The notes under the pieces: model-generated
The model's database searches: none
What the model saw: the letters and a program-made list of their open reading frames with translations, nothing else
Told to the model about the DNA's origin: nothing
Shown: positions 1 through 39,928 of the stretch, piece by piece
Numbering within the stretch: position 1 is the first letter of the stretch
How the letters are laid out: every line of letters begins with the position of its first letter
Made by a program: the position numbers and the translations under genes
IMG/VR virus record: IMGVR_UViG_2526164663_000052
Reading direction: 5' to 3' (one strand)
DNA: 39,928 nt
From: a virus
Lineage: Duplodnaviria > Heunggongvirae > Uroviricota > Caudoviricetes

Positions 1-177
1 ATGAAAATTTCCCGCCTTGGAGAAGCGCCCGATTACCGCTTCTCGCTGGCTAATGAGCGTACTTTTCTGGCGTGGATCCGTACCGCACTAGGATTTCTGG
101 CGGCGGGGGTTGGGCTTGATCAACTTGCGCCAGATTTCGCCACGCCCGTCATTCGTGAACTGCTTGTAACCAGGTGA
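1..177 (+). pseudogene. yidH: 5' part of host inner-membrane gene yidH, interrupted by the prophage left end after codon 55 (reads into phage DNA, stop at 175-177)
   Basis: Opens with ATG at position 1 and encodes [55 protein letters not shown], which I recognise as YidH (DUF202). The remainder of the protein (ALLLCLFSGG...LYAG) is found in frame at 38897..39082. Confidence 0.75.
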
Positions 178-340
178 ATCATTTGATACCAACGAGGGTT
201 TTAGTGAAAGGAGGTGAAATCACCTGTAAGATACTGAAATAAAACAGGTGATGTCTGGATGAGCGCTTAAAGTCTATTTGATACCGATTGTGCAATAATT
301 AATCGTTTATTCTAAAATCGGCAAAACTTTTGATACTGCG
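165..340 (+). repeat. Left end with three same-orientation TTTGATACC-type motifs (182-190, 277-285, 328-336), candidate transposase binding sites L1-L3
   Basis: The motif is seen directly three times; its reverse complement GGTATCAAA occurs three times at the right end. Calling them binding sites rests on analogy with Mu attL, not on sequence identity to Mu sites. Confidence 0.55.
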
Positions 341-414
341 ATCTCAACTTTTTAAAGCGTTTAAAACTTCATTAAATCTATATGGCAACTAACATACGGG
401 CCAGCCTCGCCAAA

Positions 415-945
415 CTAACCCGCTTTAGATTCTACCGGATTTGATTGCCTACTTGTCTCGGTTTTTTCCAAAATCTCTCTGACGCAATCGTCTGGCATAT
501 CTACAATCATCAACGCAGCCAGGCGCTTCCTGCCTTCTAGTTGTAATAAATCCTGGTTTTCTTTATCCAGCAGTGTCAGAACCGTCTCTACACCTTTGCG
601 AGCAAGGAGATTGGTTAACTGTTCTCGTTCGTCTTTCGTAAGGAATGAAAGCATCTGTGTAAGTTGATCTCCCTTATCACCAGAACGACCAAAATTACCA
701 CAAATACCAACATCGTTTGGTGATTCACCCTTGCCCTCTTTAAGCCACTCAAGACTAACTCCTTCACTTTCAGAAATTCGTATAAGGATACTTTCTCTGG
801 GGGCTGGTTGTGTTTGTCCTCCCTTGAAATAGCTGTTTAATGTGTTGATATTGATTCCCCACGCTCTGGCAGCTGCACTTCTTGAAGGGTAGCGCTTTGT
901 AAGCATTCCAATACGTTCAATAACAGGTTCTTTTCCCTGCGACAT
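415..945 (-). CDS. Prophage repressor (Mu c-like position, HTH N-terminus)
   Basis: Sits at the left end, divergent from ner-A-B. ATG at 945 is preceded by AAGAGG; the track ORF extends to 1020 with an implausible N-terminus. The N-terminal part (AARAWGININTLNSYFKG) looks like an HTH. Confidence 0.6.
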   Translation of the reverse strand: MSQGKEPVIERIGMLTKRYPSRSAAARAWGININTLNSYFKGGQTQPAPRESILIRISESEGVSLEWLKEGKGESPNDVGICGNFGRSGDKGDQLTQMLSFLTKDEREQLTNLLARKGVETVLTLLDKENQDLLQLEGRKRLAALMIVDMPDDCVREILEKTETSRQSNPVESKAG

Positions 946-1020
946 AAAGATACCTCTTGGTGCTTTTCTAAGGAAAGGTTTCTTTCTATTTATCCAATTG
1001 AAAAATAAGGATAAAAGCAA

Positions 1021-1135
1021 AAAATAGCCAAAATACCAAAAATACCTTGATTTGGTATTTTTAGTGATGCATTATTTACCCGTGCAGATATCCGCACGAA
1101 TATCCGCGCGGGTAACTTTTTAGAATAGAGGAAGT
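1021..1135. promoter_or_regulatory. Divergent repressor/ner control region with repeated operator-like motifs
   Basis: Contains CAAAATACC-AAAAATACC direct repeats plus an inverted GGTATTTTT (1027-1062) and a tandem ATATCCGC x2 (1088-1107), in the 115-bp gap between divergent regulators. Confidence 0.5.
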
Positions 1136-1384
1136 ATGAGTAGAAGAGAAGTTTCAGATCACGATTGGCCGCCTGAAATCATCAAGGCGCGCTTACACAT
1201 GGCTGGCTTATCACTGCGCTCTTTATCTTTAAAGGCTGGTTACAGCAGGGATTCGCTGAAAAGCGTATTACGTACTCCTTGCCGACCGTATCAGCAAATA
1301 ATTGCTGATGCTCTTGGGGTATCGCCTGAAGAAATCTGGCCCAGTAGATACCAGGTTAAGAGCTATATGAGAAAGGCGTCATGA
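1136..1384 (+). CDS. ner: Ner-like DNA-binding regulator
   Basis: 82 aa; the C-terminus QQIIADALGVSPEEIWPSRYQ matches the Mu Ner / Nlp family as I recall it. Lies immediately upstream of the transposase. Confidence 0.8.
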   Translation: MSRREVSDHDWPPEIIKARLHMAGLSLRSLSLKAGYSRDSLKSVLRTPCRPYQQIIADALGVSPEEIWPSRYQVKSYMRKAS

Positions 1385-1385
1385 T

Positions 1386-3476
1386 ATGTATGTCATTGCA
1401 AAAGAACTGATTGGCGCGCCCGGAATGCCTGCTACAACAAAAGGTATTCGCCAGGCATTACAACGTTACGTACAAGGGAAAAGCTGTTGTTCCCGTCGTC
1501 GCTCAGGCTCTAAAGCAACTGAATACAGCATCGACTGTTTACCTGAAGTGACGCAGCAGGCATTACGTGAACGTTATGCCCTGCAACTGATGACGCAAAA
1601 AGCCGATGAATCACCGGCTCCGGTGGTGACAAAGGCCAGACGCTCATCTGACGTGGTTGATGCGGTGGAGGCATATCGCGGATCACCACAACTGATGGTC
1701 GAACGCCTCAATGCCCTGACTGAAAACCAGCGCCAGGTGGCTGATGCACGAATCGCGATCGTCAGCGAAGTGATGAAAGTCGCGCAACAACCCGGTTTCA
1801 GCTGCGCGAAGGCTATCCGGTTTATCGTTGACAACCTGGCACGTTCACAGCTGGACGAGCGCATTGTGGCAATGGTTGAGACGGCGAACGCCAAAAAGGG
1901 AAACAGCCGTGCGTTGAGTGAAATCACGCTGAAGCGATGGATTGCGGCCTTTAACAAGGCACAGAACGCCGCTGAACGCCTGCTTTTACTGGCACCGGGT
2001 AAACGCCAGGAAATAAAAGCCGAAGATATTAACTGGCTGCCCGAATTTCTGGCGCAGTATCGCCAGTCAAACGGCCGACCAATGACCGAGGCTTACGAGG
2101 ATTTTGTTGCTGAATGGCAGCACCGGCACGCTGATGAGCCTTATATGCTCGATATCATGCCCTCTTATGACACCATTCGCCGCGCAATGAAGAAACTGCC
2201 GGAAGTGGTGAAACAAAAAGGCCGGGTGACAGGCAGTGAATACCGTCAGCTTGAGGGATTCACGCGCCGCGACTGGTCCAGAATGCCGGTGAATTATGTC
2301 TGGATTGGTGACGGTCACGGCATGAAGATGAAATGCAGGCACCCGGTTCACGGGCGGCCATTTGCACCGGAAGTGACCTTTGTTATCGACGGTGGCACGC
2401 GCTTTGTGGTGGGCTGGAGCCTTGACCTGGCTGAAAATGTTTTCGCCGTAGCCGGTGCCATACAGCACGGTATTCGCCATCACGGCAAACCGTTTCTGTA
2501 TTACTCGGATAACGGTTCGGGGGAAACCGCCGACGTCCTGGATAAGGAGGTTGTGGGGATACTGCCGCGACTGGGGATTAATCACCCGACCGGGATTGCC
2601 GGTAATCCGCAGGGGCGAGGCATTATCGAACGGCTTAACCGCACATTACCGATGCGCATAGCCCGTAAATACCGCACCTATTTCGGGAAAGGTGCAGATC
2701 GCGAGACGTTACGCAAAACCAACCGCGATTTACGCTCGGCATTTACCGCCCTGCAACAGGGCAAACGGCTGAACGCCCGGCAACAGTCAGCGATGCGTGA
2801 TTTACCGTCCTGGGCTGAACTGATTGATGCCATTCGTGACGGTGTTGAGTGGTACAACAACCGGCCGCACGATGAATTACCGGTGAAGCCGAACGGTAAA
2901 CATTACAGCCCGGCGGAGTTCAGAAAAAAACGCCTGGCGGAAGAGGACACGGAAATTGAATGGCTGTCCGATGTTGAGCTGCGGGATATGTTCCGGCCGA
3001 TGGTGGAACGCCCTGTAAGACGCTGTGAAATACGCTGGCTGAATAATATTTACTACGCGCCCGAGCTGCGTGACGAGCATGGTCGTAAGGTGCTTATCAG
3101 CTATGACATTCATGATGCCGAACGAATTACCGTACGTCGCCCGGATGGCAGCGTGATTTGCGAGGCGGTATGGGACGGCAATAAACGCGAAGCCTTCCCG
3201 GTCAGCGCGGAATACTACAAACAGCAGCAACGCCTTAAAGGCATGCGTAAACGCGCAGAGGAAAAAATCCGTGATGCCGAGGATGAGGTGGTCAACGTGC
3301 TGGAGCACAAGCAGCAGGAGCCATGGCTGGAAAACATCTACCGCCCGGTGGGTAATACGGTGGCCGTTCAGCAACCTGCCGTTGATGATGAACCTGATGA
3401 AGAATACGAGCGTAATTTCCAGCGGGGATTGCAGTTGCTGGAAGCGAAATTAAAAGAAAATGACCCGCTGGCCTGA
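1386..3476 (+). CDS. DDE transposase, MuA-like
   Basis: 696 aa in the Mu A position, followed by the B ATPase. Assigned by size, position and family resemblance. Confidence 0.9.
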   Translation: MYVIAKELIGAPGMPATTKGIRQALQRYVQGKSCCSRRRSGSKATEYSIDCLPEVTQQALRERYALQLMTQKADESPAPVVTKARRSSDVVDAVEAYRGSPQLMVERLNALTENQRQVADARIAIVSEVMKVAQQPGFSCAKAIRFIVDNLARSQLDERIVAMVETANAKKGNSRALSEITLKRWIAAFNKAQNAAERLLLLAPGKRQEIKAEDINWLPEFLAQYRQSNGRPMTEAYEDFVAEWQHRHADEPYMLDIMPSYDTIRRAMKKLPEVVKQKGRVTGSEYRQLEGFTRRDWSRMPVNYVWIGDGHGMKMKCRHPVHGRPFAPEVTFVIDGGTRFVVGWSLDLAENVFAVAGAIQHGIRHHGKPFLYYSDNGSGETADVLDKEVVGILPRLGINHPTGIAGNPQGRGIIERLNRTLPMRIARKYRTYFGKGADRETLRKTNRDLRSAFTALQQGKRLNARQQSAMRDLPSWAELIDAIRDGVEWYNNRPHDELPVKPNGKHYSPAEFRKKRLAEEDTEIEWLSDVELRDMFRPMVERPVRRCEIRWLNNIYYAPELRDEHGRKVLISYDIHDAERITVRRPDGSVICEAVWDGNKREAFPVSAEYYKQQQRLKGMRKRAEEKIRDAEDEVVNVLEHKQQEPWLENIYRPVGNTVAVQQPAVDDEPDEEYERNFQRGLQLLEAKLKENDPLA

Positions 3477-3546
3477 AATAAAAAATAACCCGAGCGGCGA
3501 CTCAGGTTATTTGATTAAACAAGGTATCAAATGAGAGGTTAATAAT

Positions 3547-4479
3547 ATGACTGATATTAACGATGTAATCAAGACCATTGATGAACTTATTGATGGCGGC
3601 GTACTGACGCAGTATGCCATCGCCAGAGAGGCGGGAATTTCCGACGGCACATTATCGGCTTTCCGTAAGGGAAAATATAAAGGCGATAACGCTGCTGTGG
3701 CTGCTTCCCTGCGTTCCTGGTATGAGAACTGGAATAAACAAAGCGCACTGCCGGAACCGCCGCAGTTTGTGGAAACGCAGACAGTCCAGGAGCTGCGCGC
3801 ACTGTTTCAGGCGGTTCGTCTGATGGGCTGTATTAACGTTATTGTGGGCGTACCGGGTGTGGGTAAAACGGCCACTGCCCGTAATTACTGCCAGGAGCAA
3901 CCAAACACCTGGATGATCACCCTGTCACCCGCGCACTCTAGCGTCACGGAGTGTCTGCTGGAGCTGGCCGATGCGCTGGGGATTGATTACACCCGCGCGA
4001 ACAAAGGGGCATTATCCCGCGCCATCCGCCGTCGCCTAATGGGAACGCGTGGACTGGTGATTGTGGATGAGGCGGATCATCTTGGTATTGACGGTCTGGA
4101 GCAACTCCGGGCAATTCAGGACGCCACGGGGATCGGGATGGTGCTTATTGGTAACCCGCGCGGATTGTTTAAAGGTGGACGCCGCGCCTTTGATGATTTA
4201 TCGCGCCTGTTCAGCCGTCTTGCCCGTACAAAACAACTTCGCAAGGCCAAAAAGGCGGATGTGCTGGCCATTGCCAGGGCGTGGGGGATCAGTGGTGAGG
4301 CCGAGCTGGCCGTCATGCAGGCTATCGCTGAAAAGCCGGGAGCGTTACGCGTTCTGACACATACGCTTAACCAGGCGTGGCTCACCGCCAGCGGTGAAGG
4401 CGCGGCGCTGACAGAAAAACATATTAATGCGGCCTTTAAAGAGGTTTATACCAACCCTGAATTACTCTCACAGGTGTGA
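3547..4479 (+). CDS. Transposition ATPase / target DNA activator, MuB-like
   Basis: 310 aa with Walker A GVPGVGKT and Walker B VIVDEADHL. Shares LPEPPQFVETQTV and KPGALR blocks with Mu B as I recall it. Confidence 0.9.
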   Translation: MTDINDVIKTIDELIDGGVLTQYAIAREAGISDGTLSAFRKGKYKGDNAAVAASLRSWYENWNKQSALPEPPQFVETQTVQELRALFQAVRLMGCINVIVGVPGVGKTATARNYCQEQPNTWMITLSPAHSSVTECLLELADALGIDYTRANKGALSRAIRRRLMGTRGLVIVDEADHLGIDGLEQLRAIQDATGIGMVLIGNPRGLFKGGRRAFDDLSRLFSRLARTKQLRKAKKADVLAIARAWGISGEAELAVMQAIAEKPGALRVLTHTLNQAWLTASGEGAALTEKHINAAFKEVYTNPELLSQV

Positions 4480-4481
4480 TT

Positions 4482-4703
4482 ATGGCGGTATTTAATATTC
4501 CTGATATTTACGGACGCTTTTACCTGGTTAATTTCGATAACGTGAAGGTGATTTCACTGGCCGAAAATAAAGAATGTGGCGATTTACTTTTTGAATTTAA
4601 TGACCGCACACGAATGGTGATATCTGCCGGACTTGATCGCGAAGGTGCGACAGACGTTTACAGCGGAATATGCCGTTCTGTTGGTGCGAAACAAGTCAGC
4701 TAA
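4482..4703 (+). CDS. Hypothetical early protein
   Basis: ORF in the early operon; ATG at 4482 follows AGGTG. The track start at 4476 is a GTG overlapping the B stop codon. Confidence 0.45.
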   Translation: MAVFNIPDIYGRFYLVNFDNVKVISLAENKECGDLLFEFNDRTRMVISAGLDREGATDVYSGICRSVGAKQVS

Positions 4704-4715
4704 ATGAGGTGTTAT

Positions 4716-4970
4716 ATGAATATGCAATCCTGCGGTAACAAAATGAATTTATTCGACTCCCTGAACAGCGCGCGCCGTCTGACCGAACTTGCCGGTGCGG
4801 TACTGGAACGCAGTAAGCGCTATCCGCAACGTTTTGCACTGAAAACCACGCCGCCGGTAGGCAACGTGCAGGGAACCGGTGAAATTGAAATCACCATACA
4901 GACCAACGGCCTGCGCCGCCGTGTGAAGGCCACCCGCATCAGCGGCTGCACGGTTTACTGGGAGGTGTGA
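4716..4970 (+). CDS. Hypothetical early protein
   Basis: ORF with ATG at 4716 preceded by GAGG; the track shows an alternative start at 4704. Confidence 0.45.
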   Translation: MNMQSCGNKMNLFDSLNSARRLTELAGAVLERSKRYPQRFALKTTPPVGNVQGTGEIEITIQTNGLRRRVKATRISGCTVYWEV

Positions 4971-5045
4971 GGTGAAAAAAATCTCATTGCATGGGCGTGG
5001 TCGAGTGGTCTTATTGAGTTTGGTTACGTCCTGCCGGAAGGTGCA

Positions 5046-5252
5046 TTGCCGATAGTTGCCGGAAAGCCTGCCACGGTACGGCATGTGATTGAGGTTATGG
5101 CGCGTCATGGACGTGATGAACAGGAGCAGTTACTGGTTCCGGGGATACCGGAAGCGGTGACGGAGGAAGAAGCCTTTAATGCCATGATTCGGTTCTGCCG
5201 TGAGGTCAGACGCCGGGTCAGTTATCCAAACAGAACGAGGACCAGAGGATGA
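5046..5252 (+). CDS. Hypothetical early protein (TTG start, weak)
   Basis: Open frame 4971..5252 with no ATG or GTG; only a TTG at 5046. Confidence 0.25.
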   Translation: MPIVAGKPATVRHVIEVMARHGRDEQEQLLVPGIPEAVTEEEAFNAMIRFCREVRRRVSYPNRTRTRG

Positions 5253-5521
5253 GTAAAGTCGTACGCATTATTTTCGAATACAAGGAGCACGTTATCCATA
5301 AAAACGCTGATGGAACAGTGCGCATGGGGGTAAGTCTGGACATACGTTCAACCGGGATAAAGCAGAAAGGTGATGGACCCGCCATGATTTTTGGGGTGGT
5401 TATGCTCGCGGAAAGCAGAGACTTTGCTGAACTTGTGGCAATGAAAGCCAGTGCGCTCATGAAAGATATGAGCATGCGTTCCGGGGTTATTAAAGGTAAT
5501 GAATTTAATCAGCAGGGGTAA
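5249..5521 (+). CDS. Hypothetical early protein, paralog 1 (MSKVVRIIFEYKEH...)
   Basis: ATG follows GAGG. Its N-terminus is shared with the next gene. Confidence 0.5.
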   Translation: MSKVVRIIFEYKEHVIHKNADGTVRMGVSLDIRSTGIKQKGDGPAMIFGVVMLAESRDFAELVAMKASALMKDMSMRSGVIKGNEFNQQG

Positions 5522-5525
5522 TTCC

Positions 5526-5819
5526 ATGAGCAAAGTACGCGTTATTTTTGAATTTAAGCATGTTTCGCATGACGAAAAACCGGCAGGCAATGACTGTGTT
5601 GAAGTGCATGAAAAGATTGGTGTGGATGTAAAAACAGAACGTGATACGAATAACAGGCCGACGTCACTCTGTGACGTTTATGCAAGTATTCTCCAGTATC
5701 ACAGTCCTGAAATTATTCAGTTTCTCTCAGCGGAATTTCAGGCATCTGTACAGGCTTTTGGGGCGGATGCCATCATTAAACGCCACCGCGTGCATAAAGC
5801 ATCAGGCACACTGCAATAA
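5526..5819 (+). CDS. Hypothetical early protein, paralog 2 (MSKVRVIFEFKH...)
   Basis: Start chosen at the internal ATG 5526 because it gives the same N-terminus as the upstream paralog. Confidence 0.5.
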   Translation: MSKVRVIFEFKHVSHDEKPAGNDCVEVHEKIGVDVKTERDTNNRPTSLCDVYASILQYHSPEIIQFLSAEFQASVQAFGADAIIKRHRVHKASGTLQ

Positions 5820-5830
5820 GGAAAAACAAA

Positions 5831-6361
5831 ATGGCTAAACGTGTTACAAAATTAAAGGCCGCAGCCGAGGCTGCACCGCAGACCCGCGAAGAAGTCAGCC
5901 GCGATATCCGTACCCTGGGCGATATTCAGCGAGAGGCGCTGCGGCTGGAAACGGCGATGAATGATGAAGTGGCAGAAATCACCGCCCGTTATACGCCGCA
6001 GATTGAAAACCTTAAAAAAGAAATCAAAGTGCTTTTTAAGGGGATTCAGGACTGGTGCAAAACCAACCGCGATGAGCTGACGAACGGCGGCAAAACCAAA
6101 ACAGCCAATCTGACCACCGGAACAGTGTCATGGCGGCTGGGAAATCCATCATGCAGCGTCAGCCGTGATGTGGAAGGTGTGATTGAAATGCTGAGCCGTA
6201 TGGGGCTTGAGCGATTCATCCGCACGAAAGAGGAAGTGAACAAGGAAGCGGTCCTGGCGGAGCCGGATGCAGTGAAAGGCATTGCCGGTATTAAGGTGAA
6301 TAAAGGCGCTGAAAGTTTTTATGTCGAGCCTTTTGAACAGGACGCCGGACTGAATAAATAA
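5831..6361 (+). CDS. gam: Gam host-nuclease inhibitor (Ku-like DNA-end binding)
   Basis: 176 aa; DELTNGGK.KTANL..G.VSWR and RFIRTK.E.NKEA blocks match Mu Gam as I recall it. Confidence 0.88.
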   Translation: MAKRVTKLKAAAEAAPQTREEVSRDIRTLGDIQREALRLETAMNDEVAEITARYTPQIENLKKEIKVLFKGIQDWCKTNRDELTNGGKTKTANLTTGTVSWRLGNPSCSVSRDVEGVIEMLSRMGLERFIRTKEEVNKEAVLAEPDAVKGIAGIKVNKGAESFYVEPFEQDAGLNK

Positions 6362-6458
6362 CACCGCATTAAATCTTTAAATATCACATCGTTTTAAGTA
6401 TGGCGCTCGCGTCAGGGGACTGCCTGCGCCTGTAAACTGAAAATAAGGAACAGGATAT

Positions 6459-7001
6459 ATGGCATATTTTTATTTCAAATTAGACCGTGTGCAGACAAAT
6501 AAATATTTCACCAAATATCAACAGACTGTTTTACCGCTACGCAACAGTATTCTTCGGGCATTACTGAAAAATACAGGCGCTGCCGGATTGCGCTTAAAGC
6601 CGTTTGCCATGGACGTAATCAGTGAGTTTTATTTTTCTGGTGCTCTGCCTGCGGGCTGGCGTAAGCGCGATGATGTGGCTTTTATCGGGGACGGACCGTG
6701 CTTTATTGCCAGACCTGATGAGTCATGCCCTGAAGGACCGGCGATTGCCGCAATGATTGAAGCCGCTGAACGCGAGTTAAGAAAGCGTCCTGATTTCCTT
6801 GTCTGGCTCTGTGAAAAGCTGGGGGTAATGAGAATCCCCTCCATGTTTAACATGGACTCCTGGTGGACCCCGTCGCTCTCCCGTGATGCCCTGTGCGTGG
6901 TGTTTAAAGTAGGCGCTTATGGCAGGGAAATAAAAGGGGGTATTCCTGAAGAATGCCAGGAGATTAAACATTCTGAATATGTGGCGCTGACGGAGGAATA
7001 A
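6459..7001 (+). CDS. Hypothetical early-region protein
   Basis: 180-aa ORF; SD AAGGAA upstream; no family recognised. Confidence 0.5.
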   Translation: MAYFYFKLDRVQTNKYFTKYQQTVLPLRNSILRALLKNTGAAGLRLKPFAMDVISEFYFSGALPAGWRKRDDVAFIGDGPCFIARPDESCPEGPAIAAMIEAAERELRKRPDFLVWLCEKLGVMRIPSMFNMDSWWTPSLSRDALCVVFKVGAYGREIKGGIPEECQEIKHSEYVALTEE

Positions 7002-7004
7002 TTC

Positions 7005-7538
7005 ATGATTGATGCAAAAGTGCTTGAAGGGGTTAAAAACTGGCTGAGTATTTACGGGCGTCTGACCTGCGGCATTCTGGCTGAAAAAATGAATATGCCG
7101 CCATCCTCGATGGTTTATTTTCTGCGTGATGCGGTCGATGCCGGGGTGCTGACGGAATGTAACGGTTTTTATGATATTCCGCGTCCCCGCCCGGTGCAGC
7201 CGGTTCGTCGCAAATGCAGCCAGGAAGGTGCGGCTGATGATGTTCAGTGGTGCAGCTTCAGAAAATCCCTGCCGTGGATTGAGGGGCATGATATTCCGTC
7301 AATGGCGTGGGAATTTGCTCAGGGCGTTCTGACCTGTGAAACCGTTTATGTGGTGGCTGAAGTTGATGAGCAGGCCATGAAAGAAGGCGTGCCCCAGTTT
7401 GTGATGGCGTATATCGACATACGCCTGGGTGTCATTATCTGCGGTTTAAGCGGCTGGAATATCACCTCGCGCGTTCTGCGTTACCTGATTGTTGACCGGA
7501 CGGCCGCGCCTGCCGGGATATCTGCGGAGGTGGCGTAA
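7005..7538 (+). CDS. Hypothetical early-region protein
   Basis: 177-aa ORF tightly packed in the operon; no family recognised. Confidence 0.5.
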   Translation: MIDAKVLEGVKNWLSIYGRLTCGILAEKMNMPPSSMVYFLRDAVDAGVLTECNGFYDIPRPRPVQPVRRKCSQEGAADDVQWCSFRKSLPWIEGHDIPSMAWEFAQGVLTCETVYVVAEVDEQAMKEGVPQFVMAYIDIRLGVIICGLSGWNITSRVLRYLIVDRTAAPAGISAEVA

Positions 7539-8053
7539 TGTTCTTTAAAACATCAAACCCTTCCGCGCTGGCCGCGTGGCAAAAATATCAGCAGGACTGC
7601 CAGAAAGTTAAGGATGAGGCAAAACGCCTTGAGGCCGTGCTGAATGTTGCGTGCCGGTCGGTATTTGTATCCGGTATCAGTGGCTTTTGTTTTAAAGGGC
7701 TGCGCTTTATGGATGACAAATATCCTTTTCATCGCGACTTATGGCGAAAACCGACTGCGTCGAATGGCTGGAGCTGCACACCGCGCACATCACGTATTCC
7801 CAAAGCCCTGCGCGTTGCCTCTGACGAACTTAACAGTCTGTGGCGTGAATATTCGCCCGTCACGTATGCCAGAACCGATGCACTGTTGTTCTGGCTGGGT
7901 ATTGATTTCTCGGCAATCATGTTTGGCCCTGTGAAGTGGTTCTGCGTTGACGATGTGATTTACCTTGAGTGCGGCGTAAAACCCGCAAATCAGAAAATGA
8001 CCGAAATTCTGTCTGATGAGTTTTATGCTGCTGAAAAGCGAGTCAGGGGGTGA
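7538..8053 (+). CDS. Hypothetical early-region protein
   Basis: 171-aa ORF, start overlapping the upstream stop. Confidence 0.5.
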   Translation: MFFKTSNPSALAAWQKYQQDCQKVKDEAKRLEAVLNVACRSVFVSGISGFCFKGLRFMDDKYPFHRDLWRKPTASNGWSCTPRTSRIPKALRVASDELNSLWREYSPVTYARTDALLFWLGIDFSAIMFGPVKWFCVDDVIYLECGVKPANQKMTEILSDEFYAAEKRVRG

Positions 8054-8056
8054 TGT

Positions 8057-8608
8057 ATGATGATTTTACAACCCATGGGGCGAAAAGGTCAGGCACCTGC
8101 TCATGTCCGTGCGTGGACACCTGAAGAAGATGCGCTGCTGATTGCGCTTTATCCATCCACCCCGGTTAAGGATATTGCTGTCAGGGTAAAAAGAAGTTTC
8201 TGGGGTGTACATAACCGGATTGTTTTATTACGCGGTACTTACCCGGAGTTGCTCAAATGCAAACGTCCAAGATTTAAACATGATGAAGATAAATTTATCC
8301 GAAAAAATGCCAGAACGATGACCGGTAAGCAAATAGGAGAATATCTGGGGCGAGACCGGGATTCTGTCCACAATCGGGCGCGATATATTGGCGTAAGCAT
8401 GAAAAAATACGGAGAATTGCTGCCCTTCACCCGTATACCTGACGATGATGTTCATCTTATTCGTGAATTACGGGATGCTGAATCACCACGACGTCTTACC
8501 TTCCGGGAAATAGGCGAGAAATTTGAATTATCCGAGAGTACGGTGAATTTTATTTATCACCATCGCCGGACTGCCGAGGACGCTGTATTACGGGAGTTAA
8601 CGCCATGA
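8057..8608 (+). CDS. Putative DNA-binding protein with three internal ~45-aa HTH-like repeats
   Basis: Repeats begin WTPEEDALLIALY, HDEDKFIRKNARTM and DDDVHLIRELRDAE; each ends with an S.HNR-type motif. The first resembles a Myb/SANT repeat. Confidence 0.5.
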   Translation: MMILQPMGRKGQAPAHVRAWTPEEDALLIALYPSTPVKDIAVRVKRSFWGVHNRIVLLRGTYPELLKCKRPRFKHDEDKFIRKNARTMTGKQIGEYLGRDRDSVHNRARYIGVSMKKYGELLPFTRIPDDDVHLIRELRDAESPRRLTFREIGEKFELSESTVNFIYHHRRTAEDAVLRELTP

Positions 8609-8790
8609 TAAAGAGACTTGTATTTTTCGCAATTTTCGTTCCGGTGTTGGGGGTTGGTTTTATATTTGCGATTACAGGAAACCTGTCCATGATGCCAGAT
8701 ATTTGGTTCTTTATCAGGATGTCGCTCTTCCTGTTTATTATGAATCTTCTTATCGACATATATATCCGTATTACTGGAAAACATAAATGA
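8605..8790 (+). CDS. Small hydrophobic (likely two-TM) protein
   Basis: 61 aa, strongly hydrophobic (FFAIFVPVLGVGFIFAI ... LFLFIMNLLIDIYI); the sequence reads as AT-rich. Confidence 0.4.
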   Translation: MIKRLVFFAIFVPVLGVGFIFAITGNLSMMPDIWFFIRMSLFLFIMNLLIDIYIRITGKHK

Positions 8791-9161
8791 GAAAAATCAC
8801 GTCCTTGTCAGAGTTACAGGAGATGAATATGAGTATTGAATTAAGATCGTCTTATGAGTATCGCAAATTTCTTATCGCCGGAGGCATGAAACCGGAAGAT
8901 GTGGAAAAAATCGTTTCTTTTATGGATAAGGAATGTGATAAGCGGGATGTGTCAGAAATTATTATGGATGACATGATTCTGGATTCAGTCGTGGCGTTAA
9001 GTCCGTTATGGATTGTGCATTCTCTTGCGGAAATTGCCAAAGGCACCGATAAACAGGCAGCTGTTGCTGCCCTTCAGACGCTTAATGAAATGCGTATATC
9101 TCCACGCCCGACATTAATACAGATGATTTTGTCCAGTATGGAGGATAAAGCAAATGAATAG
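8787..9161 (+). CDS. Hypothetical protein
   Basis: 124-aa ORF; reads as AT-rich; no family recognised. Confidence 0.45.
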   Translation: MRKITSLSELQEMNMSIELRSSYEYRKFLIAGGMKPEDVEKIVSFMDKECDKRDVSEIIMDDMILDSVVALSPLWIVHSLAEIAKGTDKQAAVAALQTLNEMRISPRPTLIQMILSSMEDKANE

Positions 9162-9351
9162 TCTACCCGCTGGATGGGCGCGCCCTCTGATGGCTAAGAA
9201 GCATCATTTTTTTAAAACTGGCGATAATATCAGTATATGTAGGCGGTGGTTATATCTGGCTCATAATCGCGAGCCGGATACATTTGAAAGCCCTGATGAC
9301 TGTGCCGAATGTCGCAGAAGACTGAATAAGGAGAAAGATAATGGACAATAG
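9154..9351 (+). CDS. Hypothetical small Cys-containing protein
   Basis: 65 aa with C..C...C..C spacing at the C-terminus; possible zinc binding. Confidence 0.35.
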   Translation: MNSLPAGWARPLMAKKHHFFKTGDNISICRRWLYLAHNREPDTFESPDDCAECRRRLNKEKDNGQ

Positions 9352-9637
9352 TTCTCTGTTGTTCTGGTGCTTATATATCACATCCTTTTTCGGCGCATTT
9401 GTTATTACCCGGTGGTTATGTCGAAAAATCATCTGCTTTTTTGATAAAAGACATCCGGTTGAACGGGCGGCTGATGCGCTCATTCAGCAGGCCATTGTGT
9501 TATATAGCGGTGAATTTTTCTGCCGGATAACAACCAGAGATGGCTGGCACATAATGATTATTCCACCAACACACCATGCCCGGTGGGATGAGGCAGAAAA
9601 GGCTTTCCATGTCCGTAAAAAGGTAAATACGGTATGA
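9341..9637 (+). CDS. Hypothetical protein with N-terminal transmembrane segment
   Basis: 98 aa; hydrophobic N-terminus LLFWCLYITSFFGAFVI. Confidence 0.4.
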   Translation: MDNSSLLFWCLYITSFFGAFVITRWLCRKIICFFDKRHPVERAADALIQQAIVLYSGEFFCRITTRDGWHIMIIPPTHHARWDEAEKAFHVRKKVNTV

Positions 9638-10143
9638 GAGGAAAACTGATATCCGCCATTCATGTGGCAAAGCGCGAGCTTGCCCTGGATGATGAGACTT
9701 ATACATCCGCGCTGCTGGCAGCCACCGGCAAAACCAGCTGCCGGGATATGTCACCGGATGAGTTATCCCGCGTGCTGGATGTTTTCAAAAAACGCGGTTT
9801 TAAAGTGCGTCAGAACCCGGTTAACCGGGCCTTAAAACCGGGTACGGTGACCGCCAAAATTCGCGCCATCTGGAAGGTGATGCACCGGCAGGGCTTTATC
9901 TCTGATGGTGCGGAAACCGCCCTTAACCGCTGGGTGAAATCGCAGACGGCCGCGCAAAACGGCGGCGAAGGTGTGGCAAACTGGCAGTGGCTGGAGCAAC
10001 ACCCCGCCCTGGCCTCAGATGTGCTGGAGCGTCTCAAGCGATGGCACCGCCGCAAAATGCTGGCCGCGATGGGAATGCCCGAACGCACGCTGATGGGGTA
10101 TGACGCCGTTTGCAGGCAGTATGAAAAATCACTTCCCCGTTAA
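9634..10143 (+). CDS. GemA-like (Mu gp16 family) regulatory protein
   Basis: 169 aa, immediately upstream of mor as in Mu. Family assignment is by position and general resemblance. Confidence 0.55.
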   Translation: MRGKLISAIHVAKRELALDDETYTSALLAATGKTSCRDMSPDELSRVLDVFKKRGFKVRQNPVNRALKPGTVTAKIRAIWKVMHRQGFISDGAETALNRWVKSQTAAQNGGEGVANWQWLEQHPALASDVLERLKRWHRRKMLAAMGMPERTLMGYDAVCRQYEKSLPR

Positions 10144-10147
10144 CTCC

Positions 10148-10178
10148 AAATCCCGCCACAACGCGGGATTTTTATTTT
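10148..10178 (+). terminator. Rho-independent terminator after the gemA-like gene
   Basis: Stem ATCCCGC / loop CACAAC / stem GCGGGAT, followed by TTTTTATTTT. Confidence 0.6.
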
Positions 10179-10212
10179 AAACTTACCGGGAACGCGAGAA
10201 CCGGAGGCTGAT

Positions 10213-10638
10213 ATGGCAGAAACTCAGATGAGCATGTTTGGTGGTGACAGTGAGCAACTGCACGCCCTTATCGACCGCCTTGATGACATCCCTGATGATG
10301 TTCTCAAAAAGAACTGGCCGCGGACCCTGTCAGAACTGGTTGAAGTCACCGGCGCAGAACTTCAGCGTCAGGGGATTGAGCCGGTACTGGCCGGTAAACT
10401 GGCACGCAAGGTGGCTGCGGCTCAGGCAGCCTATATGGGCGGACGGGGTTATTACCTGCCGGTCGGGGAATCTCTCTTTGCCGAGCTGCGAAACAATGAG
10501 ATATTTTCGCGCTGGGACCGGGGCGAGAAAATTGAATCCCTTCGCCGCCATTACCGGATGTCAGAAACCCAGATTTATACCGTCATACGCGAACAGCGCC
10601 GTCTGCATCTGGCAAGAACGCAACCGCCACTTTTCTGA
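10213..10638 (+). CDS. mor: Mor/C-family transcriptional activator
   Basis: 141 aa; C-terminal HTH region (YRMSETQIYTVIRE) and overall layout resemble Mu Mor/C. Only one homolog is present. Confidence 0.75.
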   Translation: MAETQMSMFGGDSEQLHALIDRLDDIPDDVLKKNWPRTLSELVEVTGAELQRQGIEPVLAGKLARKVAAAQAAYMGGRGYYLPVGESLFAELRNNEIFSRWDRGEKIESLRRHYRMSETQIYTVIREQRRLHLARTQPPLF

Positions 10639-10709
10639 TATTCCGCAAAGCCTGCCGCCTCTCCTTCACCGTTACGCTGACTCAGAGAACATCATGAGAC
10701 AGCGTAACA

Positions 10710-11210
10710 ATGCCAAAACTCCCCGCACCACTGCGTAAAAAGCTGATTGCCCTTGTTCTGGCCGGTGCCGGGACGTTCACGATTGCCACGCATTACACCG
10801 GTTACTGGGAAGGGAAAGAAAACTCCACGTATATCGATCCCACCGGTACACCCACCATCTGTTACGGCCATACCGGCCCGGATGTGAAACCGGGTATGAC
10901 CCTGACAGATGAAGAATGCCTGGAACTACTGGAAAAGGACATGAAATGGGCCTTTGCGGCCATTGATCGGCGTGTTCAGGTGCCGCTTACCCGTGGTCAG
11001 ACGGTGGCGCTGGCTTCGTGGATCTTCTGGGCCGGTGAAACGAACTTTCGCAACTCCACGCTTCTGCGCCTGATCAATGCCGGGCAGATGCCCGCGTCCT
11101 GTAAGCAGTATATCCGCTGGATTTATTCAAAGGGGGTGAAACTCCCCGGCCTTGAGGCCCGCCGTTCGGCGGATGAATGGTTATGTCGCTACGACTTGCC
11201 GAAAGTCTGA
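10710..11210 (+). CDS. SAR-type endolysin (GH24 lysozyme)
   Basis: N-terminal signal-anchor LIALVLAGAGTFTIA, then a lysozyme core (YWEGKENSTYIDPTGTPTICYGHTG ... FRNSTLLRLIN) resembling phage P21-type SAR endolysins. Confidence 0.85.
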   Translation: MPKLPAPLRKKLIALVLAGAGTFTIATHYTGYWEGKENSTYIDPTGTPTICYGHTGPDVKPGMTLTDEECLELLEKDMKWAFAAIDRRVQVPLTRGQTVALASWIFWAGETNFRNSTLLRLINAGQMPASCKQYIRWIYSKGVKLPGLEARRSADEWLCRYDLPKV

Positions 11211-11283
11211 ACCGCTTCTGGCGACCGCTCATGATAGCGCTGCTGTGTGCGGTACTGCTGTTACGGGGTGTCCTGTGGCTGCG

Positions 11284-11673
11284 GTGAATAATGCCTTACC
11301 GGCCCTGATTGCCGGGGCGTGCATGGCGGCGCTGGGGATTATCGCTGTACTGGTTGCCGCTATATGGGGAATGCACCAGAAGACGCAGCGCCTTGAAGAC
11401 AATAATCAGGTGCTTGTGCGTGAGCGGGATGAGGCGCGTCAGGTGCTGGCAAATCAGCAGCACACCCTGCAACTCATTTCACAAATCAGTGAGGCGGCCA
11501 CGAATGAAAAACAACAGAACATTCAGCACAGCGAGGGGCAGCAGAGCGTTGTCCGCCGGTCGCTGGCGGCAGTGCCTGCGGCCTCTGCCCCTGTTCCTGA
11601 TGATGTGGCTGATCGGGTGCGCCGGGCCGTCTGTGAAATACGTGCCTGTGAAGCCGGTGCCGATCCCCGCTGA
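11284..11673 (+). CDS. i-spanin (Rz-like); start uncertain (GTG 11284 or ATG 11323)
   Basis: N-terminal TM (ALIAGACMAALGIIAVLVAAIW) followed by a coiled-coil-like region, directly after the endolysin. Confidence 0.55.
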   Translation: MNNALPALIAGACMAALGIIAVLVAAIWGMHQKTQRLEDNNQVLVRERDEARQVLANQQHTLQLISQISEAATNEKQQNIQHSEGQQSVVRRSLAAVPAASAPVPDDVADRVRRAVCEIRACEAGADPR

Positions 11674-11875
11674 ATGGCTGGCTGACTGCCTGGTCCCTCC
11701 TGCGCCGGAGCCGTTCACGTTTGGGGCATCGGTCACTTACAACCTGCAACTGCTGGCGGTGATCAAGAACTGCAACGTGGACAAGGCCAGTATTCGTCGT
11801 CTGGAGGCGCGGCGACAACATGAATTTACTGATATGGCCGGAACGCCTGCTGTTCCGGCAGGAAAGACGAAGTAA
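11504..11875 (+). CDS. o-spanin (Rz1-like lipoprotein) overlapping the i-spanin in another frame
   Basis: Lipobox-like LIGC followed by a proline-rich segment (VKYVPVKPVPIPAEW). The signal peptide is unusually long from ATG 11504, so the start is uncertain. Confidence 0.45.
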   Translation: MKNNRTFSTARGSRALSAGRWRQCLRPLPLFLMMWLIGCAGPSVKYVPVKPVPIPAEWLADCLVPPAPEPFTFGASVTYNLQLLAVIKNCNVDKASIRRLEARRQHEFTDMAGTPAVPAGKTK

Positions 11876-11885
11876 GGAAAAAGGT

Positions 11886-12113
11886 ATGGATGATTCAGAT
11901 CGTGCTCAGGCTGTGATGGAGCGGGGATCAGAACGCGCCCTTTGTAACCGGCTGACACGTAAGCGCCGGGCAATGGATGCTCCGGGCAGACGTGTCTGCG
12001 CGGACTGTGGCGGAGAGATCCCCGCCGCACGTCTTGTTGCTGTGCCGGATGCCATCCGTTGTGTGAACTGCCAGAACATCATGGAGGCCCGTCATGTGGG
12101 TCAGCATCGTTAA
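11886..12113 (+). CDS. TraR/DksA-family C4 zinc-finger protein
   Basis: 75 aa with CADCGGEIP...RCVNCQ; SD AAGGAAAAAGG upstream. Confidence 0.7.
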   Translation: MDDSDRAQAVMERGSERALCNRLTRKRRAMDAPGRRVCADCGGEIPAARLVAVPDAIRCVNCQNIMEARHVGQHR

Positions 12114-12687
12114 AGATTATGTTGTGCCGATCCTTTCGGCGACGGCAACCGCTGGCGGGATATTCATGGCGCTGATGCGCAAAACGTTTGTCCCCCGCGA
12201 GGCCTTTGAAAAACTCTCCGACCGCGTTGAGAAGGTGGAAACCCGCCTGTCGTCACTGCCGACAGAAGCTGAGGTCAACCGTCTGAATGTGGAAATCGTG
12301 ACCCTGCGGGGTGAACTGAAAACCACGAACGCCACGCTCCGCTCTGTCTCCTATCAGAACGAACTGCTGCTGGAGCAGGCGGTAAGGAAAAAACGAATGA
12401 GTGATTTCATTACTGAAGATCAGCGTCTGGTCATTCTGCGGTCGCTGGCAGATTACAACGGTGAACTGGGTGAATCCGTGCTCCAGGACTGTCTGGATGA
12501 TTACGGCCACCGCGTGTCCCGCGACACCGTTCACACCCACATTGCCTGGCTTGCCGAGCAGGGACTGGTGCGCAAACGCGTTCTGATTAACGGTTATTTC
12601 ATCGCGGAACTGACCGGCCGGGGGCAGGATGTGGCGGAAGGCCGCGCCAGCGTTCCGGGTGTGAAGAAACCACGCGCAAGGGGGTAA
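12094..12687 (+). CDS. Hypothetical protein: N-terminal TM plus coiled coil, C-terminal winged-helix-like domain
   Basis: Single 197-aa ORF. The N-terminal half resembles small TM/coiled-coil proteins of Mu-like phages; a shorter product from the internal ATG at ~12400 cannot be excluded. Confidence 0.45.
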   Translation: MWVSIVKDYVVPILSATATAGGIFMALMRKTFVPREAFEKLSDRVEKVETRLSSLPTEAEVNRLNVEIVTLRGELKTTNATLRSVSYQNELLLEQAVRKKRMSDFITEDQRLVILRSLADYNGELGESVLQDCLDDYGHRVSRDTVHTHIAWLAEQGLVRKRVLINGYFIAELTGRGQDVAEGRASVPGVKKPRARG

Positions 12688-12689
12688 CG

Positions 12690-13271
12690 ATGGACAAGCC
12701 GACGCGTGGACGCGTGCGCAAGGTGGATTTGCTCCCCGACAGCATCCGTAAGCCACTGCTGGAAATGCTGCGTGAAAAACGTCTGACGCAGGTCCAGATA
12801 CGCGAGGAAATCAACCGTCTGATCCGTGAGGCGGGCCTGCCGGAAGAGCAGCAGCTTTCACCGGCGGCCATCAGCCGGGAAGCCTCCCGTAATGAGCTGA
12901 TTGCCCGTAACCTGCGTGATTTACGCGAGCAGACAAAAGCCATGATGGCCGAACTGGGGGACAAGCCAACCGGTGAAACCACTGCATTGATCCTGGAGAT
13001 GTCCCGCGCCCTGATGTACCGCCGTCTGCGTGCCGCGACCGAATCCCTGAACAGTGACAGCGACGTGGATATGCGTCTTATTAAGGACATCCTCCTGTCA
13101 GCACAGCGTGCGGAAAGTGCCGCCGAGCGCAGCATTAAGCGTGAAAAAGAAATCCGGGCCGCATTTGCTGAAGAGATGGCAAACGCCGTCACCGACGAGC
13201 TGCGCGGCGTGGACGGGATGAGTGAACAGCTTGAGTCCCGTATTAAGGGGATTCTGTTGGGTAAAGTCTGA
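12690..13271 (+). CDS. Mu gp27-like protein (candidate terminase small subunit)
   Basis: 193 aa, directly upstream of the large terminase; assigned by position and resemblance to the gp27 family. Confidence 0.55.
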   Translation: MDKPTRGRVRKVDLLPDSIRKPLLEMLREKRLTQVQIREEINRLIREAGLPEEQQLSPAAISREASRNELIARNLRDLREQTKAMMAELGDKPTGETTALILEMSRALMYRRLRAATESLNSDSDVDMRLIKDILLSAQRAESAAERSIKREKEIRAAFAEEMANAVTDELRGVDGMSEQLESRIKGILLGKV

Positions 13272-14935
13272 TGAATAACGCCGAAGAACTCTCCCCCTTA
13301 CTGACGAATACCGTCTCCACCCGCAAAATTGATCTGGCCGGTGAAAAAGCCCTGCTGGGCGTGGATGTGCCGGACAGCCTTGATTTGCCCGGTGATATGC
13401 CGGTATTTCTGGATTATCAGGCCCGCTGGTTTGAGGATGAAAGCGAGGTCTGCATCGCGGAAAAATCCCGCCGCACCGGGCTTACCTGGGCGGAAGCCGG
13501 GCGTAACGTCATTACCGCCGCAAAGCCTAAGCGGCGTGGTGGCCGCAATGTGTTTTATGTGGGGTCAAAGCAGGAGATGGCGCTGGAATATATTTCTGCC
13601 TGCGCACTGTTCTCCCGTGCCTTTAACCAGCTGGCAGATGCTGATGTGTATGAGCAGACCTTCTGGGATCGGGATAAAAAAGAAGAAATTCTGACCTACA
13701 TGATCCGCTTTCCGAACAGTGGATTCAAAATTCAGGCACTGTCTTCCCGTCCGTCAAACCTGCGCGGCCTTCAGGGGGATGTGGTGATTGATGAAGCCGC
13801 GTTCCACGAGTCACTGGATGAGCTTCTCAAGGCGGCAATGGCGCTCACCATGTGGGGCGCGCGCGTGCGTATTATCTCCACGCATAACGGCGTCGATAAT
13901 CTGTTTAATCAGTACATTCAGGAAGCCCGCGAGGGGCGCAAGGATTACAGCGTCCACCGCATTACCCTGGATGATGCCATTGCGGACGGGCTGTACCGTC
14001 GTATCTGTTATGTCACCGGCCGCGAATGGTCACCGGAAAGCGAGCAGAAGTGGCGTGATGATCTCTACAAAAACGCCCCGACCCGTGAGGACGCCGACGA
14101 GGAATACGGCTGTATCCCGAAAAAATCCGGCGGTGCCTATATTCCTCACGCGCTTATTGAAATGGCGATGCTCCGCGACATCCCGATTCTGACGTTTGAA
14201 GCCCCGGACGACTTCATCAGCCGTGCCGCATGGCTGCGTGAATCGGAGGTTTTAACCTGGTGTGAAGAACATTTAAAACCGCTTTTAGAGGCGTTAAATC
14301 CCCGTTCCCGCTTCAGCTTCGGGGAAGACTTTGCCCGCATCGGTGACCTCTCCTGCTTTGTGCTGCTGGAAATCACTGAATCCCTGGCAAAACGCGAGGT
14401 GTTTCGCGTGGAGCTGCGCAACCTGCCGTATGCCCAGCAGGAGCAGGTGATGATGTACATCCTGACCCGCGTTCCGGCGCTGGTCGGTGCGGCGTTCGAC
14501 GCCACCGGTAACGGCGGCTATCTGGCCGAAGCCGCGCTGCTGGCCTTTGGCCCGGACATCATCGACTGCGTGATGTTATCGCCGAAGTGGTACGGCGAGT
14601 GGATGCCAAAACTGAAGGCCGAGTTTGAGGATCAGAATATCCTCGTCGCCCGCCATCAGACCACGCTTGATGATTTGCGCCATGTGAAGGTGGTGAACGG
14701 TATCCCGCAAATTGACAAGGGGCGTACGAAGGACCAGAACGCAACGGCTGTGAACGCCCGCCGCCATGGCGATTTTGCCGTGGCGCTCTGTATGGCAAAC
14801 CGGGCGTCATACATGGAGGGCTTCATCCTGGATGAATCAGCCTGTCAGGCGCTGCCGGAGCGGTCGCGGGCCATGGAGGGCGGTTATCGTGATGACGATG
14901 AGGCATATCATGAATTTGATCGGGGGTGCTGGTAG
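13271..14935 (+). CDS. Terminase large subunit (Mu gp28-like)
   Basis: 554 aa in conserved position upstream of the portal. Confidence 0.8.
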   Translation: MNNAEELSPLLTNTVSTRKIDLAGEKALLGVDVPDSLDLPGDMPVFLDYQARWFEDESEVCIAEKSRRTGLTWAEAGRNVITAAKPKRRGGRNVFYVGSKQEMALEYISACALFSRAFNQLADADVYEQTFWDRDKKEEILTYMIRFPNSGFKIQALSSRPSNLRGLQGDVVIDEAAFHESLDELLKAAMALTMWGARVRIISTHNGVDNLFNQYIQEAREGRKDYSVHRITLDDAIADGLYRRICYVTGREWSPESEQKWRDDLYKNAPTREDADEEYGCIPKKSGGAYIPHALIEMAMLRDIPILTFEAPDDFISRAAWLRESEVLTWCEEHLKPLLEALNPRSRFSFGEDFARIGDLSCFVLLEITESLAKREVFRVELRNLPYAQQEQVMMYILTRVPALVGAAFDATGNGGYLAEAALLAFGPDIIDCVMLSPKWYGEWMPKLKAEFEDQNILVARHQTTLDDLRHVKVVNGIPQIDKGRTKDQNATAVNARRHGDFAVALCMANRASYMEGFILDESACQALPERSRAMEGGYRDDDEAYHEFDRGCW

Positions 14936-16524
14936 TGGGACGTATAATTGATCTTGACGGAAAACCTTTCTCCTTTGACCCGGAGATGCAGAGCGCCGCG
15001 CTGGATATTCCGCAGATTGCCAGCCGTTATATTGAACATCCGGCCTCGGGTATCACCCCGAACCGGGCGGCACAGTGCCTTCGCGGGGCTGAACGTGGCG
15101 ATCTGATTGCCCAGTCCGATCTGGCCGCTGACATTGAAGAAAAGGATACCCACCTTTTTGCAGAGCTGGGCAAGCGACGCCTTGCCATTCAGGGGGTGCC
15201 CTGGAGTATTGAGCCGCCACCGAACGCCAGCGCGAATGAGAAAAAGGACGCGGAAATGCTCGACGAATATCTGCATTCCGCCGACTGGTTTGATGCCATG
15301 CTGTTTGATGCCACCGATGCCATCCTGAAAGGCTATTCCTGCATGGAGATTGAGCACGGGATGCTCGGTAAAATGCACATCATCCGCGCCATCCGCTGGC
15401 GTGACAGCGGGCATTTCTGCCTTAACCCGGATGATTTGAGCGAACTGCGGCTGCGTGACGGCAGCCATGCCGGGGTGGCGTTTCAGCCCTTTGGCTGGAT
15501 AGTGCATCAGTCACGTTCACGGACCGGTTACGGCGGCGCAACGGGGCTTGTCAGGACGCTTATCTGGCCGTTCATTTTCAAAAACTATTCCGTGCGCGAT
15601 CTGGCTGAATTTCTGGAGGTGTACGGCCTGCCGATGAAGGTCGGTAAATACCCGTCCGGGGCAACGCCGGAGCAGAAAAGCGCCCTGATGCGGGCGGTGA
15701 TGGATATCGGGCGACGTACAGGCGGGATCATCCCGGCCGGGATGTCGCTGGAGTTTCAGGCGGCAGCGAACGGTCAGGCCGATCCGTTTGAAACCATGAT
15801 TTCGTGGGGGGAGCGTTCCATCTCCAAAGCTATCCTCGGCGGCACGCTGACCACGGAAGCCGGAGACAAGGGCGCACGTTCGCTGGGTGAAGTGCATAAC
15901 GAGGTGCGCCGGGAAATCAGGGATTCTGATTTACGTCAGCTGGCCGCCACGCTGAACCGCGATCTGGTGTATCCGCTGTATGCCCTGAACACCGCCCACG
16001 CCATTGATATCCGTCGCCTGCCGCGTATCTGTTTCCAGACAAAAGAGCCGGGGGATATCACCAAAATCACCAGTGCGGTGATGCAGCTCAGTACGGGGAT
16101 GGATATTCCTGATCCCTGGGTACGGGAGCAGACCGGTATTCCACAGCCTGCCCCCGGTGAAGCCATCTTCCGTGTCCGTCAGAGTGGCAATGAACCTGCT
16201 CAGACAGACAAAGAGATGCCACCGGAAAAACAGGAAAAGACAGAGCAGACAGCGCTGGCTGCCAGACTGCCGGAAGCGAAGAGCAGCCCCCGAGATGAAC
16301 TGGACGACATGGGGGATGCGGTGCCTGCCCGCCGGTTACAGGAGGCCATCGACCCGGTACTGGAGCCGGTCATTGAAGCCATCAGAACGCGGGGGCTGGC
16401 GGAGGCACTGGCAGACCTGCCTGCCCTTTACCGTGAAATGGATGATTCCCGCCTGATGACGCTGCTCAGTGATGCCATGTTTGCTGCGGAAATGAAGGGG
16501 ATGCTGGATGGCACAGGGGATTGA
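14926..16524 (+). CDS. Portal protein (Mu gp29-like)
   Basis: 532 aa between the terminase and the F-like gene. Confidence 0.8.
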   Translation: MLVVGRIIDLDGKPFSFDPEMQSAALDIPQIASRYIEHPASGITPNRAAQCLRGAERGDLIAQSDLAADIEEKDTHLFAELGKRRLAIQGVPWSIEPPPNASANEKKDAEMLDEYLHSADWFDAMLFDATDAILKGYSCMEIEHGMLGKMHIIRAIRWRDSGHFCLNPDDLSELRLRDGSHAGVAFQPFGWIVHQSRSRTGYGGATGLVRTLIWPFIFKNYSVRDLAEFLEVYGLPMKVGKYPSGATPEQKSALMRAVMDIGRRTGGIIPAGMSLEFQAAANGQADPFETMISWGERSISKAILGGTLTTEAGDKGARSLGEVHNEVRREIRDSDLRQLAATLNRDLVYPLYALNTAHAIDIRRLPRICFQTKEPGDITKITSAVMQLSTGMDIPDPWVREQTGIPQPAPGEAIFRVRQSGNEPAQTDKEMPPEKQEKTEQTALAARLPEAKSSPRDELDDMGDAVPARRLQEAIDPVLEPVIEAIRTRGLAEALADLPALYREMDDSRLMTLLSDAMFAAEMKGMLDGTGD

Positions 16525-17839
16525 TTTAGGTTATGCCGCCACCCTTCCCTCAAAAGAGGCGGTGGCATACTTCCGCGCCAAAGGGGCGCATATCAGCTGG
16601 AACTGGTTCGAAACAAACGCAGATGTTCATGCCCGTTCATTCACGGCGGCAAAAGTGGCACGCCTGGACGTACTGACCACACTACAGGCGGAAGTGCAGC
16701 GTGCTGTTGATGAGGGGATTTCACAGAAAGCATTTATCCGCACACTGACACCCCGCCTGCAAAAGCTGGGATGGTGGGGAAAGCAGATTGTGGTGGACAG
16801 CGCCGGTAACGCAGAAGAAGTGCAACTGGGCAGTCCCCGCCGTCTGGCGCTGATTTACAACGTGAACACCCGCGTGGCTTACAATGCCGGGCGTTACACG
16901 CAGATGATGAACAACACGGACACGCATCCGTTCTGGCAGTATGTGGCGGTGATGGACAGCCGCACCCGCCCGGCGCATTCCGCCCTTAACGGGCTGGTAT
17001 TCCGCTATGACGATCCGTTCTGGAATACACACTACCCACCCAATGGCTGGAACTGCCGCTGCCGTGTCCGGCCATTGTCTCAGACCCGTCTGGATGCAAT
17101 GGGGTTATCCGTTTCATCCGGTCAGGATCATCTTTCCACCCGCAATGTTGAGGCTGGCGTGGATAAGCAGACCGGAGAAGTCAGAGAAATGCCGGTGACC
17201 ACATATTCAGATGGCACCAGAACCATGACACCGGATGTGGGCTGGTCATATAACCCCGGTTCGGCGGCGTTCGGCACAGACCAGGCGCTGCTCCGCAAGT
17301 TGATCGAGGTGAAAAGCCCGGCGTTACGGGAAATGGTGGTTCAGGAGATGAACAACAGCCCGGAGCGGCAGCTGGCGTTCCGCATCTGGGCAAAAAACAT
17401 CATGAAAACCCGGCGAGGCGGTAACGATATCCGCACGCTGGGCTTTATGACCGAAAGTATTGCGCAGGCGGTGGAAAGCCGGACGGGAACGCCACCGGCC
17501 CGCCTGCTGGCGATGAGCGGTAAAAATGTGCTCCATGCGGACAGCATGAAACATCAGAATGACGGCATTGCCCTGACGCCGGAGGATTTCGGGCGATTAC
17601 CGGCAATGCTGGCAAAGCCAAAAGCGGTACTGTGGGATAAACGCCACAACAATCTGATGTATATCGTGGAAAGTAAGGATGGCAGTGTGCAGATTGCCGT
17701 TAATGCGCCGTACAGCCTGAAGCGTCAGCCGGATAAACTGGATGTGATTGTGAATGCTTACCGGGTTATCAATATGGATAAGCTGAAATCGGATATCCGG
17801 GGCGGAATGCTTGAGGTACTGGAAGGAGATATTGATTAA
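16508..17839 (+). CDS. Head morphogenesis protein, Mu F-like (gp30)
   Basis: 443 aa; the N-terminal half resembles the phage Mu F family (NGWNCRCR motif). Confidence 0.8.
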   Translation: MAQGIDLGYAATLPSKEAVAYFRAKGAHISWNWFETNADVHARSFTAAKVARLDVLTTLQAEVQRAVDEGISQKAFIRTLTPRLQKLGWWGKQIVVDSAGNAEEVQLGSPRRLALIYNVNTRVAYNAGRYTQMMNNTDTHPFWQYVAVMDSRTRPAHSALNGLVFRYDDPFWNTHYPPNGWNCRCRVRPLSQTRLDAMGLSVSSGQDHLSTRNVEAGVDKQTGEVREMPVTTYSDGTRTMTPDVGWSYNPGSAAFGTDQALLRKLIEVKSPALREMVVQEMNNSPERQLAFRIWAKNIMKTRRGGNDIRTLGFMTESIAQAVESRTGTPPARLLAMSGKNVLHADSMKHQNDGIALTPEDFGRLPAMLAKPKAVLWDKRHNNLMYIVESKDGSVQIAVNAPYSLKRQPDKLDVIVNAYRVINMDKLKSDIRGGMLEVLEGDID

Positions 17840-17960
17840 CGGTCAGTGGCGGGGGTCGAACCCGCATACATGATCCACCCGGAGGCAGGCACCGACTTTA
17901 CCAGTTAAGCGTACACTGACCGCCTGCTTATTTTATATTCATATTTTATACGGAGGCAAT

Positions 17961-18434
17961 ATGTCATCCATTGATGCCGCCGTCGTTGTTGACGTTACGC
18001 GTCTCCAGCGGGTCTTTGCCCGGCTTCAGTTTGTGGGTGGCGGAAAAGACCTGGCCCGCAGTGTGGCGTCCAGCCTTCTGTCATCGTCAGAAATGGCGTT
18101 TGAACAGGAAAAAGAGCCGGACGGCGAACGCTGGCATGACTGGTCAGATCCTTACCGCAAGTGGCGTACCCGTAAGGGATACATGCCCGGCAAAATCCTG
18201 ACGCTGAACGGCGATCTGGCCCGACGCCTGACCACGGATTATGGCGACACCTGGGCGCTGATTGGATCAAATGAGCCTTATGCGGCCATTCATCAGTGGG
18301 GTGGCCTGCCAGGTATGCCGCCGGGACCGGCGGCCATTGGTGCACGTCCGTATATGGGCTTTGATCAGGTGGCAGAGCAGGAGATCATGGACGAAATCAG
18401 AAAACGCTTTAAAAAGGCCACAGAAACGCCTTAA
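17961..18434 (+). CDS. Virion morphogenesis protein, Mu G-like (gp31)
   Basis: 157 aa, placed between F and I as in Mu. Confidence 0.65.
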   Translation: MSSIDAAVVVDVTRLQRVFARLQFVGGGKDLARSVASSLLSSSEMAFEQEKEPDGERWHDWSDPYRKWRTRKGYMPGKILTLNGDLARRLTTDYGDTWALIGSNEPYAAIHQWGGLPGMPPGPAAIGARPYMGFDQVAEQEIMDEIRKRFKKATETP

Positions 18435-18610
18435 TTGTTTAAGGTATGCAAATGCATTACCTTACCCCCTTCAGGCGCGTGTCGTGATTTTCTAACCTGT
18501 ATTTAACGGGCTTTAAAATCTGCGTGAAGCGCCTTTGTATTTTTCCCCTGGAAGCACTTCCTGAAATCCCGCAAAACCCGCCCTGAAAATTCCCGGCCTA
18601 TGCTGCCGGA

Positions 18611-19735
18611 ATGAAGACGAAAAACACGCCCAAACTTGCTTATGCCATTCTGAATGCCATCAGCCTGTCCGCAGACGGGGACGGTGACTGGTGTCAGATC
18701 ATGCCAGCCGGTCGGGTAAAGGCCCGTGACGGTCGCCCGGAAAAACCGGCCGAGGGCTGGCTGATCAACCATGCAGCCGTTGAGCGCATGGTCTCCCGGG
18801 TTGTGGCGCTCAATCAGCCGGTGAAAATTGACTACAACCACCAGACCCTGATTAAGGGGCATCAGGCACCGGCTGCCGGTTTTGTGATGGCCTCACCGGA
18901 GAATTTTCGCTTCAGTGAAGAGCGTGGCTTCGAGGTGCGCCCAAAGTGGAACCCTCCGGCCCTTGAACATCTGCGTAATAACGAATTCCCCTGGTTTTCA
19001 CCGGTGATTGGCTATGACGAGAACACCGGCGAACCTGTCGAACTTCGGATGCTGGCTATTACCGGTGACCCCGGTCTGACCGGCATGAATCCTGTCGCCG
19101 CGCTGTCGGCGGATGACCTTTATAACGCCTTAAACCCTCCTTTAAAGGATACCTCCATGAATGAGCAATTACGCCAGTTGCTGACGGCGCTCGGTCTGAC
19201 CGTGGCTGACGGTGACGAATTTACGCCGGAGCTGGGCACGGCGGCGCTGTCTGCCCTCACCGGGATCAAAACCCGTGCGGATGCACACGACAACCTGAAA
19301 ACACAGGTCGCCAGTCTGTCGGCAGAGCTGGAAACCGCAAAAGGCACACCGGCTGGCGGCAGTATTGATCTGACGAAATACGTGCCCGTTGAAACGTATA
19401 ACGCCCTGCGTACCGAATACGTTGCGCTGTCGGCGCAGCACGGCAGCACCACGCTGGAGCAGGTGCTGGACAAGGCTGAATCCGAAGGGCGCATCTTCAA
19501 AAGCGAACGCGGCTATCTGGAACAACTGGGCGGGCAGATTGGCGTTGCGGCACTTTCTGCACAGCTTGACGCCCGCCAGCCGGTTGCGGCCCTGACCTCT
19601 CTTCAGACCGACACCGTGACCGTGCCGGATAAAAAGACTGCCACCGCTGCGCTGTCGGCTGAAGATATCGCGGCCGCCAAACTGCTGGGTAAAACCGAAG
19701 CCGAGTTCCTGAAAATGAAAGAGGAAATGCAATAA
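18611..19735 (+). CDS. Head maturation protease / scaffold, Mu I-like (gp32)
   Basis: 374 aa immediately upstream of the major capsid gene; C-terminal Ala-rich scaffold-like region. Confidence 0.75.
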   Translation: MKTKNTPKLAYAILNAISLSADGDGDWCQIMPAGRVKARDGRPEKPAEGWLINHAAVERMVSRVVALNQPVKIDYNHQTLIKGHQAPAAGFVMASPENFRFSEERGFEVRPKWNPPALEHLRNNEFPWFSPVIGYDENTGEPVELRMLAITGDPGLTGMNPVAALSADDLYNALNPPLKDTSMNEQLRQLLTALGLTVADGDEFTPELGTAALSALTGIKTRADAHDNLKTQVASLSAELETAKGTPAGGSIDLTKYVPVETYNALRTEYVALSAQHGSTTLEQVLDKAESEGRIFKSERGYLEQLGGQIGVAALSAQLDARQPVAALTSLQTDTVTVPDKKTATAALSAEDIAAAKLLGKTEAEFLKMKEEMQ

Positions 19736-20682
19736 TGCCTACCCCGATTACACCGGCGATGATCACCGCCCTGATGACGGGCTACCGTTCTGATTTTCAG
19801 GCCGGGATGTCCATGGCCCCGTCGCAGTATAAAAAAATTGCGATGACCGTGCCCTCCACATCGAAATCCAACACCTACGGCTGGCTGGGGCAGTTCCCGC
19901 AGTTCCGTGAGTGGATCGGCTCCCGCGTCATCGAGAAGATGAAAGCCTATGGCTATGCCATCGTGAACAAAACTTTTGAAGGCACTGTCGCCATTAGCCG
20001 CGATGACTTCGAAGACGACAACCTCGGTATTTATTCCCCGTTGTTCCAGGAGATGGGGCGCGCTGCGGCGGTACAACCGGATGAGCTGGTCTTTGCTGCC
20101 CTGCGTGACGGGATCAGTGCGGCCTGCTATGACGGTCAGAACTTCTTTGATACCGAACATCCGGTTTACCCTAAAGTGGATGGCTCCGGGGATGCGCAGA
20201 TGGTCAGCAATATGTTTGTGGCAAAAACCGGCTCTGTCGGCGCACAGGCTGATTACAGCGGTCCGGCCTGGTATCTGCTTGACTGCTCCCGCGCGGTAAA
20301 ACCGCTGATTTATCAGGATCGCCGTAAGGCTGAACTGGTTGCCCAGACCAAAGTCGATGAAGGTCGCGCATTCACCGATAATGAATTTGTGTTTGGTGCA
20401 TCCGCCCGTCGCAATGTGGGCTACGGCTTCTGGCAGATGGCCTACATGATGCAGTCACCGCTGACGCTGGATGCACTGTGGCACGGCTGGTCAGCCATGC
20501 GCGAATTTACCGCTGACGGTGGCCGCAAACTCGGCATCAAACCCACCCATATTGTTGTCCCCACCTCGCTGGAAAAACAGGCGGTGCAGCTGCTGGAGCG
20601 TGAACTGTTCGCAGACGGAAACGCAACCGTCTCTAACGAGATGAAGGGCAAGCTGGAGCTGGTTGTCGCGGATTATCTGTAA
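19735..20682 (+). CDS. Major capsid protein, Mu T-like (gp34)
   Basis: 315 aa in conserved position. Confidence 0.8.
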   Translation: MPTPITPAMITALMTGYRSDFQAGMSMAPSQYKKIAMTVPSTSKSNTYGWLGQFPQFREWIGSRVIEKMKAYGYAIVNKTFEGTVAISRDDFEDDNLGIYSPLFQEMGRAAAVQPDELVFAALRDGISAACYDGQNFFDTEHPVYPKVDGSGDAQMVSNMFVAKTGSVGAQADYSGPAWYLLDCSRAVKPLIYQDRRKAELVAQTKVDEGRAFTDNEFVFGASARRNVGYGFWQMAYMMQSPLTLDALWHGWSAMREFTADGGRKLGIKPTHIVVPTSLEKQAVQLLERELFADGNATVSNEMKGKLELVVADYL

Positions 20683-20725
20683 ACGGTGAGCCGGGCTTAC
20701 GGCCCGGCCCCTGCGGAGGGCAAAT

Positions 20726-21115
20726 ATGAATGAACATCACACTGTGGCAGCAACAGATGATTCAGGTCTTCAGGTCAGTGGTGACAATTCTGTCACGGTG
20801 CTGGCAGAAGTGCGTTGCAGTCGTTCGGCGTTTCGTCGTGCGGGGTTCCTGTTCACGCGTGGACGTCAGCAGGTTGAGGTCACCCCGGAGCAGCTTGCCC
20901 GACTGGAGGCGGAGCCATGCCTCACTGTGCGAATACTACAGACGTCTGCTGATGATGCGGGGAGCGTGGCGGGTGTGGTTCATGCAGTGGCCTGTACAGA
21001 TTTAGCCGAAGCCGAAGCCGAAGCCGAAGCCGAAGCCGAAGCCGAAGCCGGACAGGATGCTCCCCGGAAAAAGACCGGTAACAAAGCGAAACAGGCGAAA
21101 AAGGCCCGCGCATGA
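20726..21115 (+). CDS. Hypothetical head-region protein with internal (Ala-Glu)n repeat and Lys-rich C-terminus
   Basis: 129 aa between capsid and gp36-like genes; contains AEAEAEAEAEAEAE encoded by the GCCGAA repeat. Confidence 0.5.
   Translation: MNEHHTVAATDDSGLQVSGDNSVTVLAEVRCSRSAFRRAGFLFTRGRQQVEVTPEQLARLEAEPCLTVRILQTSADDAGSVAGVVHAVACTDLAEAEAEAEAEAEAEAGQDAPRKKTGNKAKQAKKARA
21005..21050 (+). repeat. Perfect hexanucleotide tandem repeat (GCCGAA) x7.7 inside a coding region
   Basis: Seen directly: gccgaa repeated without interruption, in frame, encoding (Ala-Glu)n. Confidence 0.95.
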
Positions 21116-21531
21116 ATTACGCCACTGAAACCGATATGCGGGCGCGTTACCGCGAGGATTTGCTCAGGCCGTTACTGGCTGTGCCCCGTTCGGATGAGCC
21201 GGACACGCGCAAGCTGAACCGGGCGCTGACAGATGCGTCAGCCCTTATCGACAGCTATCTGTCCGCCCGTTACACGTTGCCGCTGGAGGTTATTCCGGCC
21301 GTTCTTGTTCAGCACTGTTGCGCGATTGCCTTTTATTACCTGTGCGATCAGCGAGCCTCCGATCAGGTGCGTGACCGTTACCGTGAAGCGCTGGCCTGGC
21401 TGAAAGATGTCATGAACGGCAATGTGCCGGTCGGTGTGGATACGAACGGTGCGGCCCCTGAATCCGGGGATTTACCACTGGTTCAGTCTGATGCAGCGGT
21501 ATTCGGGCGCAACCAGAAGGGCTTCATATGA
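21112..21531 (+). CDS. Mu gp36-like head/neck protein
   Basis: 139 aa; assigned by position and size. Confidence 0.5.
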   Translation: MNYATETDMRARYREDLLRPLLAVPRSDEPDTRKLNRALTDASALIDSYLSARYTLPLEVIPAVLVQHCCAIAFYYLCDQRASDQVRDRYREALAWLKDVMNGNVPVGVDTNGAAPESGDLPLVQSDAAVFGRNQKGFI

Positions 21532-22088
21532 TTACGGAAACCGAACAGGCATACATCGCCCGTATCCGTGAGTATTTCGGGAATGAACTTGTGTCTGTTG
21601 ACACGCATCCCGGCGACTGGAGCGACGGCGTACTGCGCAGCATGCTGATTAACGCCCCGGCGATCTACGTTGCCTGGCTGGGTGCCGGTGAAGGCCGTAC
21701 CCGTGGTCGCCTGGTCAGTCACTGGGTGTTCTACGTCATCGGCGACATGCTCAACGGGCGTGAGGCCAGCCGTCCCGGACTGTATCAGATTGTGGCCCGG
21801 CTGATTGCCGTGCTTAACGGCTTCAGAACAGAAAAAACCTCACCGCTTTACTTTGAAAAGGCTGTCAACGGTTACACCGAAACCCAGGCGAACAGTGGTG
21901 CGGTGATGTATGCGCTTTATTTCTCCTGCGAGGAAATGATCGCACCACTGACCGATATCAGCTCGCTGGATGATTTCCTGCGTCATTACGAAACCTTTGT
22001 GGAGCCGCCCGGTACGCCGCCGTTTGAGGCACATATTGATTTGCCGGGGAACACGACAACGGCGGTCGAACCGCCGGAGGAACTGTAA
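21528..22088 (+). CDS. Mu gp37-like protein
   Basis: 186 aa; assigned by position. Confidence 0.5.
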   Translation: MITETEQAYIARIREYFGNELVSVDTHPGDWSDGVLRSMLINAPAIYVAWLGAGEGRTRGRLVSHWVFYVIGDMLNGREASRPGLYQIVARLIAVLNGFRTEKTSPLYFEKAVNGYTETQANSGAVMYALYFSCEEMIAPLTDISSLDDFLRHYETFVEPPGTPPFEAHIDLPGNTTTAVEPPEEL

Positions 22089-22334
22089 ATGAAAACCATC
22101 TTTATCAAACCCGCGCCGGGACGCCTGATTCGTGATCCCGACACAATGCGCCCGCTGGCACAGGAGGGGGAGGAAAAGCCCTTTACGCCGTTCTGGTGTC
22201 GGCGTCTTGATGACGGCGATGTCATTCAGGCTGAAAAAGCCGCTGAAGAGGCTCCGGCTGTATCTGCGGATGCAACGACTGCGACAGAAAAACCGGTCGC
22301 CCAACCGGCATCCGATAAGGAGAAACCGCAATGA
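22089..22334 (+). CDS. Mu gp38-like small protein
   Basis: 81 aa, immediately upstream of the sheath gene. Confidence 0.45.
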   Translation: MKTIFIKPAPGRLIRDPDTMRPLAQEGEEKPFTPFWCRRLDDGDVIQAEKAAEEAPAVSADATTATEKPVAQPASDKEKPQ

Positions 22335-23833
22335 TTAATTTTGACGGGATCGGTAATGACCGCCGTATACCGCTGATTGAGGTTGAGTTTAATAACTCCA
22401 TGGCTGTCACCGGCACTCCGGCACAGCGTCAGTGTGTGCTGCTGTTTGGTCAGGCGAGAATGAAAGAGAATGCCGTGGACGGTGCCGGTGTTCTGGATGT
22501 TCCGGTCAGGATCACCCGTGCGTCTCAGGCAACAGAACTCTGGGGGCGCGGCTCCATGATTGCCCTGATGGTGGCGGAATTTATCGCCATCAATCCTGAT
22601 GCTGAACTGTATGCCATTGCTCAGGGGAACGGCACCGGACAGGCAACGGCTGCGGCCATGAATCTGACCGGAACGGTCACCCGTGACGGGATTGTTTATG
22701 CCTGCGTGGGGGGGCGGCGTTATACACTCCCGGCACCAAAAGGTAAGAAAGGCAAAGAACTGACCGACGAGCTGGCCGCGCTGATCAATGCCGATCCTGA
22801 CGCGCCCTTCACGGCCTCCTCTGGTGCAGGAAGTGGTGATAATGGCGCAGGTCTGAAAGGGTCTCTGGGGATCACCGCCCGCTTTACCGGTGAATGCTCC
22901 GTTCATGATGTGCGCCTGAACTATTACGACGGGGAAGCAACCCCGGAAGGAATACAGGTCGCTATAGCCTATCCGAAACAAAAAGCGGCTAACCCGGATA
23001 TCACCCGAAGCGTGGCGGGTATGGGCGATCGCCAGTACAACTATGTCGTCATGCCCTATAAGGATGATGCAAACCTGAAAATCATCAGTGATGAGCTTCT
23101 GAAACGCTGGGGACCGGCCAAAATGTCTGACGGCGTGCTGTGGCTGGCACATACCGGCACGTTTGGTGAGGTGCAGGCATTCGGGGCAAAACGCAATGAT
23201 TTTCTGGCGACCTGCACATCCATTCCCAAAGCCCCTGAACCGGATTACCTCTGGGCAGCGGCGGTCTGTGCCACCTGTGCACCCTCTCTGGGAGCAGATC
23301 CTGCGCGTCCGCTTCAGACGCTGGCGCTTCCGTCACGCATGGCCCCGGCTCCGGCCGATCGTCTGACGCGTGAAGAGCGTAACAGTCTGCTGTGGGGAGG
23401 GATTGCCACGGTCAGTGTGGCTGCCGGTGATGTGGTTCAGATCGAACGTCAGGTGACCATGTATCGCCAGAACGTGTACGGCGAAAGTGATCCCAGCTAT
23501 CTGGATGTGGAAACCATCTACACCCTCTCCTGGCTGCGTTATTCCCTGCGTACTTTTATCACACAACGTTTTCCGCGCCATAAACTGGCTGATGACGGGA
23601 CGCCCGTTCGTGCCGGTCAGAATATCGTGACGCCGGAGATCATGAAGCTTCAGTTAATTTCGCTGGGTGAAGAGTGGGTGGAACTCGGGCTGGTCGAAAA
23701 TCTGGACACCTTTAAAAAGAATCTGCTTGTGGAGCGTAATGCGTCAGATCGAAACCGTCTTGACGTGTTATGCACGCCGGATCTGGTTAACCAGTTCCGC
23801 TTCCTGGCAGCACAGATCCGTTTCATTTTGTGA
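22331..23833 (+). CDS. Contractile tail sheath protein (Mu L-like)
   Basis: 500 aa, followed by the tail tube gene. Confidence 0.85.
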   Translation: MINFDGIGNDRRIPLIEVEFNNSMAVTGTPAQRQCVLLFGQARMKENAVDGAGVLDVPVRITRASQATELWGRGSMIALMVAEFIAINPDAELYAIAQGNGTGQATAAAMNLTGTVTRDGIVYACVGGRRYTLPAPKGKKGKELTDELAALINADPDAPFTASSGAGSGDNGAGLKGSLGITARFTGECSVHDVRLNYYDGEATPEGIQVAIAYPKQKAANPDITRSVAGMGDRQYNYVVMPYKDDANLKIISDELLKRWGPAKMSDGVLWLAHTGTFGEVQAFGAKRNDFLATCTSIPKAPEPDYLWAAAVCATCAPSLGADPARPLQTLALPSRMAPAPADRLTREERNSLLWGGIATVSVAAGDVVQIERQVTMYRQNVYGESDPSYLDVETIYTLSWLRYSLRTFITQRFPRHKLADDGTPVRAGQNIVTPEIMKLQLISLGEEWVELGLVENLDTFKKNLLVERNASDRNRLDVLCTPDLVNQFRFLAAQIRFIL

Positions 23834-23841
23834 GGTAAGGC

Positions 23842-24207
23842 ATGAGCGGAAAACAGTATCAGGGTACGGCCACTATCCGTGTGAACGGTCAGGAATACGA
23901 GACGCTTGAGGGGGCTACATTTTCTCCGTCTGGTTTTGAACGTGAAGTGGTGAAAGGCGCGAAAGTCTATGGTTACCGCCAGAAACCACGTGAAGCGACG
24001 CTGGACTGCAAATTTCCGGCAGGCGGAGAAGGTTCACCAGCCGCCGATGAAATCAACAACTGGACTGCGGTCACTATCGAGTTTGTGGCGGATACCGGCG
24101 AAGTCCACATGATGACGAAGGCCTGGAGCAGTGAACCGGCCTCGCTTGACGGTGGCGGGGAGATCTCCGTGAAGTTCGCCAGCGCCTCCAGTACCCGTGT
24201 TCAGTGA
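23842..24207 (+). CDS. Tail tube protein (Mu M-like)
   Basis: 121 aa directly after the sheath gene. Confidence 0.8.
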   Translation: MSGKQYQGTATIRVNGQEYETLEGATFSPSGFEREVVKGAKVYGYRQKPREATLDCKFPAGGEGSPAADEINNWTAVTIEFVADTGEVHMMTKAWSSEPASLDGGGEISVKFASASSTRVQ

Positions 24208-24262
24208 TCAGGAAAAATAAAATGACCACACGTAAGAAAAAACGGCAGTTTCCGAGGCAGCC

Positions 24263-24697
24263 GTGATGGAGGCAATCCGGGAAGCACTTGAGGGGGCTGA
24301 TCCACGCACTGCCGGGCTGACAGAGCAACTGGCAAAGGGATATGTGGATCTGCTTGATGGTCTGCCGTTTGGTGAGACCCGTGAATATCGTGTCACGTTC
24401 CGGGAACTGACAGCGAAAGACAGTATTGACGCAGAAGCAGAAGCCGAGCGCGTGGTGGAGACAAACAATGGCCCGATGCTGATAGCGTCTCCGTCGTTAC
24501 GCGGTGTTGCACTGCTGCGCCGTCAGATTGCCGCAGTGGGAGACATTGAAGGTCCGTTGTCACCCCGTCAGATTGGACAGTTAAGCGAGCGCGATCTCTC
24601 CCGCCTGATGGCAGCGGTCAGCCTGCTGGATACCGCGCTTGCCGGAAAGCTGGCAGCTGACCGGGGGCGATCAGGCGCAGTGTCGGGATCAGATTGA
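24263..24697 (+). CDS. Tail assembly chaperone (Mu gp41-like); probable frameshift partner at 24639..24821
   Basis: 144 aa upstream of the tape measure gene, with an overlapping ORF in another frame that ends just before it. Confidence 0.55.
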   Translation: MMEAIREALEGADPRTAGLTEQLAKGYVDLLDGLPFGETREYRVTFRELTAKDSIDAEAEAERVVETNNGPMLIASPSLRGVALLRRQIAAVGDIEGPLSPRQIGQLSERDLSRLMAAVSLLDTALAGKLAADRGRSGAVSGSD

Positions 24698-24823
24698 AGA
24701 AGCGGCAATTATCCTGGGGATGGTGACAAAAAGCGGTCCGGAATGGGCGCTTAACCTCCCCCTGTCGCAACTTTACCGGCACTGCCGACAGACAGAAAAA
24801 ATCATCAGAACGAAGCAGTAAGT

Positions 24824-26899
24824 ATGGCCCGAAATCTCAGAGCATCTCTGATAGTTGATTTGCTCGGCAATATCTCAGCCAAATCCCGCCAGTGGTCACA
24901 GGAGCTGGGGGCATTCTCACGCTCCGGCCAGGCGGGGCTGGGTGGCCTGGGAAATGCTGCCCGCCGTGCCGGGCAGGAAACAGATGTACTCGGAAGCAGG
25001 ATGCAGCGCACGCTGGCCGGGGTGCGGGGCAGTATCCGCCATGTCACTTCTGATTTTGACCGTCTTCAGGGCAGTATTACCGGCACCATCGGGCGGATCA
25101 GCAATCTTTACGGAATGCTGGCCGGTGGTGCTGCTGTATATGGCTTTAACCGGGGATTTATTCGCCCGGCAGCGGAGATGGAAACCTATATGATTCGCCT
25201 GAACTCCCTTTACAAAGGGGATCGGGCGAAAACTGATGATGTCCGCAGGTGGGCAATACAGAATGCGAAGGAAACCACCTGGGGGCTGGCTGGCGTCATG
25301 CAGGAATATACGTCCAGTCTGGGCTTTGGTATGAGTGACAGGGAGGCCCGAAATTTTGTCACCATGCTTCAGGATCAGGGTGCCGTGGGCGGCTGGTCAC
25401 TGTCCGATGCACAGGGGGCATCCCTGCAACTGAAACAGATGTATGCAAGAGGCAGTATTCAGGCGGCGGATGCAAATATTCTTGCCACCTACGGCATTAA
25501 TGCCTACCGCGTGCTGGCTGATCGTCTGGGTGTGGACCAGAAAGTGGTCAGAAAACTTGGTGAAAAAGGGCTGCTTGGGCCGGACAGTATTCGCCTGTTA
25601 TTTCAGACGCTGGCGGAACAGGCCAGGGGAGCACAAAAGGACGCAATGAATTCCTGGAGTGGCCTGACGGCCATGATGGGTGACGTCTGGGATCAGTTTG
25701 CCCGGGATGTGATGGACAGTGGGCCATTTGAAAAACTGAAGGGTAATCTCAGGGGATTTCTTTCATGGGTTGACAGTGCCAAATCTGATGGCAGTTACCA
25801 TTCCCTGGCGGAAAGCACGGCATCAGCCATGAACCAGGGCTTTGAGTATGCCCGTGATGCAGTGACAGGGTTTTATCAGGCGATCAGAAAGGTACGCGAC
25901 ACGCTTCAGGCTCTGCGGGATGCGGGCTATGGTGATGCGCTGGATCGCATTGGTCAGGGGGCACAGACCGCCGCGAAATACCTGCTGTACATGTATCTCG
26001 CCACCCGTGCCCTGAAAATGGCGCGGGCTGTCGGAACGGGGATTATACGTCCGGGTGCTGCATTGCTGGGATACGGATTATCAGCGGCGGCCTTCCTGAC
26101 TTCACCTTTCCGGCGCTCTCCTCCGGCCGGAACACCACCAGGCACATCTCAGGGACGAGGGCAACGTTTTATAAACTTTCTTACCGGGGTAAATCCGGCA
26201 GCCGTTCAGCCAGTACTTGTAACAAACTGGCCCACAGGAGGACTGTCCGGCACCGGCGCGACCGATACTTCCTCAGGCGGACGTCAGGGGCGGGGCCGCA
26301 GGAAACGCGGACCGGGGCGCGGAAGGCCGGTCACGCCTCCCCTGCCACCGTCCCCAGTGCCACCGTCTCCCTCTTCTGGTGGGGCAGGGTTCTGGGGGCG
26401 CATGATGGGGCGCGCCGGTGGGTTACTTTCGTCTGTCGGTAGCCGCATGGGGCTGGGGCGTTTCTCCGGCTTTTTCCGCAGTGCCGGTGGACTGGCCGGC
26501 CGGCTGGGTGGAGGTGCCCTGTGGGCTGGCGCGATGGCAGCCCCGGTTCTGCTGGATGGCAGCGCCAGTGCCACAGACAAGGGAGAAGCGGTCGGCTCTC
26601 TTGCAGGCAGTATTGCCGGTGGTGCGCTGGGGGCGGCAGCCGGACCTGTGGGGATTGCCATTGGTTCTACGGTGGGCAGCTATCTCGGTAACTATCTGGG
26701 GGGATGGCTGACTGAAGCCTGGCAGAAATTACGGGGCAGTGATGATGAAAGCAGTGGACAGGCGGTACAAAAAGCCTCTGCCCGTGTGGAGCTGGTTGCC
26801 CCGGAAGGGTGGCAGGCTCGCAGTATTGATATTGATGACACGTCCGGTCACGGACTGGATGTGAATGTCTGGAACGGAGGGAATTATGGCCTCTGGTGA
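24824..26899 (+). CDS. Tail tape measure protein
   Basis: 691 aa with a Gly/Pro-rich low-complexity centre and a Gly/Ala-rich hydrophobic C-terminal region. Confidence 0.85.
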   Translation: MARNLRASLIVDLLGNISAKSRQWSQELGAFSRSGQAGLGGLGNAARRAGQETDVLGSRMQRTLAGVRGSIRHVTSDFDRLQGSITGTIGRISNLYGMLAGGAAVYGFNRGFIRPAAEMETYMIRLNSLYKGDRAKTDDVRRWAIQNAKETTWGLAGVMQEYTSSLGFGMSDREARNFVTMLQDQGAVGGWSLSDAQGASLQLKQMYARGSIQAADANILATYGINAYRVLADRLGVDQKVVRKLGEKGLLGPDSIRLLFQTLAEQARGAQKDAMNSWSGLTAMMGDVWDQFARDVMDSGPFEKLKGNLRGFLSWVDSAKSDGSYHSLAESTASAMNQGFEYARDAVTGFYQAIRKVRDTLQALRDAGYGDALDRIGQGAQTAAKYLLYMYLATRALKMARAVGTGIIRPGAALLGYGLSAAAFLTSPFRRSPPAGTPPGTSQGRGQRFINFLTGVNPAAVQPVLVTNWPTGGLSGTGATDTSSGGRQGRGRRKRGPGRGRPVTPPLPPSPVPPSPSSGGAGFWGRMMGRAGGLLSSVGSRMGLGRFSGFFRSAGGLAGRLGGGALWAGAMAAPVLLDGSASATDKGEAVGSLAGSIAGGALGAAAGPVGIAIGSTVGSYLGNYLGGWLTEAWQKLRGSDDESSGQAVQKASARVELVAPEGWQARSIDIDDTSGHGLDVNVWNGGNYGLW

Positions 26900-28235
26900 C
26901 GGTCGTGGTGCGTTCCGTGGTGTGCCGTTCCTCGTCTGGCGTGAGCAGCGCGAACGTGGCGGGCGAAACATTGTCCGTCGGGAATATCCGTTACGGGAAA
27001 CCGGTGGTGCAGACGATCTGGGACCTAAACTGGCTGAATTTACGTTCAGTGTACTTGTGATGGGGGATGATGTTCAGACACAGCGAAATCGTCTGCGTGA
27101 TGCCCTTCGTGCTCCCGGTGCCGGGGAGCTGCTTCACCCGGATTACGGCACGTTAAATGTGCTGATAAACAGCTTTGAAAGTCGTTATAACGCTGCTGAA
27201 CAGGGCGTGGTTGAGTTCACCATTAATGTCACGCCGGTAAGTGATGATACCGCACCTGCTGTCACACAGGACACGGCCGCCATTCTGGAGCAGAAGAGTA
27301 CCACCGCGCTCGGGAAGGTTTTTGAAACCCTGGAAGCGGGCTGGACGGTGATTTCTGACGGAATGCACGATGTCCAGGCAATGACCGAAACCATCAGCGA
27401 TAAGGTGTCCGCCCTGGAAAATGCCGTTTCCGGCATGGGGATTGTACAGGATATCAGTGCCTTTACTGCCACGTTCACGGCGCTGAAAGGGAATGCCACG
27501 GCATTACTGACAGCACCTTCCCGCATGGCCTCATCTTTTGCGGGGCTTTTCAGTGCCCTGATCACCCTGCCATCGCTGCCGTCACTGTCTTCAGGAGGCC
27601 TGAATACCCGGCCCGGTGGCAGTATCGGCCGGACGACATCCGCCGTCTCTCAGGGAATGCCGCAACTGTACAGGACATTATCTTCCCTGCGTTACGTGCT
27701 GGATGAGCAGGATAATCCGCAGACTCTCATCGGTCTGACACCGGCAGCACAAAAGAATATTCGTCTGATACGGGCGGTAATGCAGAGTGCTGCCGTGGTG
27801 GCCCAGGCACAGACCGTGGGAAAACTGCTGGATCAGGTTCTCAGTCAGGAAACCCTGCCGGACAGTGACGCAGCCCACCGTACCTGGCCTGTCTGGCTGG
27901 AAAGTTCAGTTGATCTTCAGCGCATTAACCGTGACTTAAGCGAAGCGCTCGAACGGCAGGTGATGACACTGTCCGGGCAGGGGTATACCGCCACGGCGCT
28001 GACGCTTCGTGATGCCAGACTGGCACTGACAGAGGATCTGAATACACGGGGAGTTCAGCTACCCGGTGCAACAGTAGTGACTGTACGTACCACCGAGCCT
28101 GCACTGGTGACCCTGTACCGTGCCACCGGGAACAGTACCGGCTGGCAACGTTTTGTGCGCCGTAACGGTATTGTTGATCCGCTGTTCATTCCCGGAGGCC
28201 ATTCAGTGGAGGTGATTAGTGAGCAGCAGGGTTGA
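26865..28235 (+). CDS. DNA circularisation protein, Mu N-like (gp43)
   Basis: 456 aa; position and N-terminal region are consistent with Mu N. Confidence 0.75.
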   Translation: MSGTEGIMASGDGRGAFRGVPFLVWREQRERGGRNIVRREYPLRETGGADDLGPKLAEFTFSVLVMGDDVQTQRNRLRDALRAPGAGELLHPDYGTLNVLINSFESRYNAAEQGVVEFTINVTPVSDDTAPAVTQDTAAILEQKSTTALGKVFETLEAGWTVISDGMHDVQAMTETISDKVSALENAVSGMGIVQDISAFTATFTALKGNATALLTAPSRMASSFAGLFSALITLPSLPSLSSGGLNTRPGGSIGRTTSAVSQGMPQLYRTLSSLRYVLDEQDNPQTLIGLTPAAQKNIRLIRAVMQSAAVVAQAQTVGKLLDQVLSQETLPDSDAAHRTWPVWLESSVDLQRINRDLSEALERQVMTLSGQGYTATALTLRDARLALTEDLNTRGVQLPGATVVTVRTTEPALVTLYRATGNSTGWQRFVRRNGIVDPLFIPGGHSVEVISEQQG

Positions 28236-29343
28236 ACTGTATCTGGGCGGTGAGATTTTTTCCGGCTGGCTGACGGTGAGTGTTCGTCGCTCTCTTGAAC
28301 ATCTGGCGGGCTCCTTTGAACTGGGGGTAATGATGCCCGGTGTACGCCTTCCGTCATCCGTCCGTGCCGGTCAGTCTCTGGAATTGCGCATTGACGGTCA
28401 GCCTGTGATCACTGGCTGGCTGGATCAGGTCCGGCAGCGCATCAGCGCCACGCGTTTTCAGATCACGCTCAGCGGACGGGATAAAACCGGTGACCTGGTG
28501 GACTGTTCAGCCATTCATCCGGGCAGCCAGTGGAGGAACCGCACGCTGGAGCACATTGCTTCAGATTTGTGTGCTCCGTTCGGGGTCACGGTGCGCTGGC
28601 AGGTAAATGATGCAACGGCAGCCCGGCCCTTTTCCACCTTCACACTGGAAAACTCAGAAACCGTGGCAGATGCGCTGACAAGGGCCGCGAGACACAGAGG
28701 CGTCCTGGTAACCAGTAATGCCGCCGGTGAACTGGTTTTCACTCAGGCCGGCAGTCAGCGTGGCGACACGCTGACGCTGGGCGAAAATCTGCTGGATTTG
28801 GATCACAACGTGGATCACCGTCTGCGCTACAGTGAATACCGTGTACGGGGGCACGGGCGTGGTGGTGGTCATGCCGGGGATGCACTGACAGCCGGAACGC
28901 TGGCCGCACCCGTTGGTACGGTGACAGACAGTGCCATCCACCGTTACAGACCGAAAATTGTGCTGGCGGATCATGCTGTTGATGCAGACGGTGCACGCCA
29001 GAGGGCTGTCCGGGAAATGCGCCGGGCGGTTGCCCGCTCTGTGCGCCTGACAGCCACCGTGCGGCACTGGTTTAGGGAGAACGGCCAGTTGTGGGATATC
29101 AACCTGCTGACGGCTGTCACGGCTCCCCGCACCGGAGTGGAAGAGCGTGATCTTCTTGTCTGTCAGGTGGAGTTTTCGCTGGATGCAAATCACGGCGAAA
29201 CCACCCGTCTGATTCTGGCACCCCGTGACGGCTTTATTGTTCCGGCAGAGCCGGGAAACAGCGGAAGCGGAAATGCGGGTGACGTGGACGCCTTCGTGCG
29301 GGCACAGATGAAAAAACAGGGGATTAAATTCAATGATGAATGA
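28219..29343 (+). CDS. Baseplate hub protein, Mu P-like (gp44)
   Basis: 374 aa in conserved position. Confidence 0.75.
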   Translation: MSSRVELYLGGEIFSGWLTVSVRRSLEHLAGSFELGVMMPGVRLPSSVRAGQSLELRIDGQPVITGWLDQVRQRISATRFQITLSGRDKTGDLVDCSAIHPGSQWRNRTLEHIASDLCAPFGVTVRWQVNDATAARPFSTFTLENSETVADALTRAARHRGVLVTSNAAGELVFTQAGSQRGDTLTLGENLLDLDHNVDHRLRYSEYRVRGHGRGGGHAGDALTAGTLAAPVGTVTDSAIHRYRPKIVLADHAVDADGARQRAVREMRRAVARSVRLTATVRHWFRENGQLWDINLLTAVTAPRTGVEERDLLVCQVEFSLDANHGETTRLILAPRDGFIVPAEPGNSGSGNAGDVDAFVRAQMKKQGIKFNDE

Positions 29344-29947
29344 CGAAGTCATCAGCCGCCTTCTGGCCCCCGTAATGCGGGGTGTTCGTCTGCTGTTCGG
29401 GCGTGGTGTACTGACCGGCACAACGGACACGCTGAAAATCCAGAATGTGCAAATCACCGGTATGGATGGTGAAACCTTTGATGACGTTGAACGCCCCCAG
29501 CAGTACGGGCAAATCAGCGTCCCCCTGCCTGGTGCGGAAGTTTTTCTGGCCTGTGCTGGCGGACAACGGGATCAGGCCGTGGTGCTTGTGGTGGAAGACC
29601 GCCGCAGTCGCCCGACCGGACTTACCGCCGGAGATACCGGCGTGTATCACCATGAGGGGCACCGTATACGTCTGACAAAGAACGGCCGGATCATTGTGAC
29701 CTGTAAGACGCTGGAGATTTACGCCGATGAAGGTGTTCAGGTGGATACACCGGAGGCTCACTTTACCGGTAATGTCACAGTGGATAAGAACCTGCATGTC
29801 AAAGGCAATGTGTCCATTGACGGCACCGGAAGATCACAGGGGACGTTCACGATGTCCGAAGCGGTTATTGCCGGGATCACCTATTCAGGTCATGTGCATC
29901 ACGATAACGGTGAAGGCAGCAAAACGGGAGGACCAGAGAATGGCTGA
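29333..29947 (+). CDS. Baseplate spike / puncturing protein (Mu gp45-like)
   Basis: 204 aa; position after the P-like gene. Confidence 0.65.
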   Translation: MMNDEVISRLLAPVMRGVRLLFGRGVLTGTTDTLKIQNVQITGMDGETFDDVERPQQYGQISVPLPGAEVFLACAGGQRDQAVVLVVEDRRSRPTGLTAGDTGVYHHEGHRIRLTKNGRIIVTCKTLEIYADEGVQVDTPEAHFTGNVTVDKNLHVKGNVSIDGTGRSQGTFTMSEAVIAGITYSGHVHHDNGEGSKTGGPENG

Positions 29948-30377
29948 TATTGCTGTCGTCTGGGATCAGGGTTGCGGTTCCCTGCAACTGAACGGCGCAG
30001 ATCTTCTGACGGATAACAGCCTGCTGACTGCGGTCATTATTTCACTGTTTACGGACAGGCGGGCGCTGGATTCCGATGAAATCCCTGACGGCACCCGTGA
30101 CCGTCGGGGATGGTGGGGAGACAGTTTCCGGGAGCGCCCCGTTGGCTCCCGTCTCTGGCTGTTAAGCCGTGAAAAGACGCTGTCCTCCGTGGTCAGCCGT
30201 GCACAGGCCTATGCTGATGAAGCGCTGGCGTGGCTGCATAAAAGCGGTGCTGCCACATCCGTGGTATGTCATGCCATGCGTGTGGGGCATGCTCGCCTTT
30301 CGCTTTCCGTGAAAATCACCCTGCCGGACGGAAGCAGACATCCGATGATTTTTTATGCTGATATGAAGGGGGAATGA
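29940..30377 (+). CDS. Baseplate protein, Mu gp46-like
   Basis: Start taken at internal ATG 29940 (MADIAVVWDQGCG...), giving ~145 aa; the track ORF begins earlier inside the upstream gene. Confidence 0.65.
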   Translation: MADIAVVWDQGCGSLQLNGADLLTDNSLLTAVIISLFTDRRALDSDEIPDGTRDRRGWWGDSFRERPVGSRLWLLSREKTLSSVVSRAQAYADEALAWLHKSGAATSVVCHAMRVGHARLSLSVKITLPDGSRHPMIFYADMKGE

Positions 30378-31459
30378 TGCCTTATCAGCCCTTACCACTG
30401 GCGCAACTGATCACACAGACACAACAGGATATCAGCCAGCGCCTGCCCGGTTCGCAGCCGGGCGTGAATGAAACCACCCTGAATGCCATTGCGTATGCAC
30501 TGGCGGGTCTGTCAGCACAGGAGCATGAACATCTGGCCTGGATCTCCCGGCAGATAATTCCGACAGAAGCTGATGAAGCCGAACTCCTGAAACACTGCGC
30601 ATTCTGGGGTGTCATCCGTAAACCGGCTTCCCGCGCTGACGGACCGGTACAACTGATGCTGACCACGGATGCAGGGATCACGGAAGGCGTACTCCTTCAG
30701 CGAAGCGATGGTGTTGTGTACCGCATCACCGGCTCTGCGACCGGAAAAGCCGGAACACTGAATGTTAATGTGGAGGCGGAAAGTGCGGGGCGCGCTGGAA
30801 ATACCCCGACCGGAACCCGCCTGTCCTTTATCACGCCACAGGCGGGCATCAACCAGACAGCCACGGTCACCGGCACGGGACTCACCGGTGGTGCGGATGT
30901 GGAAACGGTGCCGGAGTTGCTGTCCAGGCTGGTATTCCGGGTACAGAACCCGCCATCAGGGGGAACACAGTATGATTTTGAACGCTGGGCACGGGAAGTA
31001 CCGGGCGTGACGCGGGCATGGTGTAAGCCTGAATGGCCTGAGGCGGGTAGTGTTGGTGTGACTTTTGTTCAGGATAATAACCCTGACATTTTCCCCGGAG
31101 AAGGTGATGTGAAGCGGGTGGCGGATTATATCCGCAGTCATGATGATCCGGCGACGGGCCAGCCCGTTGGTCAGCCACTTGGGCCGACAATCAGCGTGTT
31201 TAAGCTGACCAATAAGCCGGTGGCGTTTGAGATCAGGATTGTACCCAAAACGCCGGAAAATCAGGCTGCCGTAAAACAGGCATTAACGGACCTGCTTTAT
31301 AACGAATCGCGGCCGGGTGGACTTGTATTGCCTTCATCATTCTGGCGGGCTGTTGCAGGGGTGAAAGGACTGGAGGATTTTGAAGTTCGCAGCCCGCTGA
31401 AGTCCGTGATGGCCGGAGATACAGAGTTGCTGACCGTGGGGGAAATCACATGGCTGTAA
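30374..31459 (+). CDS. Baseplate J-like protein (Mu gp47-like)
   Basis: 361 aa in conserved position. Confidence 0.75.
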   Translation: MMPYQPLPLAQLITQTQQDISQRLPGSQPGVNETTLNAIAYALAGLSAQEHEHLAWISRQIIPTEADEAELLKHCAFWGVIRKPASRADGPVQLMLTTDAGITEGVLLQRSDGVVYRITGSATGKAGTLNVNVEAESAGRAGNTPTGTRLSFITPQAGINQTATVTGTGLTGGADVETVPELLSRLVFRVQNPPSGGTQYDFERWAREVPGVTRAWCKPEWPEAGSVGVTFVQDNNPDIFPGEGDVKRVADYIRSHDDPATGQPVGQPLGPTISVFKLTNKPVAFEIRIVPKTPENQAAVKQALTDLLYNESRPGGLVLPSSFWRAVAGVKGLEDFEVRSPLKSVMAGDTELLTVGEITWL

Positions 31460-32010
31460 CCCTGACCCCGCATCAGCGTGCCCTGTTGCAGTTGCTGCCT
31501 GACGGGCTGGCATGGGATAAGCGGCCGTCATCCGTTCTTGCGGCTTTGTGCCTGGGCCTCAGTCATTCCACGGAGCGTGTTTCCTGGACCGGTAACCAGA
31601 TGCTGGCAGAACGTTTTCCTGATTCATCCCGTCTGCTGCTGGAAGACTGGGAGCGTTATCTGGGGTTACCGGAATGTGATATGACCGGCGCAACCATTCA
31701 GGAGCGTCAGCGTTATGCCGGGAATAAATACCGGATGAAACCCTCTCTTAACCGTGAATTTTATATCCGGTTTGCGGCAGAGTTTGGTTATGAAATAGAT
31801 ATTCAGCCATCACCGGATTCACAGTGGGTCAGTATTGTCACGATTAACAGTGAAACCGGCTACCGGAATATGAATGTGCTGGATGATATTCTCACCCCGC
31901 TGCGTATTTATGAGGGTGGTGCGCTGGAATGTATTCTGAACCGTTATAAGCCTGCATGGCAGACGTTTATTTACGTGTATGCAAACAGCCATGAAGAGGA
32001 GACTATTTAA
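31450..32010 (+). CDS. Tail protein, Mu gp48-like
   Basis: 186 aa immediately upstream of the tail fibre gene. Confidence 0.65.
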   Translation: MAVTLTPHQRALLQLLPDGLAWDKRPSSVLAALCLGLSHSTERVSWTGNQMLAERFPDSSRLLLEDWERYLGLPECDMTGATIQERQRYAGNKYRMKPSLNREFYIRFAAEFGYEIDIQPSPDSQWVSIVTINSETGYRNMNVLDDILTPLRIYEGGALECILNRYKPAWQTFIYVYANSHEEETI

Positions 32011-32921
32011 TGTTTCATGTTGATAATAATTCCGGCGTGGCGAATATGCCTGCGCTGGCACCGGCGCAGAGTAATACCACCACCTGGTTTACCGAAGGTG
32101 ACGGACAAAAAGGTATCAGCTGGATTGGTCAGGACTGGCTGAATATTCTCCAGGCCGAACTGCTGAATATTCTGGCTGAAGCCAGTATTCAGCCGGATAA
32201 GGCGCAGTTAAACCAGCTTACGCTGTCCATTAAAGCCATTATCGCTGCGAATGCCTTTTCCCGGAAAAACAACCTGAAAGAAATTGCTGATGCCGGTGCG
32301 GAAGCCCAGCGTCTTGCCCGTGGTTATCTTGGTCTTGGGGCGCTTGCCACAAAAAACAGTCTTGGTCCCGGTGACGTTAATGCTCTGGCGAAGGATCAGA
32401 ACCTTGCCGACCTGGAGAATGCGGGAACCGCCCGTAATAATCTGGATGTTTACAGCAAAAGCGAAGGTGATAACCGTTACCTGCGCAGGGAGCAGAACGG
32501 CGCAGACATTCCGGATAAAGGCGCTTTTATCGATAACGTCGGTTTACGGGAAACGGTAAATAAGGCTGCTGATGCCCTGCCATCGGGTGGAACCGCCGTG
32601 GCAGCAAACAGACTCGCCACCCCAAGAAATATTAATGGCGTTCCTTTTGACGGAACGCAGGATATCAACATCACGTCAGGAATGACGCAGTCAACCGCAG
32701 ATGGCCGGTATGTACAGAATGTTCAGCTTGGAGCACAGAGCTATCATTCACCCGGAGGCAATGAAATATCATGGAATTACAGCGCACCTTCCGGTTGTAT
32801 GCTTTCCGGTATTAACGTGCAGGAAACCGGCTCCCGGTCTGCGGACAATATCGGTGGGGTCTATTATCGCCCGGTTCAGATTTATATTAATAATGCCTGG
32901 AGAACGGTAAGTTCAGTGTAA
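32010..32921 (+). CDS. Tail fibre protein (constant N-terminal part plus current variable C-terminal cassette)
   Basis: 303 aa. The C-terminal ~125 aa is homologous to a second cassette encoded on the opposite strand at 33599..33970. Confidence 0.8.
   Translation: MFHVDNNSGVANMPALAPAQSNTTTWFTEGDGQKGISWIGQDWLNILQAELLNILAEASIQPDKAQLNQLTLSIKAIIAANAFSRKNNLKEIADAGAEAQRLARGYLGLGALATKNSLGPGDVNALAKDQNLADLENAGTARNNLDVYSKSEGDNRYLRREQNGADIPDKGAFIDNVGLRETVNKAADALPSGGTAVAANRLATPRNINGVPFDGTQDINITSGMTQSTADGRYVQNVQLGAQSYHSPGGNEISWNYSAPSGCMLSGINVQETGSRSADNIGGVYYRPVQIYINNAWRTVSSV
32527..32552 (+). other. Left recombination site (gix-like) of the invertible segment, inside the tail fibre gene
   Basis: TTATCGATAACGTCGGTTTACGGGAA resembles the Mu gix site as I recall it, and recurs as an inverted copy at 33947..33976. 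Confidence 0.6.
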
Positions 32922-32931
32922 ACCACAGAAA

Positions 32932-32950
32932 AGGGTGCTGAATGCACCCT
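32932..32950. terminator. Hairpin between convergent tail fibre and tail fibre assembly genes
   Basis: AGGGTGC / TGAAT / GCACCCT stem-loop with a T-rich tract on the minus-strand side. Confidence 0.45.
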
Positions 32951-32955
32951 CTGAA

Positions 32956-33477
32956 TTATTCCGGTTTTTCCGGCCAGGGAATCGCCTGGTAATGCCCCTC
33001 ACTGGCAATATCATTAAAGTGCATTTCTTTAAGCTGTCGGATATACGCCATCCAGCGCGTCAGCTGTAATTTATTTTCATCGCTAATCATGTCCAGTTTT
33101 AATTCTGTTTTCCAGTCATCCACGGTTTCGTTGGCTTCCTGGAGCAGCGATGAGCGACGCTTTTCAGCAACCGTCTTCCAGTTTACCGGCACCTTTGATA
33201 TCAGGCCATCAGAAAACTGCCAGTTACCGTCAATATTCACACCTTCCGGCAGTTCGTCCACTTCAACAACAGTAAAACCTGCCGGATATAAAGCAGAGAC
33301 ATCTTCAGCAACAGAGCAGATAATACCCGTTACAGGCGAAATACAGAGTTTGTATTTCTTTGTGAAAAGCGGGATAGATTCATAAAAATCCCTTCCGTCC
33401 TCACTCTGGAAATACTGAACATCCTCACCATAGGGTTTGTCTTTCGGGTAATATCGTTTGACATTAATCAGTTGCAT
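32956..33477 (-). CDS. Tail fibre assembly chaperone (Tfa, Mu U / P2 G-like)
   Basis: Start taken at the internal ATG (MQLINVKRYYPKDKP...). The C-terminus (...HYQAIPWPEKPE) resembles phage tail-fibre assembly proteins. The track ORF has an AT-rich, implausible N-terminal extension. Confidence 0.75.
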   Translation of the reverse strand: MQLINVKRYYPKDKPYGEDVQYFQSEDGRDFYESIPLFTKKYKLCISPVTGIICSVAEDVSALYPAGFTVVEVDELPEGVNIDGNWQFSDGLISKVPVNWKTVAEKRRSSLLQEANETVDDWKTELKLDMISDENKLQLTRWMAYIRQLKEMHFNDIASEGHYQAIPWPEKPE

Positions 33478-33598
33478 AAACATCACCATGTAAATCAATG
33501 ATAAAAACAGGAATAATACTATCGCCATATACAGGCAATGCTTGTCTGAAATAACGCATATTTCAGATGCTGGCTGCTGTGTGCTATGCCCCCGTTAA

Positions 33599-33970
33599 TT
33601 AAATACTTGCAGCGGATACCCAATGCCCATTAATACAATATTGTATCTGTCTGTAATAAACACGGTCATCACCACCACGCATTTCCCAGTCTCCGTCAGT
33701 CTTAAAACCGGTAATCACATTTCCTGATGACAGGGAGTAATTATATTCCAGTCCGCCGCTTAATGCCTGCGCTCCCAGTCTTACCCCTGTAACATAACGC
33801 TGATTGGCCGTTGATTCCGGCATTCCTGACGTAATGTTTATATCCTGCGTGCCGTCAAAGGCGACACCATTGATTCTGCGGGCATTTGCCAGCCTGCTTG
33901 CTGCAACAGCCGTACCGTTTGATGGCAGGGCATTCGCGGCCCTGTTTACCGTATCCCGTAAACCGAGGTT
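33599..33970 (-). other. Alternative tail fibre C-terminal cassette, with no start codon of its own (expressed only after inversion)
   Basis: The minus-strand frame is open from 33970 to the stop at 33599. It translates to GLRDTVNRAANALPSNGTAVAASRLA...NGVAFDGTQDINITSGM..., parallel to GLRETVNKAADALPSGGTAVAANRLA...NGVPFDGTQDINITSGM... in the + strand fibre. Confidence 0.65.
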
Positions 33971-33976
33971 TCAGGG
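33947..33976 (-). other. Right recombination site (gix-like) of the invertible segment
   Basis: Inverted copy of the TCGGTTTACGGGA-ACGG core (one mismatch), followed by a further ~30 bp of imperfect inverted homology. Confidence 0.6.
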
Positions 33977-34032
33977 ATGCCGTATATCTGCTTTAAAAGG
34001 CTTTTCCACCTCTTTTTAAGGAAGGTAAATAC

Positions 34033-34593
34033 ATGCTGATTGGCTATATACGCGTATCAACAAATGACCAGAACACCGGTTTACAAAGAAATGCGCTGGA
34101 ATGTGCAGGATGTGAGCAGATTTTTGAAGACAAAATGAGTGGTAAAACGACACAGCGGCCGGGACTGAAGCGGGCACTGAAGAAACTAAAACCCGGTGAC
34201 ACGCTGATGGTCTGGAAACTGGACAGGCTGGGGCGCAGTATGCGCCACCTTGTTGCGCTGACAGATGAATTACAGCAACAGGGGATAAATTTTCGTAGTC
34301 TTACTGACAACATTGATACGTCAACCCCCATGGGGCGCTTCTTTTTTCACATAATGGGTGCGCTGGCAGAAATGGAGCGTGAATTAATTGTCGAACGGAC
34401 ACGGGCTGGTCTTGCAGCAGCCCGTGAAAGGGGACGAACCGGCGGCAGACCCCGCCGTCTCACGCAGGAACAATACGAGCAGGTCGGGCGTTTACTGGCC
34501 GGGGGTGTCAGTCGAAGACAGGTGGCACTTATTTTTGATATCGGTCTTTCAACCCTTTATCGTTATTATCCTGCGAGCGTTTCGGAAAAATAA
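34033..34593 (+). CDS. gin: Serine DNA invertase (Gin/Hin/Cin family)
   Basis: 186 aa; N-terminus MLIGYIRVSTNDQNTGLQ with catalytic-serine context, C-terminal HTH; lies next to the invertible segment. Confidence 0.9.
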   Translation: MLIGYIRVSTNDQNTGLQRNALECAGCEQIFEDKMSGKTTQRPGLKRALKKLKPGDTLMVWKLDRLGRSMRHLVALTDELQQQGINFRSLTDNIDTSTPMGRFFFHIMGALAEMERELIVERTRAGLAAARERGRTGGRPRRLTQEQYEQVGRLLAGGVSRRQVALIFDIGLSTLYRYYPASVSEK

Positions 34594-34692
34594 GACGCTC
34601 CCTTTGTTGGGCCTTTACTGAATTAACGCAAAATGGCGTTTATCGGTCTGTGGATATGATAATTCAGTTTATTCAGGAACAGGCTGATTATT

Positions 34693-36741
34693 ATGACGTC
34701 CAAATGGGTTCAACTATCATCAATGCCCGGAAACTTTACTGTTAAAGTTTCCGGTGGTACAGCGGCATTTCTTGAGGCTCCCTTTCCTCCGGCCGAAACA
34801 AAAGGAGGAATGACATTTGCTGACTGTCTCATCAGTTTTAATACACAGGATTGCCTGTGGGTAAGGCCAGTATCCGGTGATCCGAACGTGGAAATTACCG
34901 GAGCGGGTATTGGTGCTGTCATTCCGTTAAGTGCTGATGTTGCCGGTACTACTGAACCGTCAGACTGGGATAATGCAGAAACACATACCCGTCCGGCAGG
35001 AAATGAAACGGCTTCCAGCTCCCCTTCCTGGTATTACGTGATTGTTATAGCCGGCCAGTCCAATGCTTCATCTTATGGTGAAGGGTTGCCCCTTCCGGAT
35101 TCTTATGATCGTCCTGATCCACGTATTATGCAGCTGGCACGCAGGAATACACAAACCCCCGGAGGTATTCCCTGCAAATACAATGAAATCATTCCAGCAG
35201 ATCACTGCCTTCATGATGTTCAGAATATGAGTCTGCTGAACCATCCAAAAGCAGACCTGAAAAAAGGGCAGTATGGTTGTGTGGGGCAGGGACTTCATAT
35301 TGCGAAAAAAGTATTACCGGTGATTCCTGCTGATGCCGGGATTTTACTGGTTCCCTGTGCCCGTGGCGGCTCTGCTTTTACAACCGGCGCAGTTGGCTCA
35401 TTCGATCCGGCAAGTGGTGCAGCCGAGGCGTCACTACGCTGGGGAGTGGATACCCCACTGTATCAGGATCTTGTCAGTCGAACTAAAGCGGCACTTGAGG
35501 CGAATCCAAAGAATGTGCTGTTATCTGTCGTATGGATTCAGGGGGAAGGAGACCTTAAAGCGACCCCGGCCCAGCATGGTGCCCAGTTTACTGCGATGGT
35601 GAAAAAATTCCGTGCGGATCTTGGTGCTTTCTCCGGTCAGTGTATTGGTGGTTCATCAGACAGTGTGCCGTGGTTATGTGGTGACACAACCTATGACTGG
35701 AAAGAGAAGAACCCGGCGGCATATGAAACCATTTATAGCGGATATAAAAACCGGGCTTCCGAGAACATTCACTTTGTTCCACTGATGCACGATGAGTTCG
35801 GTAATAAAACCGCGACCAACCTGCCGGAGCACGACCCGGATATCGCTTCTGCCGGGTATTATGGTGCGGAATCACGGGGAGATGGCAACTGGACAACAGC
35901 ATCCAGGGCAACCCATTTTAGCTCCTGGGCGCGCCGTTTTCTGGTCTCAGATCGTTTTGCATCAGCAATTCTTAAATATGCAGGTCTGACCTCTGCATTT
36001 ATTGCCGGTGTGGCCCCTGATGGTGAAGCCCTGCCTCAGCCCGCGCCGGGTGGGAAACCGGAAGCGCCGACAGGTAGTCAGCCAGGAGGCAGTGAGTCCC
36101 CCCATCCGACATCCCCGTCACTCCGTACGCTGCTTTCACTTAAAGCATCAGCAGGAGAAGCCCCGGCTCAGGGCTGGAAAATTACAGATGGTACAATCCA
36201 GCTGACGGACGAAGGTAAAGCGTTGACCGTATCCAAACAAAGCGGAAAAACCTGGACGCTTACCCATGGAACTGATGCAGCCGGTGAACTTCTGAAGCAT
36301 GGTGGTCAGTTGACCTGTAAATTCCGTCTGTCAGGTGAAGTAAAAGAAGGCCAGTTTGCTCTGGGTATTTACCTCCACACCGATACGGTCCCGGAAGGTG
36401 TAACCATGAGTGGTACAGGCACACCGTTCCTGATGGCGTATTATCTCCAGACAACAGGCGGCCAGTTAAATCTGATGCACCATAAAACAGGGGGGAATAC
36501 GAAACTGGGATCATTTGGAGCCTACAATAACCAGTGGCATACACTTGTCCTGAAGTTTACGGCGGGAAGTGCCCAGGTAACGCCTGTGCTGGATGGCACT
36601 CCGGGCCAGGCATTCCAGATGGTGAAAGATGCACTTTCCCCTGCCAAAGATACGCTGACACTGACAGATGTCACCAAAGGGGCAACTTATGGCGTGTCTT
36701 TTGAGAGCGTTGTCCTTGAGGTTAATACCCCTGCGGCATAA
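34693..36741 (+). CDS. Cargo gene: putative SGNH/SASA-family carbohydrate O-acetylesterase with a C-terminal beta-rich domain
   Basis: 682 aa. VIVIAGQSNASSYGEG (GQSN block), CARGGS and VWIQGEGD motifs resemble the sialate O-acetylesterase (SASA, NanS-type) family. Mu has no gene of this kind between gin and com. Confidence 0.5.
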   Translation: MTSKWVQLSSMPGNFTVKVSGGTAAFLEAPFPPAETKGGMTFADCLISFNTQDCLWVRPVSGDPNVEITGAGIGAVIPLSADVAGTTEPSDWDNAETHTRPAGNETASSSPSWYYVIVIAGQSNASSYGEGLPLPDSYDRPDPRIMQLARRNTQTPGGIPCKYNEIIPADHCLHDVQNMSLLNHPKADLKKGQYGCVGQGLHIAKKVLPVIPADAGILLVPCARGGSAFTTGAVGSFDPASGAAEASLRWGVDTPLYQDLVSRTKAALEANPKNVLLSVVWIQGEGDLKATPAQHGAQFTAMVKKFRADLGAFSGQCIGGSSDSVPWLCGDTTYDWKEKNPAAYETIYSGYKNRASENIHFVPLMHDEFGNKTATNLPEHDPDIASAGYYGAESRGDGNWTTASRATHFSSWARRFLVSDRFASAILKYAGLTSAFIAGVAPDGEALPQPAPGGKPEAPTGSQPGGSESPHPTSPSLRTLLSLKASAGEAPAQGWKITDGTIQLTDEGKALTVSKQSGKTWTLTHGTDAAGELLKHGGQLTCKFRLSGEVKEGQFALGIYLHTDTVPEGVTMSGTGTPFLMAYYLQTTGGQLNLMHHKTGGNTKLGSFGAYNNQWHTLVLKFTAGSAQVTPVLDGTPGQAFQMVKDALSPAKDTLTLTDVTKGATYGVSFESVVLEVNTPAA

Positions 36742-36798
36742 TCGTGACGGCCGGGAATTTATCCGGCTGTAACATCAGTTAATAAGAGTGAGGCTTAT

Positions 36799-36978
36799 AT
36801 GACATATATAAACGTCTGCCTGCTGTATTTCTGCACGGTGGTTTGTTGTCTGTTGCTTGTCAGCGGTGGTTATAAAATTATTCGCAATTATTTTCGAAAT
36901 AAAATTGATGCAGCTGCCGAGGAAAAGATAAAAAGCGGTGCTGTAATGCCGCAGCCGAAAGACTCCGGTCAGATTTAA
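36799..36978 (+). CDS. Small hydrophobic protein (59 aa, below the ORF-track cutoff)
   Basis: ATG 36799 preceded by GAGG; translates to MTYINVCLLYFCTVVCCLLLVSGGYKIIRNYF... (one TM plus a charged tail). Confidence 0.4.
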   Translation: MTYINVCLLYFCTVVCCLLLVSGGYKIIRNYFRNKIDAAAEEKIKSGAVMPQPKDSGQI

Positions 36979-37013
36979 TTTTTTGTGAACCAGAAAAGGA
37001 AAGGAGAATATTC

Positions 37014-37259
37014 ATGCCAGAGATTAAAGGCACGGTTACTGAAGAGCTTGTCAAACAGGCACTTTATTCTGAAGAAGTGAACCGCGTGCTGAAGGCGCAG
37101 GTTCGCAAGGATTTTGAGGCACAAATCGACGCATATGTTGATGAAGTGCTGGCCCGAATGGTTGGTCGTTCTCCGGCTGAAAACAGCACGGAAAATGAGC
37201 CTCAACCCGTAGAGCAACCAGAGCCGGTTCAACCCGGAACTGACGGTACTATGATGTAA
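37014..37259 (+). CDS. Hypothetical acidic protein
   Basis: 81 aa; strong SD AAGGAAAGGAGA upstream; followed by a hairpin. Confidence 0.5.
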   Translation: MPEIKGTVTEELVKQALYSEEVNRVLKAQVRKDFEAQIDAYVDEVLARMVGRSPAENSTENEPQPVEQPEPVQPGTDGTMM

Positions 37260-37268
37260 CAATACCGA

Positions 37269-37288
37269 CCGGCAGGTTTCCCTGCCGG
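37269..37288. terminator. Hairpin between convergent small genes
   Basis: CCGGCAGG / TTTC / CCTGCCGG perfect stem-loop, between the + strand stop (37259) and the - strand stop (37298). Confidence 0.5.
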
Positions 37289-37297
37289 GTGAATTTG

Positions 37298-37468
37298 TTA
37301 ATGCACGTTTTGTGTATTTTCCCTCCGGGGAGAACAGGCCGGACATATCAGCATCCTGAAACAGGAAGCATTTTTTGGTTTGTATGTCTTGCCATTTTGA
37401 GATCGAGAACGGCGATAGATGAGCTGTAAGGGAGTCTTACAGGCAGGGCAAACAGGCTCTTTATCCAT
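37298..37468 (-). CDS. Small zinc-ribbon protein (CPAC...CPAC), 56 aa
   Basis: ATG at 37468 preceded by AAGGAG; translates to MDKEPVCPACKTPLQLIYRRSRSQNGKTYKPKNASCFRMLICPACSPRRENTQNVH. Convergent with the 37014..37259 gene. Confidence 0.45.
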   Translation of the reverse strand: MDKEPVCPACKTPLQLIYRRSRSQNGKTYKPKNASCFRMLICPACSPRRENTQNVH

Positions 37469-37689
37469 GATAAAGATCTCCTTTTTATGCATCTCTGCTT
37501 TACAGGAGACCGGGGAATATCATAGGATACGCCACGAGCTCGAAGTAAAGCATTGATGCAAGTTTTTACAGATTGACCCAGCATAGTTCCAGCTATGCTG
37601 GGTTTCCCTTTTATGTAGTATCCTGTTGATTTGAAACATACTACATATACGCGCGATCCTACCTTCACTGTATAAAAAGTCAATAAAAT

Positions 37690-37827
37690 GATCATTTTAT
37701 GATCGTTTTCACCACCTAACTCTTCGTTTCTTTAAGTAAATAATCACCGCCCTGAATCATTGTTGATGACTTTTAAATCTATTTGTTGTATCAATTAAAC
37801 AAATCGAATCGATCGTTTTTGTCGATC
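37690..37827. promoter_or_regulatory. Candidate mom-operon regulatory region with four GATC (Dam) sites in two pairs
   Basis: GATC at 37690, 37701, 37811 and 37824; the second pair sits in a near-palindrome AATCGATCGTTTTTGTCGATCGATT, ~50 bp upstream of com. The Mu mom promoter is known to be controlled by Dam methylation and OxyR. Confidence 0.5.
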
Positions 37828-37874
37828 GATTGCATGAGAAAGGCATCAACAACAAAGCAGGAGGTTATGCGGCC

Positions 37875-38075
37875 ATGTATCGAAACATACGGTGCCGACA
37901 CTGCAATAAGCTACTGGCACGGGCCAGTTTCAGTTATCTGGAAGTAAAATGTCCGCGCTGTAAAACCCTCAATCAAATCACATCTCCGAGCGCCACAGAG
38001 CACCCCACATACACAAGGAAATCCTGTCGTGGGGAACAGAAAGCAAGTCACATCCCGTATCATCAGCACGCCTGA
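37875..38075 (+). CDS. com: Com, zinc-finger translational activator of mom
   Basis: [14 protein letters not shown]...KCPRCK matches Mu Com (M..IRC.NCNKLL...RCPRCK) as I recall it; overlaps the start of mom. Confidence 0.8.
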
Positions 38076-38766
38076 ACTTATTCGCTATAACGACAATATC
38101 GTTGGTTATGGCTCCCGTGAGTTGCGGGTTGAGACAATAAGTTGCTGGCTGGCCAGACTGGTTATCGTCAATAAACATTACAGCCACCGTTTCGTAAATA
38201 ATTCCTACCTTCATCTGGGTATATTTTCAGAACGGGAACTTGTTGGCGTAATGCAATGGGGTTACGCCCTTAACCCAAACAGTGGTGCACGCGTCGTAAC
38301 GGGTACGCAGAACCGAGAATATATGGAGCTTAACCGGCTATGGATGCATGACTGTATGCCGAGAAACTCCGAATCAAGGGCAATCAGTTACGCGCTCAAG
38401 CTAATCAGGCAGCTTTATCCGCAGGTACAGTGGGTTCAGTCGTTTGCAGATGAGCGTTGTGGCTGTCTTGGTGTCGTGTATCAGGCAAGCAATTTTGATT
38501 ATGTAGGCAGCCATGAATCAACATTCTATGAACTTGATGGCGAGTGGTATCACGAGATTTGCAGGAGTGCCATTAAACGAGGCGGACAACGAGGTGAACA
38601 TCTGAGGGCTAATATCGACAGAGCCAGTGTGCATAAGTTCCGACAGTTTCGTTACATCCGGTTTCTGAACAAGAGGGCCAGAAAACGCCTCAACACAAAG
38701 CTATTCAAAGTCCAGCCTTACCCAAAACCACAAACAGTTAAAACTGGTTTGAAAGAGAGTGAATGA
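38029..38766 (+). CDS. mom: Mom DNA-modification protein (anti-restriction adenine modification)
   Basis: 245 aa from a GTG start overlapping com. It occupies the Mu mom position at the right end, immediately after com. Confidence 0.85.
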
Positions 38767-38812
38767 GCGCTTAAAAACTCATTCTAAAACTCAAAAGAAA
38801 AGCGCCGATTTA

Positions 38813-38880
38813 GTATCAAATAAGTTGCGTATCGGCGTTTTTCAGCGGTATCAAATGAAATGCAAATCGGTATCAAAAAA
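38813..38880 (-). repeat. Right end with three GGTATCAAA motifs (38813-38820, 38848-38856, 38869-38877), inverted relative to the left end
   Basis: Seen directly; mirrors the left-end motifs. The terminal 12 bp CGCCGCGCTATA resembles the Mu right end as I recall it. Confidence 0.55.
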
Positions 38881-38896
38881 ATCGCCGCGCTATATG

Positions 38897-39082
38897 CTGG
38901 CGTTGTTGTTGTGTCTGTTTTCCGGCGGGTTAGCGATGTATGGCTACCTGCGCTGGTTACGCAATGAAAAAGCGATGCGTCTGAAAGAGGACCTGCCCTA
39001 CACCAACAGCTTATTAATCATTAGCTTAATATTGATGGTCGTGGCGGTGATCGTTATGGGACTGGTGTTGTATGCCGGATAG
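38897..39082 (+). pseudogene. yidH: 3' part of disrupted yidH
   Basis: In frame LALLLCLFSGGLAMYGYLRWLRNEKAMRLKEDLPYTNSLLIISLILMVVAVIVMGLVLYAG, continuing the protein that starts at 1..165. Confidence 0.75.
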
Positions 39083-39434
39083 CCGCAAAGCCAGACGCAT
39101 TGCCGACCCAGGACTGCAGCCGGAGCGCACATCACTGGCGTGGTTTCGTACCATGCTGGGCTACGGCGCGTTGATGGCGTTGGCTATCAAACACAACTGG
39201 CACCAGGCGGGCATGTTATTCTGGATTTCGATTGGCATTCTCGCCATCGTGGCGCTGATCCTCTGGCACTACACCCGTAATCGCAATTTAATGGATGTCA
39301 CGAATAGCGATTTTTCCCAATTTCACGTAGTCCGTGACAAATTTTTGATCTCCCTCGCGGTGTTATCTCTCGCAATACTGTTTGCTGTAACGCATATACA
39401 TCAACTTATCGTATTTATTGAGAGAGTCGCATGA
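39072..39434 (+). CDS. yidG: Host inner membrane protein YidG
   Basis: 120 aa starting MPDSRKARRIADPGLQPERTSLAWFRT (DUF202-like), overlapping the yidH stop. Confidence 0.8.
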   Translation: MPDSRKARRIADPGLQPERTSLAWFRTMLGYGALMALAIKHNWHQAGMLFWISIGILAIVALILWHYTRNRNLMDVTNSDFSQFHVVRDKFLISLAVLSLAILFAVTHIHQLIVFIERVA

Positions 39435-39928
39435 CAGGAAGTCAGGTCATTGATGCTGAAGAGGACAGGCATAAACTGGTTGTAGAGTACAAGGATGCTC
39501 TGCAACCTGCCGATTTTTATCACAATTTCAAACAGCGGGGCATCCGCTCCGTACAGCTCATTCCCTATCTTGAATTTGATGACCGGGGCGATCTGACGGC
39601 CGCTTCGGTGACAGCAGAGCTGTGGGGGAAATTTTTAATTGCCCTGTTCGAGTGTTGGGTGCGGGCAGATATCAGTCGTATCTCGATTGAGCTTTTTGAC
39701 GCCACCTTACAAAAATGGTGTGGCAGCGAAAACCCGCAACCGCGCCGTGACTGCCAGGCGTGCGACTGGCATCGCCTGTGCCCGCACGCTCGCCAGGAGA
39801 CGCCAGACAGCGTGCTTTGTGCGGGCTATCAGGCGTTTTATTCTTACTCCGCACCGCATATGCGGGTGATGCGTGATCTGATAAAGCAGCATCGTTCTCC
39901 CATGGAGCTGATGACGATGCTGCGGTGA
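39431..39928 (+). CDS. yidF: Host protein YidF
   Basis: 165 aa ending at the window edge with a stop; Cys-rich C-terminus; gene order yidH-yidG-yidF. Confidence 0.8.
   Translation: MTGSQVIDAEEDRHKLVVEYKDALQPADFYHNFKQRGIRSVQLIPYLEFDDRGDLTAASVTAELWGKFLIALFECWVRADISRISIELFDATLQKWCGSENPQPRRDCQACDWHRLCPHARQETPDSVLCAGYQAFYSYSAPHMRVMRDLIKQHRSPMELMTMLR

Follow-up and report, generated by a model that had tools for sequence, protein, structure and literature searches.

The window analyzed here, the whole 39,928-nt stretch of IMG/VR record IMGVR_UViG_2526164663_000052, contains the gene yidH split by a Mu-type prophage of approximately 38.7 kb, as the first-pass annotation of this DNA had proposed. 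Alignment with the intact yidH of strain E2865 (L001, positions 441-788) bore out the split and moved its edges: nucleotides 1-164 of the gene correspond to window positions 1-164 and nucleotides 161-348 to positions 38895-39082, where the 5' part had been thought to end at 165 and the 3' part to start at 38897. The duplication around the insert comprises exactly four bases, TGCT, and this tetranucleotide is indeed the exact core shared by both flanks, as had been noted. The first base of the phage is the T at position 165, and both terminal sequences read earlier, TGTAACC on the left and TA in place of CA on the right, hold. The predicted inactivation of yidH holds as well, since the 5' open reading frame (1..177) now runs into the phage and stops at position 177, after 58 aa. 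The features of the locus are the following.

1..164, plus strand: 5' fragment of yidH, nucleotides 1-164 of 348, without difference from intact yidH up to base 164
161..164, no strand: left copy of the 4-bp target-site duplication TGCT, yidH nucleotides 161-164 (comparison with intact yidH and paired insertions)
165..38894, plus strand: Sp18-type Mu-like transposable prophage, 38,730 bp, 5'-TGTAACC...GCGCTATA-3' (related E. coli copies)
182..190, plus strand: L1, TTTGATACC repeat 17 nt inside the left terminus, in the same register as R1; presumed transposase-binding site
277..285, plus strand: L2, TTTGATACC repeat
329..337, plus strand: L3, TTTGATACT repeat
415..945, minus strand: divergent gene in the repressor position, c-like regulatory protein (open reading frame; Sakai Sp18 homologue annotated 'regulatory protein'; weak YfeC-like Pfam match only)
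1136..1384, plus strand: Ner-like DNA-binding protein, HTH_35 (PF13693, 69.5 bits)
1386..3476, plus strand: transposase A, 696 aa, MuA-type architecture (PF02316 and PF09299 above cut-offs)
3547..4479, plus strand: MuB-type AAA+ target-DNA activator, 310 aa, gene adjacent to that of the transposase (PF09077, 88.6 bits)
37875..38075, plus strand: com-like regulator (open reading frame; near-identical copies annotated 'Com family')
38029..38766, plus strand: mom, DNA adenine modification, the last gene before the right end (open reading frame; relatives annotated Mom)
38812..38820, minus strand: R3, TTTGATACT repeat
38847..38855, minus strand: R2, TTTGATACC repeat
38869..38877, minus strand: R1, TTTGATACC repeat, 17 nt inside the right terminus
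38893..38894, plus strand: right terminal dinucleotide TA-3', non-canonical (CA in Mu), invariant across copies
38895..38898, no strand: right copy of the 4-bp target-site duplication TGCT (comparison with intact yidH and paired insertions)
38895..39082, plus strand: 3' fragment of yidH with the stop codon, nucleotides 161-348, without difference from intact yidH over this whole part

A Mu-like gene set is annotated in the near-identical copies of this prophage. No integrase is present in the phage, which encodes a MuA/MuB-type gene pair instead. The domains of transposase A score 28.7 bits for PF02316 (cut-off 23.3) and 63.2 bits for PF09299 (cut-off 21.7), and the protein is 22% identical to MuA (E = 9e-11); Mu is absent among the tblastn matches listed for it. 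The B protein is much closer to its Mu counterpart, with 48% identity to MuB over 300 aa. The retroviral-integrase-like D,D,E core of the transposase is formed by D309, D375, and E415. The two aspartates align to D269 and D336 of MuA, and D375 and E415 align to the DNGS and VERANR motifs of RSV integrase, which hold its catalytic D and E. The spacing between the second D and the E is approximately 40 residues, as in retroviral integrases, compared with 56 in MuA. RSV integrase matches the core of the Sp18-type transposase better than the MuA core does and employs the same DDE chemistry; otherwise the retroviral enzymes are unrelated. The DNA-binding and C-terminal domains of the Sp18-type enzyme are of the MuA type, and its partner is a MuB protein. 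ARAGORN detected no tRNA in the window; RefSeq gives a 'tRNA-OTHER' in a near-identical copy.

The closest well-known relative is prophage Sp18 of E. coli O157:H7 Sakai, which is 98.4% identical over 33.3 kb and 98.8% identical at the right end; about 1.5 kb of the window (approximately 35.5-37.0 kb) is unaligned, a segment of 1.7 kb adjacent to it is only 89% identical, and the three aligned segments together cover 95% of the length. Sp18 shares the termini, the 4-bp duplication, and the gene order c, ner, A, B ... com, mom, and differs in the insertion site. Sp18 and its STEC relatives are the 'Mu-like phages' of the papers on O157 and CC119. Among 5,426 complete E. coli genomes, 232 carry Sp18-type prophages, at 284 places in total, and yidH is not one of the sites. 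The copy in the window is 99.97% identical to a copy residing at another locus in strain 2014C-3307, which suggests recent mobility. Beyond this group, the transposase gene is 80.5% identical at the DNA level over 1.5 kb to those of Yersinia phages vB_YpM_5 and vB_YpM_6; the record of vB_YpM_5 is circularized with approximately 95 nt between the ends, and the exact termini cannot be fixed from it. The transposases of Pseudomonas phage VW-6B (47% identity) and Mannheimia phage 3927AP2 (44%), as well as those of Casadabanvirus, the D3112/DMS3-type Pseudomonas phages (approximately 30%), are all closer than MuA.

The junctions had previously been read as an imperfect 5-bp scar with one mismatch, on the expectation that a Mu-type phage should leave a perfect 5-bp duplication. 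We consider the duplication across the Sp18-type family, using the insertions in which both flanks could be read: 11 independent E. coli insertions, including Sp18 of Sakai in sorM, and four from IMG/VR, a metagenome contig, and LC727881. An exact 4-bp repeat adjoins identical termini in all 15. The E. coli copies have the termini TGTAACCAGG.../...CCGCGCTATA, and a 5-bp repeat occurs in none of the 11. An exact 4-bp repeat is expected by chance about once in 256 per insertion, and chance as the source of the repeats is excluded by the 15 insertions. The additional base that a 5-bp duplication needs matches in two of the 15, the chance level being about 25%. The repeated sequence varies with the site (TGCT, TGGA, AGCT, AATT, CGTG, TAAA, and others; TAAA in sorM of Sakai) and is absent from the phage ends. 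Three insertions, in yidH, sorM, and bcsA, were checked against empty sites, and removal of the phage with one 4-bp copy gives uninterrupted sorM and bcsA at 100% identity, over the full length and in one piece. As a control, the same script applied to Mu prophages of E. coli W and B-766, which share one insertion site, returned TG...CA termini and a 5-bp repeat.

The depositors of LC727881.1 annotate 4-bp repeat_regions at Sp18-type termini as 'duplication due to insertion of Mu'; these regions (35673..35676 and 75645..75648) lie on either side of a Mu region whose exact ends are TATAGCG... and ...GGTTACA. No statement on the length of the Sp18-type duplication was found in the literature searched. 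A prophage inside IS26 on a Klebsiella plasmid is flanked by AGAA; here the fifth base is ambiguous because the next base of the target equals the first T of the phage, and the insertion fits 4 bp without being decisive.

The termini are equally constant. In an even sample of 60 genomes from 234 records, all 60 have the terminal A of the right end, as do 47 of 47 viral or metagenome matches with 42 distinct flanks that were retrieved by a search pattern omitting this base. At the left end, the terminal T occurs in 24 of 24 matches (21 distinct flanks); a scan of genome contigs for this end gave no match. Inside the termini lie TTTGATAC(C/T) repeats, three per end, starting at nucleotides 18, 113, and 165 from the left terminus and at 18, 40, and 75 from the right one. 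The phage contains eight copies in all, six of them within these end arrays, and the repeats are presumably transposase-binding sites. The first TTTGATACC repeat is situated exactly 17 nt from both termini, and thus the cleavage sites are symmetric only if the phage occupies positions 165-38894. Two attempts to restore a 5-bp register were rejected: a right end shorter by one base conflicts with the invariant terminal A, and counting the first T of the phage as target requires a T at the fifth base of the right flank, which is found in only one of the 11 E. coli pairs.

The above analysis indicates that the window almost certainly represents an ordinary, unmutated integration of an Sp18-type Mu-like phage into the E. 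coli gene yidH. The 4-bp duplication and the asymmetric TG...TA ends are constant properties of the lineage and not defects of this copy; the mismatch perceived earlier arises from the imposed 5-bp register. Once the true ends are placed, the duplication is perfect, as one outcome foreseen in the first-pass annotation required, at 4 bp and not at the 5 bp named there. The comparison of termini with related Mu-like prophages that it suggested likewise clears the scar, as the other copies examined all have the same TG...TA ends and a 4-bp duplication. Suppose, on the other hand, that a normal 5-bp Mu duplication had been formed, that a later mutation or a miscall altered one base of it (CTGCT against ATGCT), and that the right end is degenerate. 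Such an account would fit the window taken alone, with four of five matches in the 5-bp register, and Mu itself, including our control, makes 5 bp (PMC3562280). The same mismatch, however, would have had to arise anew in 13 of the 15 insertions, the disputed base is A in all copies regardless of the target, and the comparisons with empty sites agree exactly with 4 bp. With the terminal A invariant and a 4-bp repeat at each of the 15 insertions, this possibility is already refuted, and we attach practically no credence to it.

A subtler variant retains a 5-nt stagger and places the true right end at ...GCGCTAT, the final A coming from the non-transferred strand through incomplete removal of the 5' flap and being fixed by repair. 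Flap processing is known to occur after Mu infection, and in a single copy such an event would account for a constant-looking base beside a 4-bp repeat. Replicative transposition, however, would exchange this A for target sequence, yet it is retained in every genome and every viral or metagenome match inspected; moreover, the distances between the cleavage sites and the terminal repeats would then be 16 and 17 nt and not 17 and 17. We consider this variant very unlikely. Arrival without transposition, by site-specific or microhomology-mediated recombination at TGCT with the four bases as the crossover core, deserves hardly any weight either: an att core would also look like a short core shared by both junctions, but hardly any two sites have the same 4-bp sequence, which is also missing from the phage ends, 42 distinct right flanks occur, and the phage has the MuA/MuB-type pair and no integrase. 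In addition, Sp18 DNA is reported to be packaged and not circularized (PMC2669165).

For the ordinary integration favored here, the following sequence of events can be proposed. Transposase A, aided by the MuB-like ATPase, would bind the three repeats at each end and expose 3'-OH groups after ...ACA on the bottom strand of the left end and after ...TATA at the right end. Joining of both ends to target phosphates with a stagger of 4 nt in place of 5 would leave two 4-nt gaps, and their fill-in would create the TGCT duplication. As judged from the scars, the 4-bp duplication thus probably reflects 4-nt staggered strand transfer. Such a change of stagger has a parallel in retroviruses, for which two papers (PMC4422553, PMC3790719) give duplications of 4 to 6 bp depending on the genus, showing that the stagger is tunable within this enzyme class.

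The prophage resembles Mu in gene layout, in the arrangement of three repeats per end (L1-L3/R1-R3), in the position of com and mom at the right end, and in near-random insertion sites, and differs from it in the duplication and ends (4 bp and TG...TA against 5 bp and TG...CA; PMC3562280) and in the sequence of the end repeats, which is unrelated. The strict traits of Muvirus, namely a 5-bp duplication, TG...CA ends, and close MuA homology, are absent. D3112-type phages are reported to have 5'-TGT at both termini (PMC4378225), whereas the Sp18-type right end reads TAT. Phages of the B3/Tn552 type generate 6 bp in place of 4 (PMC8705779). The 'TA-TA' transposable prophages of Leptospira, which end in TA on both sides, duplicate 6 bp, and encode a transposase of the B3/Tn552 type (PMC8705779), share a natural departure from the TG-CA rule; the Sp18-type phages differ in having TA at the right end only, 4 bp, and a transposase of MuA architecture.

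According to reviews, Mu-type phages produce 5 bp and B3-type phages 6 bp, with TG-CA ends in all (PMC8705779, PMC3562280). The Sp18-type lineage contradicts this generalization rather than falling under it, as it combines a MuB-like partner and Mu-like end architecture with 4-bp duplications and one TA end. Klebsiella relatives, whose transposase is only 56% identical, have the same termini TGT...CTATA and the same 17-nt register. We see an even chance that the Sp18 lineage, perhaps reaching Klebsiella, is a natural MuA/MuB-type system with a 4-nt stagger that tolerates or requires a TA-3' right end. If so, the '5-6 bp, TG-CA' rule of the reviews would have an exception, one that has been annotated in one GenBank record and apparently never described or studied, and the lineage would be a ready comparator for asking how DDE transpososomes set the length of the stagger and what terminal dinucleotide they require.

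For the window itself the consequences are small: the yidH junction is what a known, mobile STEC prophage normally leaves behind, here at a site not seen before, and nothing points to mutation or misassembly. The wider point is modest as well. In practice the result bears on annotation, as pipelines and readers expecting 5 bp and TG...CA will misplace the ends of Sp18-type prophages; in the RefSeq feature for Sp18 of Sakai, the left end is wrong by 1 nt and the right end by 5 nt. Finally, a candidate hot-spot motif GCTGGCGT near several insertion sites turned out to be partly an artefact, because the loci came from BLAST lists ranked by flank similarity, and an unbiased tally gave only a weak target preference, GC|NNNN|GC.

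Alignment of both junctions to the uninterrupted yidH of strain E2865 (L001, positions 441-788) demonstrated that the gene is split, as the first-pass annotation had proposed, and that the insert is 38,730 bp long, with junction coordinates corrected by one to two bases. The TGCT core that it had noticed in both flanks comprises exactly four bases on each side of the insert, and the right end of the insert indeed reads TA. The features considered below are as follows.

Window 1-164: yidH 5' part, identical to yidH nt 1-164
Window 165-38894: insert, 38,730 bp, starting with TGTAACC and ending with GCGCTATA
Window 1386-3476: A, transposase gene of MuA-type architecture
Window 3547-4479: B, gene of the MuB-type AAA+ target-DNA activator
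Window 38895-39082: yidH 3' part, identical to yidH nt 161-348
Phage nt 18, 113, and 165: left-end repeats
18, 40, and 75 from the right terminus: right-end repeats

The cut-short 5' reading frame of yidH ends within the phage and is 58 codons long. On the other side, a 107-aa ORF with a GTG start (window 38759-39082, + strand) begins in the right end of the phage and continues in frame through the 3' yidH fragment, so that a fusion product with the YidH C-terminus is conceivable.

The insert is a Mu-like transposable prophage of the Sp18 type, named after the prophage in sorM of E. coli O157:H7 Sakai. Sp18 was published as a Mu-like phage that is packaged, not circularised, and found at strain-specific sites (PMC2669165, PMC7430833, PMC10132054). 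The left and right kilobases of the insert have matches at a wide range of loci in over 100 complete E. coli genomes, and its last 500 bp match at 284 places in 232 genomes; none of 5,426 complete E. coli genomes has the phage in yidH. What the window shows is an ordinary integration of an already known type of phage at a site new for it. Sakai Sp18 is 98.4% identical to the insert across 33.3 kb, with a region of about 1.5 kb unaligned and an adjoining 1.7 kb 89% identical. The window matches the Pfam families Mu-transpos_C, HTH_Tnp_Mu_1, and Phage-MuB_C, and the RefSeq annotation of related copies gives the full Mu-like gene set: a regulator, Ner-like protein, transposase, AAA ATPase, Gam, and Mor, followed by lysis genes, terminase, portal, head, contractile tail, invertase with tail-fibre genes, Com, and Mom.

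The copy in an alcohol-dehydrogenase gene of strain 2014C-3307 is 99.97% identical to that in the window, from which it differs by one substitution (position 6194) and six indels (3486, 4982, 6825, 12394, 21051, and 24243; five of 1 nt and one of 6 nt). At 6825 it is the 2014C-3307 copy, not the window copy, that is annotated as frameshifted; each remaining difference may be a sequencing error or a genuine frameshift, in one copy or the other. Strain 90-3040 carries a copy with the same termini (L007, NZ_CP027459.1 2297378-2298430), in which a DNA cytosine methyltransferase is annotated where other copies have mom. RefSeq annotates a 'tRNA-OTHER' in a near-identical prophage (L002 22023-22102, roughly window 17,840-17,920); no tRNA was detected by ARAGORN across the whole window.

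Both junctions were also read for ten other independent insertions in E. coli, among them Sakai Sp18 in sorM and the PA20 copy in bcsA. In all eleven, the window counted, the termini are identical (TGTAACCAGG... and ...CCGCGCTATA) and adjoin an exact 4-bp direct repeat (TGCT, TGGA, AGCT, TGCT, AATT, CGTG, TAAA, TTAT, CGTT, CACT, and AGAG), and none of these repeats is longer than 4 bp. Since the 4-bp sequence varies between sites, a site-specific crossover is excluded. Four extra junction pairs, from two IMG/VR genomes, a metagenome contig, and GenBank LC727881, bring the 4-bp repeat to 15 of 15. Empty sorM and bcsA sites constructed on the assumption of a 4-bp duplication aligned to the uninterrupted genes at full length, in a single piece and with 100% identity, so that with yidH three insertions are verified against empty sites. 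The same script, applied as a control to the Mu prophages of E. coli W and B-766, which share one insertion site, returned TGTATTGATT...CGCCGCTTCA and a 5-bp repeat, GCCGC; the method therefore separates 4 bp from 5 bp.

By these criteria Sakai Sp18 spans 5040970..5079724 (L011, L012, L028); the RefSeq feature 'prophage Sp18' (NC_002695.2 5040971..5079729) begins 1 nt too far in on the left and overruns the true right terminus by 5 nt. Metagenome contig QZLY01000953.1 (300-12824, L070) contains a 12.5-kb element with both Sp18-type ends and the 4-bp duplication ACTG that holds just patches of the phage interior; it represents either a derivative with an internal deletion or an assembly collapse in the metagenome.

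Two readings that retain a 5-nt stagger were considered: the duplication may have mutated after insertion, or the right end may be one base shorter, its A stemming from the non-transferred strand. On either reading the base should vary at a position where an invariant A is seen. The terminal A is present in 60 of 60 records drawn evenly down a ranking of 234, including copies of just 92-96% identity. Viral and metagenome collections, scanned with end patterns purposely lacking the terminal base, gave A at the right end in 47 of 47 hits (42 distinct flanks) and T at the left end in 24 of 24 (21 distinct flanks). The match needed by a 5-bp model, between left-flank position -5 and the base before the right flank, occurs in 2 of 15 pairs, not above chance. 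Three TTTGATAC(C/T) repeats lie at each phage end in an arrangement resembling the L1-L3 and R1-R3 layout of Mu; the first is 17 nt from the terminus left and right alike, so that only ends at 165 and 38894 make the two cleavage positions symmetric.

The best explanation is standard DDE transposition with a target stagger of 4 nt rather than 5, by a transposase divergent from MuA. From the scars and the sequence we infer both this stagger and the predicted role of the end repeats as transposase-binding sites. Divergence from Mu is very unequal between the two transposition proteins, the A protein being 22% identical to MuA and the B protein 48% identical to MuB. Nearer relatives of the transposase occur in Pseudomonas phage VW-6B (47%), Mannheimia phage 3927AP2 (44%), the D3112/DMS3 group (~30%), and RcapMu (30%). 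D309 and D375 of the A protein align to D269 and D336 of MuA, and D375 and E415 to the motifs DNGS and VERANR of RSV integrase, which places the D and the E about 40 residues apart, as in retroviral integrases and in contrast to 56 in MuA. The core matches RSV integrase (PDB) with E = 2e-5 and the MuA core more poorly (E at least 0.19), and by sequence is retroviral-integrase-like.

Mu has a conserved CA at both ends and a 5-bp target stagger (Harshey review, PMC3562280). According to a 2021 paper on transposable prophages, duplications are 5 bp in Mu and 6 bp in B3, and TG-CA ends are shared by every Mu-like or B3-like phage described until then, except the new Leptospira TA-TA prophages (PMC8705779). 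The expectation of 5 bp and CA, on which the junction had been judged anomalous, is inapplicable to the Sp18-type lineage, with 4 bp in 15 of 15 pairs and an invariant terminal A, although the observation itself was essentially right. A literature search did not find the duplication length of Sp18-type phages in the text of papers. GenBank LC727881.1, the record of a Stx2c phage that harbours a Mu-like phage insertion, is annotated with two 4-bp repeat_regions ('duplication due to insertion of Mu_JNE082796') bracketing a Mu region whose limits coincide exactly with the termini found here; the 4-bp scar was therefore already known to careful annotators, even if not discussed in print. This record probably derives from the CC119 study (PMC10132054). 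The residual point is modest: this MuA/MuB-type system, with 4-bp duplications and one TA end, lies outside the range given in reviews.

A Klebsiella plasmid prophage, with a transposase 56% identical to the A protein, has the termini TGTTAAG...GCGCGCTATA in the same 17-nt register as the window phage; it sits in IS26, where AGAA is common to both flanks and the fifth base is uninformative. These termini, register, and flanks suggest, short of proof, that both the TA end and the 4-bp duplication predate the E. coli phage. In Yersinia phage vB_YpM_5 (MT374853.1, L013, 4560-4970), a circularised record, the right and left repeat arrays are ~95 nt of other DNA apart; under the 17-nt register its ends would be 5'-TATGAAG...GCTTTA-3', TA at both, in a single record whose exact termini are not fixable.

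Unrelated target genes have long strings in common beside the insertion point (window 38895-38907; L005; L008/L009; L011/L012), which to some extent reflect the choice of loci. TGCTGGCGTTGTT is common to yidH and icmH, and CTGGCGTGGTAT to bcsA (PA20) and sorM (Sakai), where the two insertions lie 6 bp apart; at no fewer than five other sites BLAST extends the right flank 7-8 bases past the phage end (query 1002-1003). The 42 right-end and 21 left-end flanks (window 153-164 and 38895-38906, loci L002-L074) show a weak palindromic target preference, GC-NNNN-GC: past the duplication the first base is G in 19/42 and the following base C in 19/42 right flanks, and position -6 is G in 11/21 and position -5 C in 8/21 left flanks.

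Follow-up and report, generated by a model that had tools for sequence, protein, structure and literature searches.

What are the eight small genes that lie between gam and a gemA-like gene in the early region of a Mu-like prophage, and do the AT-rich genes at the end of this array betray a recent arrival, as had been proposed from a sequence-only reading? The window, i.e., the whole stretch of 39,928 nucleotides analyzed, corresponds to a Mu-like prophage that has integrated into yidH, which is split at both window ends, with Com/Mom located at the right end. The block under study, positions 6459-9637, matches E. coli FORC_028 and O157:H7 PA20 at 100% identity and is carried by 233 of 5426 complete genomes; the host is of the Shiga-toxin type of E. 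coli. Within the early operon of this transposable prophage, the block is probably the promoter-distal, dispensable part, composed of a conserved backbone and two exchange slots.

The array of eight tightly packed ORFs (o1-o8) is located on one strand exactly where it had been described, between the Pfam Gam and the Pfam GemA gene. The left flank, gam (5831-6361; Phage_Mu_Gam, E 3.8e-41), encodes a host-nuclease inhibitor with 57% identity to Mu Gam, and the right flank is the gemA-like gene (9634-10143; Pfam GemA, E 4e-30); these and all features described below are on the plus strand. Each of the eight ORFs is preceded by a Shine-Dalgarno-like (SD) motif 6-10 nt upstream, and adjacent ORFs either touch or share 1-11 nt. 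Inside the block, neither promoter nor terminator signals exceeded shuffled expectation. An intrinsic-terminator-like hairpin at 10148-10171 (9-bp stem with five G-C pairs, then a T-run), the putative end of the early transcription unit, is the only strong plus-strand terminator from ner to this point. From the SD sites, the overlapping stops and starts, the absence of internal signals and the terminator after gemA, the block can be read as one operon, and its co-transcription is presumed by analogy with Mu. After induction or infection, its genes would be transcribed from the early promoter, for which a consensus match at chance level only exists at 998-1025, and made alongside transposase, MuB and Gam, with the early transcript ending at the 10148-10171 hairpin.

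The semi-essential early region of Mu, from gam to gemA with gp11, gp12, gp13, gp14 and gp15, occupies the same early-operon position and strand, and it shares with this prophage a low-GC slot of small genes directly upstream of gemA. To our knowledge, no function has been assigned to Mu gp11-gp15. The sequence-only reading had recognized no family among the eight ORFs; all of them, however, match PHROG families, and these are catalogued yet uncharacterized. The backbone gene o2 (7005-7538; 177 aa) is the Mu gp11 orthologue (67% identity to Mu_11; Pfam Gp11_C, score 135.5 bits, cutoff 27), found in 31 of 31 loci with a dN/dS of 0.19, and o3 (7538-8053; 171 aa) is the orthologue of Mu gp12, with 55% identity. 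The lineage-specific o4 (8057-8608; 183 aa, pI 9.9), with which the low-GC tract starts, is a predicted DNA-binding protein with helix-turn-helix (Myb/SANT-like) modules. It matches phrog_323 'transcriptional regulator' (E 6e-59) and several helix-turn-helix Pfam families, all under their gathering scores; RefSeq names it DNA-binding, AsnC or SANT/Myb-like, and partial homologues are located within the DNA-binding portions of HNH endonuclease and methylase genes from phages. A full-length homologue occurs in a Citrobacter phage, and a 72%-identical allele exists. A reading of o4 as three repeats is weakly supported (z about 1-2). DNA binding is proposed for o4 and, possibly, for o2. In Mu, unlike in this prophage, no gene separates gam from gp11, and o4 is missing.

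In every related locus of the E. coli lineage that is long enough to cover them, gam, o2, o3, o4 and gemA are present, whereas o1 and o5-o8 vary. The backbones of these relatives are >89% identical, with three states between gam and gp11 (slot A) and six gene sets between o4 and gemA (slot B). Slot A is anchored by the gam-distal intergenic element and the 5' end of gp11. This element (6362-6458) contains a GGCGC...GCGCC inverted repeat, and its core is nearly invariant in this window, in relatives with or without o1, in Mu and in SfMu; its RNA fold is not exceptional (z 0.12). The cargo of slot A is o1 (6459-7001; 180 aa; phrog_2260, E 1e-74), a divergent DUF5420-family protein with 40% identity to SfMu_11, which carries this family name in RefSeq. 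A 25%-identical allele in relatives matches Pfam DUF5420 at 6.6e-14, and the relative P0077 does so at 4.3e-11. The gene is absent from Mu and some relatives, and it has only 7 representatives among 1.84e9 proteins.

Slot B is anchored by the 3' end of o4 and the 5' end of gemA, and homology with all of its variants resumes at ~9658. Six gene contents with breakpoints at gene boundaries were found in 30 related loci, a biased sample, mostly STEC, so that cassette frequencies are not population estimates. Breakpoints recur at 8614, 8797/8816, 9338 and 9658, and also at 6432/6476 and 6963/6997; in both slots, genes are gained, lost or replaced singly via recombination at gene boundaries. One such insertion/deletion point is the o5-o6 junction (8787-8828), where relatives hold c75, a DUF551-like gene and cc120, and where the shared ATGAGAAAAAT start has been kept here as the fossil start codon of a lost cassette. 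The ATG at 8787 was considered as the start of o6 and rejected, being the leftover start (MRKI...) of the cassette found in relatives, with its SD decayed from GGGAGG to GGAAAA; the most likely start is 8829 (AGGAG + 6 nt), as in RefSeq. Together with the absence from Mu of o1 and o4-o8, six of the eight genes, this exchange bears out the suggestion that the block is an accessory, exchangeable section of the Mu-like early region. The o6-o7 pair and o1 occur in ~92% of E. coli carriers and are close to fixed in this lineage rather than freely variable.

In the present window, slot B holds o5, o6, o7 and o8. The first (8605-8790; 61 aa), in agreement with the original description of a two-TM peptide, has two hydrophobic spans (19-mers beginning at residues 1-12 and 32-40 by hydropathy) and is predicted to form a TM hairpin. 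It has a weak match to phrog_19804, occurs in 109 of the 233 block-carrying E. coli genomes, and is found among phage records only in the Mu-like insert of LC727881. The product of o6 (8829-9161; 110 aa, pI 4.8; phrog_1988, E 5e-44) is a soluble acidic protein with 37% identity to SfMu_14 and to Yersinia Mu-like phage genes at the same position; Pfam and PDB searches gave no match. The small protein o7 (9154-9351; 65 aa) had been described as a Cys-cluster protein: there is indeed a Cys motif, but it comprises only three cysteines (C29, C50 and C53) plus an invariant His18, and o7 may bind zinc. Its family (PHROG 2358 / Pbunavirus SN ORF85) is common to virulent Pbunavirus and Wifcevirus phages, has no characterized member, and keeps the core G-W-x2-P ... 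H-x-F ... S-x-C ... C-x2-C invariant at 30-45% identity. These homologues are small proteins in early-gene arrays, and the Wifcevirus domain forms the N-terminal part of a 177-aa protein. On comparison, o7 is neither 14-1 gp12, a transcription inhibitor, nor YIP. The last gene, o8 (9341-9637; 98 aa; phrog_17269; only 7 clusters among 5.8e9 sequences), has the single N-terminal hydrophobic span expected of the N-terminal-TM protein first noted, a predicted anchor followed by a ~67-aa soluble domain in two divergent forms. Identity to the alternative allele is 90% for aa 1-31 but 31% for aa 32-98, and a ~250 bp patch is exchanged inside o8 between 100% identical flanks; the allele of this window occurs in 163 genomes.

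With respect to function, the cassettes may be non-essential host-takeover or conflict factors fitted to particular hosts and competitors. In such a scheme, o5 and o8 would target an envelope protein or an incoming phage from the inner membrane, with o7 as a small zinc-stabilized binder of a component conserved among gamma-proteobacteria and o6 as a soluble acidic protein-binding factor. An anti-defence or exclusion role is conjecture. The eight ORFs gave no match to a known defence family, toxin or solved structure in PADLOC, NCBIfam, Pfam families of known function and PDB sequences, and two structure models had no PDB fold match. As one tentative option, perhaps one chance in several, some or all of o5-o8 may be counter-defence genes that block restriction, CRISPR, abortive infection or other immunity early in infection. 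They are small, variable, low in GC, narrowly distributed and presumably expressed early, in the same operon as the known nuclease inhibitor Gam; the two forms of the o8 soluble domain, so divergent within identical flanks, are as expected for a protein tracking a variable partner, and o7 is common to temperate and virulent phages, in early-gene arrays. Against this stands the lack of sequence or fold similarity of o5-o8 to any described protein in the searches run. The o6 protein is merely mildly acidic (net charge about -6) and thus is not a DNA mimic of the Ocr/ArdA type. In Mu-like phages of Pseudomonas, anti-CRISPRs do reside in a plasticity region with low GC, but this region belongs to the late rather than the early genes (PMC4378225).

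Somewhat less probable is that o5 and o8 serve as superinfection-exclusion or envelope-remodeling factors, blocking the entry of competing-phage DNA or altering division or the cell wall in lytic growth, although their predicted hairpin and N-terminal anchor would suit such roles, and o5 is optional and o8 dimorphic among relatives. T4 Imm/Sp and HK97 gp15 are models for exclusion-type action, yet o5 and o8 have no homology to known exclusion proteins, their PHROG categories are 'unknown', and their topology is predicted by hydropathy alone. A precedent is the Pbunavirus YIP, a very small early peptide with a predicted TM helix that binds and acts on a host inner-membrane enzyme (PMC8085984); the analogy with o5 (61 aa) is functional only, YIP being Pseudomonas-specific, ~32 aa long and without sequence similarity. 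Low-level Pe transcription reported in Mu lysogens (PMC3820752) could express both genes from the prophage, but they are distant from the repressor and without a promoter of their own, so that expression in the lysogen would be weak at best.

The view that the last four genes are a single block newly acquired by the prophage from an AT-rich donor is largely contradicted and now improbable. Its starting point stands: region 8605-9637 has 41.5% GC versus 53.4% for the whole window, placing it in the lowest 0.75% of same-size windows, and GC3 is 0.39-0.46 versus 0.55-0.65 in neighboring genes. Codon adaptation to late genes is low (z = -3.3, -1.1, -2.6 and -2.2 for o5, o6, o7 and o8), and o5 and o8 are almost confined to E. 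coli Mu-like prophages. Hence GC and codon usage both depart from the phage backbone, as had been anticipated, and kil, sot, arm and lig have no match among the ORFs. The AT-rich tract, however, comprises five genes (o4-o8), not four, and o4 is equally atypical (46.0% GC, GC3 0.40, z = -3.4) yet fixed in the lineage. In Mu (46.9%) and SfMu (46.0%), too, GC reaches a local minimum in the equivalent slot, so that AT-richness is no proof of recent acquisition, and every slot B variant has 40-47% GC. The homologue of o6 at the matching position in SfMu and Yersinia Mu-like phages argues for long residence. Each of the four genes assorts on its own: unrelated phages carry o7 by itself, o8 is found without o6 and o7, o6 without o7 and o8, and o5 is optional. 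They are independent cassettes, not a co-inherited system. The gene arrangement of this window, moreover, resembles a deletion derivative of a longer one. It follows from the Mu and SfMu minima, the GC range of the variants and the SfMu homologue that low GC is a long-standing property of the slot B gene pool.

That any of o5, o7 and o8 might be non-functional, a random or decaying ORF within a spacer, as their shortness (61-98 aa), an AT-richness that lets random ORFs run longer, and frameshifted copies in a few relatives (an o5 frameshift in L013, the P0065 variant of o8) could suggest, is very improbable, since each has an SD site, a dN/dS of 0.15-0.26, a polymorphism ratio far under neutral and a RefSeq annotation, and the motifs of o7 are unchanged across genera and phage types. 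All cassette genes are constrained protein-coding genes. Substitutions among relatives of the block are mainly synonymous, and against the most divergent ungapped allele, dN/dS is 0.13-0.29 for o2-o8 (0.15 for o5, 0.16 for o6) and 0.80, from only 23 differences, for o1. The nonsynonymous/synonymous polymorphism ratio is 0.4-1.1 in all genes versus a neutral expectation of ~3.3 from site counts. Of seven antisense ORFs examined, three, among them the longest with 170 aa, have stops or lost starts in close relatives.

Viewed as a backbone with two exchange slots, the block resembles several known systems. The Mu-type cassettes found in some relatives are a gp13-like zinc ribbon and a gene resembling gp14. 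In Shigella phage SfMu, and also in Yersinia vB_YpM_*, relatives of o1 (ORF11, 40%) and o6 (ORF14, 37%) are found at the same map positions; both ORFs are absent from Mu and D108 (PMC4406740), and they have no reported function. SfMu retains Mu-type gp13 and gp14 cassettes and lacks o4, o5, o7 and o8. Like the block, the lambdoid nin/exo-xis regions and morons are arrays of small, closely packed, dispensable genes present in only some family members. Classical morons carry their own promoter and terminator, in contrast to the block, which has no such signals above chance. The lambdoid arrays were discussed with regard to Mu-like phages of Pseudomonas aeruginosa (Cazares et al. 2014, PMC4378225), whose short accessory ORFs (34-100 codons) are found at fixed sites, for the most part in the left arm, in plasticity regions that form GC valleys, patchily common to otherwise syntenic genomes, and in which no recombinase target was recognized. 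There is no sequence homology between these regions and the block, where the exchange points map to gene boundaries and, within o8, to one intragenic patch. Positions 6459-9637 thus appear as an ordinary phage accessory region, a new example of a known sort whose gene functions can so far be proposed by inference, and it is reasonable, but unproven, to regard it as a plausible place to seek host-takeover or anti-defence genes.

The window holds a Mu-like transposable prophage that runs from a repressor-like gene through ner, the transposase gene, MuB and five small ORFs to gam, with Com-like and Mom-like genes at the right end (37830–38766). Halves of yidH are found at both window ends, then yidG and yidF; the element therefore spans roughly 170–38,900 and interrupts yidH. 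The N-terminal 55 codons of yidH lie within 1–177 at the left end, and its C-terminal part is fused into a right-end ORF (38759–39082). The block under study is flanked by gam (5831–6361, plus strand; Pfam Gam, E = 3.8e-41) and a gemA-like gene (9634–10143, plus strand; Pfam GemA, E = 4e-30), on the transposase strand and downstream of ner, A and B, which is the placement of a Mu-type early region. Over 3.9 kb around the block the sequence is 100% identical to that of E. coli FORC_028 and O157:H7 PA20, and the same stretch occurs within Mu-like elements sitting inside Stx phages. To our knowledge, the gam–gemA interval is still described as 'hypothetical proteins' despite decades of Mu research.

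The sequence-only reading had placed eight tightly packed ORFs between these two genes (6459–9637), and they are confirmed at those coordinates; every ORF has a Shine–Dalgarno-like motif, and neighbours abut or overlap by 1–11 nt. They are denoted o1 to o8 in map order. Seven starts stand as first proposed; that of o6, put at 8787, is moved to 8829, preceded by AGGAG plus 6 nt and also used by RefSeq. Measured against the most divergent ungapped allele, dN/dS is 0.13–0.29 for o2–o8 and 0.80 for o1, the latter from only 23 differences, and the ratio of nonsynonymous to synonymous polymorphisms is 0.4–1.1 in all genes, versus about 3.3 expected from site counts under neutrality. Of seven antisense ORFs put to the test, three are broken in close relatives, and the longest (170 aa) is one of these. 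The eight ORFs behave as genes, and coding constraint on them is demonstrated.

The only strong plus-strand terminator, a 9-bp hairpin with a T-run at 10148–10171, comes right after gemA, and none lies inside the block. Between 5800 and 10800, four promoter-like and five terminator-like sites were counted, fewer than the 6.7 and 5.6 averaged over shuffled sequence, and no cassette is bracketed by any of them; an Rfam scan of the whole window returned no family. By analogy with Mu, the eight genes would be co-transcribed and translated from a single early polycistronic RNA, together with the transposition proteins and Gam. In Mu, the early transcript is produced at a low level in lysogens too (PMC3820752).

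Two observations concern the edges of this operon. The intergenic stretch following gam (6362–6458) is better conserved than the adjoining genes among this prophage, its relatives, Mu and SfMu; its core reads TTTTAAnTATGGCGC...CGTCAGGnGA...GCGCCTG and includes an inverted repeat. RNA folding of this element is no better than that of shuffled sequence, and it could serve to bind a protein or to anchor recombination. Beyond gemA, the terminator at 10148–10171 parts the early operon from the only Mor/C-family activator gene (10213–10638) between gemA and the lysozyme gene (10710–11210); its product shows 39% identity to Mu C versus 27% to Mu Mor. The Mu middle-operon genes gp18–gp20 are absent. 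With a terminator between this activator and the early operon, regulation here may depart from the Mor-then-C cascade of Mu.

The organization of the block emerged from a comparison of 30 loci carrying both o4 and gemA (RefSeq E. coli, IMG/VR and an insert in a Stx phage, the window included). Whereas gam, o2, o3, o4 and gemA are present in all of them, o1 and o5–o8 are missing from some otherwise intact relatives, an indirect hint that they may be dispensable for lytic growth in the laboratory. The variable genes occupy two slots, slot A between gam and o2 and slot B between o4 and gemA. Slot A exists in three states, holding o1, its DUF5420 allele or nothing, and it is empty in Mu as well. 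Slot B has six gene contents. The window's own set, o5 to o8, is found at 10 loci; a Mu-like set of a DUF551-like gene, a zinc ribbon, a gp14-like gene and a reverse-strand 79-aa gene at 7; and a DUF551-like gene followed by the cassette cc120, o6, o7 and o8 at 5. A DUF551-like gene accompanies a truncated o6 and a reverse-strand DUF2513 gene at 3 loci and o8 only at another 3, and the longest arrangement (o5, the cassette c75, DUF551-like, cc120, o6, o7, o8) occurs at 2. With genes replaced or absent among syntenic relatives and a composition off that of the backbone, this is indeed the accessory portion of a Mu-like early region, open to exchange, and to that extent the interpretation in the sequence-only reading is supported.

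Homology breakpoints recur at identical positions across loci. In slot B they fall at 8614 (stop of o4 and start of o5), 8797/8816 (the o5–o6 spacer), 9338 (the o7/o8 junction) and 9658 (24 nt inside gemA), and in slot A at 6432/6476 and 6963/6997. The mosaic structure, the exchange points and the independence of the cassettes are directly observed. At the o5–o6 junction of the window, the o6 leader is joined to what is left of the c75 cassette, its initial 11 nt, and the ATG at 8787 is the fossil start codon of that cassette; as this start is retained with a decayed Shine–Dalgarno motif, the window's arrangement seems to have arisen from the longest one by deletion. Occupancy also varies from cassette to cassette: among 5426 complete E. 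coli genomes, the whole 3.9-kb stretch was found in 233, o1 in 214, o6–o7 in 214 (only 36 records at ≥ 99% identity), the window's o8 allele in 163 and o5 in 109.

The DUF2513 gene (136 aa, reverse strand; L006 3768–4178, also in loci L007 and L031) overlaps the 3′ end of the truncated o6. It and the 79-aa gene of the Mu-like set are the only slot B cassettes on the opposite strand, and because of this orientation the DUF2513 gene could be expressed from the prophage. A third variable site lies between gemA and the Mor/C-family gene. Empty in the window (10144–10212), it holds in relatives an IS4-type transposase or low-GC (39–42%) reverse-strand genes of 113 or 140 aa (L029 7103–8621; L026 6685–7406; L017 2560–3356; L009 3942–4481), which could likewise be prophage-expressed.

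The base composition of the block calls for a different explanation from the one originally offered. The last four genes had been described as AT-rich, and indeed 8605–9637 has 41.5% GC versus 53.4% window-wide, placing it in the lowest 0.75% of windows of the same size; the tract begins one gene earlier, however, at o4. Codon adaptation, scored against 21 long late genes, is low for four genes, with z values of −3.4 for o4, −3.3 for o5, −2.6 for o7 and −2.2 for o8; o6 scores −1.1 and o1 −1.6, and codon usage in o2, o3, gam and gemA is backbone-typical. The AT-richness had been taken as a sign of recent acquisition, a conclusion that comparison does not support: every slot B variant has 40–47% GC, and the equivalent interval is a local GC minimum in Mu (46.9%, versus 52–55% in the flanks) and SfMu (46.0%). 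Low GC therefore typifies the gene pool that uses slot B and carries no date stamp. The small genes upstream of gam (4476–5819) are low in GC as well (42% in e1, 45% in e4 and 43% in e5), and since alleles of e4 and e5 in relatives share only 62–82% identity, another variable zone between MuB and gam is suggested. A tblastn search of 4476–5819 for a homologue of Mu kil gave no clear match.

The ORFs had been thought to lack any recognizable family, which proved incorrect: every one of the eight has a PHROG match, for seven to a family whose function is unknown. Counterparts in Mu exist for two only, o2 (7005–7538), which corresponds to gp11 (67% identity; Pfam Gp11_C, 135.5 bits at a cutoff of 27), and o3, which corresponds to gp12 (55% identity); none was found for o1 or o4–o8. 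An N-terminal winged helix in o2 received no support beyond an HTH_10 match at E = 0.27. At the gp12 position of SfMu (7443–7956; L036 1944–2457) there is an unannotated gap; in translation it shows a homologue of gp12 spread over more than one frame, so that either the gene is frameshifted or the published sequence contains an error.

SfMu (with ORF11) and Yersinia Mu-like phages have, at the same map position, homologues that share 40% identity with o1 (6459–7001). The SfMu protein is named DUF5420 by RefSeq; o1 itself does not match Pfam DUF5420 (PF17457) at E ≤ 0.1, and scores above the 26-bit cutoff come from its allele of 25% identity (52.6 bits) and from P0077, a relative of 31% identity (43.4 bits). 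A distant paralogy of o1 and o3, proposed from their similar length and terminal motifs, is unsupported, the profile–profile probability being 0.3 in both of two comparisons. In an exact-sequence look-up the unrelated o1 and o2 fell into one 90%-identity cluster, probably a clustering artefact that arose from an assembly in which the gene call was fused or read through.

The basic protein o4 (pI 9.9) matches phrog_323, 'transcriptional regulator', at E = 6e-59, and has twelve Pfam matches at E ≤ 0.1, mostly of helix-turn-helix type, the best (AsnC-type; E = 1e-4, 22.4 bits) being below the cutoff of 27. RefSeq names it DNA-binding, AsnC or SANT/Myb-like, and phage genes for HNH endonucleases and methylases contain partial homologues of it in their DNA-binding parts. 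Presumably o4 would bind DNA, and perhaps o2 as well. Three internal repeats in o4 are suggestive at best (pairwise z of 1.2–2.1).

Among the slot B genes, o5 and o8 had been recognized as a 61-aa peptide with two transmembrane spans and a protein with an N-terminal transmembrane segment, and hydropathy prediction agrees; both presumably act in the inner membrane. They belong to PHROG 19804 and 17269, respectively, each annotated 'unknown function'. The o8 protein (98 aa) belongs to a very small family of 7 clusters and one phage record. Such small counts, for o3 and o1 too, are best taken as lower bounds, given how many more records tblastn added for o7 to those of the word-indexed protein search. 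The o8 protein is dimorphic: at loci where o5–o7 are 100% identical to the window, residues 1–31 share 90% identity and residues 32–98 only 31% (51% at the nucleotide level), and in gemA identity is back to 87–100%. Acidic o6 (110 aa, pI 4.8) shares 37% identity with SfMu ORF14 and would be a soluble binder. SfMu ORF11 and ORF14 have been listed as missing from Mu and D108 (PMC4406740).

The 65-aa protein o7 has four conserved putative metal ligands with a CxxC knuckle, as expected for a zinc ribbon or treble clef. In six divergent homologues H18, C29, C50 and C53 never vary, nor does a GW..P motif, and the predicted C-terminal helix begins with the CxxC; no known zinc-finger family or fold was matched, and no fold relative was detected in the PDB. 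While the word-indexed search returned just 17 clusters, all enterobacterial, 316 phage records proved to carry the domain when searched by tblastn, and 289 of these are Pseudomonas Pbunavirus; one example, SN ORF85, lies within an array of small early genes. In Wifcevirus the domain forms the N-terminus of a 177-aa protein, and where o7 occurs in phages of Citrobacter and Buttiauxella that belong to other types, its neighbours are unrelated to o6 or o8. The presence of o7 in virulent phages of both Pseudomonas and E. coli argues for a conserved target, and we infer a small zinc-stabilized binder of a target shared among gamma-proteobacteria. It is not one of the known Pbunavirus early effectors: the transcription inhibitor 14-1 gp12 is a 310-aa DUF6011 protein and YIP a 32-aa transmembrane peptide, and neither is homologous.

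The closest concept is that of the 'regions of genomic plasticity' in Pseudomonas Mu-like phages, where short ORFs occupy fixed sites, mostly in the left arm and in GC valleys, one region carries anti-CRISPRs, and no recombinase target was recognized (PMC4378225). Lambdoid phages have regions of a similar kind in nin and exo-xis. Morons in the strict sense are ruled out, the cassettes having no promoter or terminator of their own.

As to function, it is possible, if far from assured, that at least one AT-rich cassette encodes an undescribed effector of host takeover or counter-defence with a fold or mechanism absent from solved structures. The roles proposed above may come down to counter-defence, exclusion or host shut-off. 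Structure prediction contributed little. Searches of the PDB with single sequences (o1, o2, o3, o4, o6) and with profiles (families of o7, o3 and o1) gave nothing meaningful, NCBIfam nothing useful, and a BFVD fold search only uncharacterized viral proteins. The best candidates are o8 and o7, ranked in this order and ahead of o5 and o6: o8 since the soluble domain of a membrane-anchored protein has been swapped for a 31%-identical version in otherwise identical prophages, and o7 since a 65-aa His/Cys3 protein, for which the PDB showed no fold relative, is conserved in virulent phages (Pbunavirus, Wifcevirus) as well as in Mu-like prophages, which are temperate. That one or more cassettes serve specifically in counter-defence is doubtful; the anti-CRISPRs of the Pseudomonas phages offer a precedent in kind, no described anti-defence family was matched via Pfam, PHROG, NCBIfam or PDB, and the only PADLOC match is a weak one of o4 to a homing-endonuclease model (E = 0.008). 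Exclusion at the membrane or interference with the envelope is an unlikely reading. The predicted spans of o5 and o8 would suit it, and a precedent exists in the YIP peptides of Pbunavirus, tiny, early and transmembrane, which act on an enzyme of the host's inner membrane to which they bind (PMC8085984), o5 resembling YIP by functional analogy and not by homology; PHROG matches revealed no homology of o5 or o8 to a known exclusion protein. Literature searches brought up no papers on the RefSeq accessions, DUF5420, PF25754 or PF26885, and general statements only on Mu early genes.

The analysis tells apart the genes that are conserved (gp11, gp12 and the presumed helix-turn-helix protein) and those that are exchangeable, with exchange points at gene boundaries, and shows that AT-richness belongs to the slot. 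For now, this is an accessory module of an ordinary kind, of value as a lead rather than as a discovery. Mu-like prophages are frequent in Shiga-toxin-producing E. coli, and this very block resides in 233 complete E. coli genomes. Should the host target of o7 prove to be conserved, this would also be relevant to therapeutic Pseudomonas phages, hundreds of which have this domain.

Follow-up and report, generated by a model that had tools for sequence, protein, structure and literature searches.

A D5-like protein with three helix-turn-helix units in the early operon of a Mu-like Escherichia coli prophage

Genomic context

The stretch of DNA analysed here (the window; 39,928 nucleotides, IMG/VR record IMGVR_UViG_2526164663_000052) is a Mu-like Escherichia coli prophage which is 96-97% identical to regions described as "inserted Bacteriophage Mu-like phage" in two Stx-phage records. 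Its left arm begins with a divergent ORF which is annotated as hypothetical and which we provisionally assign as the repressor (Table 1). Then follow an HTH protein in the position of Ner, the Mu transposase A, the AAA+ protein B, five small ORFs and Gam; a PHROG 2260 gene, a gene for a Gp11-like protein, a PHROG 2314 gene and the gene studied here; and, after four more small ORFs, a gp16/GemA-like gene, a Mor-family activator and a lysozyme. From the Ner-like gene through GemA all genes are encoded on the plus strand, and promoter-like and terminator-like sites are no more frequent than expected around the target gene. Directly after the GemA/gp16-like gene lies a strong terminator-like hairpin (10148-10171) with a T-run, which probably marks the end of the early transcript containing the target. 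Taken together, the uninterrupted plus-strand run, the lack of a site excess and the hairpin after GemA place the target in the early transcript, in the region of the Mu accessory early genes. The original prediction had assigned the protein to an early operon, and this location between Gam and GemA agrees with it.

The target ORF, with an ATG start and a TGA stop, encodes a protein of 183 amino acids at the position and of the length originally predicted (8057-8608, plus strand). Its start is separated by 3 nt from the end of the preceding ORF, and its stop codon overlaps the ATG of the next one (ATGA). The identical sequence occurs in many E. coli chromosomes and carries the RefSeq label "DNA-binding protein" (WP_000973021.1). 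With its presence in 232 of 5426 complete E. coli genomes (about 4%) and a dN/dS of 0.26 between alleles, the gene is real.

Several other features of the prophage were noted. A single gene for an activator of the Mor/C family is found at 10213-10638, past the terminator-like hairpin. Phage Mu, in contrast, has two activators, Mor and C, with Mor directly after and overlapping GemA; the cascade of the window phage may thus be shorter than that of Mu or arranged differently. In the right part, a Gin-like invertase (34033-34593) and the Mom DNA-modification gene (38029-38766) are separated by about 3.4 kb. The region at 34693-37695 holds two ORFs and the gene for a 682-aa protein in which a SASA (sialate O-acetylesterase-like) domain occurs together with DUF6645, and may be a cargo or host-range module; the minus-strand ORFs at 36975-37346 and 37348-37695 had no match in Pfam or PADLOC. 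The prophage copy in E. coli 90-3040 interrupts comEC (L001, positions 23-1111), whereas the right flank of the window encodes a DUF202 protein (39072-39434). The window copy may therefore be integrated elsewhere in the chromosome, which would be typical of a transposable phage.

Table 1. Coordinates of the features discussed in the text (positions in the window)
Feature	Position	Strand	Evidence or remark
Divergent 176-aa ORF, annotated hypothetical, provisional repressor	415-945	-	
Mu Gp11-like gene	7005-7538	+	PF25754, E 8e-40
PHROG 2314 gene	7538-8053	+	
D5-like triple-HTH gene, whole (183 aa and stop)	8057-8608	+	PHROG 323, E 6.3e-59
N-terminal tail, residues 1-17	8057-8107	+	Alignment, entropy, pLDDT, PHROG 38779
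Repeat 1 (R1), residues 18-59, Myb/SANT/GcrA-like three-helix HTH	8108-8233	+	Predicted helices 22-31, 37-44, 48-59
Repeat 2 (R2), residues 71-112, duplicate of R1 by profile comparison	8267-8392	+	Predicted helices 75-84, 90-97, 101-110
Repeat 3 (R3), residues 124-172, divergent HTH in the model	8426-8572	+	Predicted helices 129-140, 149-156, 160-169
C-terminal helix, residues 173-181, AEDAVLREL, conserved	8573-8599	+	Alignment, AlphaFold2, entropy
Mosaic patch over R2 and R3, one boundary inside the gene	8200-8600	+	Sliding identity, dS
Terminator-like hairpin with T-run after the GemA/gp16-like gene	10148-10181	+	

Repeats and predicted fold

The protein had been proposed to consist of three tandem repeats of about 45 residues. 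With the single sequence, the significance of the repeats was only modest: the best off-diagonal Smith-Waterman score was 39, compared to 26.2 +/- 4.1 in 300 shuffled sequences, four of which reached 39. Therefore 32 homologues were collected, 23 full-length sequences were aligned, and sub-profiles of the repeats were compared with hhalign. R1 (18-59) and R2 (71-112) aligned over 42 ungapped columns with a probability of 98.4% (E 1e-14). For R2 and R3 (about 124-172) the E-value was 8e-5 at a probability of 61%, and for R1 and R3 it was 0.0046 at 8%. Tested in this way with family profiles, the repeat alignment is significant. Judged from the profiles, R1 and R2 are securely assigned as duplicates, and R3 is a divergent third unit whose status as a repeat rests mainly on the predicted structure. 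An HMM of the R1/R2 unit also matched three spaced sites in the D5 protein of phage T5 (73-101, 135-174 and 208-226), the third of which corresponds to R3.

The sequence motifs originally ascribed to the repeats were found to different extents. All three units have an acidic start (PEED, HDED and DDDV). The opening of R1, WTPEED, is indeed Myb-like, and 16 of the 23 homologues match Myb_DNA-binding at E <= 0.01 (best 6.3e-9); 15 match Sigma70_r4. The proposed "S.HNR" motif held for R1 and R2, both of which contain VHNR, but not for R3, which has STVNF. Nor are the His and Asn conserved across the family; the arginine of R1 (R54) is the sole invariant residue of the VHNR motif.

AlphaFold2, run with the 23-sequence alignment, predicted three consecutive three-helix bundles, a final helix and a low-confidence N-terminal tail (mean pLDDT 85.2, pTM 0.54). 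The predicted fold is a DNA-binding HTH, as had been anticipated. At this pTM the placement of the modules relative to each other is undefined in the model, which is in keeping with the weak scores of the whole model in Foldseek searches of the PDB. These searches nevertheless picked multi-HTH DNA binders, for example sigma factors, Cbp1, the Myb repeats of SNAPc and Tc3/Mos1. The best matches among solved structures were the GcrA DNA-binding domain, R2R3-Myb and SANT domains. A sequence search of the PDB gave nothing significant; its best match was a designed HTH protein (E 0.13). In BFVD many phage proteins with the same tandem-HTH build were found, among them a T5-like "D5 protein", several Goslar proteins, an "AsnC family protein [phage C130_2]" and HTH-bearing endonucleases.

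The protein as a whole is basic (pI 9.9), as are R1 (pI 10.0) and R2 (pI 10.3), whereas R3, at a pI of 6.3, is acidic and perhaps does not bind DNA. Although predicted to be disordered (pLDDT 47-63), the N-terminal tail shows conservation (entropy 0.91 bits). Its consensus, MILxPMGxPGxCPAHVR, in which G11 and H16 are invariant in the 23-sequence alignment, is common to the Mu-like and the P2-like homologues described below, and residues 2-56 match a small PHROG of the tail's own (PHROG 38779). Possibly the tail acts as a short linear motif for a partner or as an arm that enters a DNA groove.

Family assignment

The window protein scores below every curated Pfam cut-off. Names that have been given to it or to its relatives were compared with family models one by one. 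With Myb (PF00249) it reached 14.7 bits, the gathering cut-off being 24.4. In the predicted model the three-helix HTH bundle can be superposed on Myb or SANT. The Myb tryptophans, however, are largely missing: R1 has the invariant W20 at the first position, R2 has F72 instead and R3 has none, so that three regularly spaced tryptophans are not present in any repeat (the second and third positions were judged by eye). Hence "SANT/Myb-like" is a fitting description of the fold of R1 and R2, but not of membership by Pfam cut-off. The N-terminal HTH fold of the GcrA type is likewise present in the model. Pfam GcrA (PF07750) gave no match to the window protein, and the C-terminal domain that interacts with sigma-70 region 2 is absent.

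R3 resembles sigma-70 region 4 and the AsnC-type HTH, and both families were considered and rejected. Of the sigma-70 regions 2 and 4 only region 4 gave a match, which lies on R3 and stayed below threshold (19.4 versus 24.1), as did that to TIGR02937 (14 versus 42.9). HTH_AsnC-type gave 22.4 against a cut-off of 27 over residues 131-163 only, and the model is all-helical with no beta strands. Since this sub-threshold match is limited to R3 and no RAM domain is present, the name "AsnC family" is a misnomer. The same is true of "winged helix-turn-helix", another name found in the sources. In comparisons with HNH homing endonucleases only the HTH part matched, and no HNH domain was found in Pfam. 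A search with the PADLOC defence models gave a marginal HEase match for the target (E 0.0083) and none for its neighbours.

A clear assignment was obtained with PHROG 323, "transcriptional regulator, D5-like", which residues 2-182 match over profile positions 80-256 of 319. T5 D5 itself matches this profile at 1.2e-71 (positions 3-270) and gp9 of phage Mu at 5.2e-29. In direct profile comparisons, D5 71-231 aligned with target 17-168 at a probability of 96.3% (E 1.7e-9) with all three repeats colinear, and Mu gp9 5-94 aligned with target 66-166, i. e. repeats 2 and 3, at 97.7% (E 1.4e-12). "D5-like DNA-binding protein" is thus the best-founded name. The RefSeq records of Mu, D108 and SfMu label gp9 "transcriptional regulator, D5-like", while in several other Mu and D108 records gp9/E8 is a hypothetical or conserved hypothetical protein. 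According to the T5 record, D5 binds DNA, is needed for both DNA replication and late transcription, and plays a part in the shutoff of expression; its gene lies among those for ligase, helicase, primase and polymerase. This description is said to go back to McCorquodale et al. 1979.

A triple-HTH protein in a phage early operon had been regarded as unusual. This view does not hold, given the shared PHROG 323 membership with T5 D5 and Mu gp9, the similarly built phage proteins in BFVD and the large number of related proteins found in the profile search (see below). The target is a member of a known and widespread phage family and will not surprise a phage specialist. Only three points go beyond routine: the family link between gp9, the three-module protein and D5, the exchange of a cassette within the gene, and the connection to retrons. 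The literature on the semi-essential region of Mu, on gp9 and on Myb-like HTH proteins of phages, Mu-like ones included, yielded nothing on the 183-aa protein.

Distribution of homologues

Homologues were found in Salmonella, Citrobacter and Hafniaceae, and 65 loci were recovered in IMG/VR. In the 42 Mu-like loci (L002-L043, L051) the Gp11-like gene, the PHROG 2314 gene and the target occur together wherever the locus reaches upstream; the other neighbours are variable. Another 20 loci, with homologues of 37-48% identity, are P2-like prophages with an integrase and the replication protein gpA (PF05840). In all 20 the homologue belongs to the early operon, where it comes immediately after a Dam-type (D12) N6-adenine methyltransferase and before gpA; sometimes a C5 methyltransferase or an Ash-like gene stands between the homologue and gpA. 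Either of these two, or a nucleoside deoxyribosyltransferase-like gene, is often part of the P2-like blocks (L044 5173-8063; L057 4993-7471; L045-L064). The 20 loci may represent a single lineage. The P2-like Citrobacter phage Shae_phiSM has the homologue and, in the stretch examined, no methyltransferase. L062 and L065 gave only distant matches to MuA/MuB and no detectable homologues of the neighbours. Homologues are thus found in early operons beside replication functions in three unrelated types of phage: Mu-like, P2-like and T5.

A search of 1.84 billion representatives with the family profile yielded 14,356 proteins at E <= 1e-3. Among the best 149 of these the majority contain 5-8 R1/R2 units, the highest number being 13, and the named members among the best matches are bacterial "SANT/Myb-like" or generic regulators. 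The HTH unit is therefore common in tandem form. Many metagenomic proteins of 300-1100 aa (P0035-P0182) have 5-13 tandem HTH units, and in one of them (P0035) the array is fused to a ResIII/Helicase_C helicase. A scan of genome contigs with degenerate patterns returned two distant loci only; the patterns were too strict to gauge the taxonomic range. In Mycobacterium phage Yeet (L070, 1989-3873) an HNH endonuclease gene divides the methyltransferase gene in two, according to the annotation. The tandem-HTH match of this phage is located just upstream of the HNH ORF and thus appears to be the DNA-binding module of the homing endonuclease.

Sequence variation and allele exchange

In each repeat the third helix is the most variable one, with mean column entropies of 1.77, 1.89 and 2.10 bits in R1, R2 and R3, respectively. 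In R3, helices 1 and 2 are acidic and hardly vary (0.49 and 0.26 bits). Substitutions between the two E. coli alleles also cluster in the third helices.

When the window was compared with otherwise near-identical prophages, the nucleotide identity dropped from 91-97% in the flanks to 64-82% over a patch that covers R2 and R3 and has one of its boundaries inside the gene (Table 1). In L022-L040 the target is about 71% identical while its neighbours are 90-97% identical. In the patch dS is 1.8 and 0.70, compared to 0.16-0.21 in the flanks, whereas omega is 0.11-0.27, which indicates purifying selection. The high dS shows that the variation between alleles stems from recombination with a divergent lineage and not from positive selection: a divergent R2-R3 allele was imported by recombination and is kept under purifying selection. 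The swapped segment is the part which is homologous to Mu gp9. The allele type does not follow the repressor type, and its association with the Mor type is loose.

A second mosaic patch was seen at 9341-9637. It comprises a 98-aa ORF (PHROG 17269) of which two alleles of about 50% identity exist in otherwise near-identical prophages; the nucleotide identity over 9400-9600 is 52-59%.

Possible functions

The analysis establishes the repeats and their fold, the family relationship, the surroundings of the gene and its pattern of variation; that the protein binds DNA, at which targets and with what regulatory outcome, we infer from these. The reading that we favour, with a probability of roughly 0.6, is that it is an early duplex-DNA binder of the D5/gp9 family with three HTHs which modulates transcription or replication. 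Within this reading, DNA binding and the affiliation with the D5 family are much more secure than the regulatory outcome and can be considered very likely. The basic charge of R1 and R2, the purifying selection on the gene and the finding that D5 binds retron msDNA through an HTH (PMC13405049) speak for this reading; against it, no conspicuous repeated motif that might serve as a binding site was seen in the first 11 kb of the window.

Under this reading, a beads-on-a-string protein would be expressed from the early operon, in which the transposition genes A and B as well as gam precede its gene. The third helices of R1 and R2 would insert into adjacent major grooves of duplex DNA in the manner of c-Myb R2R3 and of the DNA-binding domain of GcrA, whose mode of DNA binding has been described (PMC5887438). 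R3, with the invariant acidic face of its helices 1 and 2 and its hypervariable helix 3, could provide a third DNA contact or dock on a conserved partner, and the conserved N-terminal tail could add another contact to a groove or a partner. As for D5 in T5, binding to DNA at an early stage of phage development would shift the balance between the transcription of early genes, replication and later expression. For a Mu-like phage such a role is probably accessory and not essential.

The variability of helix 3, usually the recognition helix, on conserved scaffold helices in all repeats fits a sequence-specific regulator better than a general, D5-like binder of duplex DNA. The protein could hence be a sequence-specific transcription factor with allele-specific operators in the phage or host genome, be it as a classical regulator or as a host-directed hijacker. 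The clustering of the E. coli allele substitutions in the third helices, the sequence specificity of the proteins with the best-matching folds, Myb R2R3 and the GcrA DNA-binding domain (PMC5887438), and the toxicity of T5 D5 to E. coli when it is expressed alone (PMC13405049) are in line with this. For the host-directed variant, which had been proposed originally, this toxicity is the one piece of indirect support. However, a search of window positions 1-11000 for repeated DNA motifs as candidate binding sites returned only short families of two or three copies, often chance matches, and no candidate for a repeated operator. Also, the allele is unlinked to the repressor type and only loosely associated with the Mor type, and the high dS points to recombination and not to positive selection at an omega of 0.11-0.27. 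On balance we regard such a factor as possible, if rather unlikely. Much less probable is a role as a reader of DNA methylation or as the partner of a phage methyltransferase, similar to GcrA, which reads m6A in GANTC. The fold match to GcrA and the Dam-type methyltransferase directly upstream of the homologue in 20 of 20 P2-like loci would suggest such a role, and the window phage itself carries the Mom DNA-modification gene. But the 20 loci possibly count as one lineage, no methyltransferase is located near the gene in the window or in the stretches examined around T5 D5 and in Shae_phiSM, and the "methylase" matches in mycobacteriophages are due to an HNH homing endonuclease that interrupts a methylase gene. 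Moreover, the residues of GcrA that form the methyl pocket (R33, N34, I37 and G38; PMC5887438) seem to fall on variable helix 3 positions of the target family and to have no conserved counterparts there in an alignment by eye, and the sigma-interacting domain of GcrA is absent.

It was also considered that the protein matters chiefly in phage-host conflict, as a counter-defence protein that mimics or binds DNA or as a protein that is sensed by a defence system and escapes by allele swap. Precedent comes from T5 D5, which is the trigger of the type IX retron-Kva2, with escaper phages carrying mutations in D5 (PMC13405049, a 2026 preprint); the recombinational swap of the R2-R3 allele inside the gene would suit a protein under such pressure. 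Being sensed is not a function, though, omega is below 1, and PADLOC gave no match to a defence or anti-defence family beyond the marginal HTH one, which makes this role very improbable. Least probable of all is that the protein is a stand-alone remnant or relative of the DNA-binding module of an HNH homing endonuclease, carried along as selfish or neutral baggage. The weak HTH-only matches to PHROG 1891 (E 0.0046), PHROG 6156 (0.016) and PADLOC HEase (0.0083) and the BFVD endonucleases with the same HTH array are compatible with such an origin. They are outweighed by the absence of a nuclease domain, the purifying selection, the position that is kept in two unrelated groups of temperate phages and the essential function of the T5 homologue.

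Implications

For the early duplex-DNA binder favoured here, the link to D5 supplies a name, and a function that can be tested, for a gene which has been labelled "hypothetical", "AsnC family" or "SANT/Myb". A single family now joins Mu gp9/E8, a conserved early gene of P2-like prophages and the long-known D5 of T5. The intragenic R2-R3 swap together with the hypervariable third helices offers a handle for experiments on specificity. Because D5 triggers a retron, the D5-like family is also newly relevant to defence biology.

A more far-reaching interpretation is that D5-like tandem-HTH proteins form a battleground shared by temperate and virulent phages on which third helices and the R2-R3 cassette are exchanged, possibly driven by host sensors such as the type IX retron that T5 D5 triggers, or else by the allele-specific reading of a DNA mark or sequence. 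We consider this improbable. The strict neighbourhood to a Dam methyltransferase in the P2-like prophages would fit a link to methylation in this interpretation. If it were true, the protein of the Mu-like phage would determine how sensitive the phage is to defence, or would control genes in a modification-dependent manner, and would not be a housekeeping early regulator.

Comparison with known systems

Among proteins of similar fold, the eukaryotic Myb R2R3 and SANT domains (WER, 6kks; c-Myb, 1h89; CoREST, 2iw5) differ from the target in that it keeps only the first of their signature tryptophans. It also comes from a bacterial virus, and its third module belongs to another type of HTH. Caulobacter GcrA (PDB 5yiu) combines one HTH with a sigma-70-binding domain, whereas the target has three HTHs and no such domain. 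Cbp1 of Sulfolobus (PDB 2lvs) is an archaeal host protein that binds CRISPR repeats; it serves another biological purpose and has no detectable sequence relationship to the target.

The relation to Mu gp9 (E8, Mup09, NP_050613.1; also present in D108 and SfMu) is closer. Both proteins belong to PHROG 323 and are encoded in the early operon of a transposable phage. However, gp9 has 99 amino acids and two modules, without repeat 1 and the N-terminal tail. The genes also differ in location: gp9 lies upstream of gam in Mu, D108 and SfMu, the target downstream of gp11 and the PHROG 2314 gene. At the position of gp9 the window phage has an unrelated small gene (phrog_2230), and a search of the window for a second member of the D5-like family returned none besides the three-module gene.

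T5 D5 (T5.118, YP_006946.1) shares with the target the membership in PHROG 323, the three HTH repeats and the status of an early gene next to replication genes. With 255 amino acids it is larger, having an additional N-terminal part of about 70 residues (profile positions 3-80), which is absent from the target starting at position 80, and a C-terminal tail rich in Ala and Lys. The identity between the two proteins is only about 24%; given this distance and the missing N-terminal part, the function of D5 may not transfer to the target. In T5, a virulent phage, D5 is on record as required for replication and late transcription, whereas the three-HTH protein described here is encoded in the accessory part of the early operon of a temperate Mu-like phage.

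Follow-up and report, generated by a model that had tools for sequence, protein, structure and literature searches.

A perfect hexanucleotide array inside a phage head-region gene raises the question of whether its copy number varies among related prophages, how such variation would come about and what it would mean for the protein that carries it. The window analyzed here is the whole 39,928-nt stretch of the IMG/VR record IMGVR_UViG_2526164663_000052 (Caudoviricetes). By far its strongest tandem array lies at 21004-21050, where Tandem Repeats Finder reported a period of 6, 7.8 copies, 100% matches, no indels and a score of 94. GCCGAA was the sole perfect hexamer with three or more tandem repeats in the 39.9-kb window, and the number of runs of 41 consecutive period-6 matches expected by chance anywhere in 40 kb is about 1e-20. 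The original prediction, made from the letters alone, described a perfect 46-bp in-frame repeat at 21005-21050 encoding (Ala-Glu)7. Direct reading and Tandem Repeats Finder agreed that the array is perfect; it lies in frame with the plus-strand 129-aa ORF and codes for (Ala-Glu)7, with Ala-Gly coming next; the 46 bp, however, resolved into precisely seven units (21005-21046) plus the GCCG of a degenerate unit. A minus-strand ORF (20922-21113) that would read across the array as (Leu-Arg)n found no support and is located entirely within the conserved plus-strand gene. The features of the locus are compiled in Table 1.

Table 1. Features at and around the GCCGAA array, in window coordinates.
Feature	Position	Strand	Basis or remark
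I protease/scaffold	18611-19735		upstream of gpT
Mu-type major head subunit gpT, upstream neighbor	19735-20682	+	PF10124, E=6.6e-119; phrog_371, major head protein
Shine-Dalgarno-like GGAGGG	20715-20720	+	5 nt 5' of the ATG of the gp35-like gene; read directly
gp35-like/'HI1506-related' gene, 129 aa	20726-21115	+	ORF list; FluMu_N; phrog_3622; RefSeq
FluMu_N-type folded domain, aa 25-73 (beta-hairpin, helix, strand)	20798-20944	+	AF2 pLDDT 82-91; 2OUT match
Non-repetitive linker part, aa 74-93, SADDAGSVAGVVHAVACTDL, net charge -3	20945-21004	+	AF2 pLDDT <50 from aa 77
Microsatellite proper, (GCCGAA)7 = (Ala-Glu)7, aa 94-107, net charge -7	21005-21046	+	direct reading; Tandem Repeats Finder
Degenerate last unit GCCGGA (Ala-Gly)	21047-21052	+	expands to (Ala-Gly)n in some alleles
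Basic C-terminal tail, QDAPRKKTGNKAKQAKKARA	21053-21112	+	alignments; AF2 pLDDT <50
gp36-type head-tail adaptor, downstream neighbor	21112-21531	+	PF07030, E=2.6e-35; phrog_195, head-tail adaptor

The predicted location of the 129-aa gene between capsid and gp36-like genes was confirmed by the profile matches of its two neighbors. The gene order in the window (I protease, gpT, the 129-aa gene, gp36, gp37, DUF2635 and sheath) is identical to that of Mu around this site, and the Mu counterpart of the 129-aa gene, Mup35, bears the note 'HI1506 homolog'. The stop codon of the 129-aa gene overlaps the ATG of the gp36 gene (ATGA), which suggests that the two are translationally coupled. Judged by its sequence, the window belongs to the Sakai Sp18 type of Mu-like E. 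coli prophages, and it aligns nearly end to end with the RefSeq prophage of strain 90-3040 (L001), with 99.96% identity over the 20.3 kb upstream of the array. That RefSeq prophage begins with genes for Mu transposase and AAA+ ATPase, continues with those for Gam, Mor, lysis, terminase, portal, head and tail, and ends with an invertible tail-fiber segment and a Com/methyltransferase module.

The comparison with L001 also brought up features outside the head region. From 33468 to 38900 the window is mosaic relative to L001, its nearest relative among complete genomes, with 89-97% identity and gaps as opposed to 99.96% on the left; this right end comprises the tail-fiber/invertible segment, a recombinase, a DUF6645 gene and the Com/methyltransferase module. 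An inverted 158-bp match (32535-32692 in the window versus 33231-33074 in L001) would fit an invertible segment of the Gin type. Additionally, RefSeq lists a 'tRNA-OTHER' on the minus strand of L001 at 17116-17195 (window ~17844-17923), flanked by head-morphogenesis (Mu F-like) and virion-morphogenesis (Mu G-like) genes, and ARAGORN identified zero tRNAs over the whole window.

Comparison among related prophages showed that the copy number is far from invariant, extending from 1 to 20 units in complete E. coli genomes. The gp35-like gene was found in 228 of the 5426 complete E. coli genomes, and for a census 60 of the 229 E. coli records with a match were picked at even steps, of which 44 had alignments spanning the array. 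All 44 length differences were exact multiples of 6. The sample contained 13 alleles (1, 4, 5, 6, 7, 8, 9, 10, 11, 13, 14, 15 and 20 units) with a Simpson diversity of 0.90 (n=44) among genomes that are not phylogenetically independent, and the commonest allele was the single unit (9/44). Direct counting at 12 loci gave 1, 1, ~2 (interrupted), 4, 10, 11, 13, 13, 13, 13, 14 and 20 units, with every length difference falling within the array. The genes carrying the 1-, 4-, 7- (window) and 13-unit alleles were otherwise 100% identical, the 7 units of the window standing against 13 in strain 90-3040. As had been anticipated, changes occurred in whole 6-nt steps without a frameshift in genes that were otherwise identical or nearly so, and they resulted in a protein of variable linker length, with a total of 117-152 aa across alleles. 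The locus therefore displays the features of a VNTR, namely a perfect, short, head-to-tail unit and whole-unit variation with conserved flanks.

Four near-clonal cattle isolates with the prophage at the same chromosomal site gave a view of this variation over a short period. Strain 114 carries 14 units and strains 131, 140 and 141 carry 13, with 0 mismatches across 3.2 kb of flank, a difference of one step that arose within a very short time. Twenty IMG/VR contigs with homologous flanks, sampled independently, contained complete arrays of 1-11 units, and two further contigs broke off inside arrays with a minimum of 12 and 14 units, respectively. In the same collection, a divergent sub-lineage with a flank identity of ~92% held both a 2-unit and an 11-unit allele, indicating that expansion is not limited to one lineage. 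An 18-mer scan of genome contigs yielded 21 matches, where ~17 were expected by chance, 0 of them with a homologous flank, and provided no evidence of the gp35-like gene beyond E. coli and Shigella. Alleles could also be shuffled when co-resident or incoming Mu-like prophages recombine, and some of the differences may not represent new slippage.

It is very improbable that the differences in copy number are artefacts of assembly or sequencing. Such an origin is brought to mind by draft assemblies that break at the array, by 'partial' proteins that end within (AE)n and by the two IMG/VR contigs that end inside it. Against it stand the strict multiples of 6 in all 44 comparisons, the perfection of the arrays counted directly in complete genomes, and the length of the arrays (46-126 bp), which lies well inside single reads. 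Related genomes also agree with one another: strains 131/140/141 share 13 units, H40-H43 share 8 and H47-H52 share 1.

The array, a perfect SSR within a coding sequence on a pathogen's mobile element, could likewise suggest a phase-variable on/off contingency switch, comparable to the tetranucleotide repeats of Haemophilus and Neisseria. The contingency loci of those genera share with this array a perfect in-gene SSR and, probably, slipped-strand mispairing, but their units are not multiples of 3 and turn expression on or off, whereas this array alters just the length and charge of the protein. The unit length rules out a switch of this type, to which we assign a negligible probability: slippage by 6 nt keeps the frame, all counted alleles are in frame, and all complete alleles examined are open, save for single sequences with other frameshifts (P0051, P0053 and P0072).

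Several 6-bp in-frame VNTR loci underpin E. coli O157 MLVA typing, and thus the kind of repeat described here is already well known. Like the O157/STEC MLVA loci, the present locus is a perfect hexanucleotide array in an ORF that varies by whole-unit steps among close STEC strains and shows single-step differences within clonal groups. It differs from them in its location in a mobile Mu-like prophage, and since that prophage occurs in just 228 of 5426 complete genomes, null alleles would result if the array were used as a general typing locus. Within Sp18-type Mu-like prophages of Shiga-toxin-producing E. coli it is a highly discriminating marker (D ~0.9 in the census sample), which resolved a one-unit difference among the near-clonal cattle isolates. 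Literature searches with the hexamer in all rotations and on both strands, and with MLVA or VNTR combined with Mu-like and Sp18, found no publication on this locus, the subscription MLVA papers lying outside the search, and the locus may possibly have been described before in the classic MLVA papers. The search for HI1506 returned no match, and a paper on O157 chronological strains mentions the Mu-like prophage and not the repeat.

The array also has practical consequences for sequence databases. Draft assemblies often break at 21005-21052 (proteins P0061, P0062, P0067 and P0071; loci L024 and L036), and the family includes many database entries that are 'partial' and stop within (AE)n, such as P0061, with 103 aa and 82 member sequences. 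Short-read assemblies that break at the array thus leave shortened 'partial' proteins behind. In addition, where the array of the subject is longer than that of the query, BLAST probably splits one gene into overlapping pieces; the '2 places per record' counts that we encountered probably reflect such pieces rather than two prophages, and copy counts are probably inflated in this way.

The composition of the array gives information about its origin. All of its units use the identical two codons, which argues that the tract arose through duplication of DNA and not through selection for an Ala-Glu peptide. Units that had acquired point mutations were themselves duplicated (AEVEVE, AESESE, VEVE, SESE and AGAGAGAG), and the AEAEAEAGAGAGAG allele results from expansion of GCCGGA, the terminal unit. 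In the single-unit allele the sequence is GCCGAA-GCCGGA, a two-unit stretch in which 11 of 12 bases match, and an ancestral two-unit proto-repeat of this form, coding for Ala-Glu-Ala-Gly, may have been the seed of the array. Mu gp35 has LAEAGG (Leu-Ala-Glu-Ala-Gly-Gly) at the equivalent position of its linker, coded by an unexpanded GCTGAG-GCTGGG. Most likely, therefore, the Sp18-type lineage of E. coli developed the microsatellite out of a conserved linker motif, and it is the only lineage in which the motif is expanded, as opposed to Mu gp35 and HI1506.

From such a seed, whole GCCGAA units would be gained and lost by slipped-strand mispairing at replication, and each unit gained would add two residues and one negative charge without ever shifting the frame. 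Hairpins would have no part in this slippage. Instability driven by hairpins was ruled out, given that the single-stranded array folds worse than shuffled sequences on both strands (z +1.75 and +1.97), and this poor folding, together with the established biology of SSRs, points to plain slipped-strand mispairing as the likely mechanism. That the single-unit allele is the commonest would fit a near-absorbing state, slippage being difficult to resume from a single unit. Altogether, the locus appears to be a putatively hypermutable VNTR of in-frame hexanucleotide units, carried by the gp35-type gene of a Mu-like prophage that resembles Sp18. One E. coli sequence of the family, P0072 (119 aa, one contig), reads ...VAVWWFMQPAGTKPKPKPDEGYSRKKTG..., with the array in the +1 frame (CCGAAG, Pro-Lys) and this stretch flanked by two compensating frameshifts; it could reflect an error in sequencing or a genuine (Lys-Pro)n variant.

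The consequences of this variation depend on the protein in which it occurs. The Pfam family FluMu_N (PF17891) matched aa 36-72 with E=2.1e-9 and 37.4 bits versus a cut-off of 25.8, and phrog_3622, whose annotated function is unknown, matched with E=4e-82. RefSeq names the identical gene 'HI1506-related protein'. The NMR structure of HI1506 from H. influenzae (2OUT) was matched by phmmer (E=9e-5) and was the top Foldseek match (probability 1.0) and the only structure that Foldseek retrieved from the PDB; a fold search of BFVD provided no functional match. Mu gp35 is 51% identical over a 41-aa core. A single-sequence HMMER search against 1.84 billion representatives gave just 20 matches, which indicates that the family is small and divergent. 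Mu gp35, Edwardsiella P0084 and several of the HMMER representatives are among the relatives that carry a helical C-domain of ~45 aa after a variable linker, and alignments show that the E. coli Sp18-type proteins are without this domain and have a 20-aa lysine-rich tail instead. By domain, fold and gene order the window protein is a member of the FluMu_N/gp35 family, and a C-terminally shortened variant without the second domain. With Mu gp35 and HI1506 it shares the position of its gene between the major capsid gene T and gp36, the N-terminal domain and the succession of a folded N-domain and a flexible linker, and with Mu gp35 also the Ala-Glu-Ala-Gly at the equivalent linker position; it differs from both in ending in the short tail and not in the helical domain.

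The AF2 model contains one confident domain (aa 25-73), which carries the conserved motif RRAGF...VT.EQL..L..P.L.V. All of aa 77-129, including (AE)7 and the tail, had a pLDDT of <50, a value that is no proof of disorder in a model built on a shallow 20-sequence alignment, and (Ala-Glu)n could instead be helical. The prediction that the repeat sits in a linker was thus borne out in the sense of a predicted-disordered, linker-like stretch between the folded domain and the basic tail. Constraint on this stretch seems to be low, since anything from 1 to 20 units is tolerated, units with Val, Ser, Thr, Lys or Gly substitutions are tolerated as well, and the linkers of relatives are unrelated in sequence and length. 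The acidic, predicted-disordered spacer between the FluMu_N domain and the lysine-rich tail would absorb changes in length, and it is these properties that would make length variation tolerable. With the frame kept and the spacer under low constraint, the variation is most likely near-neutral, neutrality being an assumption of this reading. Overall, we consider it quite probable that the array is a slipped-strand VNTR in a low-constraint linker, with variation that is probably near-neutral.

The charges on either side of the array could be taken to argue for function. Residues 108-129 (Ala-Gly plus the tail) have a net charge of +7, which the -7 of the (AE)7 tract in the window nearly cancels, and the acidic tract could be functionally coupled to the tail that it adjoins. 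Under an adaptive rheostat, copy number would be under diversifying or tuning selection, with the acidic (Ala-Glu)n setting the reach of the basic tail or the masking of its charge. For a single gene, 13 alleles with a D of 0.90 are an unusually wide range; the folded C-domain that most relatives (Mu gp35 and P0084 among them) have at this position makes a function of the C-terminus probable; and JBD30 gp39 is a precedent in the family for a capsid-surface protein with a disordered charged extension. We nevertheless regard such a rheostat as improbable. The length of the array is not evidently matched to the type of tail, with both the long (+7) and the short type ranging widely; the single unit is the commonest allele (9/44); and the persistence of Val, Ser, Thr, Lys and Gly units indicates low constraint. 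Were the rheostat real, the tract would be a rapidly evolvable control of charge and length, with the protein anchored to the capsid by its folded domain and the reach or electrostatic masking of the lysine-rich tail set by the acidic spacer; the alleles would give virions that differ in surface charge, stability, adhesion or nucleic-acid binding, and the locus would be a case of length-based, non-frameshifting contingency variation in a phage structural protein.

Two types of tail are in circulation, ...KKTGNKAKQAKKARA and the shorter, less basic ...KKTGNKAEQARA (window 21053-21112 versus L002 and L004). They differ by a 9-bp deletion and by point changes near a second small repeat, which Tandem Repeats Finder placed at 21086-21105 (GCGAAAAAG x2.2). 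The gp36 allele downstream changes together with the tail type, which suggests a recombination boundary at the 3' end of the 129-aa gene.

The role of the protein determines whether the polymorphism would be displayed on the virion. The most plausible role of the 129-aa protein is that of a small accessory protein of the head, and a Soc-like decoration of the capsid, dispensable and with an extension that is invisible in maps, is a serious possibility that we rate at somewhat less than an even chance. This role is suggested by homology and synteny with gp39 of phage JBD30. A profile search of the PDB retrieved, with a marginal E of 0.87, chain B of 8RKC, which is JBD30 gp39 and was named by its depositors 'Mu-like prophage FluMu N-terminal domain-containing protein'. 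In the mature JBD30 capsid, gp39 is a minor capsid protein with a Soc-like beta-tadpole fold, and its trimers occupy the three-fold and quasi-three-fold axes; its residues 1-52 are disordered and absent from the model, and it was present on only ~5/12 particles, the authors deeming the protein dispensable (PMC11445458).

JBD30 is a Mu-like transposable phage whose gp39 gene lies directly 3' of the major capsid gene, syntenic with the window gene, and the two proteins have the core RAGFxF...EQLxxLExDPxLxV in common. Both also combine a small folded domain with a long, charged, low-complexity extension, which is disordered in the JBD30 virion and only predicted to be so in the window protein. 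On the other hand, the extension of gp39 is N-terminal (aa 1-52) and non-repetitive, JBD30 is a siphophage of Pseudomonas, unlike the E. coli Sp18-type prophage, and the similarity in sequence is marginal: gp39 scored 22.5 bits against FluMu_N, under the cut-off of 25.8, and hhalign aligned the two over 31 columns with E=1.7e-4 and a probability of just 49%. The fold searches (Foldseek against the PDB, and BFVD) recovered neither 8RKC nor Soc, and hence gave no fold-level support for a link to decoration proteins.

Alternatively, the protein may not decorate the capsid and may act as a connector- or neck-associated head-completion protein or as a non-virion nucleic-acid-binding protein, in which case the polymorphism would leave the virion surface unaffected; this is a credible if tentative reading, to which we likewise give less than half of our confidence. 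The lysine-rich tail would suit nucleic-acid binding, a role that was reportedly proposed for HI1506 in the paper on its NMR structure. The gene seems to be translationally coupled to that of the adaptor gp36, and the annotation of Mu gp35 in GenBank AF083977.1 reads 'head-to-tail connector complex protein' (the record cites PMID 29767456). A 2025 cryo-EM study of the Mu virion, the nearest virion with structural data, observed no cement proteins on the capsid and no gp35 density, and called gp35 'probably structural' and possibly connector-related (PMC11915804). These points have to be weighed against JBD30 gp39, the one member of the family that has been observed in a virion, where it is a capsid decoration trimer (PMC11445458), encoded at the same position right after the capsid gene. 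Because gp39 was kept on only 5/12 of the JBD30 particles, loss during purification of Mu could explain the absence of gp35. Under either role, the repeat would be located in an unstructured extension that would escape maps.

Whichever role applies, the locus is an ordinary kind of microsatellite, mainly useful as a strain marker and as a linker-length series. It provides a clean natural case of coding microsatellite variation absorbed by a predicted-disordered linker, and the alleles of 1-20 units already present in sequenced strains form a natural series with which effects of linker length and charge can be tested in the poorly understood gp35/FluMu_N family. The view of phage biology is unchanged unless the variation proves to be functional.

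FluMu_N-like domains also occur as C-terminal tandem pairs in larger proteins of ~180-316 aa and 6-9 times in very long metagenome proteins, the larger proteins including P0088 (1815 aa), P0089 (789 aa), P0099 (1026 aa), P0093, P0097 and P0102. The recurrence of the domain in these sequences suggests that the small FluMu_N-like domain may be a reusable binding module beyond gp35.

Follow-up and report, generated by a model that had tools for sequence, protein, structure and literature searches.

The window, the whole 39,928-nt stretch of viral DNA analysed here (IMG/VR record IMGVR_UViG_2526164663_000052), contains an invertible segment of 1.4 kb (32527-33978) that carries one tail fibre tip cassette (tip A) on the plus strand, followed by a single tail fibre assembly gene (tfa) and a second tip cassette (tip B) on the minus strand. 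Comparison with Mu confirmed that the region is an invertible segment of the Gin/gix type, corresponding to a shortened Mu G segment, within an E. coli Mu-like prophage. The segment is delimited by two 26-bp crossover sites: a gixL-like site (32527-32552) that lies inside the fibre ORF, with its central TC at 32539-32540, and a gixR-like site (33953-33978), with its central GA at 33965-33966. While the left site reads TTATCGATAACG TC GGTTTACGGGAA, the reverse complement of the right site reads ATCCCTGAAACC TC GGTTTACGGGAT; the two are in inverted orientation, share the same central TC, and can be aligned to Mu gixL and gixR. Both are located at the outer ends of a 179-nt inverted repeat of 75% (32535-32713 and 33792-33970). 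Moreover, the left site overlaps the codons for FIDNVGLRE, the Mu equivalent of which is FIQNLGLQE; as in Mu, this places the site close to where the constant part of the fibre gene (Sc) ends.

The adjacent gene (34033-34593, plus strand) encodes a Gin-family serine DNA invertase of 186 aa, assigned by Pfam, PHROG, and its identity to Mu Gin. The protein matches the Pfam families Resolvase (1.4e-51) and HTH_7 (1.7e-14) as well as phrog_125 (DNA invertase), is 74% identical to Mu Gin, and retains the N-terminal YIRVST motif with the catalytic serine, and its 5' coding DNA, the part in which a Fis-bound recombinational enhancer would be expected, is highly conserved with that of Mu gin. As in a Mu G-type segment, a serine recombinase of the Gin/Hin/Cin/Pin family is thus found beside the crossover sites. 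No tRNA was found in the window by ARAGORN.

In the present orientation (state A), the tail fibre gene (32010-32921, plus strand) encodes 303 aa and matches phrog_1833 (tail fibre, 3.4e-166). Its first 181 codons (32010-32552, plus strand), which include the left crossover site, match Mu S and constitute Sc, which is 47-48% identical to the S proteins of Mu, D108, and SfMu. The tip A cassette (32553-32921, plus strand) supplies the variable C terminus of 122 aa; it is fused in frame to Sc and has no chaperone gene behind it. At the protein level, residues 1-198 of the fibre match Mu S (5yvq_A), as do residues 228-302, which correspond to Mu S 434-503. The distal domain of tip A shares 56-57% identity with SfMu S' and with an H protein of P2-like type, and it also aligns with the C-terminal domain of Mu S that is bound by Tfa (PDB 5yvq); by homology, it is assigned to the Mu S/P2 H tip family. 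Comparison with the related locus L002 gave a dN/dS of 0.10 for tip A at a dS of 1.08, and dN/dS was likewise 0.10 against locus L005; tip A is under strong purifying selection. The tip B cassette (33599-33952, minus strand) is silent at present. Inverting the segment in silico at the TC core joins tip B to Sc in frame, which creates a 298-aa fibre with tfa downstream of it. The dN/dS of tip B against L005 is 0.16.

The single tfa gene (32956-33477, minus strand) encodes 173 aa, beginning at an ATG at 33477 that is preceded by GGTGA. An alternative start at ATG 33528, which would add a hydrophobic extension of 17 codons, was rejected because it comes without a ribosome-binding site, L005 lacks this ATG, and the PGAP annotation of an identical genome starts the gene at 33477. 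The ORF matches Pfam Caudo_TAP (PF02413, 2.4e-18 over residues 81-190 of the 190-aa ORF), phrog_136 (1.1e-57), and Mu U (5yvq_B, 1e-15), and the protein has the variable N-terminal and conserved C-terminal domains of the Caudo_TAP family, including the C-terminal ...WPEKPE motif common to it and Mu-type Tfas. The stop codons of the convergent fibre and tfa genes are just 34 nt apart (32922-32955). Between the two genes, the terminator scan placed a G+C-rich hairpin (32930-32952) that is terminator-like on the minus strand, where it is followed by TTTTCTGTGGTTT; the hairpin is also present in L002 and L005.

The original prediction had described an asymmetric Gin-type segment in which two tips are accompanied by a single tfa. 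This anatomy proved correct by sequence, Pfam/PHROG, and Tfa-seeded phmmer searches. It had also placed tfa antisense to the fibre gene at present and co-oriented with it only after inversion, which was borne out by the ORF layout and the in silico flip. A second tfa-like ORF on the plus strand of the segment was looked for by PHROG and phmmer, and none was found: transitive phmmer with Tfa seeds returned one Tfa only in the window, and the longest non-fibre plus-strand ORFs in the segment (33089-33385 and 33804-34019) had no PHROG match. The former of these ORFs is not conserved in relatives. The segment therefore does not have the two-tip, two-tfa layout (Sv-U and U'-Sv'). Nor does tfa lie directly downstream of the fibre gene, co-transcribed with it, as it is convergent with that gene in state A and separated from it by the 121-nt gap in state B.

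Comparing natural genomes, it becomes clear that the segment occurs in both orientations. Among complete E. coli genomes, 185 have the orientation of the window and 27 have the flipped orientation (state B), and the corresponding counts among IMG/VR loci are 22 and 6. The Okinawa bovine-faeces strains OkiPb01678 and OkiPb01712, which come from one collection and have the prophage at a similar coordinate, are among the genomes of the two states. In the flipped genome L007, the hybrid junctions are exactly those expected from exchange at the core, and the flipped state is annotated as an intact fibre gene in both L007 and L005. The segment inverts in nature, and the proviso of the original prediction that the inverted repeats might not recombine is contradicted by these complete-genome counts and the L007 junctions.

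The one-tfa layout was seen in 28/28 window-type IMG/VR loci that extend far enough, as well as in E. coli genomes. It persists across at least two distinct A-position tip types (with sub-variants), at least three B tips, and at least two Tfa types, and the window-type loci with exchanged tips and Tfa types have all ORFs intact. Each Tfa type was found with two or more different tips: Tfa T0 with B tips 1 or 4, and T1 with either A tip 0 or A tip 2 and, on the B side, with tip 4 or no tip. The canonical two-tfa layout is present in L129 and L130, whose Sc is 64-70% identical. One-tfa invertible segments also recur in other lineages. Roughly 12-14 of the 49 Gin-linked segments sampled from IMG/VR, where 591 loci are candidates for being Gin-linked, have a single tfa, about a quarter of the sample; these counts come from the transitive phmmer search, which divergent Tfas may escape (a possible second Tfa in L082, for example). 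This search replaced a first Tfa HMM, which was dropped because it missed P2-type Tfas and left many segments wrongly scored as zero-tfa. Three P2-like loci (L036, L065, and L067) have a one-tfa segment of 1637 bp that is seen in both orientations, the IMG/VR locus L042 has four tips and four sites with one tfa, and L009 of Citrobacter braakii has three sites with one tfa inside the segment. A profile search of genome contigs with the Sc alignment gave 5 loci only, too few for a cross-species survey.

A deletion derivative of the window-type prophage holds state A permanently. The same deletion is present in seven IMG/VR contigs and four complete genomes, where tip B and the right site are gone and nothing but a remnant of the 3' end is left of gin (frozen-A copies). 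The four genomes (E. coli M3, M18, JE86-ST02, and S1-CAM-01-A) have one full-length frozen-A prophage each, at four different insertion sites. Because their right ends abut four different host genes, namely bcsA, flgL, and an hsdR gene (all annotated as truncated) and citF, the prophages point to independent infections after the deletion; those of M3 and M18 are near-identical, yet at different sites. One frozen-A prophage contains an IS5 insertion, so not every copy need be viable. The tfa gene is kept in 11/11 frozen-A copies, permanently convergent with the fibre gene; in seven of them, a check showed an intact ORF of 173 aa, and the four complete-genome copies are annotated as intact. The dN/dS of frozen-A tfa was 0.11-0.23 at dS 0.11-0.43 for the four variants compared. 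However, recombination with invertible relatives may have brought in this diversity, and the argument from dN/dS would then be weaker.

State A is functional, to judge from the dN/dS of tip A, its majority among genomes, and the frozen-A prophages at different sites. The same three observations contradict the suggestion in the original prediction that the present orientation yields assembly-deficient fibres. In addition, retention of tfa in the frozen-A copies and homology of the tip A domain to Tfa-bound Mu S suggest that tfa is needed in state A, and maintenance of tfa under purifying selection in the frozen-A phages would fit a role of Tfa in folding or trimerisation of the tip.

How tfa might be expressed in state A directs attention to the non-coding spacer of 121 nt that separates the tip B cassette from tfa (33478-33598, minus strand), a candidate promoter or regulatory site for tfa that holds a palindrome (33546-33566). 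The spacer before tfa is 79 nt in L002 and ~69 nt in L009, compared with 0-3 nt in canonical Mu and SfMu. The ~90 nt upstream of the tfa ATG are 87-98% identical between Tfa lineages, whereas their coding sequence is just 50-72% identical; in L002, however, the same Tfa is preceded by another spacer. This ~90-nt conservation could represent a recombination boundary instead of a regulatory footprint. When the window, L002, L005, and L009 were scanned for a sigma-70 promoter that could drive tfa, 9/12 matches only were obtained, at chance frequency, and the window spacer has a -10-like TATTAT without a -35. In L126, a locus of the frozen-A form, ATGATA-17-TATAAT reads into tfa, and TATAAT is present in all frozen copies. 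The Mu C-type late motif TTAT-N6-ATAA, as seen in Mu Pmom, was sought at the tfa spacer and not found, and this spacer has no motif in common with the sequences that precede the com, lys, I, and P homologues. The phage late activator, a Mor/C homologue, is located at ~10213-10638. The palindrome occurs just once in the window, with a chance match in 17/100 shuffles, and the RNA fold of the spacer is unexceptional (z = -1.2). From the length of the spacer, the conserved ~90 nt, and the L126 sequence, it is plausible that tfa has a control region of its own.

We consider it probable that tfa encodes a generalist Tfa, transcribed independently of the late operon from a presumed promoter, that serves both tips in either orientation. 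As the sequence and the natural genomes in both states show, the Gin-family invertase exchanges DNA at the two gix-like sites, so that the constant 181 codons are continued by one tip or the other and the receptor-binding end of the fibre changes. The tfa promoter would be located in or just upstream of the 121-nt spacer, and Tfa would be available both in state A, where tfa and the fibre gene converge, and in state B, where tfa follows the fibre gene; we infer that it acts on tip A as well. If tfa is transcribed from its own unit in both states, inversion would switch the tip only and not the chaperone. A bolder form of the generalist reading, which we advance tentatively and regard as rather unlikely, is that Tfa has been uncoupled from both tip identity and late-operon transcription and is a stand-alone promiscuous chaperone, with the 90-nt block and its palindrome as its own control region. 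Tfa might perhaps also be expressed from the prophage and have a second role, such as host-surface binding. If this uncoupling is true, chaperone-tip specificity would be much looser than in the one-tip-one-chaperone rule derived from Mu and P1, and a tip could be replaced while its chaperone stays.

The original prediction had also raised the option that one tip is chaperone-independent. Under this explanation, tip A would fold without Tfa, and tfa would serve tip B alone and be silent in state A. It would account for the fact that tfa is co-oriented with tip B only, and the tip without tfa in P2-like segments, being of an unrelated type, could be autonomous. Moreover, Mu Tfa is reported to stay attached to the distal fibre in the virion, where it takes part in recognising the host (PMC9608196, PMC11915804), and the two states would then present a bare tip and a Tfa-capped tip, respectively. 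However, the distal domain of tip A is homologous to the very domain of Mu S that binds Tfa. In 6/6 other phages inspected, this type of distal domain is followed within 3-18 nt by a Tfa-size gene, annotated as tfa in five of the six and as hypothetical in phage 19-1-2 (a 194-aa gene). Furthermore, all of the frozen-A copies keep tfa under the constraint described above although tip B is gone. A Tfa-free tip A is thus unlikely.

Alternatively, tip A fibres could be folded in trans by the Tfa of other resident prophages. E. coli strains, Shiga-toxin-producing ones especially, carry several lambdoid and P2-like tfa genes. The hosts of window-type prophages are often rich in prophages, as a single genome can have up to 8-9 matching places, and the closest relatives of tip A pair with Tfas of the Mu U'/P2 G type, which are common in E. 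coli prophages. However, such a phage would depend on the content of its host, and help in trans explains neither why the frozen-A phages have their own tfa under selection nor why the one-tfa architecture is conserved across all window-type loci. We therefore regard this explanation as very unlikely.

Two further explanations are highly improbable. That state A is an OFF state, with unassembled fibres and non-infectious particles, so that viable phage come from state B only, would fit the lack of a co-oriented chaperone in state A and of a clear tfa promoter in the window, but it is at odds with a tip A dN/dS of ~0.1 over a dS of ~1, with state A being the commoner one in genomes, and with full-length Gin-less frozen-A prophages at four sites in four strains. 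That the asymmetry is mere decay without functional meaning, with one tfa lost from a canonical G segment after its prophage had become defective, gains plausibility as an origin from the two-tfa relatives L129 and L130, but the one-tfa layout is fixed in every judgeable window-type locus with ORFs intact through tip and Tfa exchanges, the segment still inverts, and similar one-tfa segments are found in Citrobacter and P2-like prophages.

Tips and Tfa chaperones are usually viewed as matched pairs, also in engineering, with the two pairs of the Mu G segment as the textbook case. Here, a widespread family of E. coli prophages runs a two-tip switch, or a one-tip fibre when frozen, on a single convergent tfa. 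This suggests that Tfa tolerates tips that are only ~40% identical and that it is controlled separately from the fibre gene. For host-range engineering, it follows that tips might be swapped without the chaperone, and for prophage annotation, that a fibre gene without a downstream chaperone need not be defective. The arrangement also bears on the evolution of invertible host-range modules. No paper on unequal tip and chaperone numbers was found in the literature covered, which left aside the older work on p15B Min and carotovoricin Er and North & Davidson 2021.

The closest known system is the G segment of Mu, and of D108 and SfMu, with which the segment described here shares a homologous S, a left site at the same Sc/Sv boundary, and 26-bp sites with a TC core. 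The genome context is also similar to that of Mu (baseplate J, gp48, S ... gin ... com/mom). However, the Mu G segment is ~3 kb and carries Sv-U and U'-Sv', whereas the present segment is less than half as long, and the variable parts are ~120 aa here and ~330 aa in Mu. Likewise, the tfa genes of Mu start 2-3 nt after their fibres, whereas the single tfa here is set behind its long spacer and is convergent with tip A. The P1 C segment with Cin and the e14 P segment with Pin are Din-family invertase switches of the tail fibre C terminus, and both segments have been described with two fibre-tip/tfa pairs. Similar to multiple-inversion regions of the p15B Min type, such as those of L042 and L009, there are more tips than chaperones, although only two sites and two tips are present here; in arrays like these, a single Tfa has to act on several tips. 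Some P2-like prophages with an invertible H tip, such as L036, L065, and L067, also have one tfa per segment. In those segments, however, there is no spacer, as tfa overlaps the stop codon of its tip, and the other tip belongs to an unrelated sequence type (...WRVYCAPV), so the mechanism may differ and our model may not generalise to them. The 790-bp segment of carotovoricin Er, the subject of Nguyen et al. in 2001, reportedly carries tips only. There, the Ein invertase drives a swap of fibre C termini in a contractile tail particle (PMC13195805), an exchange of fibre ends like that seen here. Overall, the arrangement is a variant of the known Mu G-type switch in which one tfa accompanies two tips.

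The fibre locus of the window consists of a 303-aa fibre ORF on the + strand (32010-32921) and, with its stop codon 34 nt beyond, a convergent tfa gene on the - strand (32956-33477), whose product matches tail fibre assembly chaperones (Pfam Caudo_TAP, 2.4e-18; phrog_136, 1.1e-57; Mu U, PDB 5yvq_B, 1e-15). Upstream of tfa, across a 121-nt spacer, lies tip B (33599-33952, - strand), an ORF without its own start codon and the alternative to tip A, the variable C terminus fused to the constant fibre part (Sc) in the present orientation, state A. Two inverted 26-bp crossover sites (32527-32552 and 33953-33978), both with a central TC and aligning with Mu gixL and gixR, form the outer ends of a 179-nt inverted repeat, although the 26-bp sites alone are needed for exchange. 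The arms of this repeat are 75% identical; those of L005, a related locus, encode nearly the same peptide (2651-2800 versus 3900-4050), and repeat arms may have been homogenised in some lineages. An invertase gene with 74% identity to Mu Gin is located at 34033-34593 on the + strand. In-silico exchange at the core placed tip B in frame with the constant 181 codons to give a 298-aa fibre, and in this flipped arrangement, state B, tfa follows the fibre gene co-directionally. The original prediction of two tips with a single tfa holds: a transitive Tfa search of the window returned one gene, the segment has no room for a second, and no tfa-like ORF was found on its + strand, where the ORFs lack matches and are not kept in relatives.

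The segment inverts. The window orientation was present in 185 complete E. coli genomes (at least 80% coverage), and an in-silico flipped query matched in 27. OkiPb01678 and OkiPb01712, two isolates of a single bovine-faeces collection from Okinawa, are in opposite states, with the prophage at a similar genome coordinate in both, and the flipped genome L007 contains hybrid half-sites exactly as exchange at the TC core predicts. With both orientations and hybrid junctions in genomes, the concern that the repeats might not recombine falls away.

Three lines of evidence show that the one-tfa asymmetry is not a one-off. The same layout occurs in L005, which is 85% identical, and in L002, a copy within Stx phages. 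When IMG/VR was scanned by Sc alignment, each window-type locus (fibre of 293-322 aa) long enough to be judged, 28 in total, had exactly one tfa, with 22 of them in state A and six in state B, whereas two tfa genes were found in Mu-type relatives and in two loci with Sc 64-70% identical. A second, invertase-anchored scan gave one tfa in about 12-14 of 49 classifiable segments; these fractions are approximate because Tfa detection is imperfect. Among the one-tfa segments are those of P2-like prophages, in which a 1637-bp invertible fibre segment has one orientation in L036 and L065 and the other in L067; the IMG/VR loci L025, L031, L033 and L038 are further cases, and L042 has four tip cassettes and four sites with a single tfa. 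In a related fibre locus of Citrobacter braakii ATCC 51113 (L009, 5001-9950), the segment contains three crossover sites and one tfa, a perfect 17-bp hairpin separates the convergent genes, and past the invertase come another fibre-like gene, with collagen repeats (8934-9896), and an additional Tfa-like ORF.

The lack of a co-oriented chaperone in state A was originally suggested to mean either that one tip is chaperone-independent or that the orientation is assembly-deficient. Between the window and L002, the tip A proteins are 81% identical (dS 1.08, dN 0.107, dN/dS 0.10), and the dN/dS against L005 is 0.105, indicating that tip A is under purifying selection without a co-oriented chaperone. 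The last 75 residues of tip A align to Mu S 434-503, the part of the fibre to which TfaMu binds in 5yvq (PMC9608196 summarises what TfaMu does). The same distal domain ends the SfMu S' and P2-like H proteins and fibres of Avunavirus, jumbo Asteriusvirus, Certrevirus and an Actinobacillus phage. Each of the six is followed 3-18 nt downstream by a gene for 150-195 aa; five of these genes are annotated as tfa, and the sixth (phage 19-1-2), of Tfa size, is annotated as hypothetical. Because the homologous Mu S end is Tfa-bound and a tfa-sized gene comes next in all six cases, a Tfa-independent tip A is unlikely on priors.

Deletion derivatives of the same prophage family, locked in state A (frozen-A), share one identical junction in seven IMG/VR contigs (L103, L104, L105, L114, L115, L120 and L126) and four complete E. 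coli genomes (S1-CAM-01-A, JE86-ST02, M3 and M18; L178-L181). The right site and the greater part of both tip B and gin are deleted; of gin, about 40 nt of recognisable 3' end remains, and the fibre gene and tfa are permanently convergent. One copy was followed over its whole length and is a full-length Mu-like prophage with an IS5 insertion. In the four genomes, the right ends adjoin bcsA, flgL and an hsdR gene, each annotated as truncated, and citF; the mouse strains M3 and M18 carry near-identical prophages at different sites. Four different insertion sites of a transposable phage imply that it infected repeatedly after the deletion, and hence that state A yields infectious particles. Together with the purifying selection on tip A, this contradicts an assembly-deficient orientation.

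All 11 frozen-A copies retain tfa, the seven checked being intact 173-aa ORFs and the four in complete genomes being annotated as intact; dN/dS among four variants compared was 0.11-0.23 at dS 0.11-0.43. Because tfa is conserved though never co-transcribed with the fibre gene and with tip B absent, it must be expressed, and its product would most simply be the chaperone that serves the tip at the A position.

The window's Tfa type, T0, occurs with B tips 57% identical to each other, while T1, 64% identical to T0, accompanies both tips of the window and, in frozen phages, one or the other of two A-position tip types that differ clearly. Because each type pairs with differing tips, Tfa type does not track tip type, and Tfa would be a generalist. 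The fibre locus is strongly mosaic, with Sc, tip A, tip B, spacer and tfa body differing in history: L002 shares its Tfa with the window and has another spacer and tip B, L005 combines the window's tips with a Tfa of only 64% identity, and a recombination boundary lies about 40-80 nt inside tfa (33445-33406).

The reading that the data favour, which we consider fairly probable, is that Gin switches the fibre tip while one common generalist Tfa, transcribed separately, would serve both tips. The gap before tfa, 121 nt in the window, is shorter in L002 (79 nt) and in Citrobacter (about 69 nt). The 90 nt before the tfa ATG are 87-98% identical between T0 and T1 lineages, against 50-72% for the coding sequence, and in all frozen forms a TATAAT lies some 100 nt before the ATG; in L126 it makes ATGATA-17-TATAAT. 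The conserved block could instead be a recombination boundary. The window itself contains just weak promoter-like matches, and no late-promoter motif common to the tfa spacer and other regions was found. Given the weak matches, the lack of a common motif, the possible boundary and the different spacer of L002, the putative tfa promoter is the weakest link of the model. The spacer also holds a perfect palindrome with 8-bp arms, CTGAAATA-N5-TATTTCAG (33546-33566), unique in the window and kept in the other Tfa lineage with a 1-nt insertion.

The window is a Mu-like prophage of E. coli. Its stretch 31400-34700 has 100% identity to E. coli 2014C-3307, and among 5,426 complete genomes of this species 798 contain a match. 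Two Stx-converting phage records contain a 92%-identical copy labelled "inserted Mu-like phage"; in these (LC727881.1 and LC727895.1; L002), the copy lies within Stx1a- and Stx2c-converting prophages, giving composite records of about 93 kb. Around the fibre locus the genes run in the order tape measure, DNA circularisation protein, baseplate genes, baseplate J, gp48 (YmfQ family), fibre, tfa, invertase, DUF6645 protein, com and mom. Between gin and com/mom (34693-37050) are a 682-aa protein carrying DUF6645 and a SASA sialate-O-acetylesterase domain (phrog_143) and, after it, small DUF1378 and DUF826 genes, a set that resembles the NanS-p region of Stx phages; in Mu and SfMu this position is empty. 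In a related prophage (L178, 22044-22123; window about 17840-17960), PGAP annotates a "tRNA-OTHER" between head and virion morphogenesis genes; ARAGORN found no tRNA in the window.

The layout is a variation on an already known system and apparently undescribed, as we found no description in the literature, in which older work was covered in part only. The window segment is a true homologue of the Mu G segment because of its sites, invertase, in-frame flip and Sc homology. Sc shares 47-48% identity with the first 175 residues of S from Mu, D108 and SfMu, and the left site lies near the end of Sc at a position homologous to that in Mu, overlapping codons for FIDNVGLRE (FIQNLGLQE in Mu). However, the G segment spans 3 kb and carries two tfa genes, whereas the window segment spans 1.4 kb, with variable parts of about 120 aa and one tfa. 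In canonical segments tfa starts 0-3 nt past the fibre stop, compared with the 121-nt gap in the window.

Follow-up and report, generated by a model that had tools for sequence, protein, structure and literature searches.

Two probably independent gene units, a DUF826 cassette and a small zinc-ribbon gene, at the right end of a Sp18-type Mu-like prophage

Background

The mom region of phage Mu is a classic model of layered gene control, and Com (PF10122), a Cys4 zinc protein, activates the translation of mom. Only 95 bp separate gin from com in Mu, and there is no leftward gene. The region upstream of Mu mom also contains momP2, a leftward promoter that is divergent from Pmom, overlaps it, and comes with Dam sites (PMC3378877). 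On the side of the lambdoid phages, ORFs with DUF826/DUF1378 domains are reported to separate nanS-p from the holin gene S in some Stx2a phage genomes (PMC10462455).

Here we analyzed a Caudoviricetes sequence of 39,928 nucleotides (IMG/VR record IMGVR_UViG_2526164663_000052; "the window"), in which an initial annotation had described two convergent small genes sharing a hairpin. We find that this locus is probably the junction of two independent units at the accessory right end of a Sp18-type Mu-like prophage (Table 1).

Results

Judging from its family matches, the 81-aa plus-strand gene is a DUF826 member that ends a NanS-p/DUF1378/DUF826 cassette of a Sp18-type Mu-like prophage. Residues 1-52 fall on profile positions 1-52 of the 75 in PF05696 with 56.5 bits (gathering threshold 25), and the phrog_311 match spans the full length of the protein. 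PGAP names the gene DUF826 in every Sp18-type locus fetched, and it gives the product name 'DUF6645 domain-containing protein' to the gene at 34693..36741. The upstream neighbors, a NanS-p-type esterase followed by DUF1378, are the typical context of the family. The ORF stands as first called, preceded by AAGGAG at 37001-37006 with a 7-nt spacer to the ATG, and the acidity noted for its product lies in the C-terminal half. The canonical order esterase, DUF1378, DUF826 is common to this prophage and to the lambdoid Stx prophages. However, the cassette lies here in a Mu-like prophage between a gin-like invertase and com-mom, whereas theirs lies between stx and the holin gene, and its DNA is not close to the lambdoid copies.

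Table 1 Features of the locus, with positions in the window
Feature	Position	Strand	Details
NanS-p-like esterase gene (SASA + DUF6645 domains)	34693..36741	+	Cassette gene 1; Pfam PF03629 1.6e-13, PF20350 8e-26; phrog_143 2e-273
DUF1378 small gene	36799..36978	+	Cassette gene 2; PF07125 9.2e-24; phrog_494 4e-29
DUF826 gene, 81 aa	37014..37259	+	Cassette gene 3, the last; PF05696 3.1e-15; phrog_311 5.4e-30
Convergence hairpin	37257..37300	.	Core stem-loop 37269-37288; outer stem 37257-37262 / 37295-37300
56-aa Cys4 zinc-ribbon gene	37298..37468	-	CPAC-x31-CPAC; net charge about +8; Shine-Dalgarno AAGGAG 37483-37478
Predicted structured leader of zinc-ribbon gene	37469..37650	-	Four stem-loops; the last one (37458-37476) with the ATG in its 3-nt loop
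Interleaved divergent promoter-like elements	37499..37549	.	Plus TTTACA-18-TAGGAT (37499-37528); minus TTTACT-19-TATGAT (37549-37519)
Second hairpin with T-run, terminator-like	37575..37614	+	Terminator scan match; 13 pairs; tail TCCCTTTTAT; inside the minus-strand leader
Sigma-70-like promoter TTGACT-16-TAGGAT	37656..37683	-	Promoter scan; candidate start of the long leader
com	37875..38075	+	PF10122 3.3e-12; phrog_13819 and phrog_6417 about 1e-12; PGAP coordinates
mom	38029..38766	+	PF25680 8.5e-77; phrog_1384 1.2e-83

On the minus strand, the frame is open from 37492 (64 aa), and the ATG at 37468-37466 gives a product of 56 aa, MDKEPVCPACK...CPACSPRRENTQNVH, that ends at the stop codon 37300-37298. 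The initial annotation had called this gene with two CPAC motifs 31 residues apart, and we recovered the same ORF and the same cysteines, in the pairs C7/C10 and C42/C45 with 31 residues between C10 and C42. It was also right about the strong Shine-Dalgarno sequences, since AAGGAG stands before the ATG of each gene (here with a 9-nt spacer), and about the divergence from com, which lies on the plus strand.

Sequence comparison indicates that the minus-strand ORF is a genuine, conserved small gene under coding constraint. Between E. coli and Salmonella, the coding sequence has indels of 3 and 12 nt only; the region upstream has gaps of 11, 1, 3, 2, and 2 nt. Identity by codon position is 0.62/0.73/0.42, with a pN of 0.32 and a pS of 0.75. 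The variable sites of 27 E. coli copies comprise seven synonymous and six nonsynonymous ones (binomial p = 0.013), and an adjacent double change, TCT CGA to TCC AGA, is synonymous in both codons. An earlier count with 20 copies gave 7:5 synonymous to nonsynonymous in this frame, versus 3-4 : 8-9 in the other five. A stretch of 36 nt covering the codons for Cys7 and Cys10 is identical in 201 of 203 E. coli records, and the Shine-Dalgarno sequence and the ATGGAT start are invariant in both species. This evidence comes from a two-branch family and consists of one distant comparison plus polymorphism among E. coli copies that is shallow. Some alleles look like losses of function (C7Y, deletion of 1 nt from an A-run in locus L019, and an 11-nt deletion of the Shine-Dalgarno spacer in L005), so selection on the gene is not strict. 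In the commonest allele, that of O157, a +G insertion makes another ATG the start, at 13 nt from the Shine-Dalgarno sequence.

Database searches define the zinc-ribbon gene as a two-branch orphan family, found only in a few Mu-like prophages and tied to the com-mom control region. In a HMMER search of 1.84 billion representatives, the only matches were the E. coli copies and one Salmonella protein (P0004; 47% identity, E 2.7e-7), and the Salmonella branch was found by this full scan alone. Nothing beyond near-identical E. coli copies came from word-indexed protein searches, from two scans of species-representative genomes, or from tblastn of phage records, IMG/VR, and metagenomes. The Salmonella protein keeps MDKE, both CPxC knuckles, GKTY(K/R)P, and CSP. 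The cysteine pattern first described thus persists (4/4 Cys) in a homologous locus, with the gene in the same position beside com.

The Salmonella gene is divergent from com (in com-mom or com-dcm), has its own canonical terminator, and has no DUF826 nearby. In related E. coli prophages, the same slot holds a 68-aa ORF (FORC_069), a 97-aa ORF (strain M1), or nothing (AST198), and other E. coli prophages keep DUF826 and com with a different minus-strand gene or none. The slot-variant prophages retain com-mom and much of the control region. These variants show the stretch left of com to be a swap-in cargo slot.

At the protein level, the AF2 model (pLDDT 71.7) places strands at residues 15-20 and 36-41, two beta strands between the knuckles, and the modeled structure agrees with a zinc beta-ribbon fold, in which two CxxC knuckles flank a beta hairpin or sheet. 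The protein would bind one zinc through C7/C10/C42/C45. Its small size and strongly basic character lead us to infer a moron-like accessory role, dispensable to the prophage, through binding to nucleic acid or to a host protein.

The generic zinc beta-ribbons (PF13453, PF03966, and TIGR03831) share the beta hairpin between two CPxC knuckles, and, with the 56-aa protein or its Salmonella homologue as query, Pfam, PHROGs, NCBIfam, and PADLOC returned no more than matches of this generic zinc-ribbon type below threshold. These were Trm112p (PF03966; 17.2 bits, cut-off 22) for the window protein, and Zn_ribbon_TFIIB (PF13453; 21.2 bits, cut-off 22) and the YgiT/MqsA zinc finger (TIGR03831; 14.2 bits, cut-off 20.2) for the Salmonella protein; TIGR03831 did not match the window protein at E up to 1. 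PDB sequences, searched by profile, yielded nothing meaningful, and the weak fold matches included a phage 'MqsA' model (TM 0.58, E 0.8). No fold match was significant, and no family, structure, or context result indicates a specific biochemical function. A Lar-like restriction-alleviation protein was considered and rejected, with no match to PF14354 and a fold match at rank 26 (E 2).

The product shares with Com its small size, basic charge, Cys4 pattern, and locus, and the target-like hairpin around its start codon is a formal parallel. However, the knuckles are spaced by 31 residues versus about 20 (by a count on the translation) in the window's Com, and the gene is encoded on the other strand and related prophages do without it. 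The similarity is not collinear either: the Com profile PF10122 did not match the protein at E up to 1, and BLASTP against the window's Com aligned only a non-collinear knuckle match of 13 residues (E 0.016).

The two genes converge on a hairpin with the core CCGGCAGG-TTTC-CCTGCCGG, which has eight perfect pairs, seven of them G-C, and a 4-nt loop. The initial annotation had reported a 20-bp perfect stem-loop: position and perfect stem were correct, and the 20 is the total length in nt instead of base pairs. In the outer stem, TAACAA pairs with TTGTTA, and the stop codons of both genes, 38 nt apart, are thereby base-paired. With the outer stem, the predicted energy is about -21 kcal/mol on either strand, with z-scores of -3.1 on the plus strand (3/200 shuffles equally good) and -4.2 on the minus strand (0/200).

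A simple terminator scan did not pass this hairpin on either strand, because no clean T-run flanks either side. The scan asks for 5 T in 8, and the tails after the stem, GTGAATTTGTT on the plus strand and TCGGTATTGTT on the minus strand, are below this U-tract rule. A U-tract is present in sister cassettes (TTTGATTTTC) and in the Salmonella zinc-ribbon gene (TTTTTCTGTT). Diverged DUF826 cassettes have the hairpin at the same place, with a compensatory G-C to A-T change. The stem variants that are kept include CCGACAG/CTGTCGG, which is compensatory, and CCGGCAG/CTGTCGG and CCGGTGG/CTGCCGG, with G.U only on the plus strand. A cassette version of 60-80% identity was found in 26 E. coli records; in the five of them that were listed (74-76% identical), the match to 37014-37300 runs through the hairpin to query position 275-283 and then stops. 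On these alignments, the hairpin belongs to the DUF826 cassette, as the cassette's own 3' end or terminator. In this phage it is probably a shared, leaky two-way 3' end, if termination is assumed.

A conserved control region of ~400 nt, full of dyads and GATC-rich (6 in 406 nt versus 1.4 expected), separates the zinc-ribbon gene from com. The predicted leader of the gene has an MFE of -68.2 (shuffles -41.4 +/- 4.0; z -6.7) and E. coli and Salmonella are more alike in it than in the coding sequence. Three pairs in its helices are compensatory; where only one side of a pair differs between the two species (helices 1 and 3, and a C-to-U in helix 5), the result is G.U on the minus strand. The second hairpin (z -5.6) keeps its stem in three E. 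coli alleles and in the Salmonella allele. Rfam has no family for either hairpin or for the leader.

Regarding the divergent promoter-like elements, the plus-strand site is a scan match; its minus-strand counterpart, which does not pass the scan, was identified by reading the sequence. Their hexamers are invariant in Salmonella, and the spacer differs at several positions with its length unchanged. An inverted repeat, I2 in E. coli and I12 in Salmonella, holds the -35 boxes and has 41 nt between its arms in both species. The sigma-70-like promoter further upstream has one GATC that overlaps its -10 box and two just upstream, and its Salmonella counterpart reads TTGACT-16-TAAGAT. As in Mu momP2, this is a leftward promoter-like element with Dam sites in the mom upstream region; it differs in lying about 190 nt from com and in that it would serve a protein-coding gene. 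DNA comparison of the window with the Mu gin-com region found no similarity, so the mapped promoter and OxyR sites of Mu are not transferable by alignment.

Discussion

In the reading that we consider probable, the plus-strand unit is the NanS-p/DUF1378/DUF826 cassette, for which the core stem-loop would be the 3' end or terminator. The minus-strand unit is the stand-alone 56-aa Cys4 zinc-ribbon gene, sitting in a variable cargo slot left of the com-mom control region. This gene is probably transcribed leftward from the conserved promoter-like elements through the conserved structured leader; we infer that promoters, leader, and terminator function in this way. As it stands, it is an ordinary accessory small gene and not a new kind of system.

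Existing annotation suggests another gene model. PGAP labels 37298-37760 in an identical genome as 'hypothetical protein, frameshifted', and O157 strains and Sakai have an intact annotated ORF of 154 aa (ECs_4996 / WP_115801860.1). The true gene would then be this minus-strand ORF, with a frameshifted pseudogene in the window and a last third that is zinc-ribbon-like by chance. We find this highly improbable, since the frame needs two separate 1-nt insertions together (at 37463 and in the T-run near 37712). Besides, the N-terminal 99 codons cover the promoter-like boxes, the GATC sites, and three conserved hairpins, and this stretch has indels of 1, 2, 4, and 11 nt among E. coli alleles as well as the gaps against Salmonella given above. 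The upstream stretch of Salmonella is open in a different frame, and the gene caller gives the 53-aa product alone; the invariant start across both species also favors the short gene. These alignments show the sequence upstream of the 56-aa ORF as non-coding. Both the ECs_4996 model and the pseudogene call appear to be artefacts that arise from 1-nt indels within a non-coding leader, and the 56-aa model of the initial annotation is, by the same comparison, better than the current RefSeq models. We found no text in the literature that mentions ECs4996. The annotation, carried since the 2001 Sakai genome, would be corrected from ECs_4996 to a 55/56-aa zinc-ribbon gene plus a non-coding leader, and roughly 200 complete STEC genomes with 'frameshifted pseudogene' calls would be due the same correction. 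It is also improbable that the ORF is unexpressed and conserved through another constraint, e.g. an antisense RNA or a DNA element. Several degenerate alleles and the rarity of the prediction by gene callers (a set of 5.8 billion clustered proteins yielded only three E. coli clusters, P0001-P0003, all near-identical) would fit that explanation. However, an RNA or DNA element would not preserve coding signatures such as third-position divergence, in-frame-only indels, and a frame-specific synonymous excess, and the Cys ligands are kept at 47% identity together with an invariant Shine-Dalgarno sequence and ATG. The Sakai RIBOseq supplements (PMC5597208) list no novel ORF in the interval, because ECs_4996 was already annotated there, and the 56-aa peptide is absent from the enterobacterial microproteome supplements.

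The suggestion that the convergent genes form a toxin-antitoxin-like or regulatory module did not hold. We regard a functional pair (toxin-antitoxin-like, or a regulator and its target) joined by the shared hairpin as extremely unlikely, despite the tight juxtaposition, the stop codons paired in one extended hairpin, and the co-occurrence of the genes in about 200 E. coli genomes. That co-occurrence represents one nearly clonal prophage type, at least 95% identical. Distributions and histories are independent: DUF826 and the hairpin occur without the zinc-ribbon gene in E. coli prophages, and the zinc-ribbon gene occurs without DUF826 in Salmonella. Moreover, in loci L009 and L010 the block 36990-37620 is 88% identical overall, with a diverged DUF826, only two synonymous changes in the zinc-ribbon ORF, and a recombination boundary at the hairpin. 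Neither protein matched a PADLOC model or gave a significant match to a toxin or antitoxin family in Pfam or NCBIfam, where other hits were sub-threshold and unrelated. To our knowledge, a convergent protein-protein layout is not among the toxin-antitoxin architectures of types I-VIII. A type I system, with a long leader and an antisense sRNA, was set aside as well, the protein being hydrophilic and basic and not a membrane peptide. The zinc-ribbon protein could be a dedicated Com-style regulator acting on the neighboring com-mom (or com-dcm) module or on its own leader, though we think this unlikely. In both species the gene diverges from com, including the loci with a cytosine methyltransferase in place of mom, and it encodes a basic Cys4 protein of Com-like size next to a control region rich in GATC sites and dyads. 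The start codon in a hairpin loop also recalls the Com-opened structure on mom mRNA (Mu regulation: PMC3378877). However, com-mom does not need the zinc-ribbon gene, because com-mom persists, along with much of the control region, in related prophages whose slot has another gene or none, and the protein lacks collinear similarity to Com.

There is a slim chance that the zinc-ribbon gene is the product of a momP2-like leftward unit, controlled by Dam and with a leader opened by a zinc protein, i.e. a second Com-style switch, plus an antisense RNA. Dam methylation would then act through the GATC in the -10 box and those upstream of the -35 box, and a leader of roughly 180 nt would lock the start codon in a hairpin, to be opened by Com or by the zinc-ribbon product itself. 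A plus-strand RNA of roughly 75 nt, from the promoter-like 37499-37528 to the terminator 37575-37614, would be antisense to the leader and add a further layer. If true, Sp18-type Mu phages would have a second Com-style translational switch that competes with mom expression or times it. Since the Mu mom region is a model of layered control, experiments on a conserved leftward gene whose leader is structured and rich in Dam sites would be cheap and well posed.

Finally, as a stand-alone accessory unit, the zinc-ribbon gene resembles morons. It is a small gene with promoter-like elements of its own that would be transcribed against the late genes, with its own terminator in Salmonella; the content of its slot varies between related prophages, and the promoter- and terminator-like elements are conserved.

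The prophage and its right end

The window holds a complete Mu-like prophage of E. coli that belongs to one type with Sp18 from O157:H7 Sakai (described in PMC2669165), and its 36990-37800 stretch is 100% identical to strain 2014C-3307. At the right end, a gin-like invertase is followed by a NanS-p-like esterase, DUF1378, DUF826, a hairpin, the zinc-ribbon ORF on the minus strand, an intergenic region of ~400 nt, com, mom, and host genes. Among 5426 complete E. coli genomes, about 201 have the segment with the zinc-ribbon gene, each copy at least 95% identical and the majority STEC.

The host genes after mom (38759-39928) are yidG-, yidH-, and yidF-like, as identified by eye from ORF translations; since they begin directly after mom, the right end of the prophage lies near 38.8 kb. 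Related prophages occupy many different chromosomal insertion sites, as expected of transposing Mu-like phages. Several of them (loci L020, L022, L023, L033, L034, and L035) carry a DNA cytosine methyltransferase gene after com in place of mom, so the modification gene is swappable behind the same com.

Features at the end of the cassette, in the zinc-ribbon gene, and in its leader (window coordinates)
Feature	Position	Strand	Details
Plus-strand ORF	37014-37259	+	81 aa; AAGGAG 7 nt before ATG
Hairpin core	37269-37288		between both stop codons; 8-bp stem, 4-nt loop
Zinc-ribbon ORF	ATG at 37468	-	56 aa; AAGGAG with 9-nt spacer; CPAC at residues 7-10 and 42-45
8-bp stem with zinc-ribbon ATG in loop		-	conserved
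Long stem	37488-37503 with 37545-37560	-	conserved; surrounds interleaved divergent promoter-like boxes
Hairpin	37576-37603	-	conserved; three E. coli alleles and the Salmonella allele all pair
Dyad	37612-37647	-	conserved
Promoter-like TTGACT-16-TA(G/A)GAT	37683-37656	-	conserved in Salmonella; GATC in -10 box

Coding evidence for the zinc-ribbon gene

The two ORFs with AAGGAG Shine-Dalgarno (SD) sequences converging on a hairpin, as described in the initial annotation, are present. Comparative evidence shows that the 56-aa zinc-ribbon ORF is a real gene; its family, which has two branches and is linked to the com-mom control region, had not been described before. The conservation and synteny search proposed for this protein was run as an exhaustive HMMER scan of 1.84 billion representatives, and beyond the E. 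coli copies it returned a single distant relative, P0004, a 53-aa protein of Salmonella enterica (47% identity, E 2.7e-7). P0004 preserves the MDKE start, both CPxC knuckles, GKTY(K/R)P, and CSP, together with the com-adjacent position; the orientation divergent from com was correctly noted and holds in both the window and Salmonella.

Between the E. coli and Salmonella coding sequences, the only indels are of 3 and 12 nt, while the flanking non-coding gaps are of 11, 1, 3, 2, and 2 nt. Identity by codon position is 0.62/0.73/0.42, with pN 0.32 and pS 0.75 (saturated). Among 27 E. coli copies (11 alleles), seven variable sites are synonymous and six nonsynonymous, in an ORF with 78% of its sites nonsynonymous (binomial p = 0.013; crude dN/dS about 0.25), and both changes of an adjacent double substitution (TCT CGA to TCC AGA) are synonymous. 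When 20 copies were counted, the synonymous:nonsynonymous ratio was 7:5 in the zinc-ribbon frame and 3-4 : 8-9 in the other five frames at the same sites. A 36-nt stretch including the Cys7 and Cys10 codons is identical in 201 of 203 complete-genome records.

Degenerate alleles were also found: a C7Y lineage, a 1-nt deletion in an A-run (prophage locus L019), and an 11-nt deletion taking out the SD spacer (L005). The gene is dispensable, and as a small zinc-ribbon accessory gene of a temperate phage it is a new member of a familiar kind.

The DUF826 cassette and the convergence hairpin

The plus-strand ORF encodes a DUF826 protein (PF05696, 56.5 bits against a cut-off of 25 bits; phrog_311, 5e-30). 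The esterase/DUF1378/DUF826 trio is known from the nanS-p-to-holin interval of Stx phages (PMC10462455), and in the window it is transplanted into a Mu-like genome. This cassette, typical of lambdoid Stx phages, spans 34693-37259 and is placed between the invertase and com-mom.

The perfect hairpin of the initial annotation is there and its stem is indeed perfect, but the stem measures 8 bp with a 4-nt loop, not 20 bp. An outer helix (TAACAA/TTGTTA) lengthens it, and the stop codons of the two genes base-pair with each other. At about -21 kcal/mol, the fold greatly exceeds shuffled sequence in stability on either strand (z -3.1 for plus, z -4.2 for minus); a clean T-run is absent on either side, and a terminator scan gave no match.

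Twenty-six records hold a version of the cassette that is 60-80% identical; in the five of them listed (74-76% identical), the match to 37014-37300 spans the hairpin and ends at query position 275-283. Sister cassettes preserve a stem at the same site, with compensatory CCGACAG/CTGTCGG, intermediates with CCGGCAG/CTGTCGG, and CCGGTGG/CTGCCGG in strain M1; the last two have G.U pairing in plus-strand RNA only. A proper T-run follows the hairpin in the STEC2018-607 and FORC_069 cassettes (TTTGATTTTC, TTTTATTTTC); in the window this tail is replaced, and the zinc-ribbon stop is 9 nt off. Altogether, the similarity ending past the hairpin, the stem kept in sister cassettes, and the replaced tail indicate that the hairpin is the 3' end of the DUF826 cassette, reused by the converging zinc-ribbon gene.

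Relation between the two genes

The DUF826 and zinc-ribbon genes had been proposed as a pair, possibly a toxin-antitoxin-like module. We reject this reading: the two have separate distributions, each being found without the other, a recombination boundary lies at the hairpin in L009/L010, and neither protein significantly matched any toxin or antitoxin family, nor did either match a defence model. In Salmonella, too, the zinc-ribbon gene and com diverge; after com comes mom at one locus and a cytosine methyltransferase gene at the other. The Salmonella zinc-ribbon gene ends at a canonical terminator of its own, three unrelated same-strand ORFs come next, and both esterase and DUF826 are absent at these loci. 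In E. coli prophages where DUF826 and com are kept, the slot between them can hold two convergent ORFs, of 68 aa on the minus strand and 66 aa on the plus strand (FORC_069 and STEC2018-607), a 97-aa ORF (strain M1), or the plus-strand 66-aa ORF only, without a minus-strand gene (AST198). In FORC_069, homology to the window picks up again at 37491, immediately before the SD, which means a common leader with exchanged coding cargo. In IMG/VR loci L009/L010, the 36990-37620 block has 88% overall identity and DUF826 has diverged strongly, whereas the zinc-ribbon ORF has two synonymous changes only; this contrast places the recombination boundary at the hairpin.

The alternative slot cargo (L003 3574-3979; L002 4345-4545) comprises the plus-strand 66-aa ORF, which would be 78 aa if started at an upstream ATG, and the minus-strand 68-aa ORF, with overlapping 3' ends. 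The latter likewise begins ATGGATAAA, and neither ORF had a family match. The Salmonella ORFs after the zinc-ribbon gene (L023 6362-7274; L032 3923-4216) encode 100, 81, and 122 aa on the same strand. By eye, the first is C-terminally like the 97-aa slot gene of strain M1, and the third has a faint PADLOC match to PD-T4-7 (E 0.0025). Defence-type genes may be among the cargo of this slot.

Control region and leader

The 406 nt between com and the zinc-ribbon gene (37469-37874) contain 6 GATC sites against about 1.4 expected (p about 0.002), and 5 GATC sites stand at the corresponding places in Salmonella (L023 5611-6000). The spacer between SD and ATG of the zinc-ribbon gene contains one of the window's GATC sites.

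For the 196-nt leader, the predicted folding energy is -68.2 kcal/mol, compared with -41.4 +/- 4.0 for shuffled sequence (z -6.7). Pair counting gave three compensatory pairs, a number reached by 4 of 500 shuffles, and the one-sided changes between the two species (helices 1 and 3; C-to-U in helix 5) give G.U on the minus strand. As support for a minus-strand structure, this covariation is suggestive only, with essentially two species compared.

In outline, the region resembles the layered control of Mu mom, with its Dam/OxyR, divergent momP2 promoter, and Com-opened hairpin (PMC3378877). Sequence similarity to Mu is absent in the control region, and Mu lacks a leftward gene.

On the plus strand, 37499-37614 holds a conserved promoter-like TTTACA-18-TAGGAT, with a strong terminator hairpin about 50 nt on. 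Such a pair of signals could produce an RNA of roughly 75 nt antisense to the long zinc-ribbon leader; Rfam gave no match for this candidate. Just upstream of com, a perfect palindrome at 37807-37831, AATCGATCG-N7-CGATCGATT, includes two GATC sites and is kept in Salmonella and strain M1; the rest of the M1 upstream region is different. The palindrome probably serves the com-mom promoter as an operator or activator site.

Possible role of the zinc-ribbon protein

Neither the zinc-ribbon protein nor its Salmonella homologue reached a curated family, and generic zinc ribbons were hit at sub-threshold scores only (the window protein scored 17.2 bits against PF03966, and its Salmonella homologue 21.2 bits against PF13453 and 14.2 bits against TIGR03831). 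In the AF2 model (pLDDT 71.7), two strands separate the knuckles; fold searches gave no significant match, and the weak ones were zinc ribbons of the ribosomal, TFIIS-like, integrase, and MqsA types. About 11 residues of the protein are basic and 3 acidic, and no collinear similarity to Com was found. We predict a single-zinc accessory factor that binds nucleic acid or protein. A dedicated regulator of com-mom is an unlikely, minority possibility, since related prophages keep com-mom without the zinc-ribbon gene.

Annotation and expression

RefSeq is inconsistent over this stretch (window 37298-37760, minus strand; L004 1539-2003; L025 3127-3591): O157 genomes have a 154-aa hypothetical protein, other genomes a 'frameshifted' pseudogene. 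The O157:H7 sequence carries two 1-nt insertions, independent of each other, that join the zinc-ribbon frame to upstream frames, giving the 154-aa ECs_4996 (WP_115801860.1). The first (ATGGAT[G]AAAGAG) incidentally generates another ATG in frame (MKEP...), at a distance of 13 nt from the SD, and the second falls within a T-run near 37712. Genomes that lack either insertion, the source genome of the window included, receive a 'frameshifted' pseudogene from PGAP. The additional 99 codons of ECs_4996 overlie compensatorily kept hairpins, promoter-like boxes, GATC sites, and many non-multiple-of-three indels, and judged by these comparisons the sequence beneath them behaves as non-coding. The 154-aa-type fusion is absent in Salmonella, whose sequence makes the MDKE form of the window the ancestral one. 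The RefSeq models of the zinc-ribbon stretch are probably wrong.

The RIBOseq tables for Sakai show transcription and heavy translation of com (ECs4997) by the lysogen in LB (81.7 and 727 RPKM, coverage 0.98), and expression of DUF1378 (ECs4994) at 30.8 and 54.1 RPKM. For com (NC_002695.2 5078705-5078905, corresponding to window 37875-38075), the 727 RPKM comes with a ribosome coverage value of 8.94 in the uninduced lysogen. Such strong translation without induction is notable because Com turns on the translation of a late function that is toxic.
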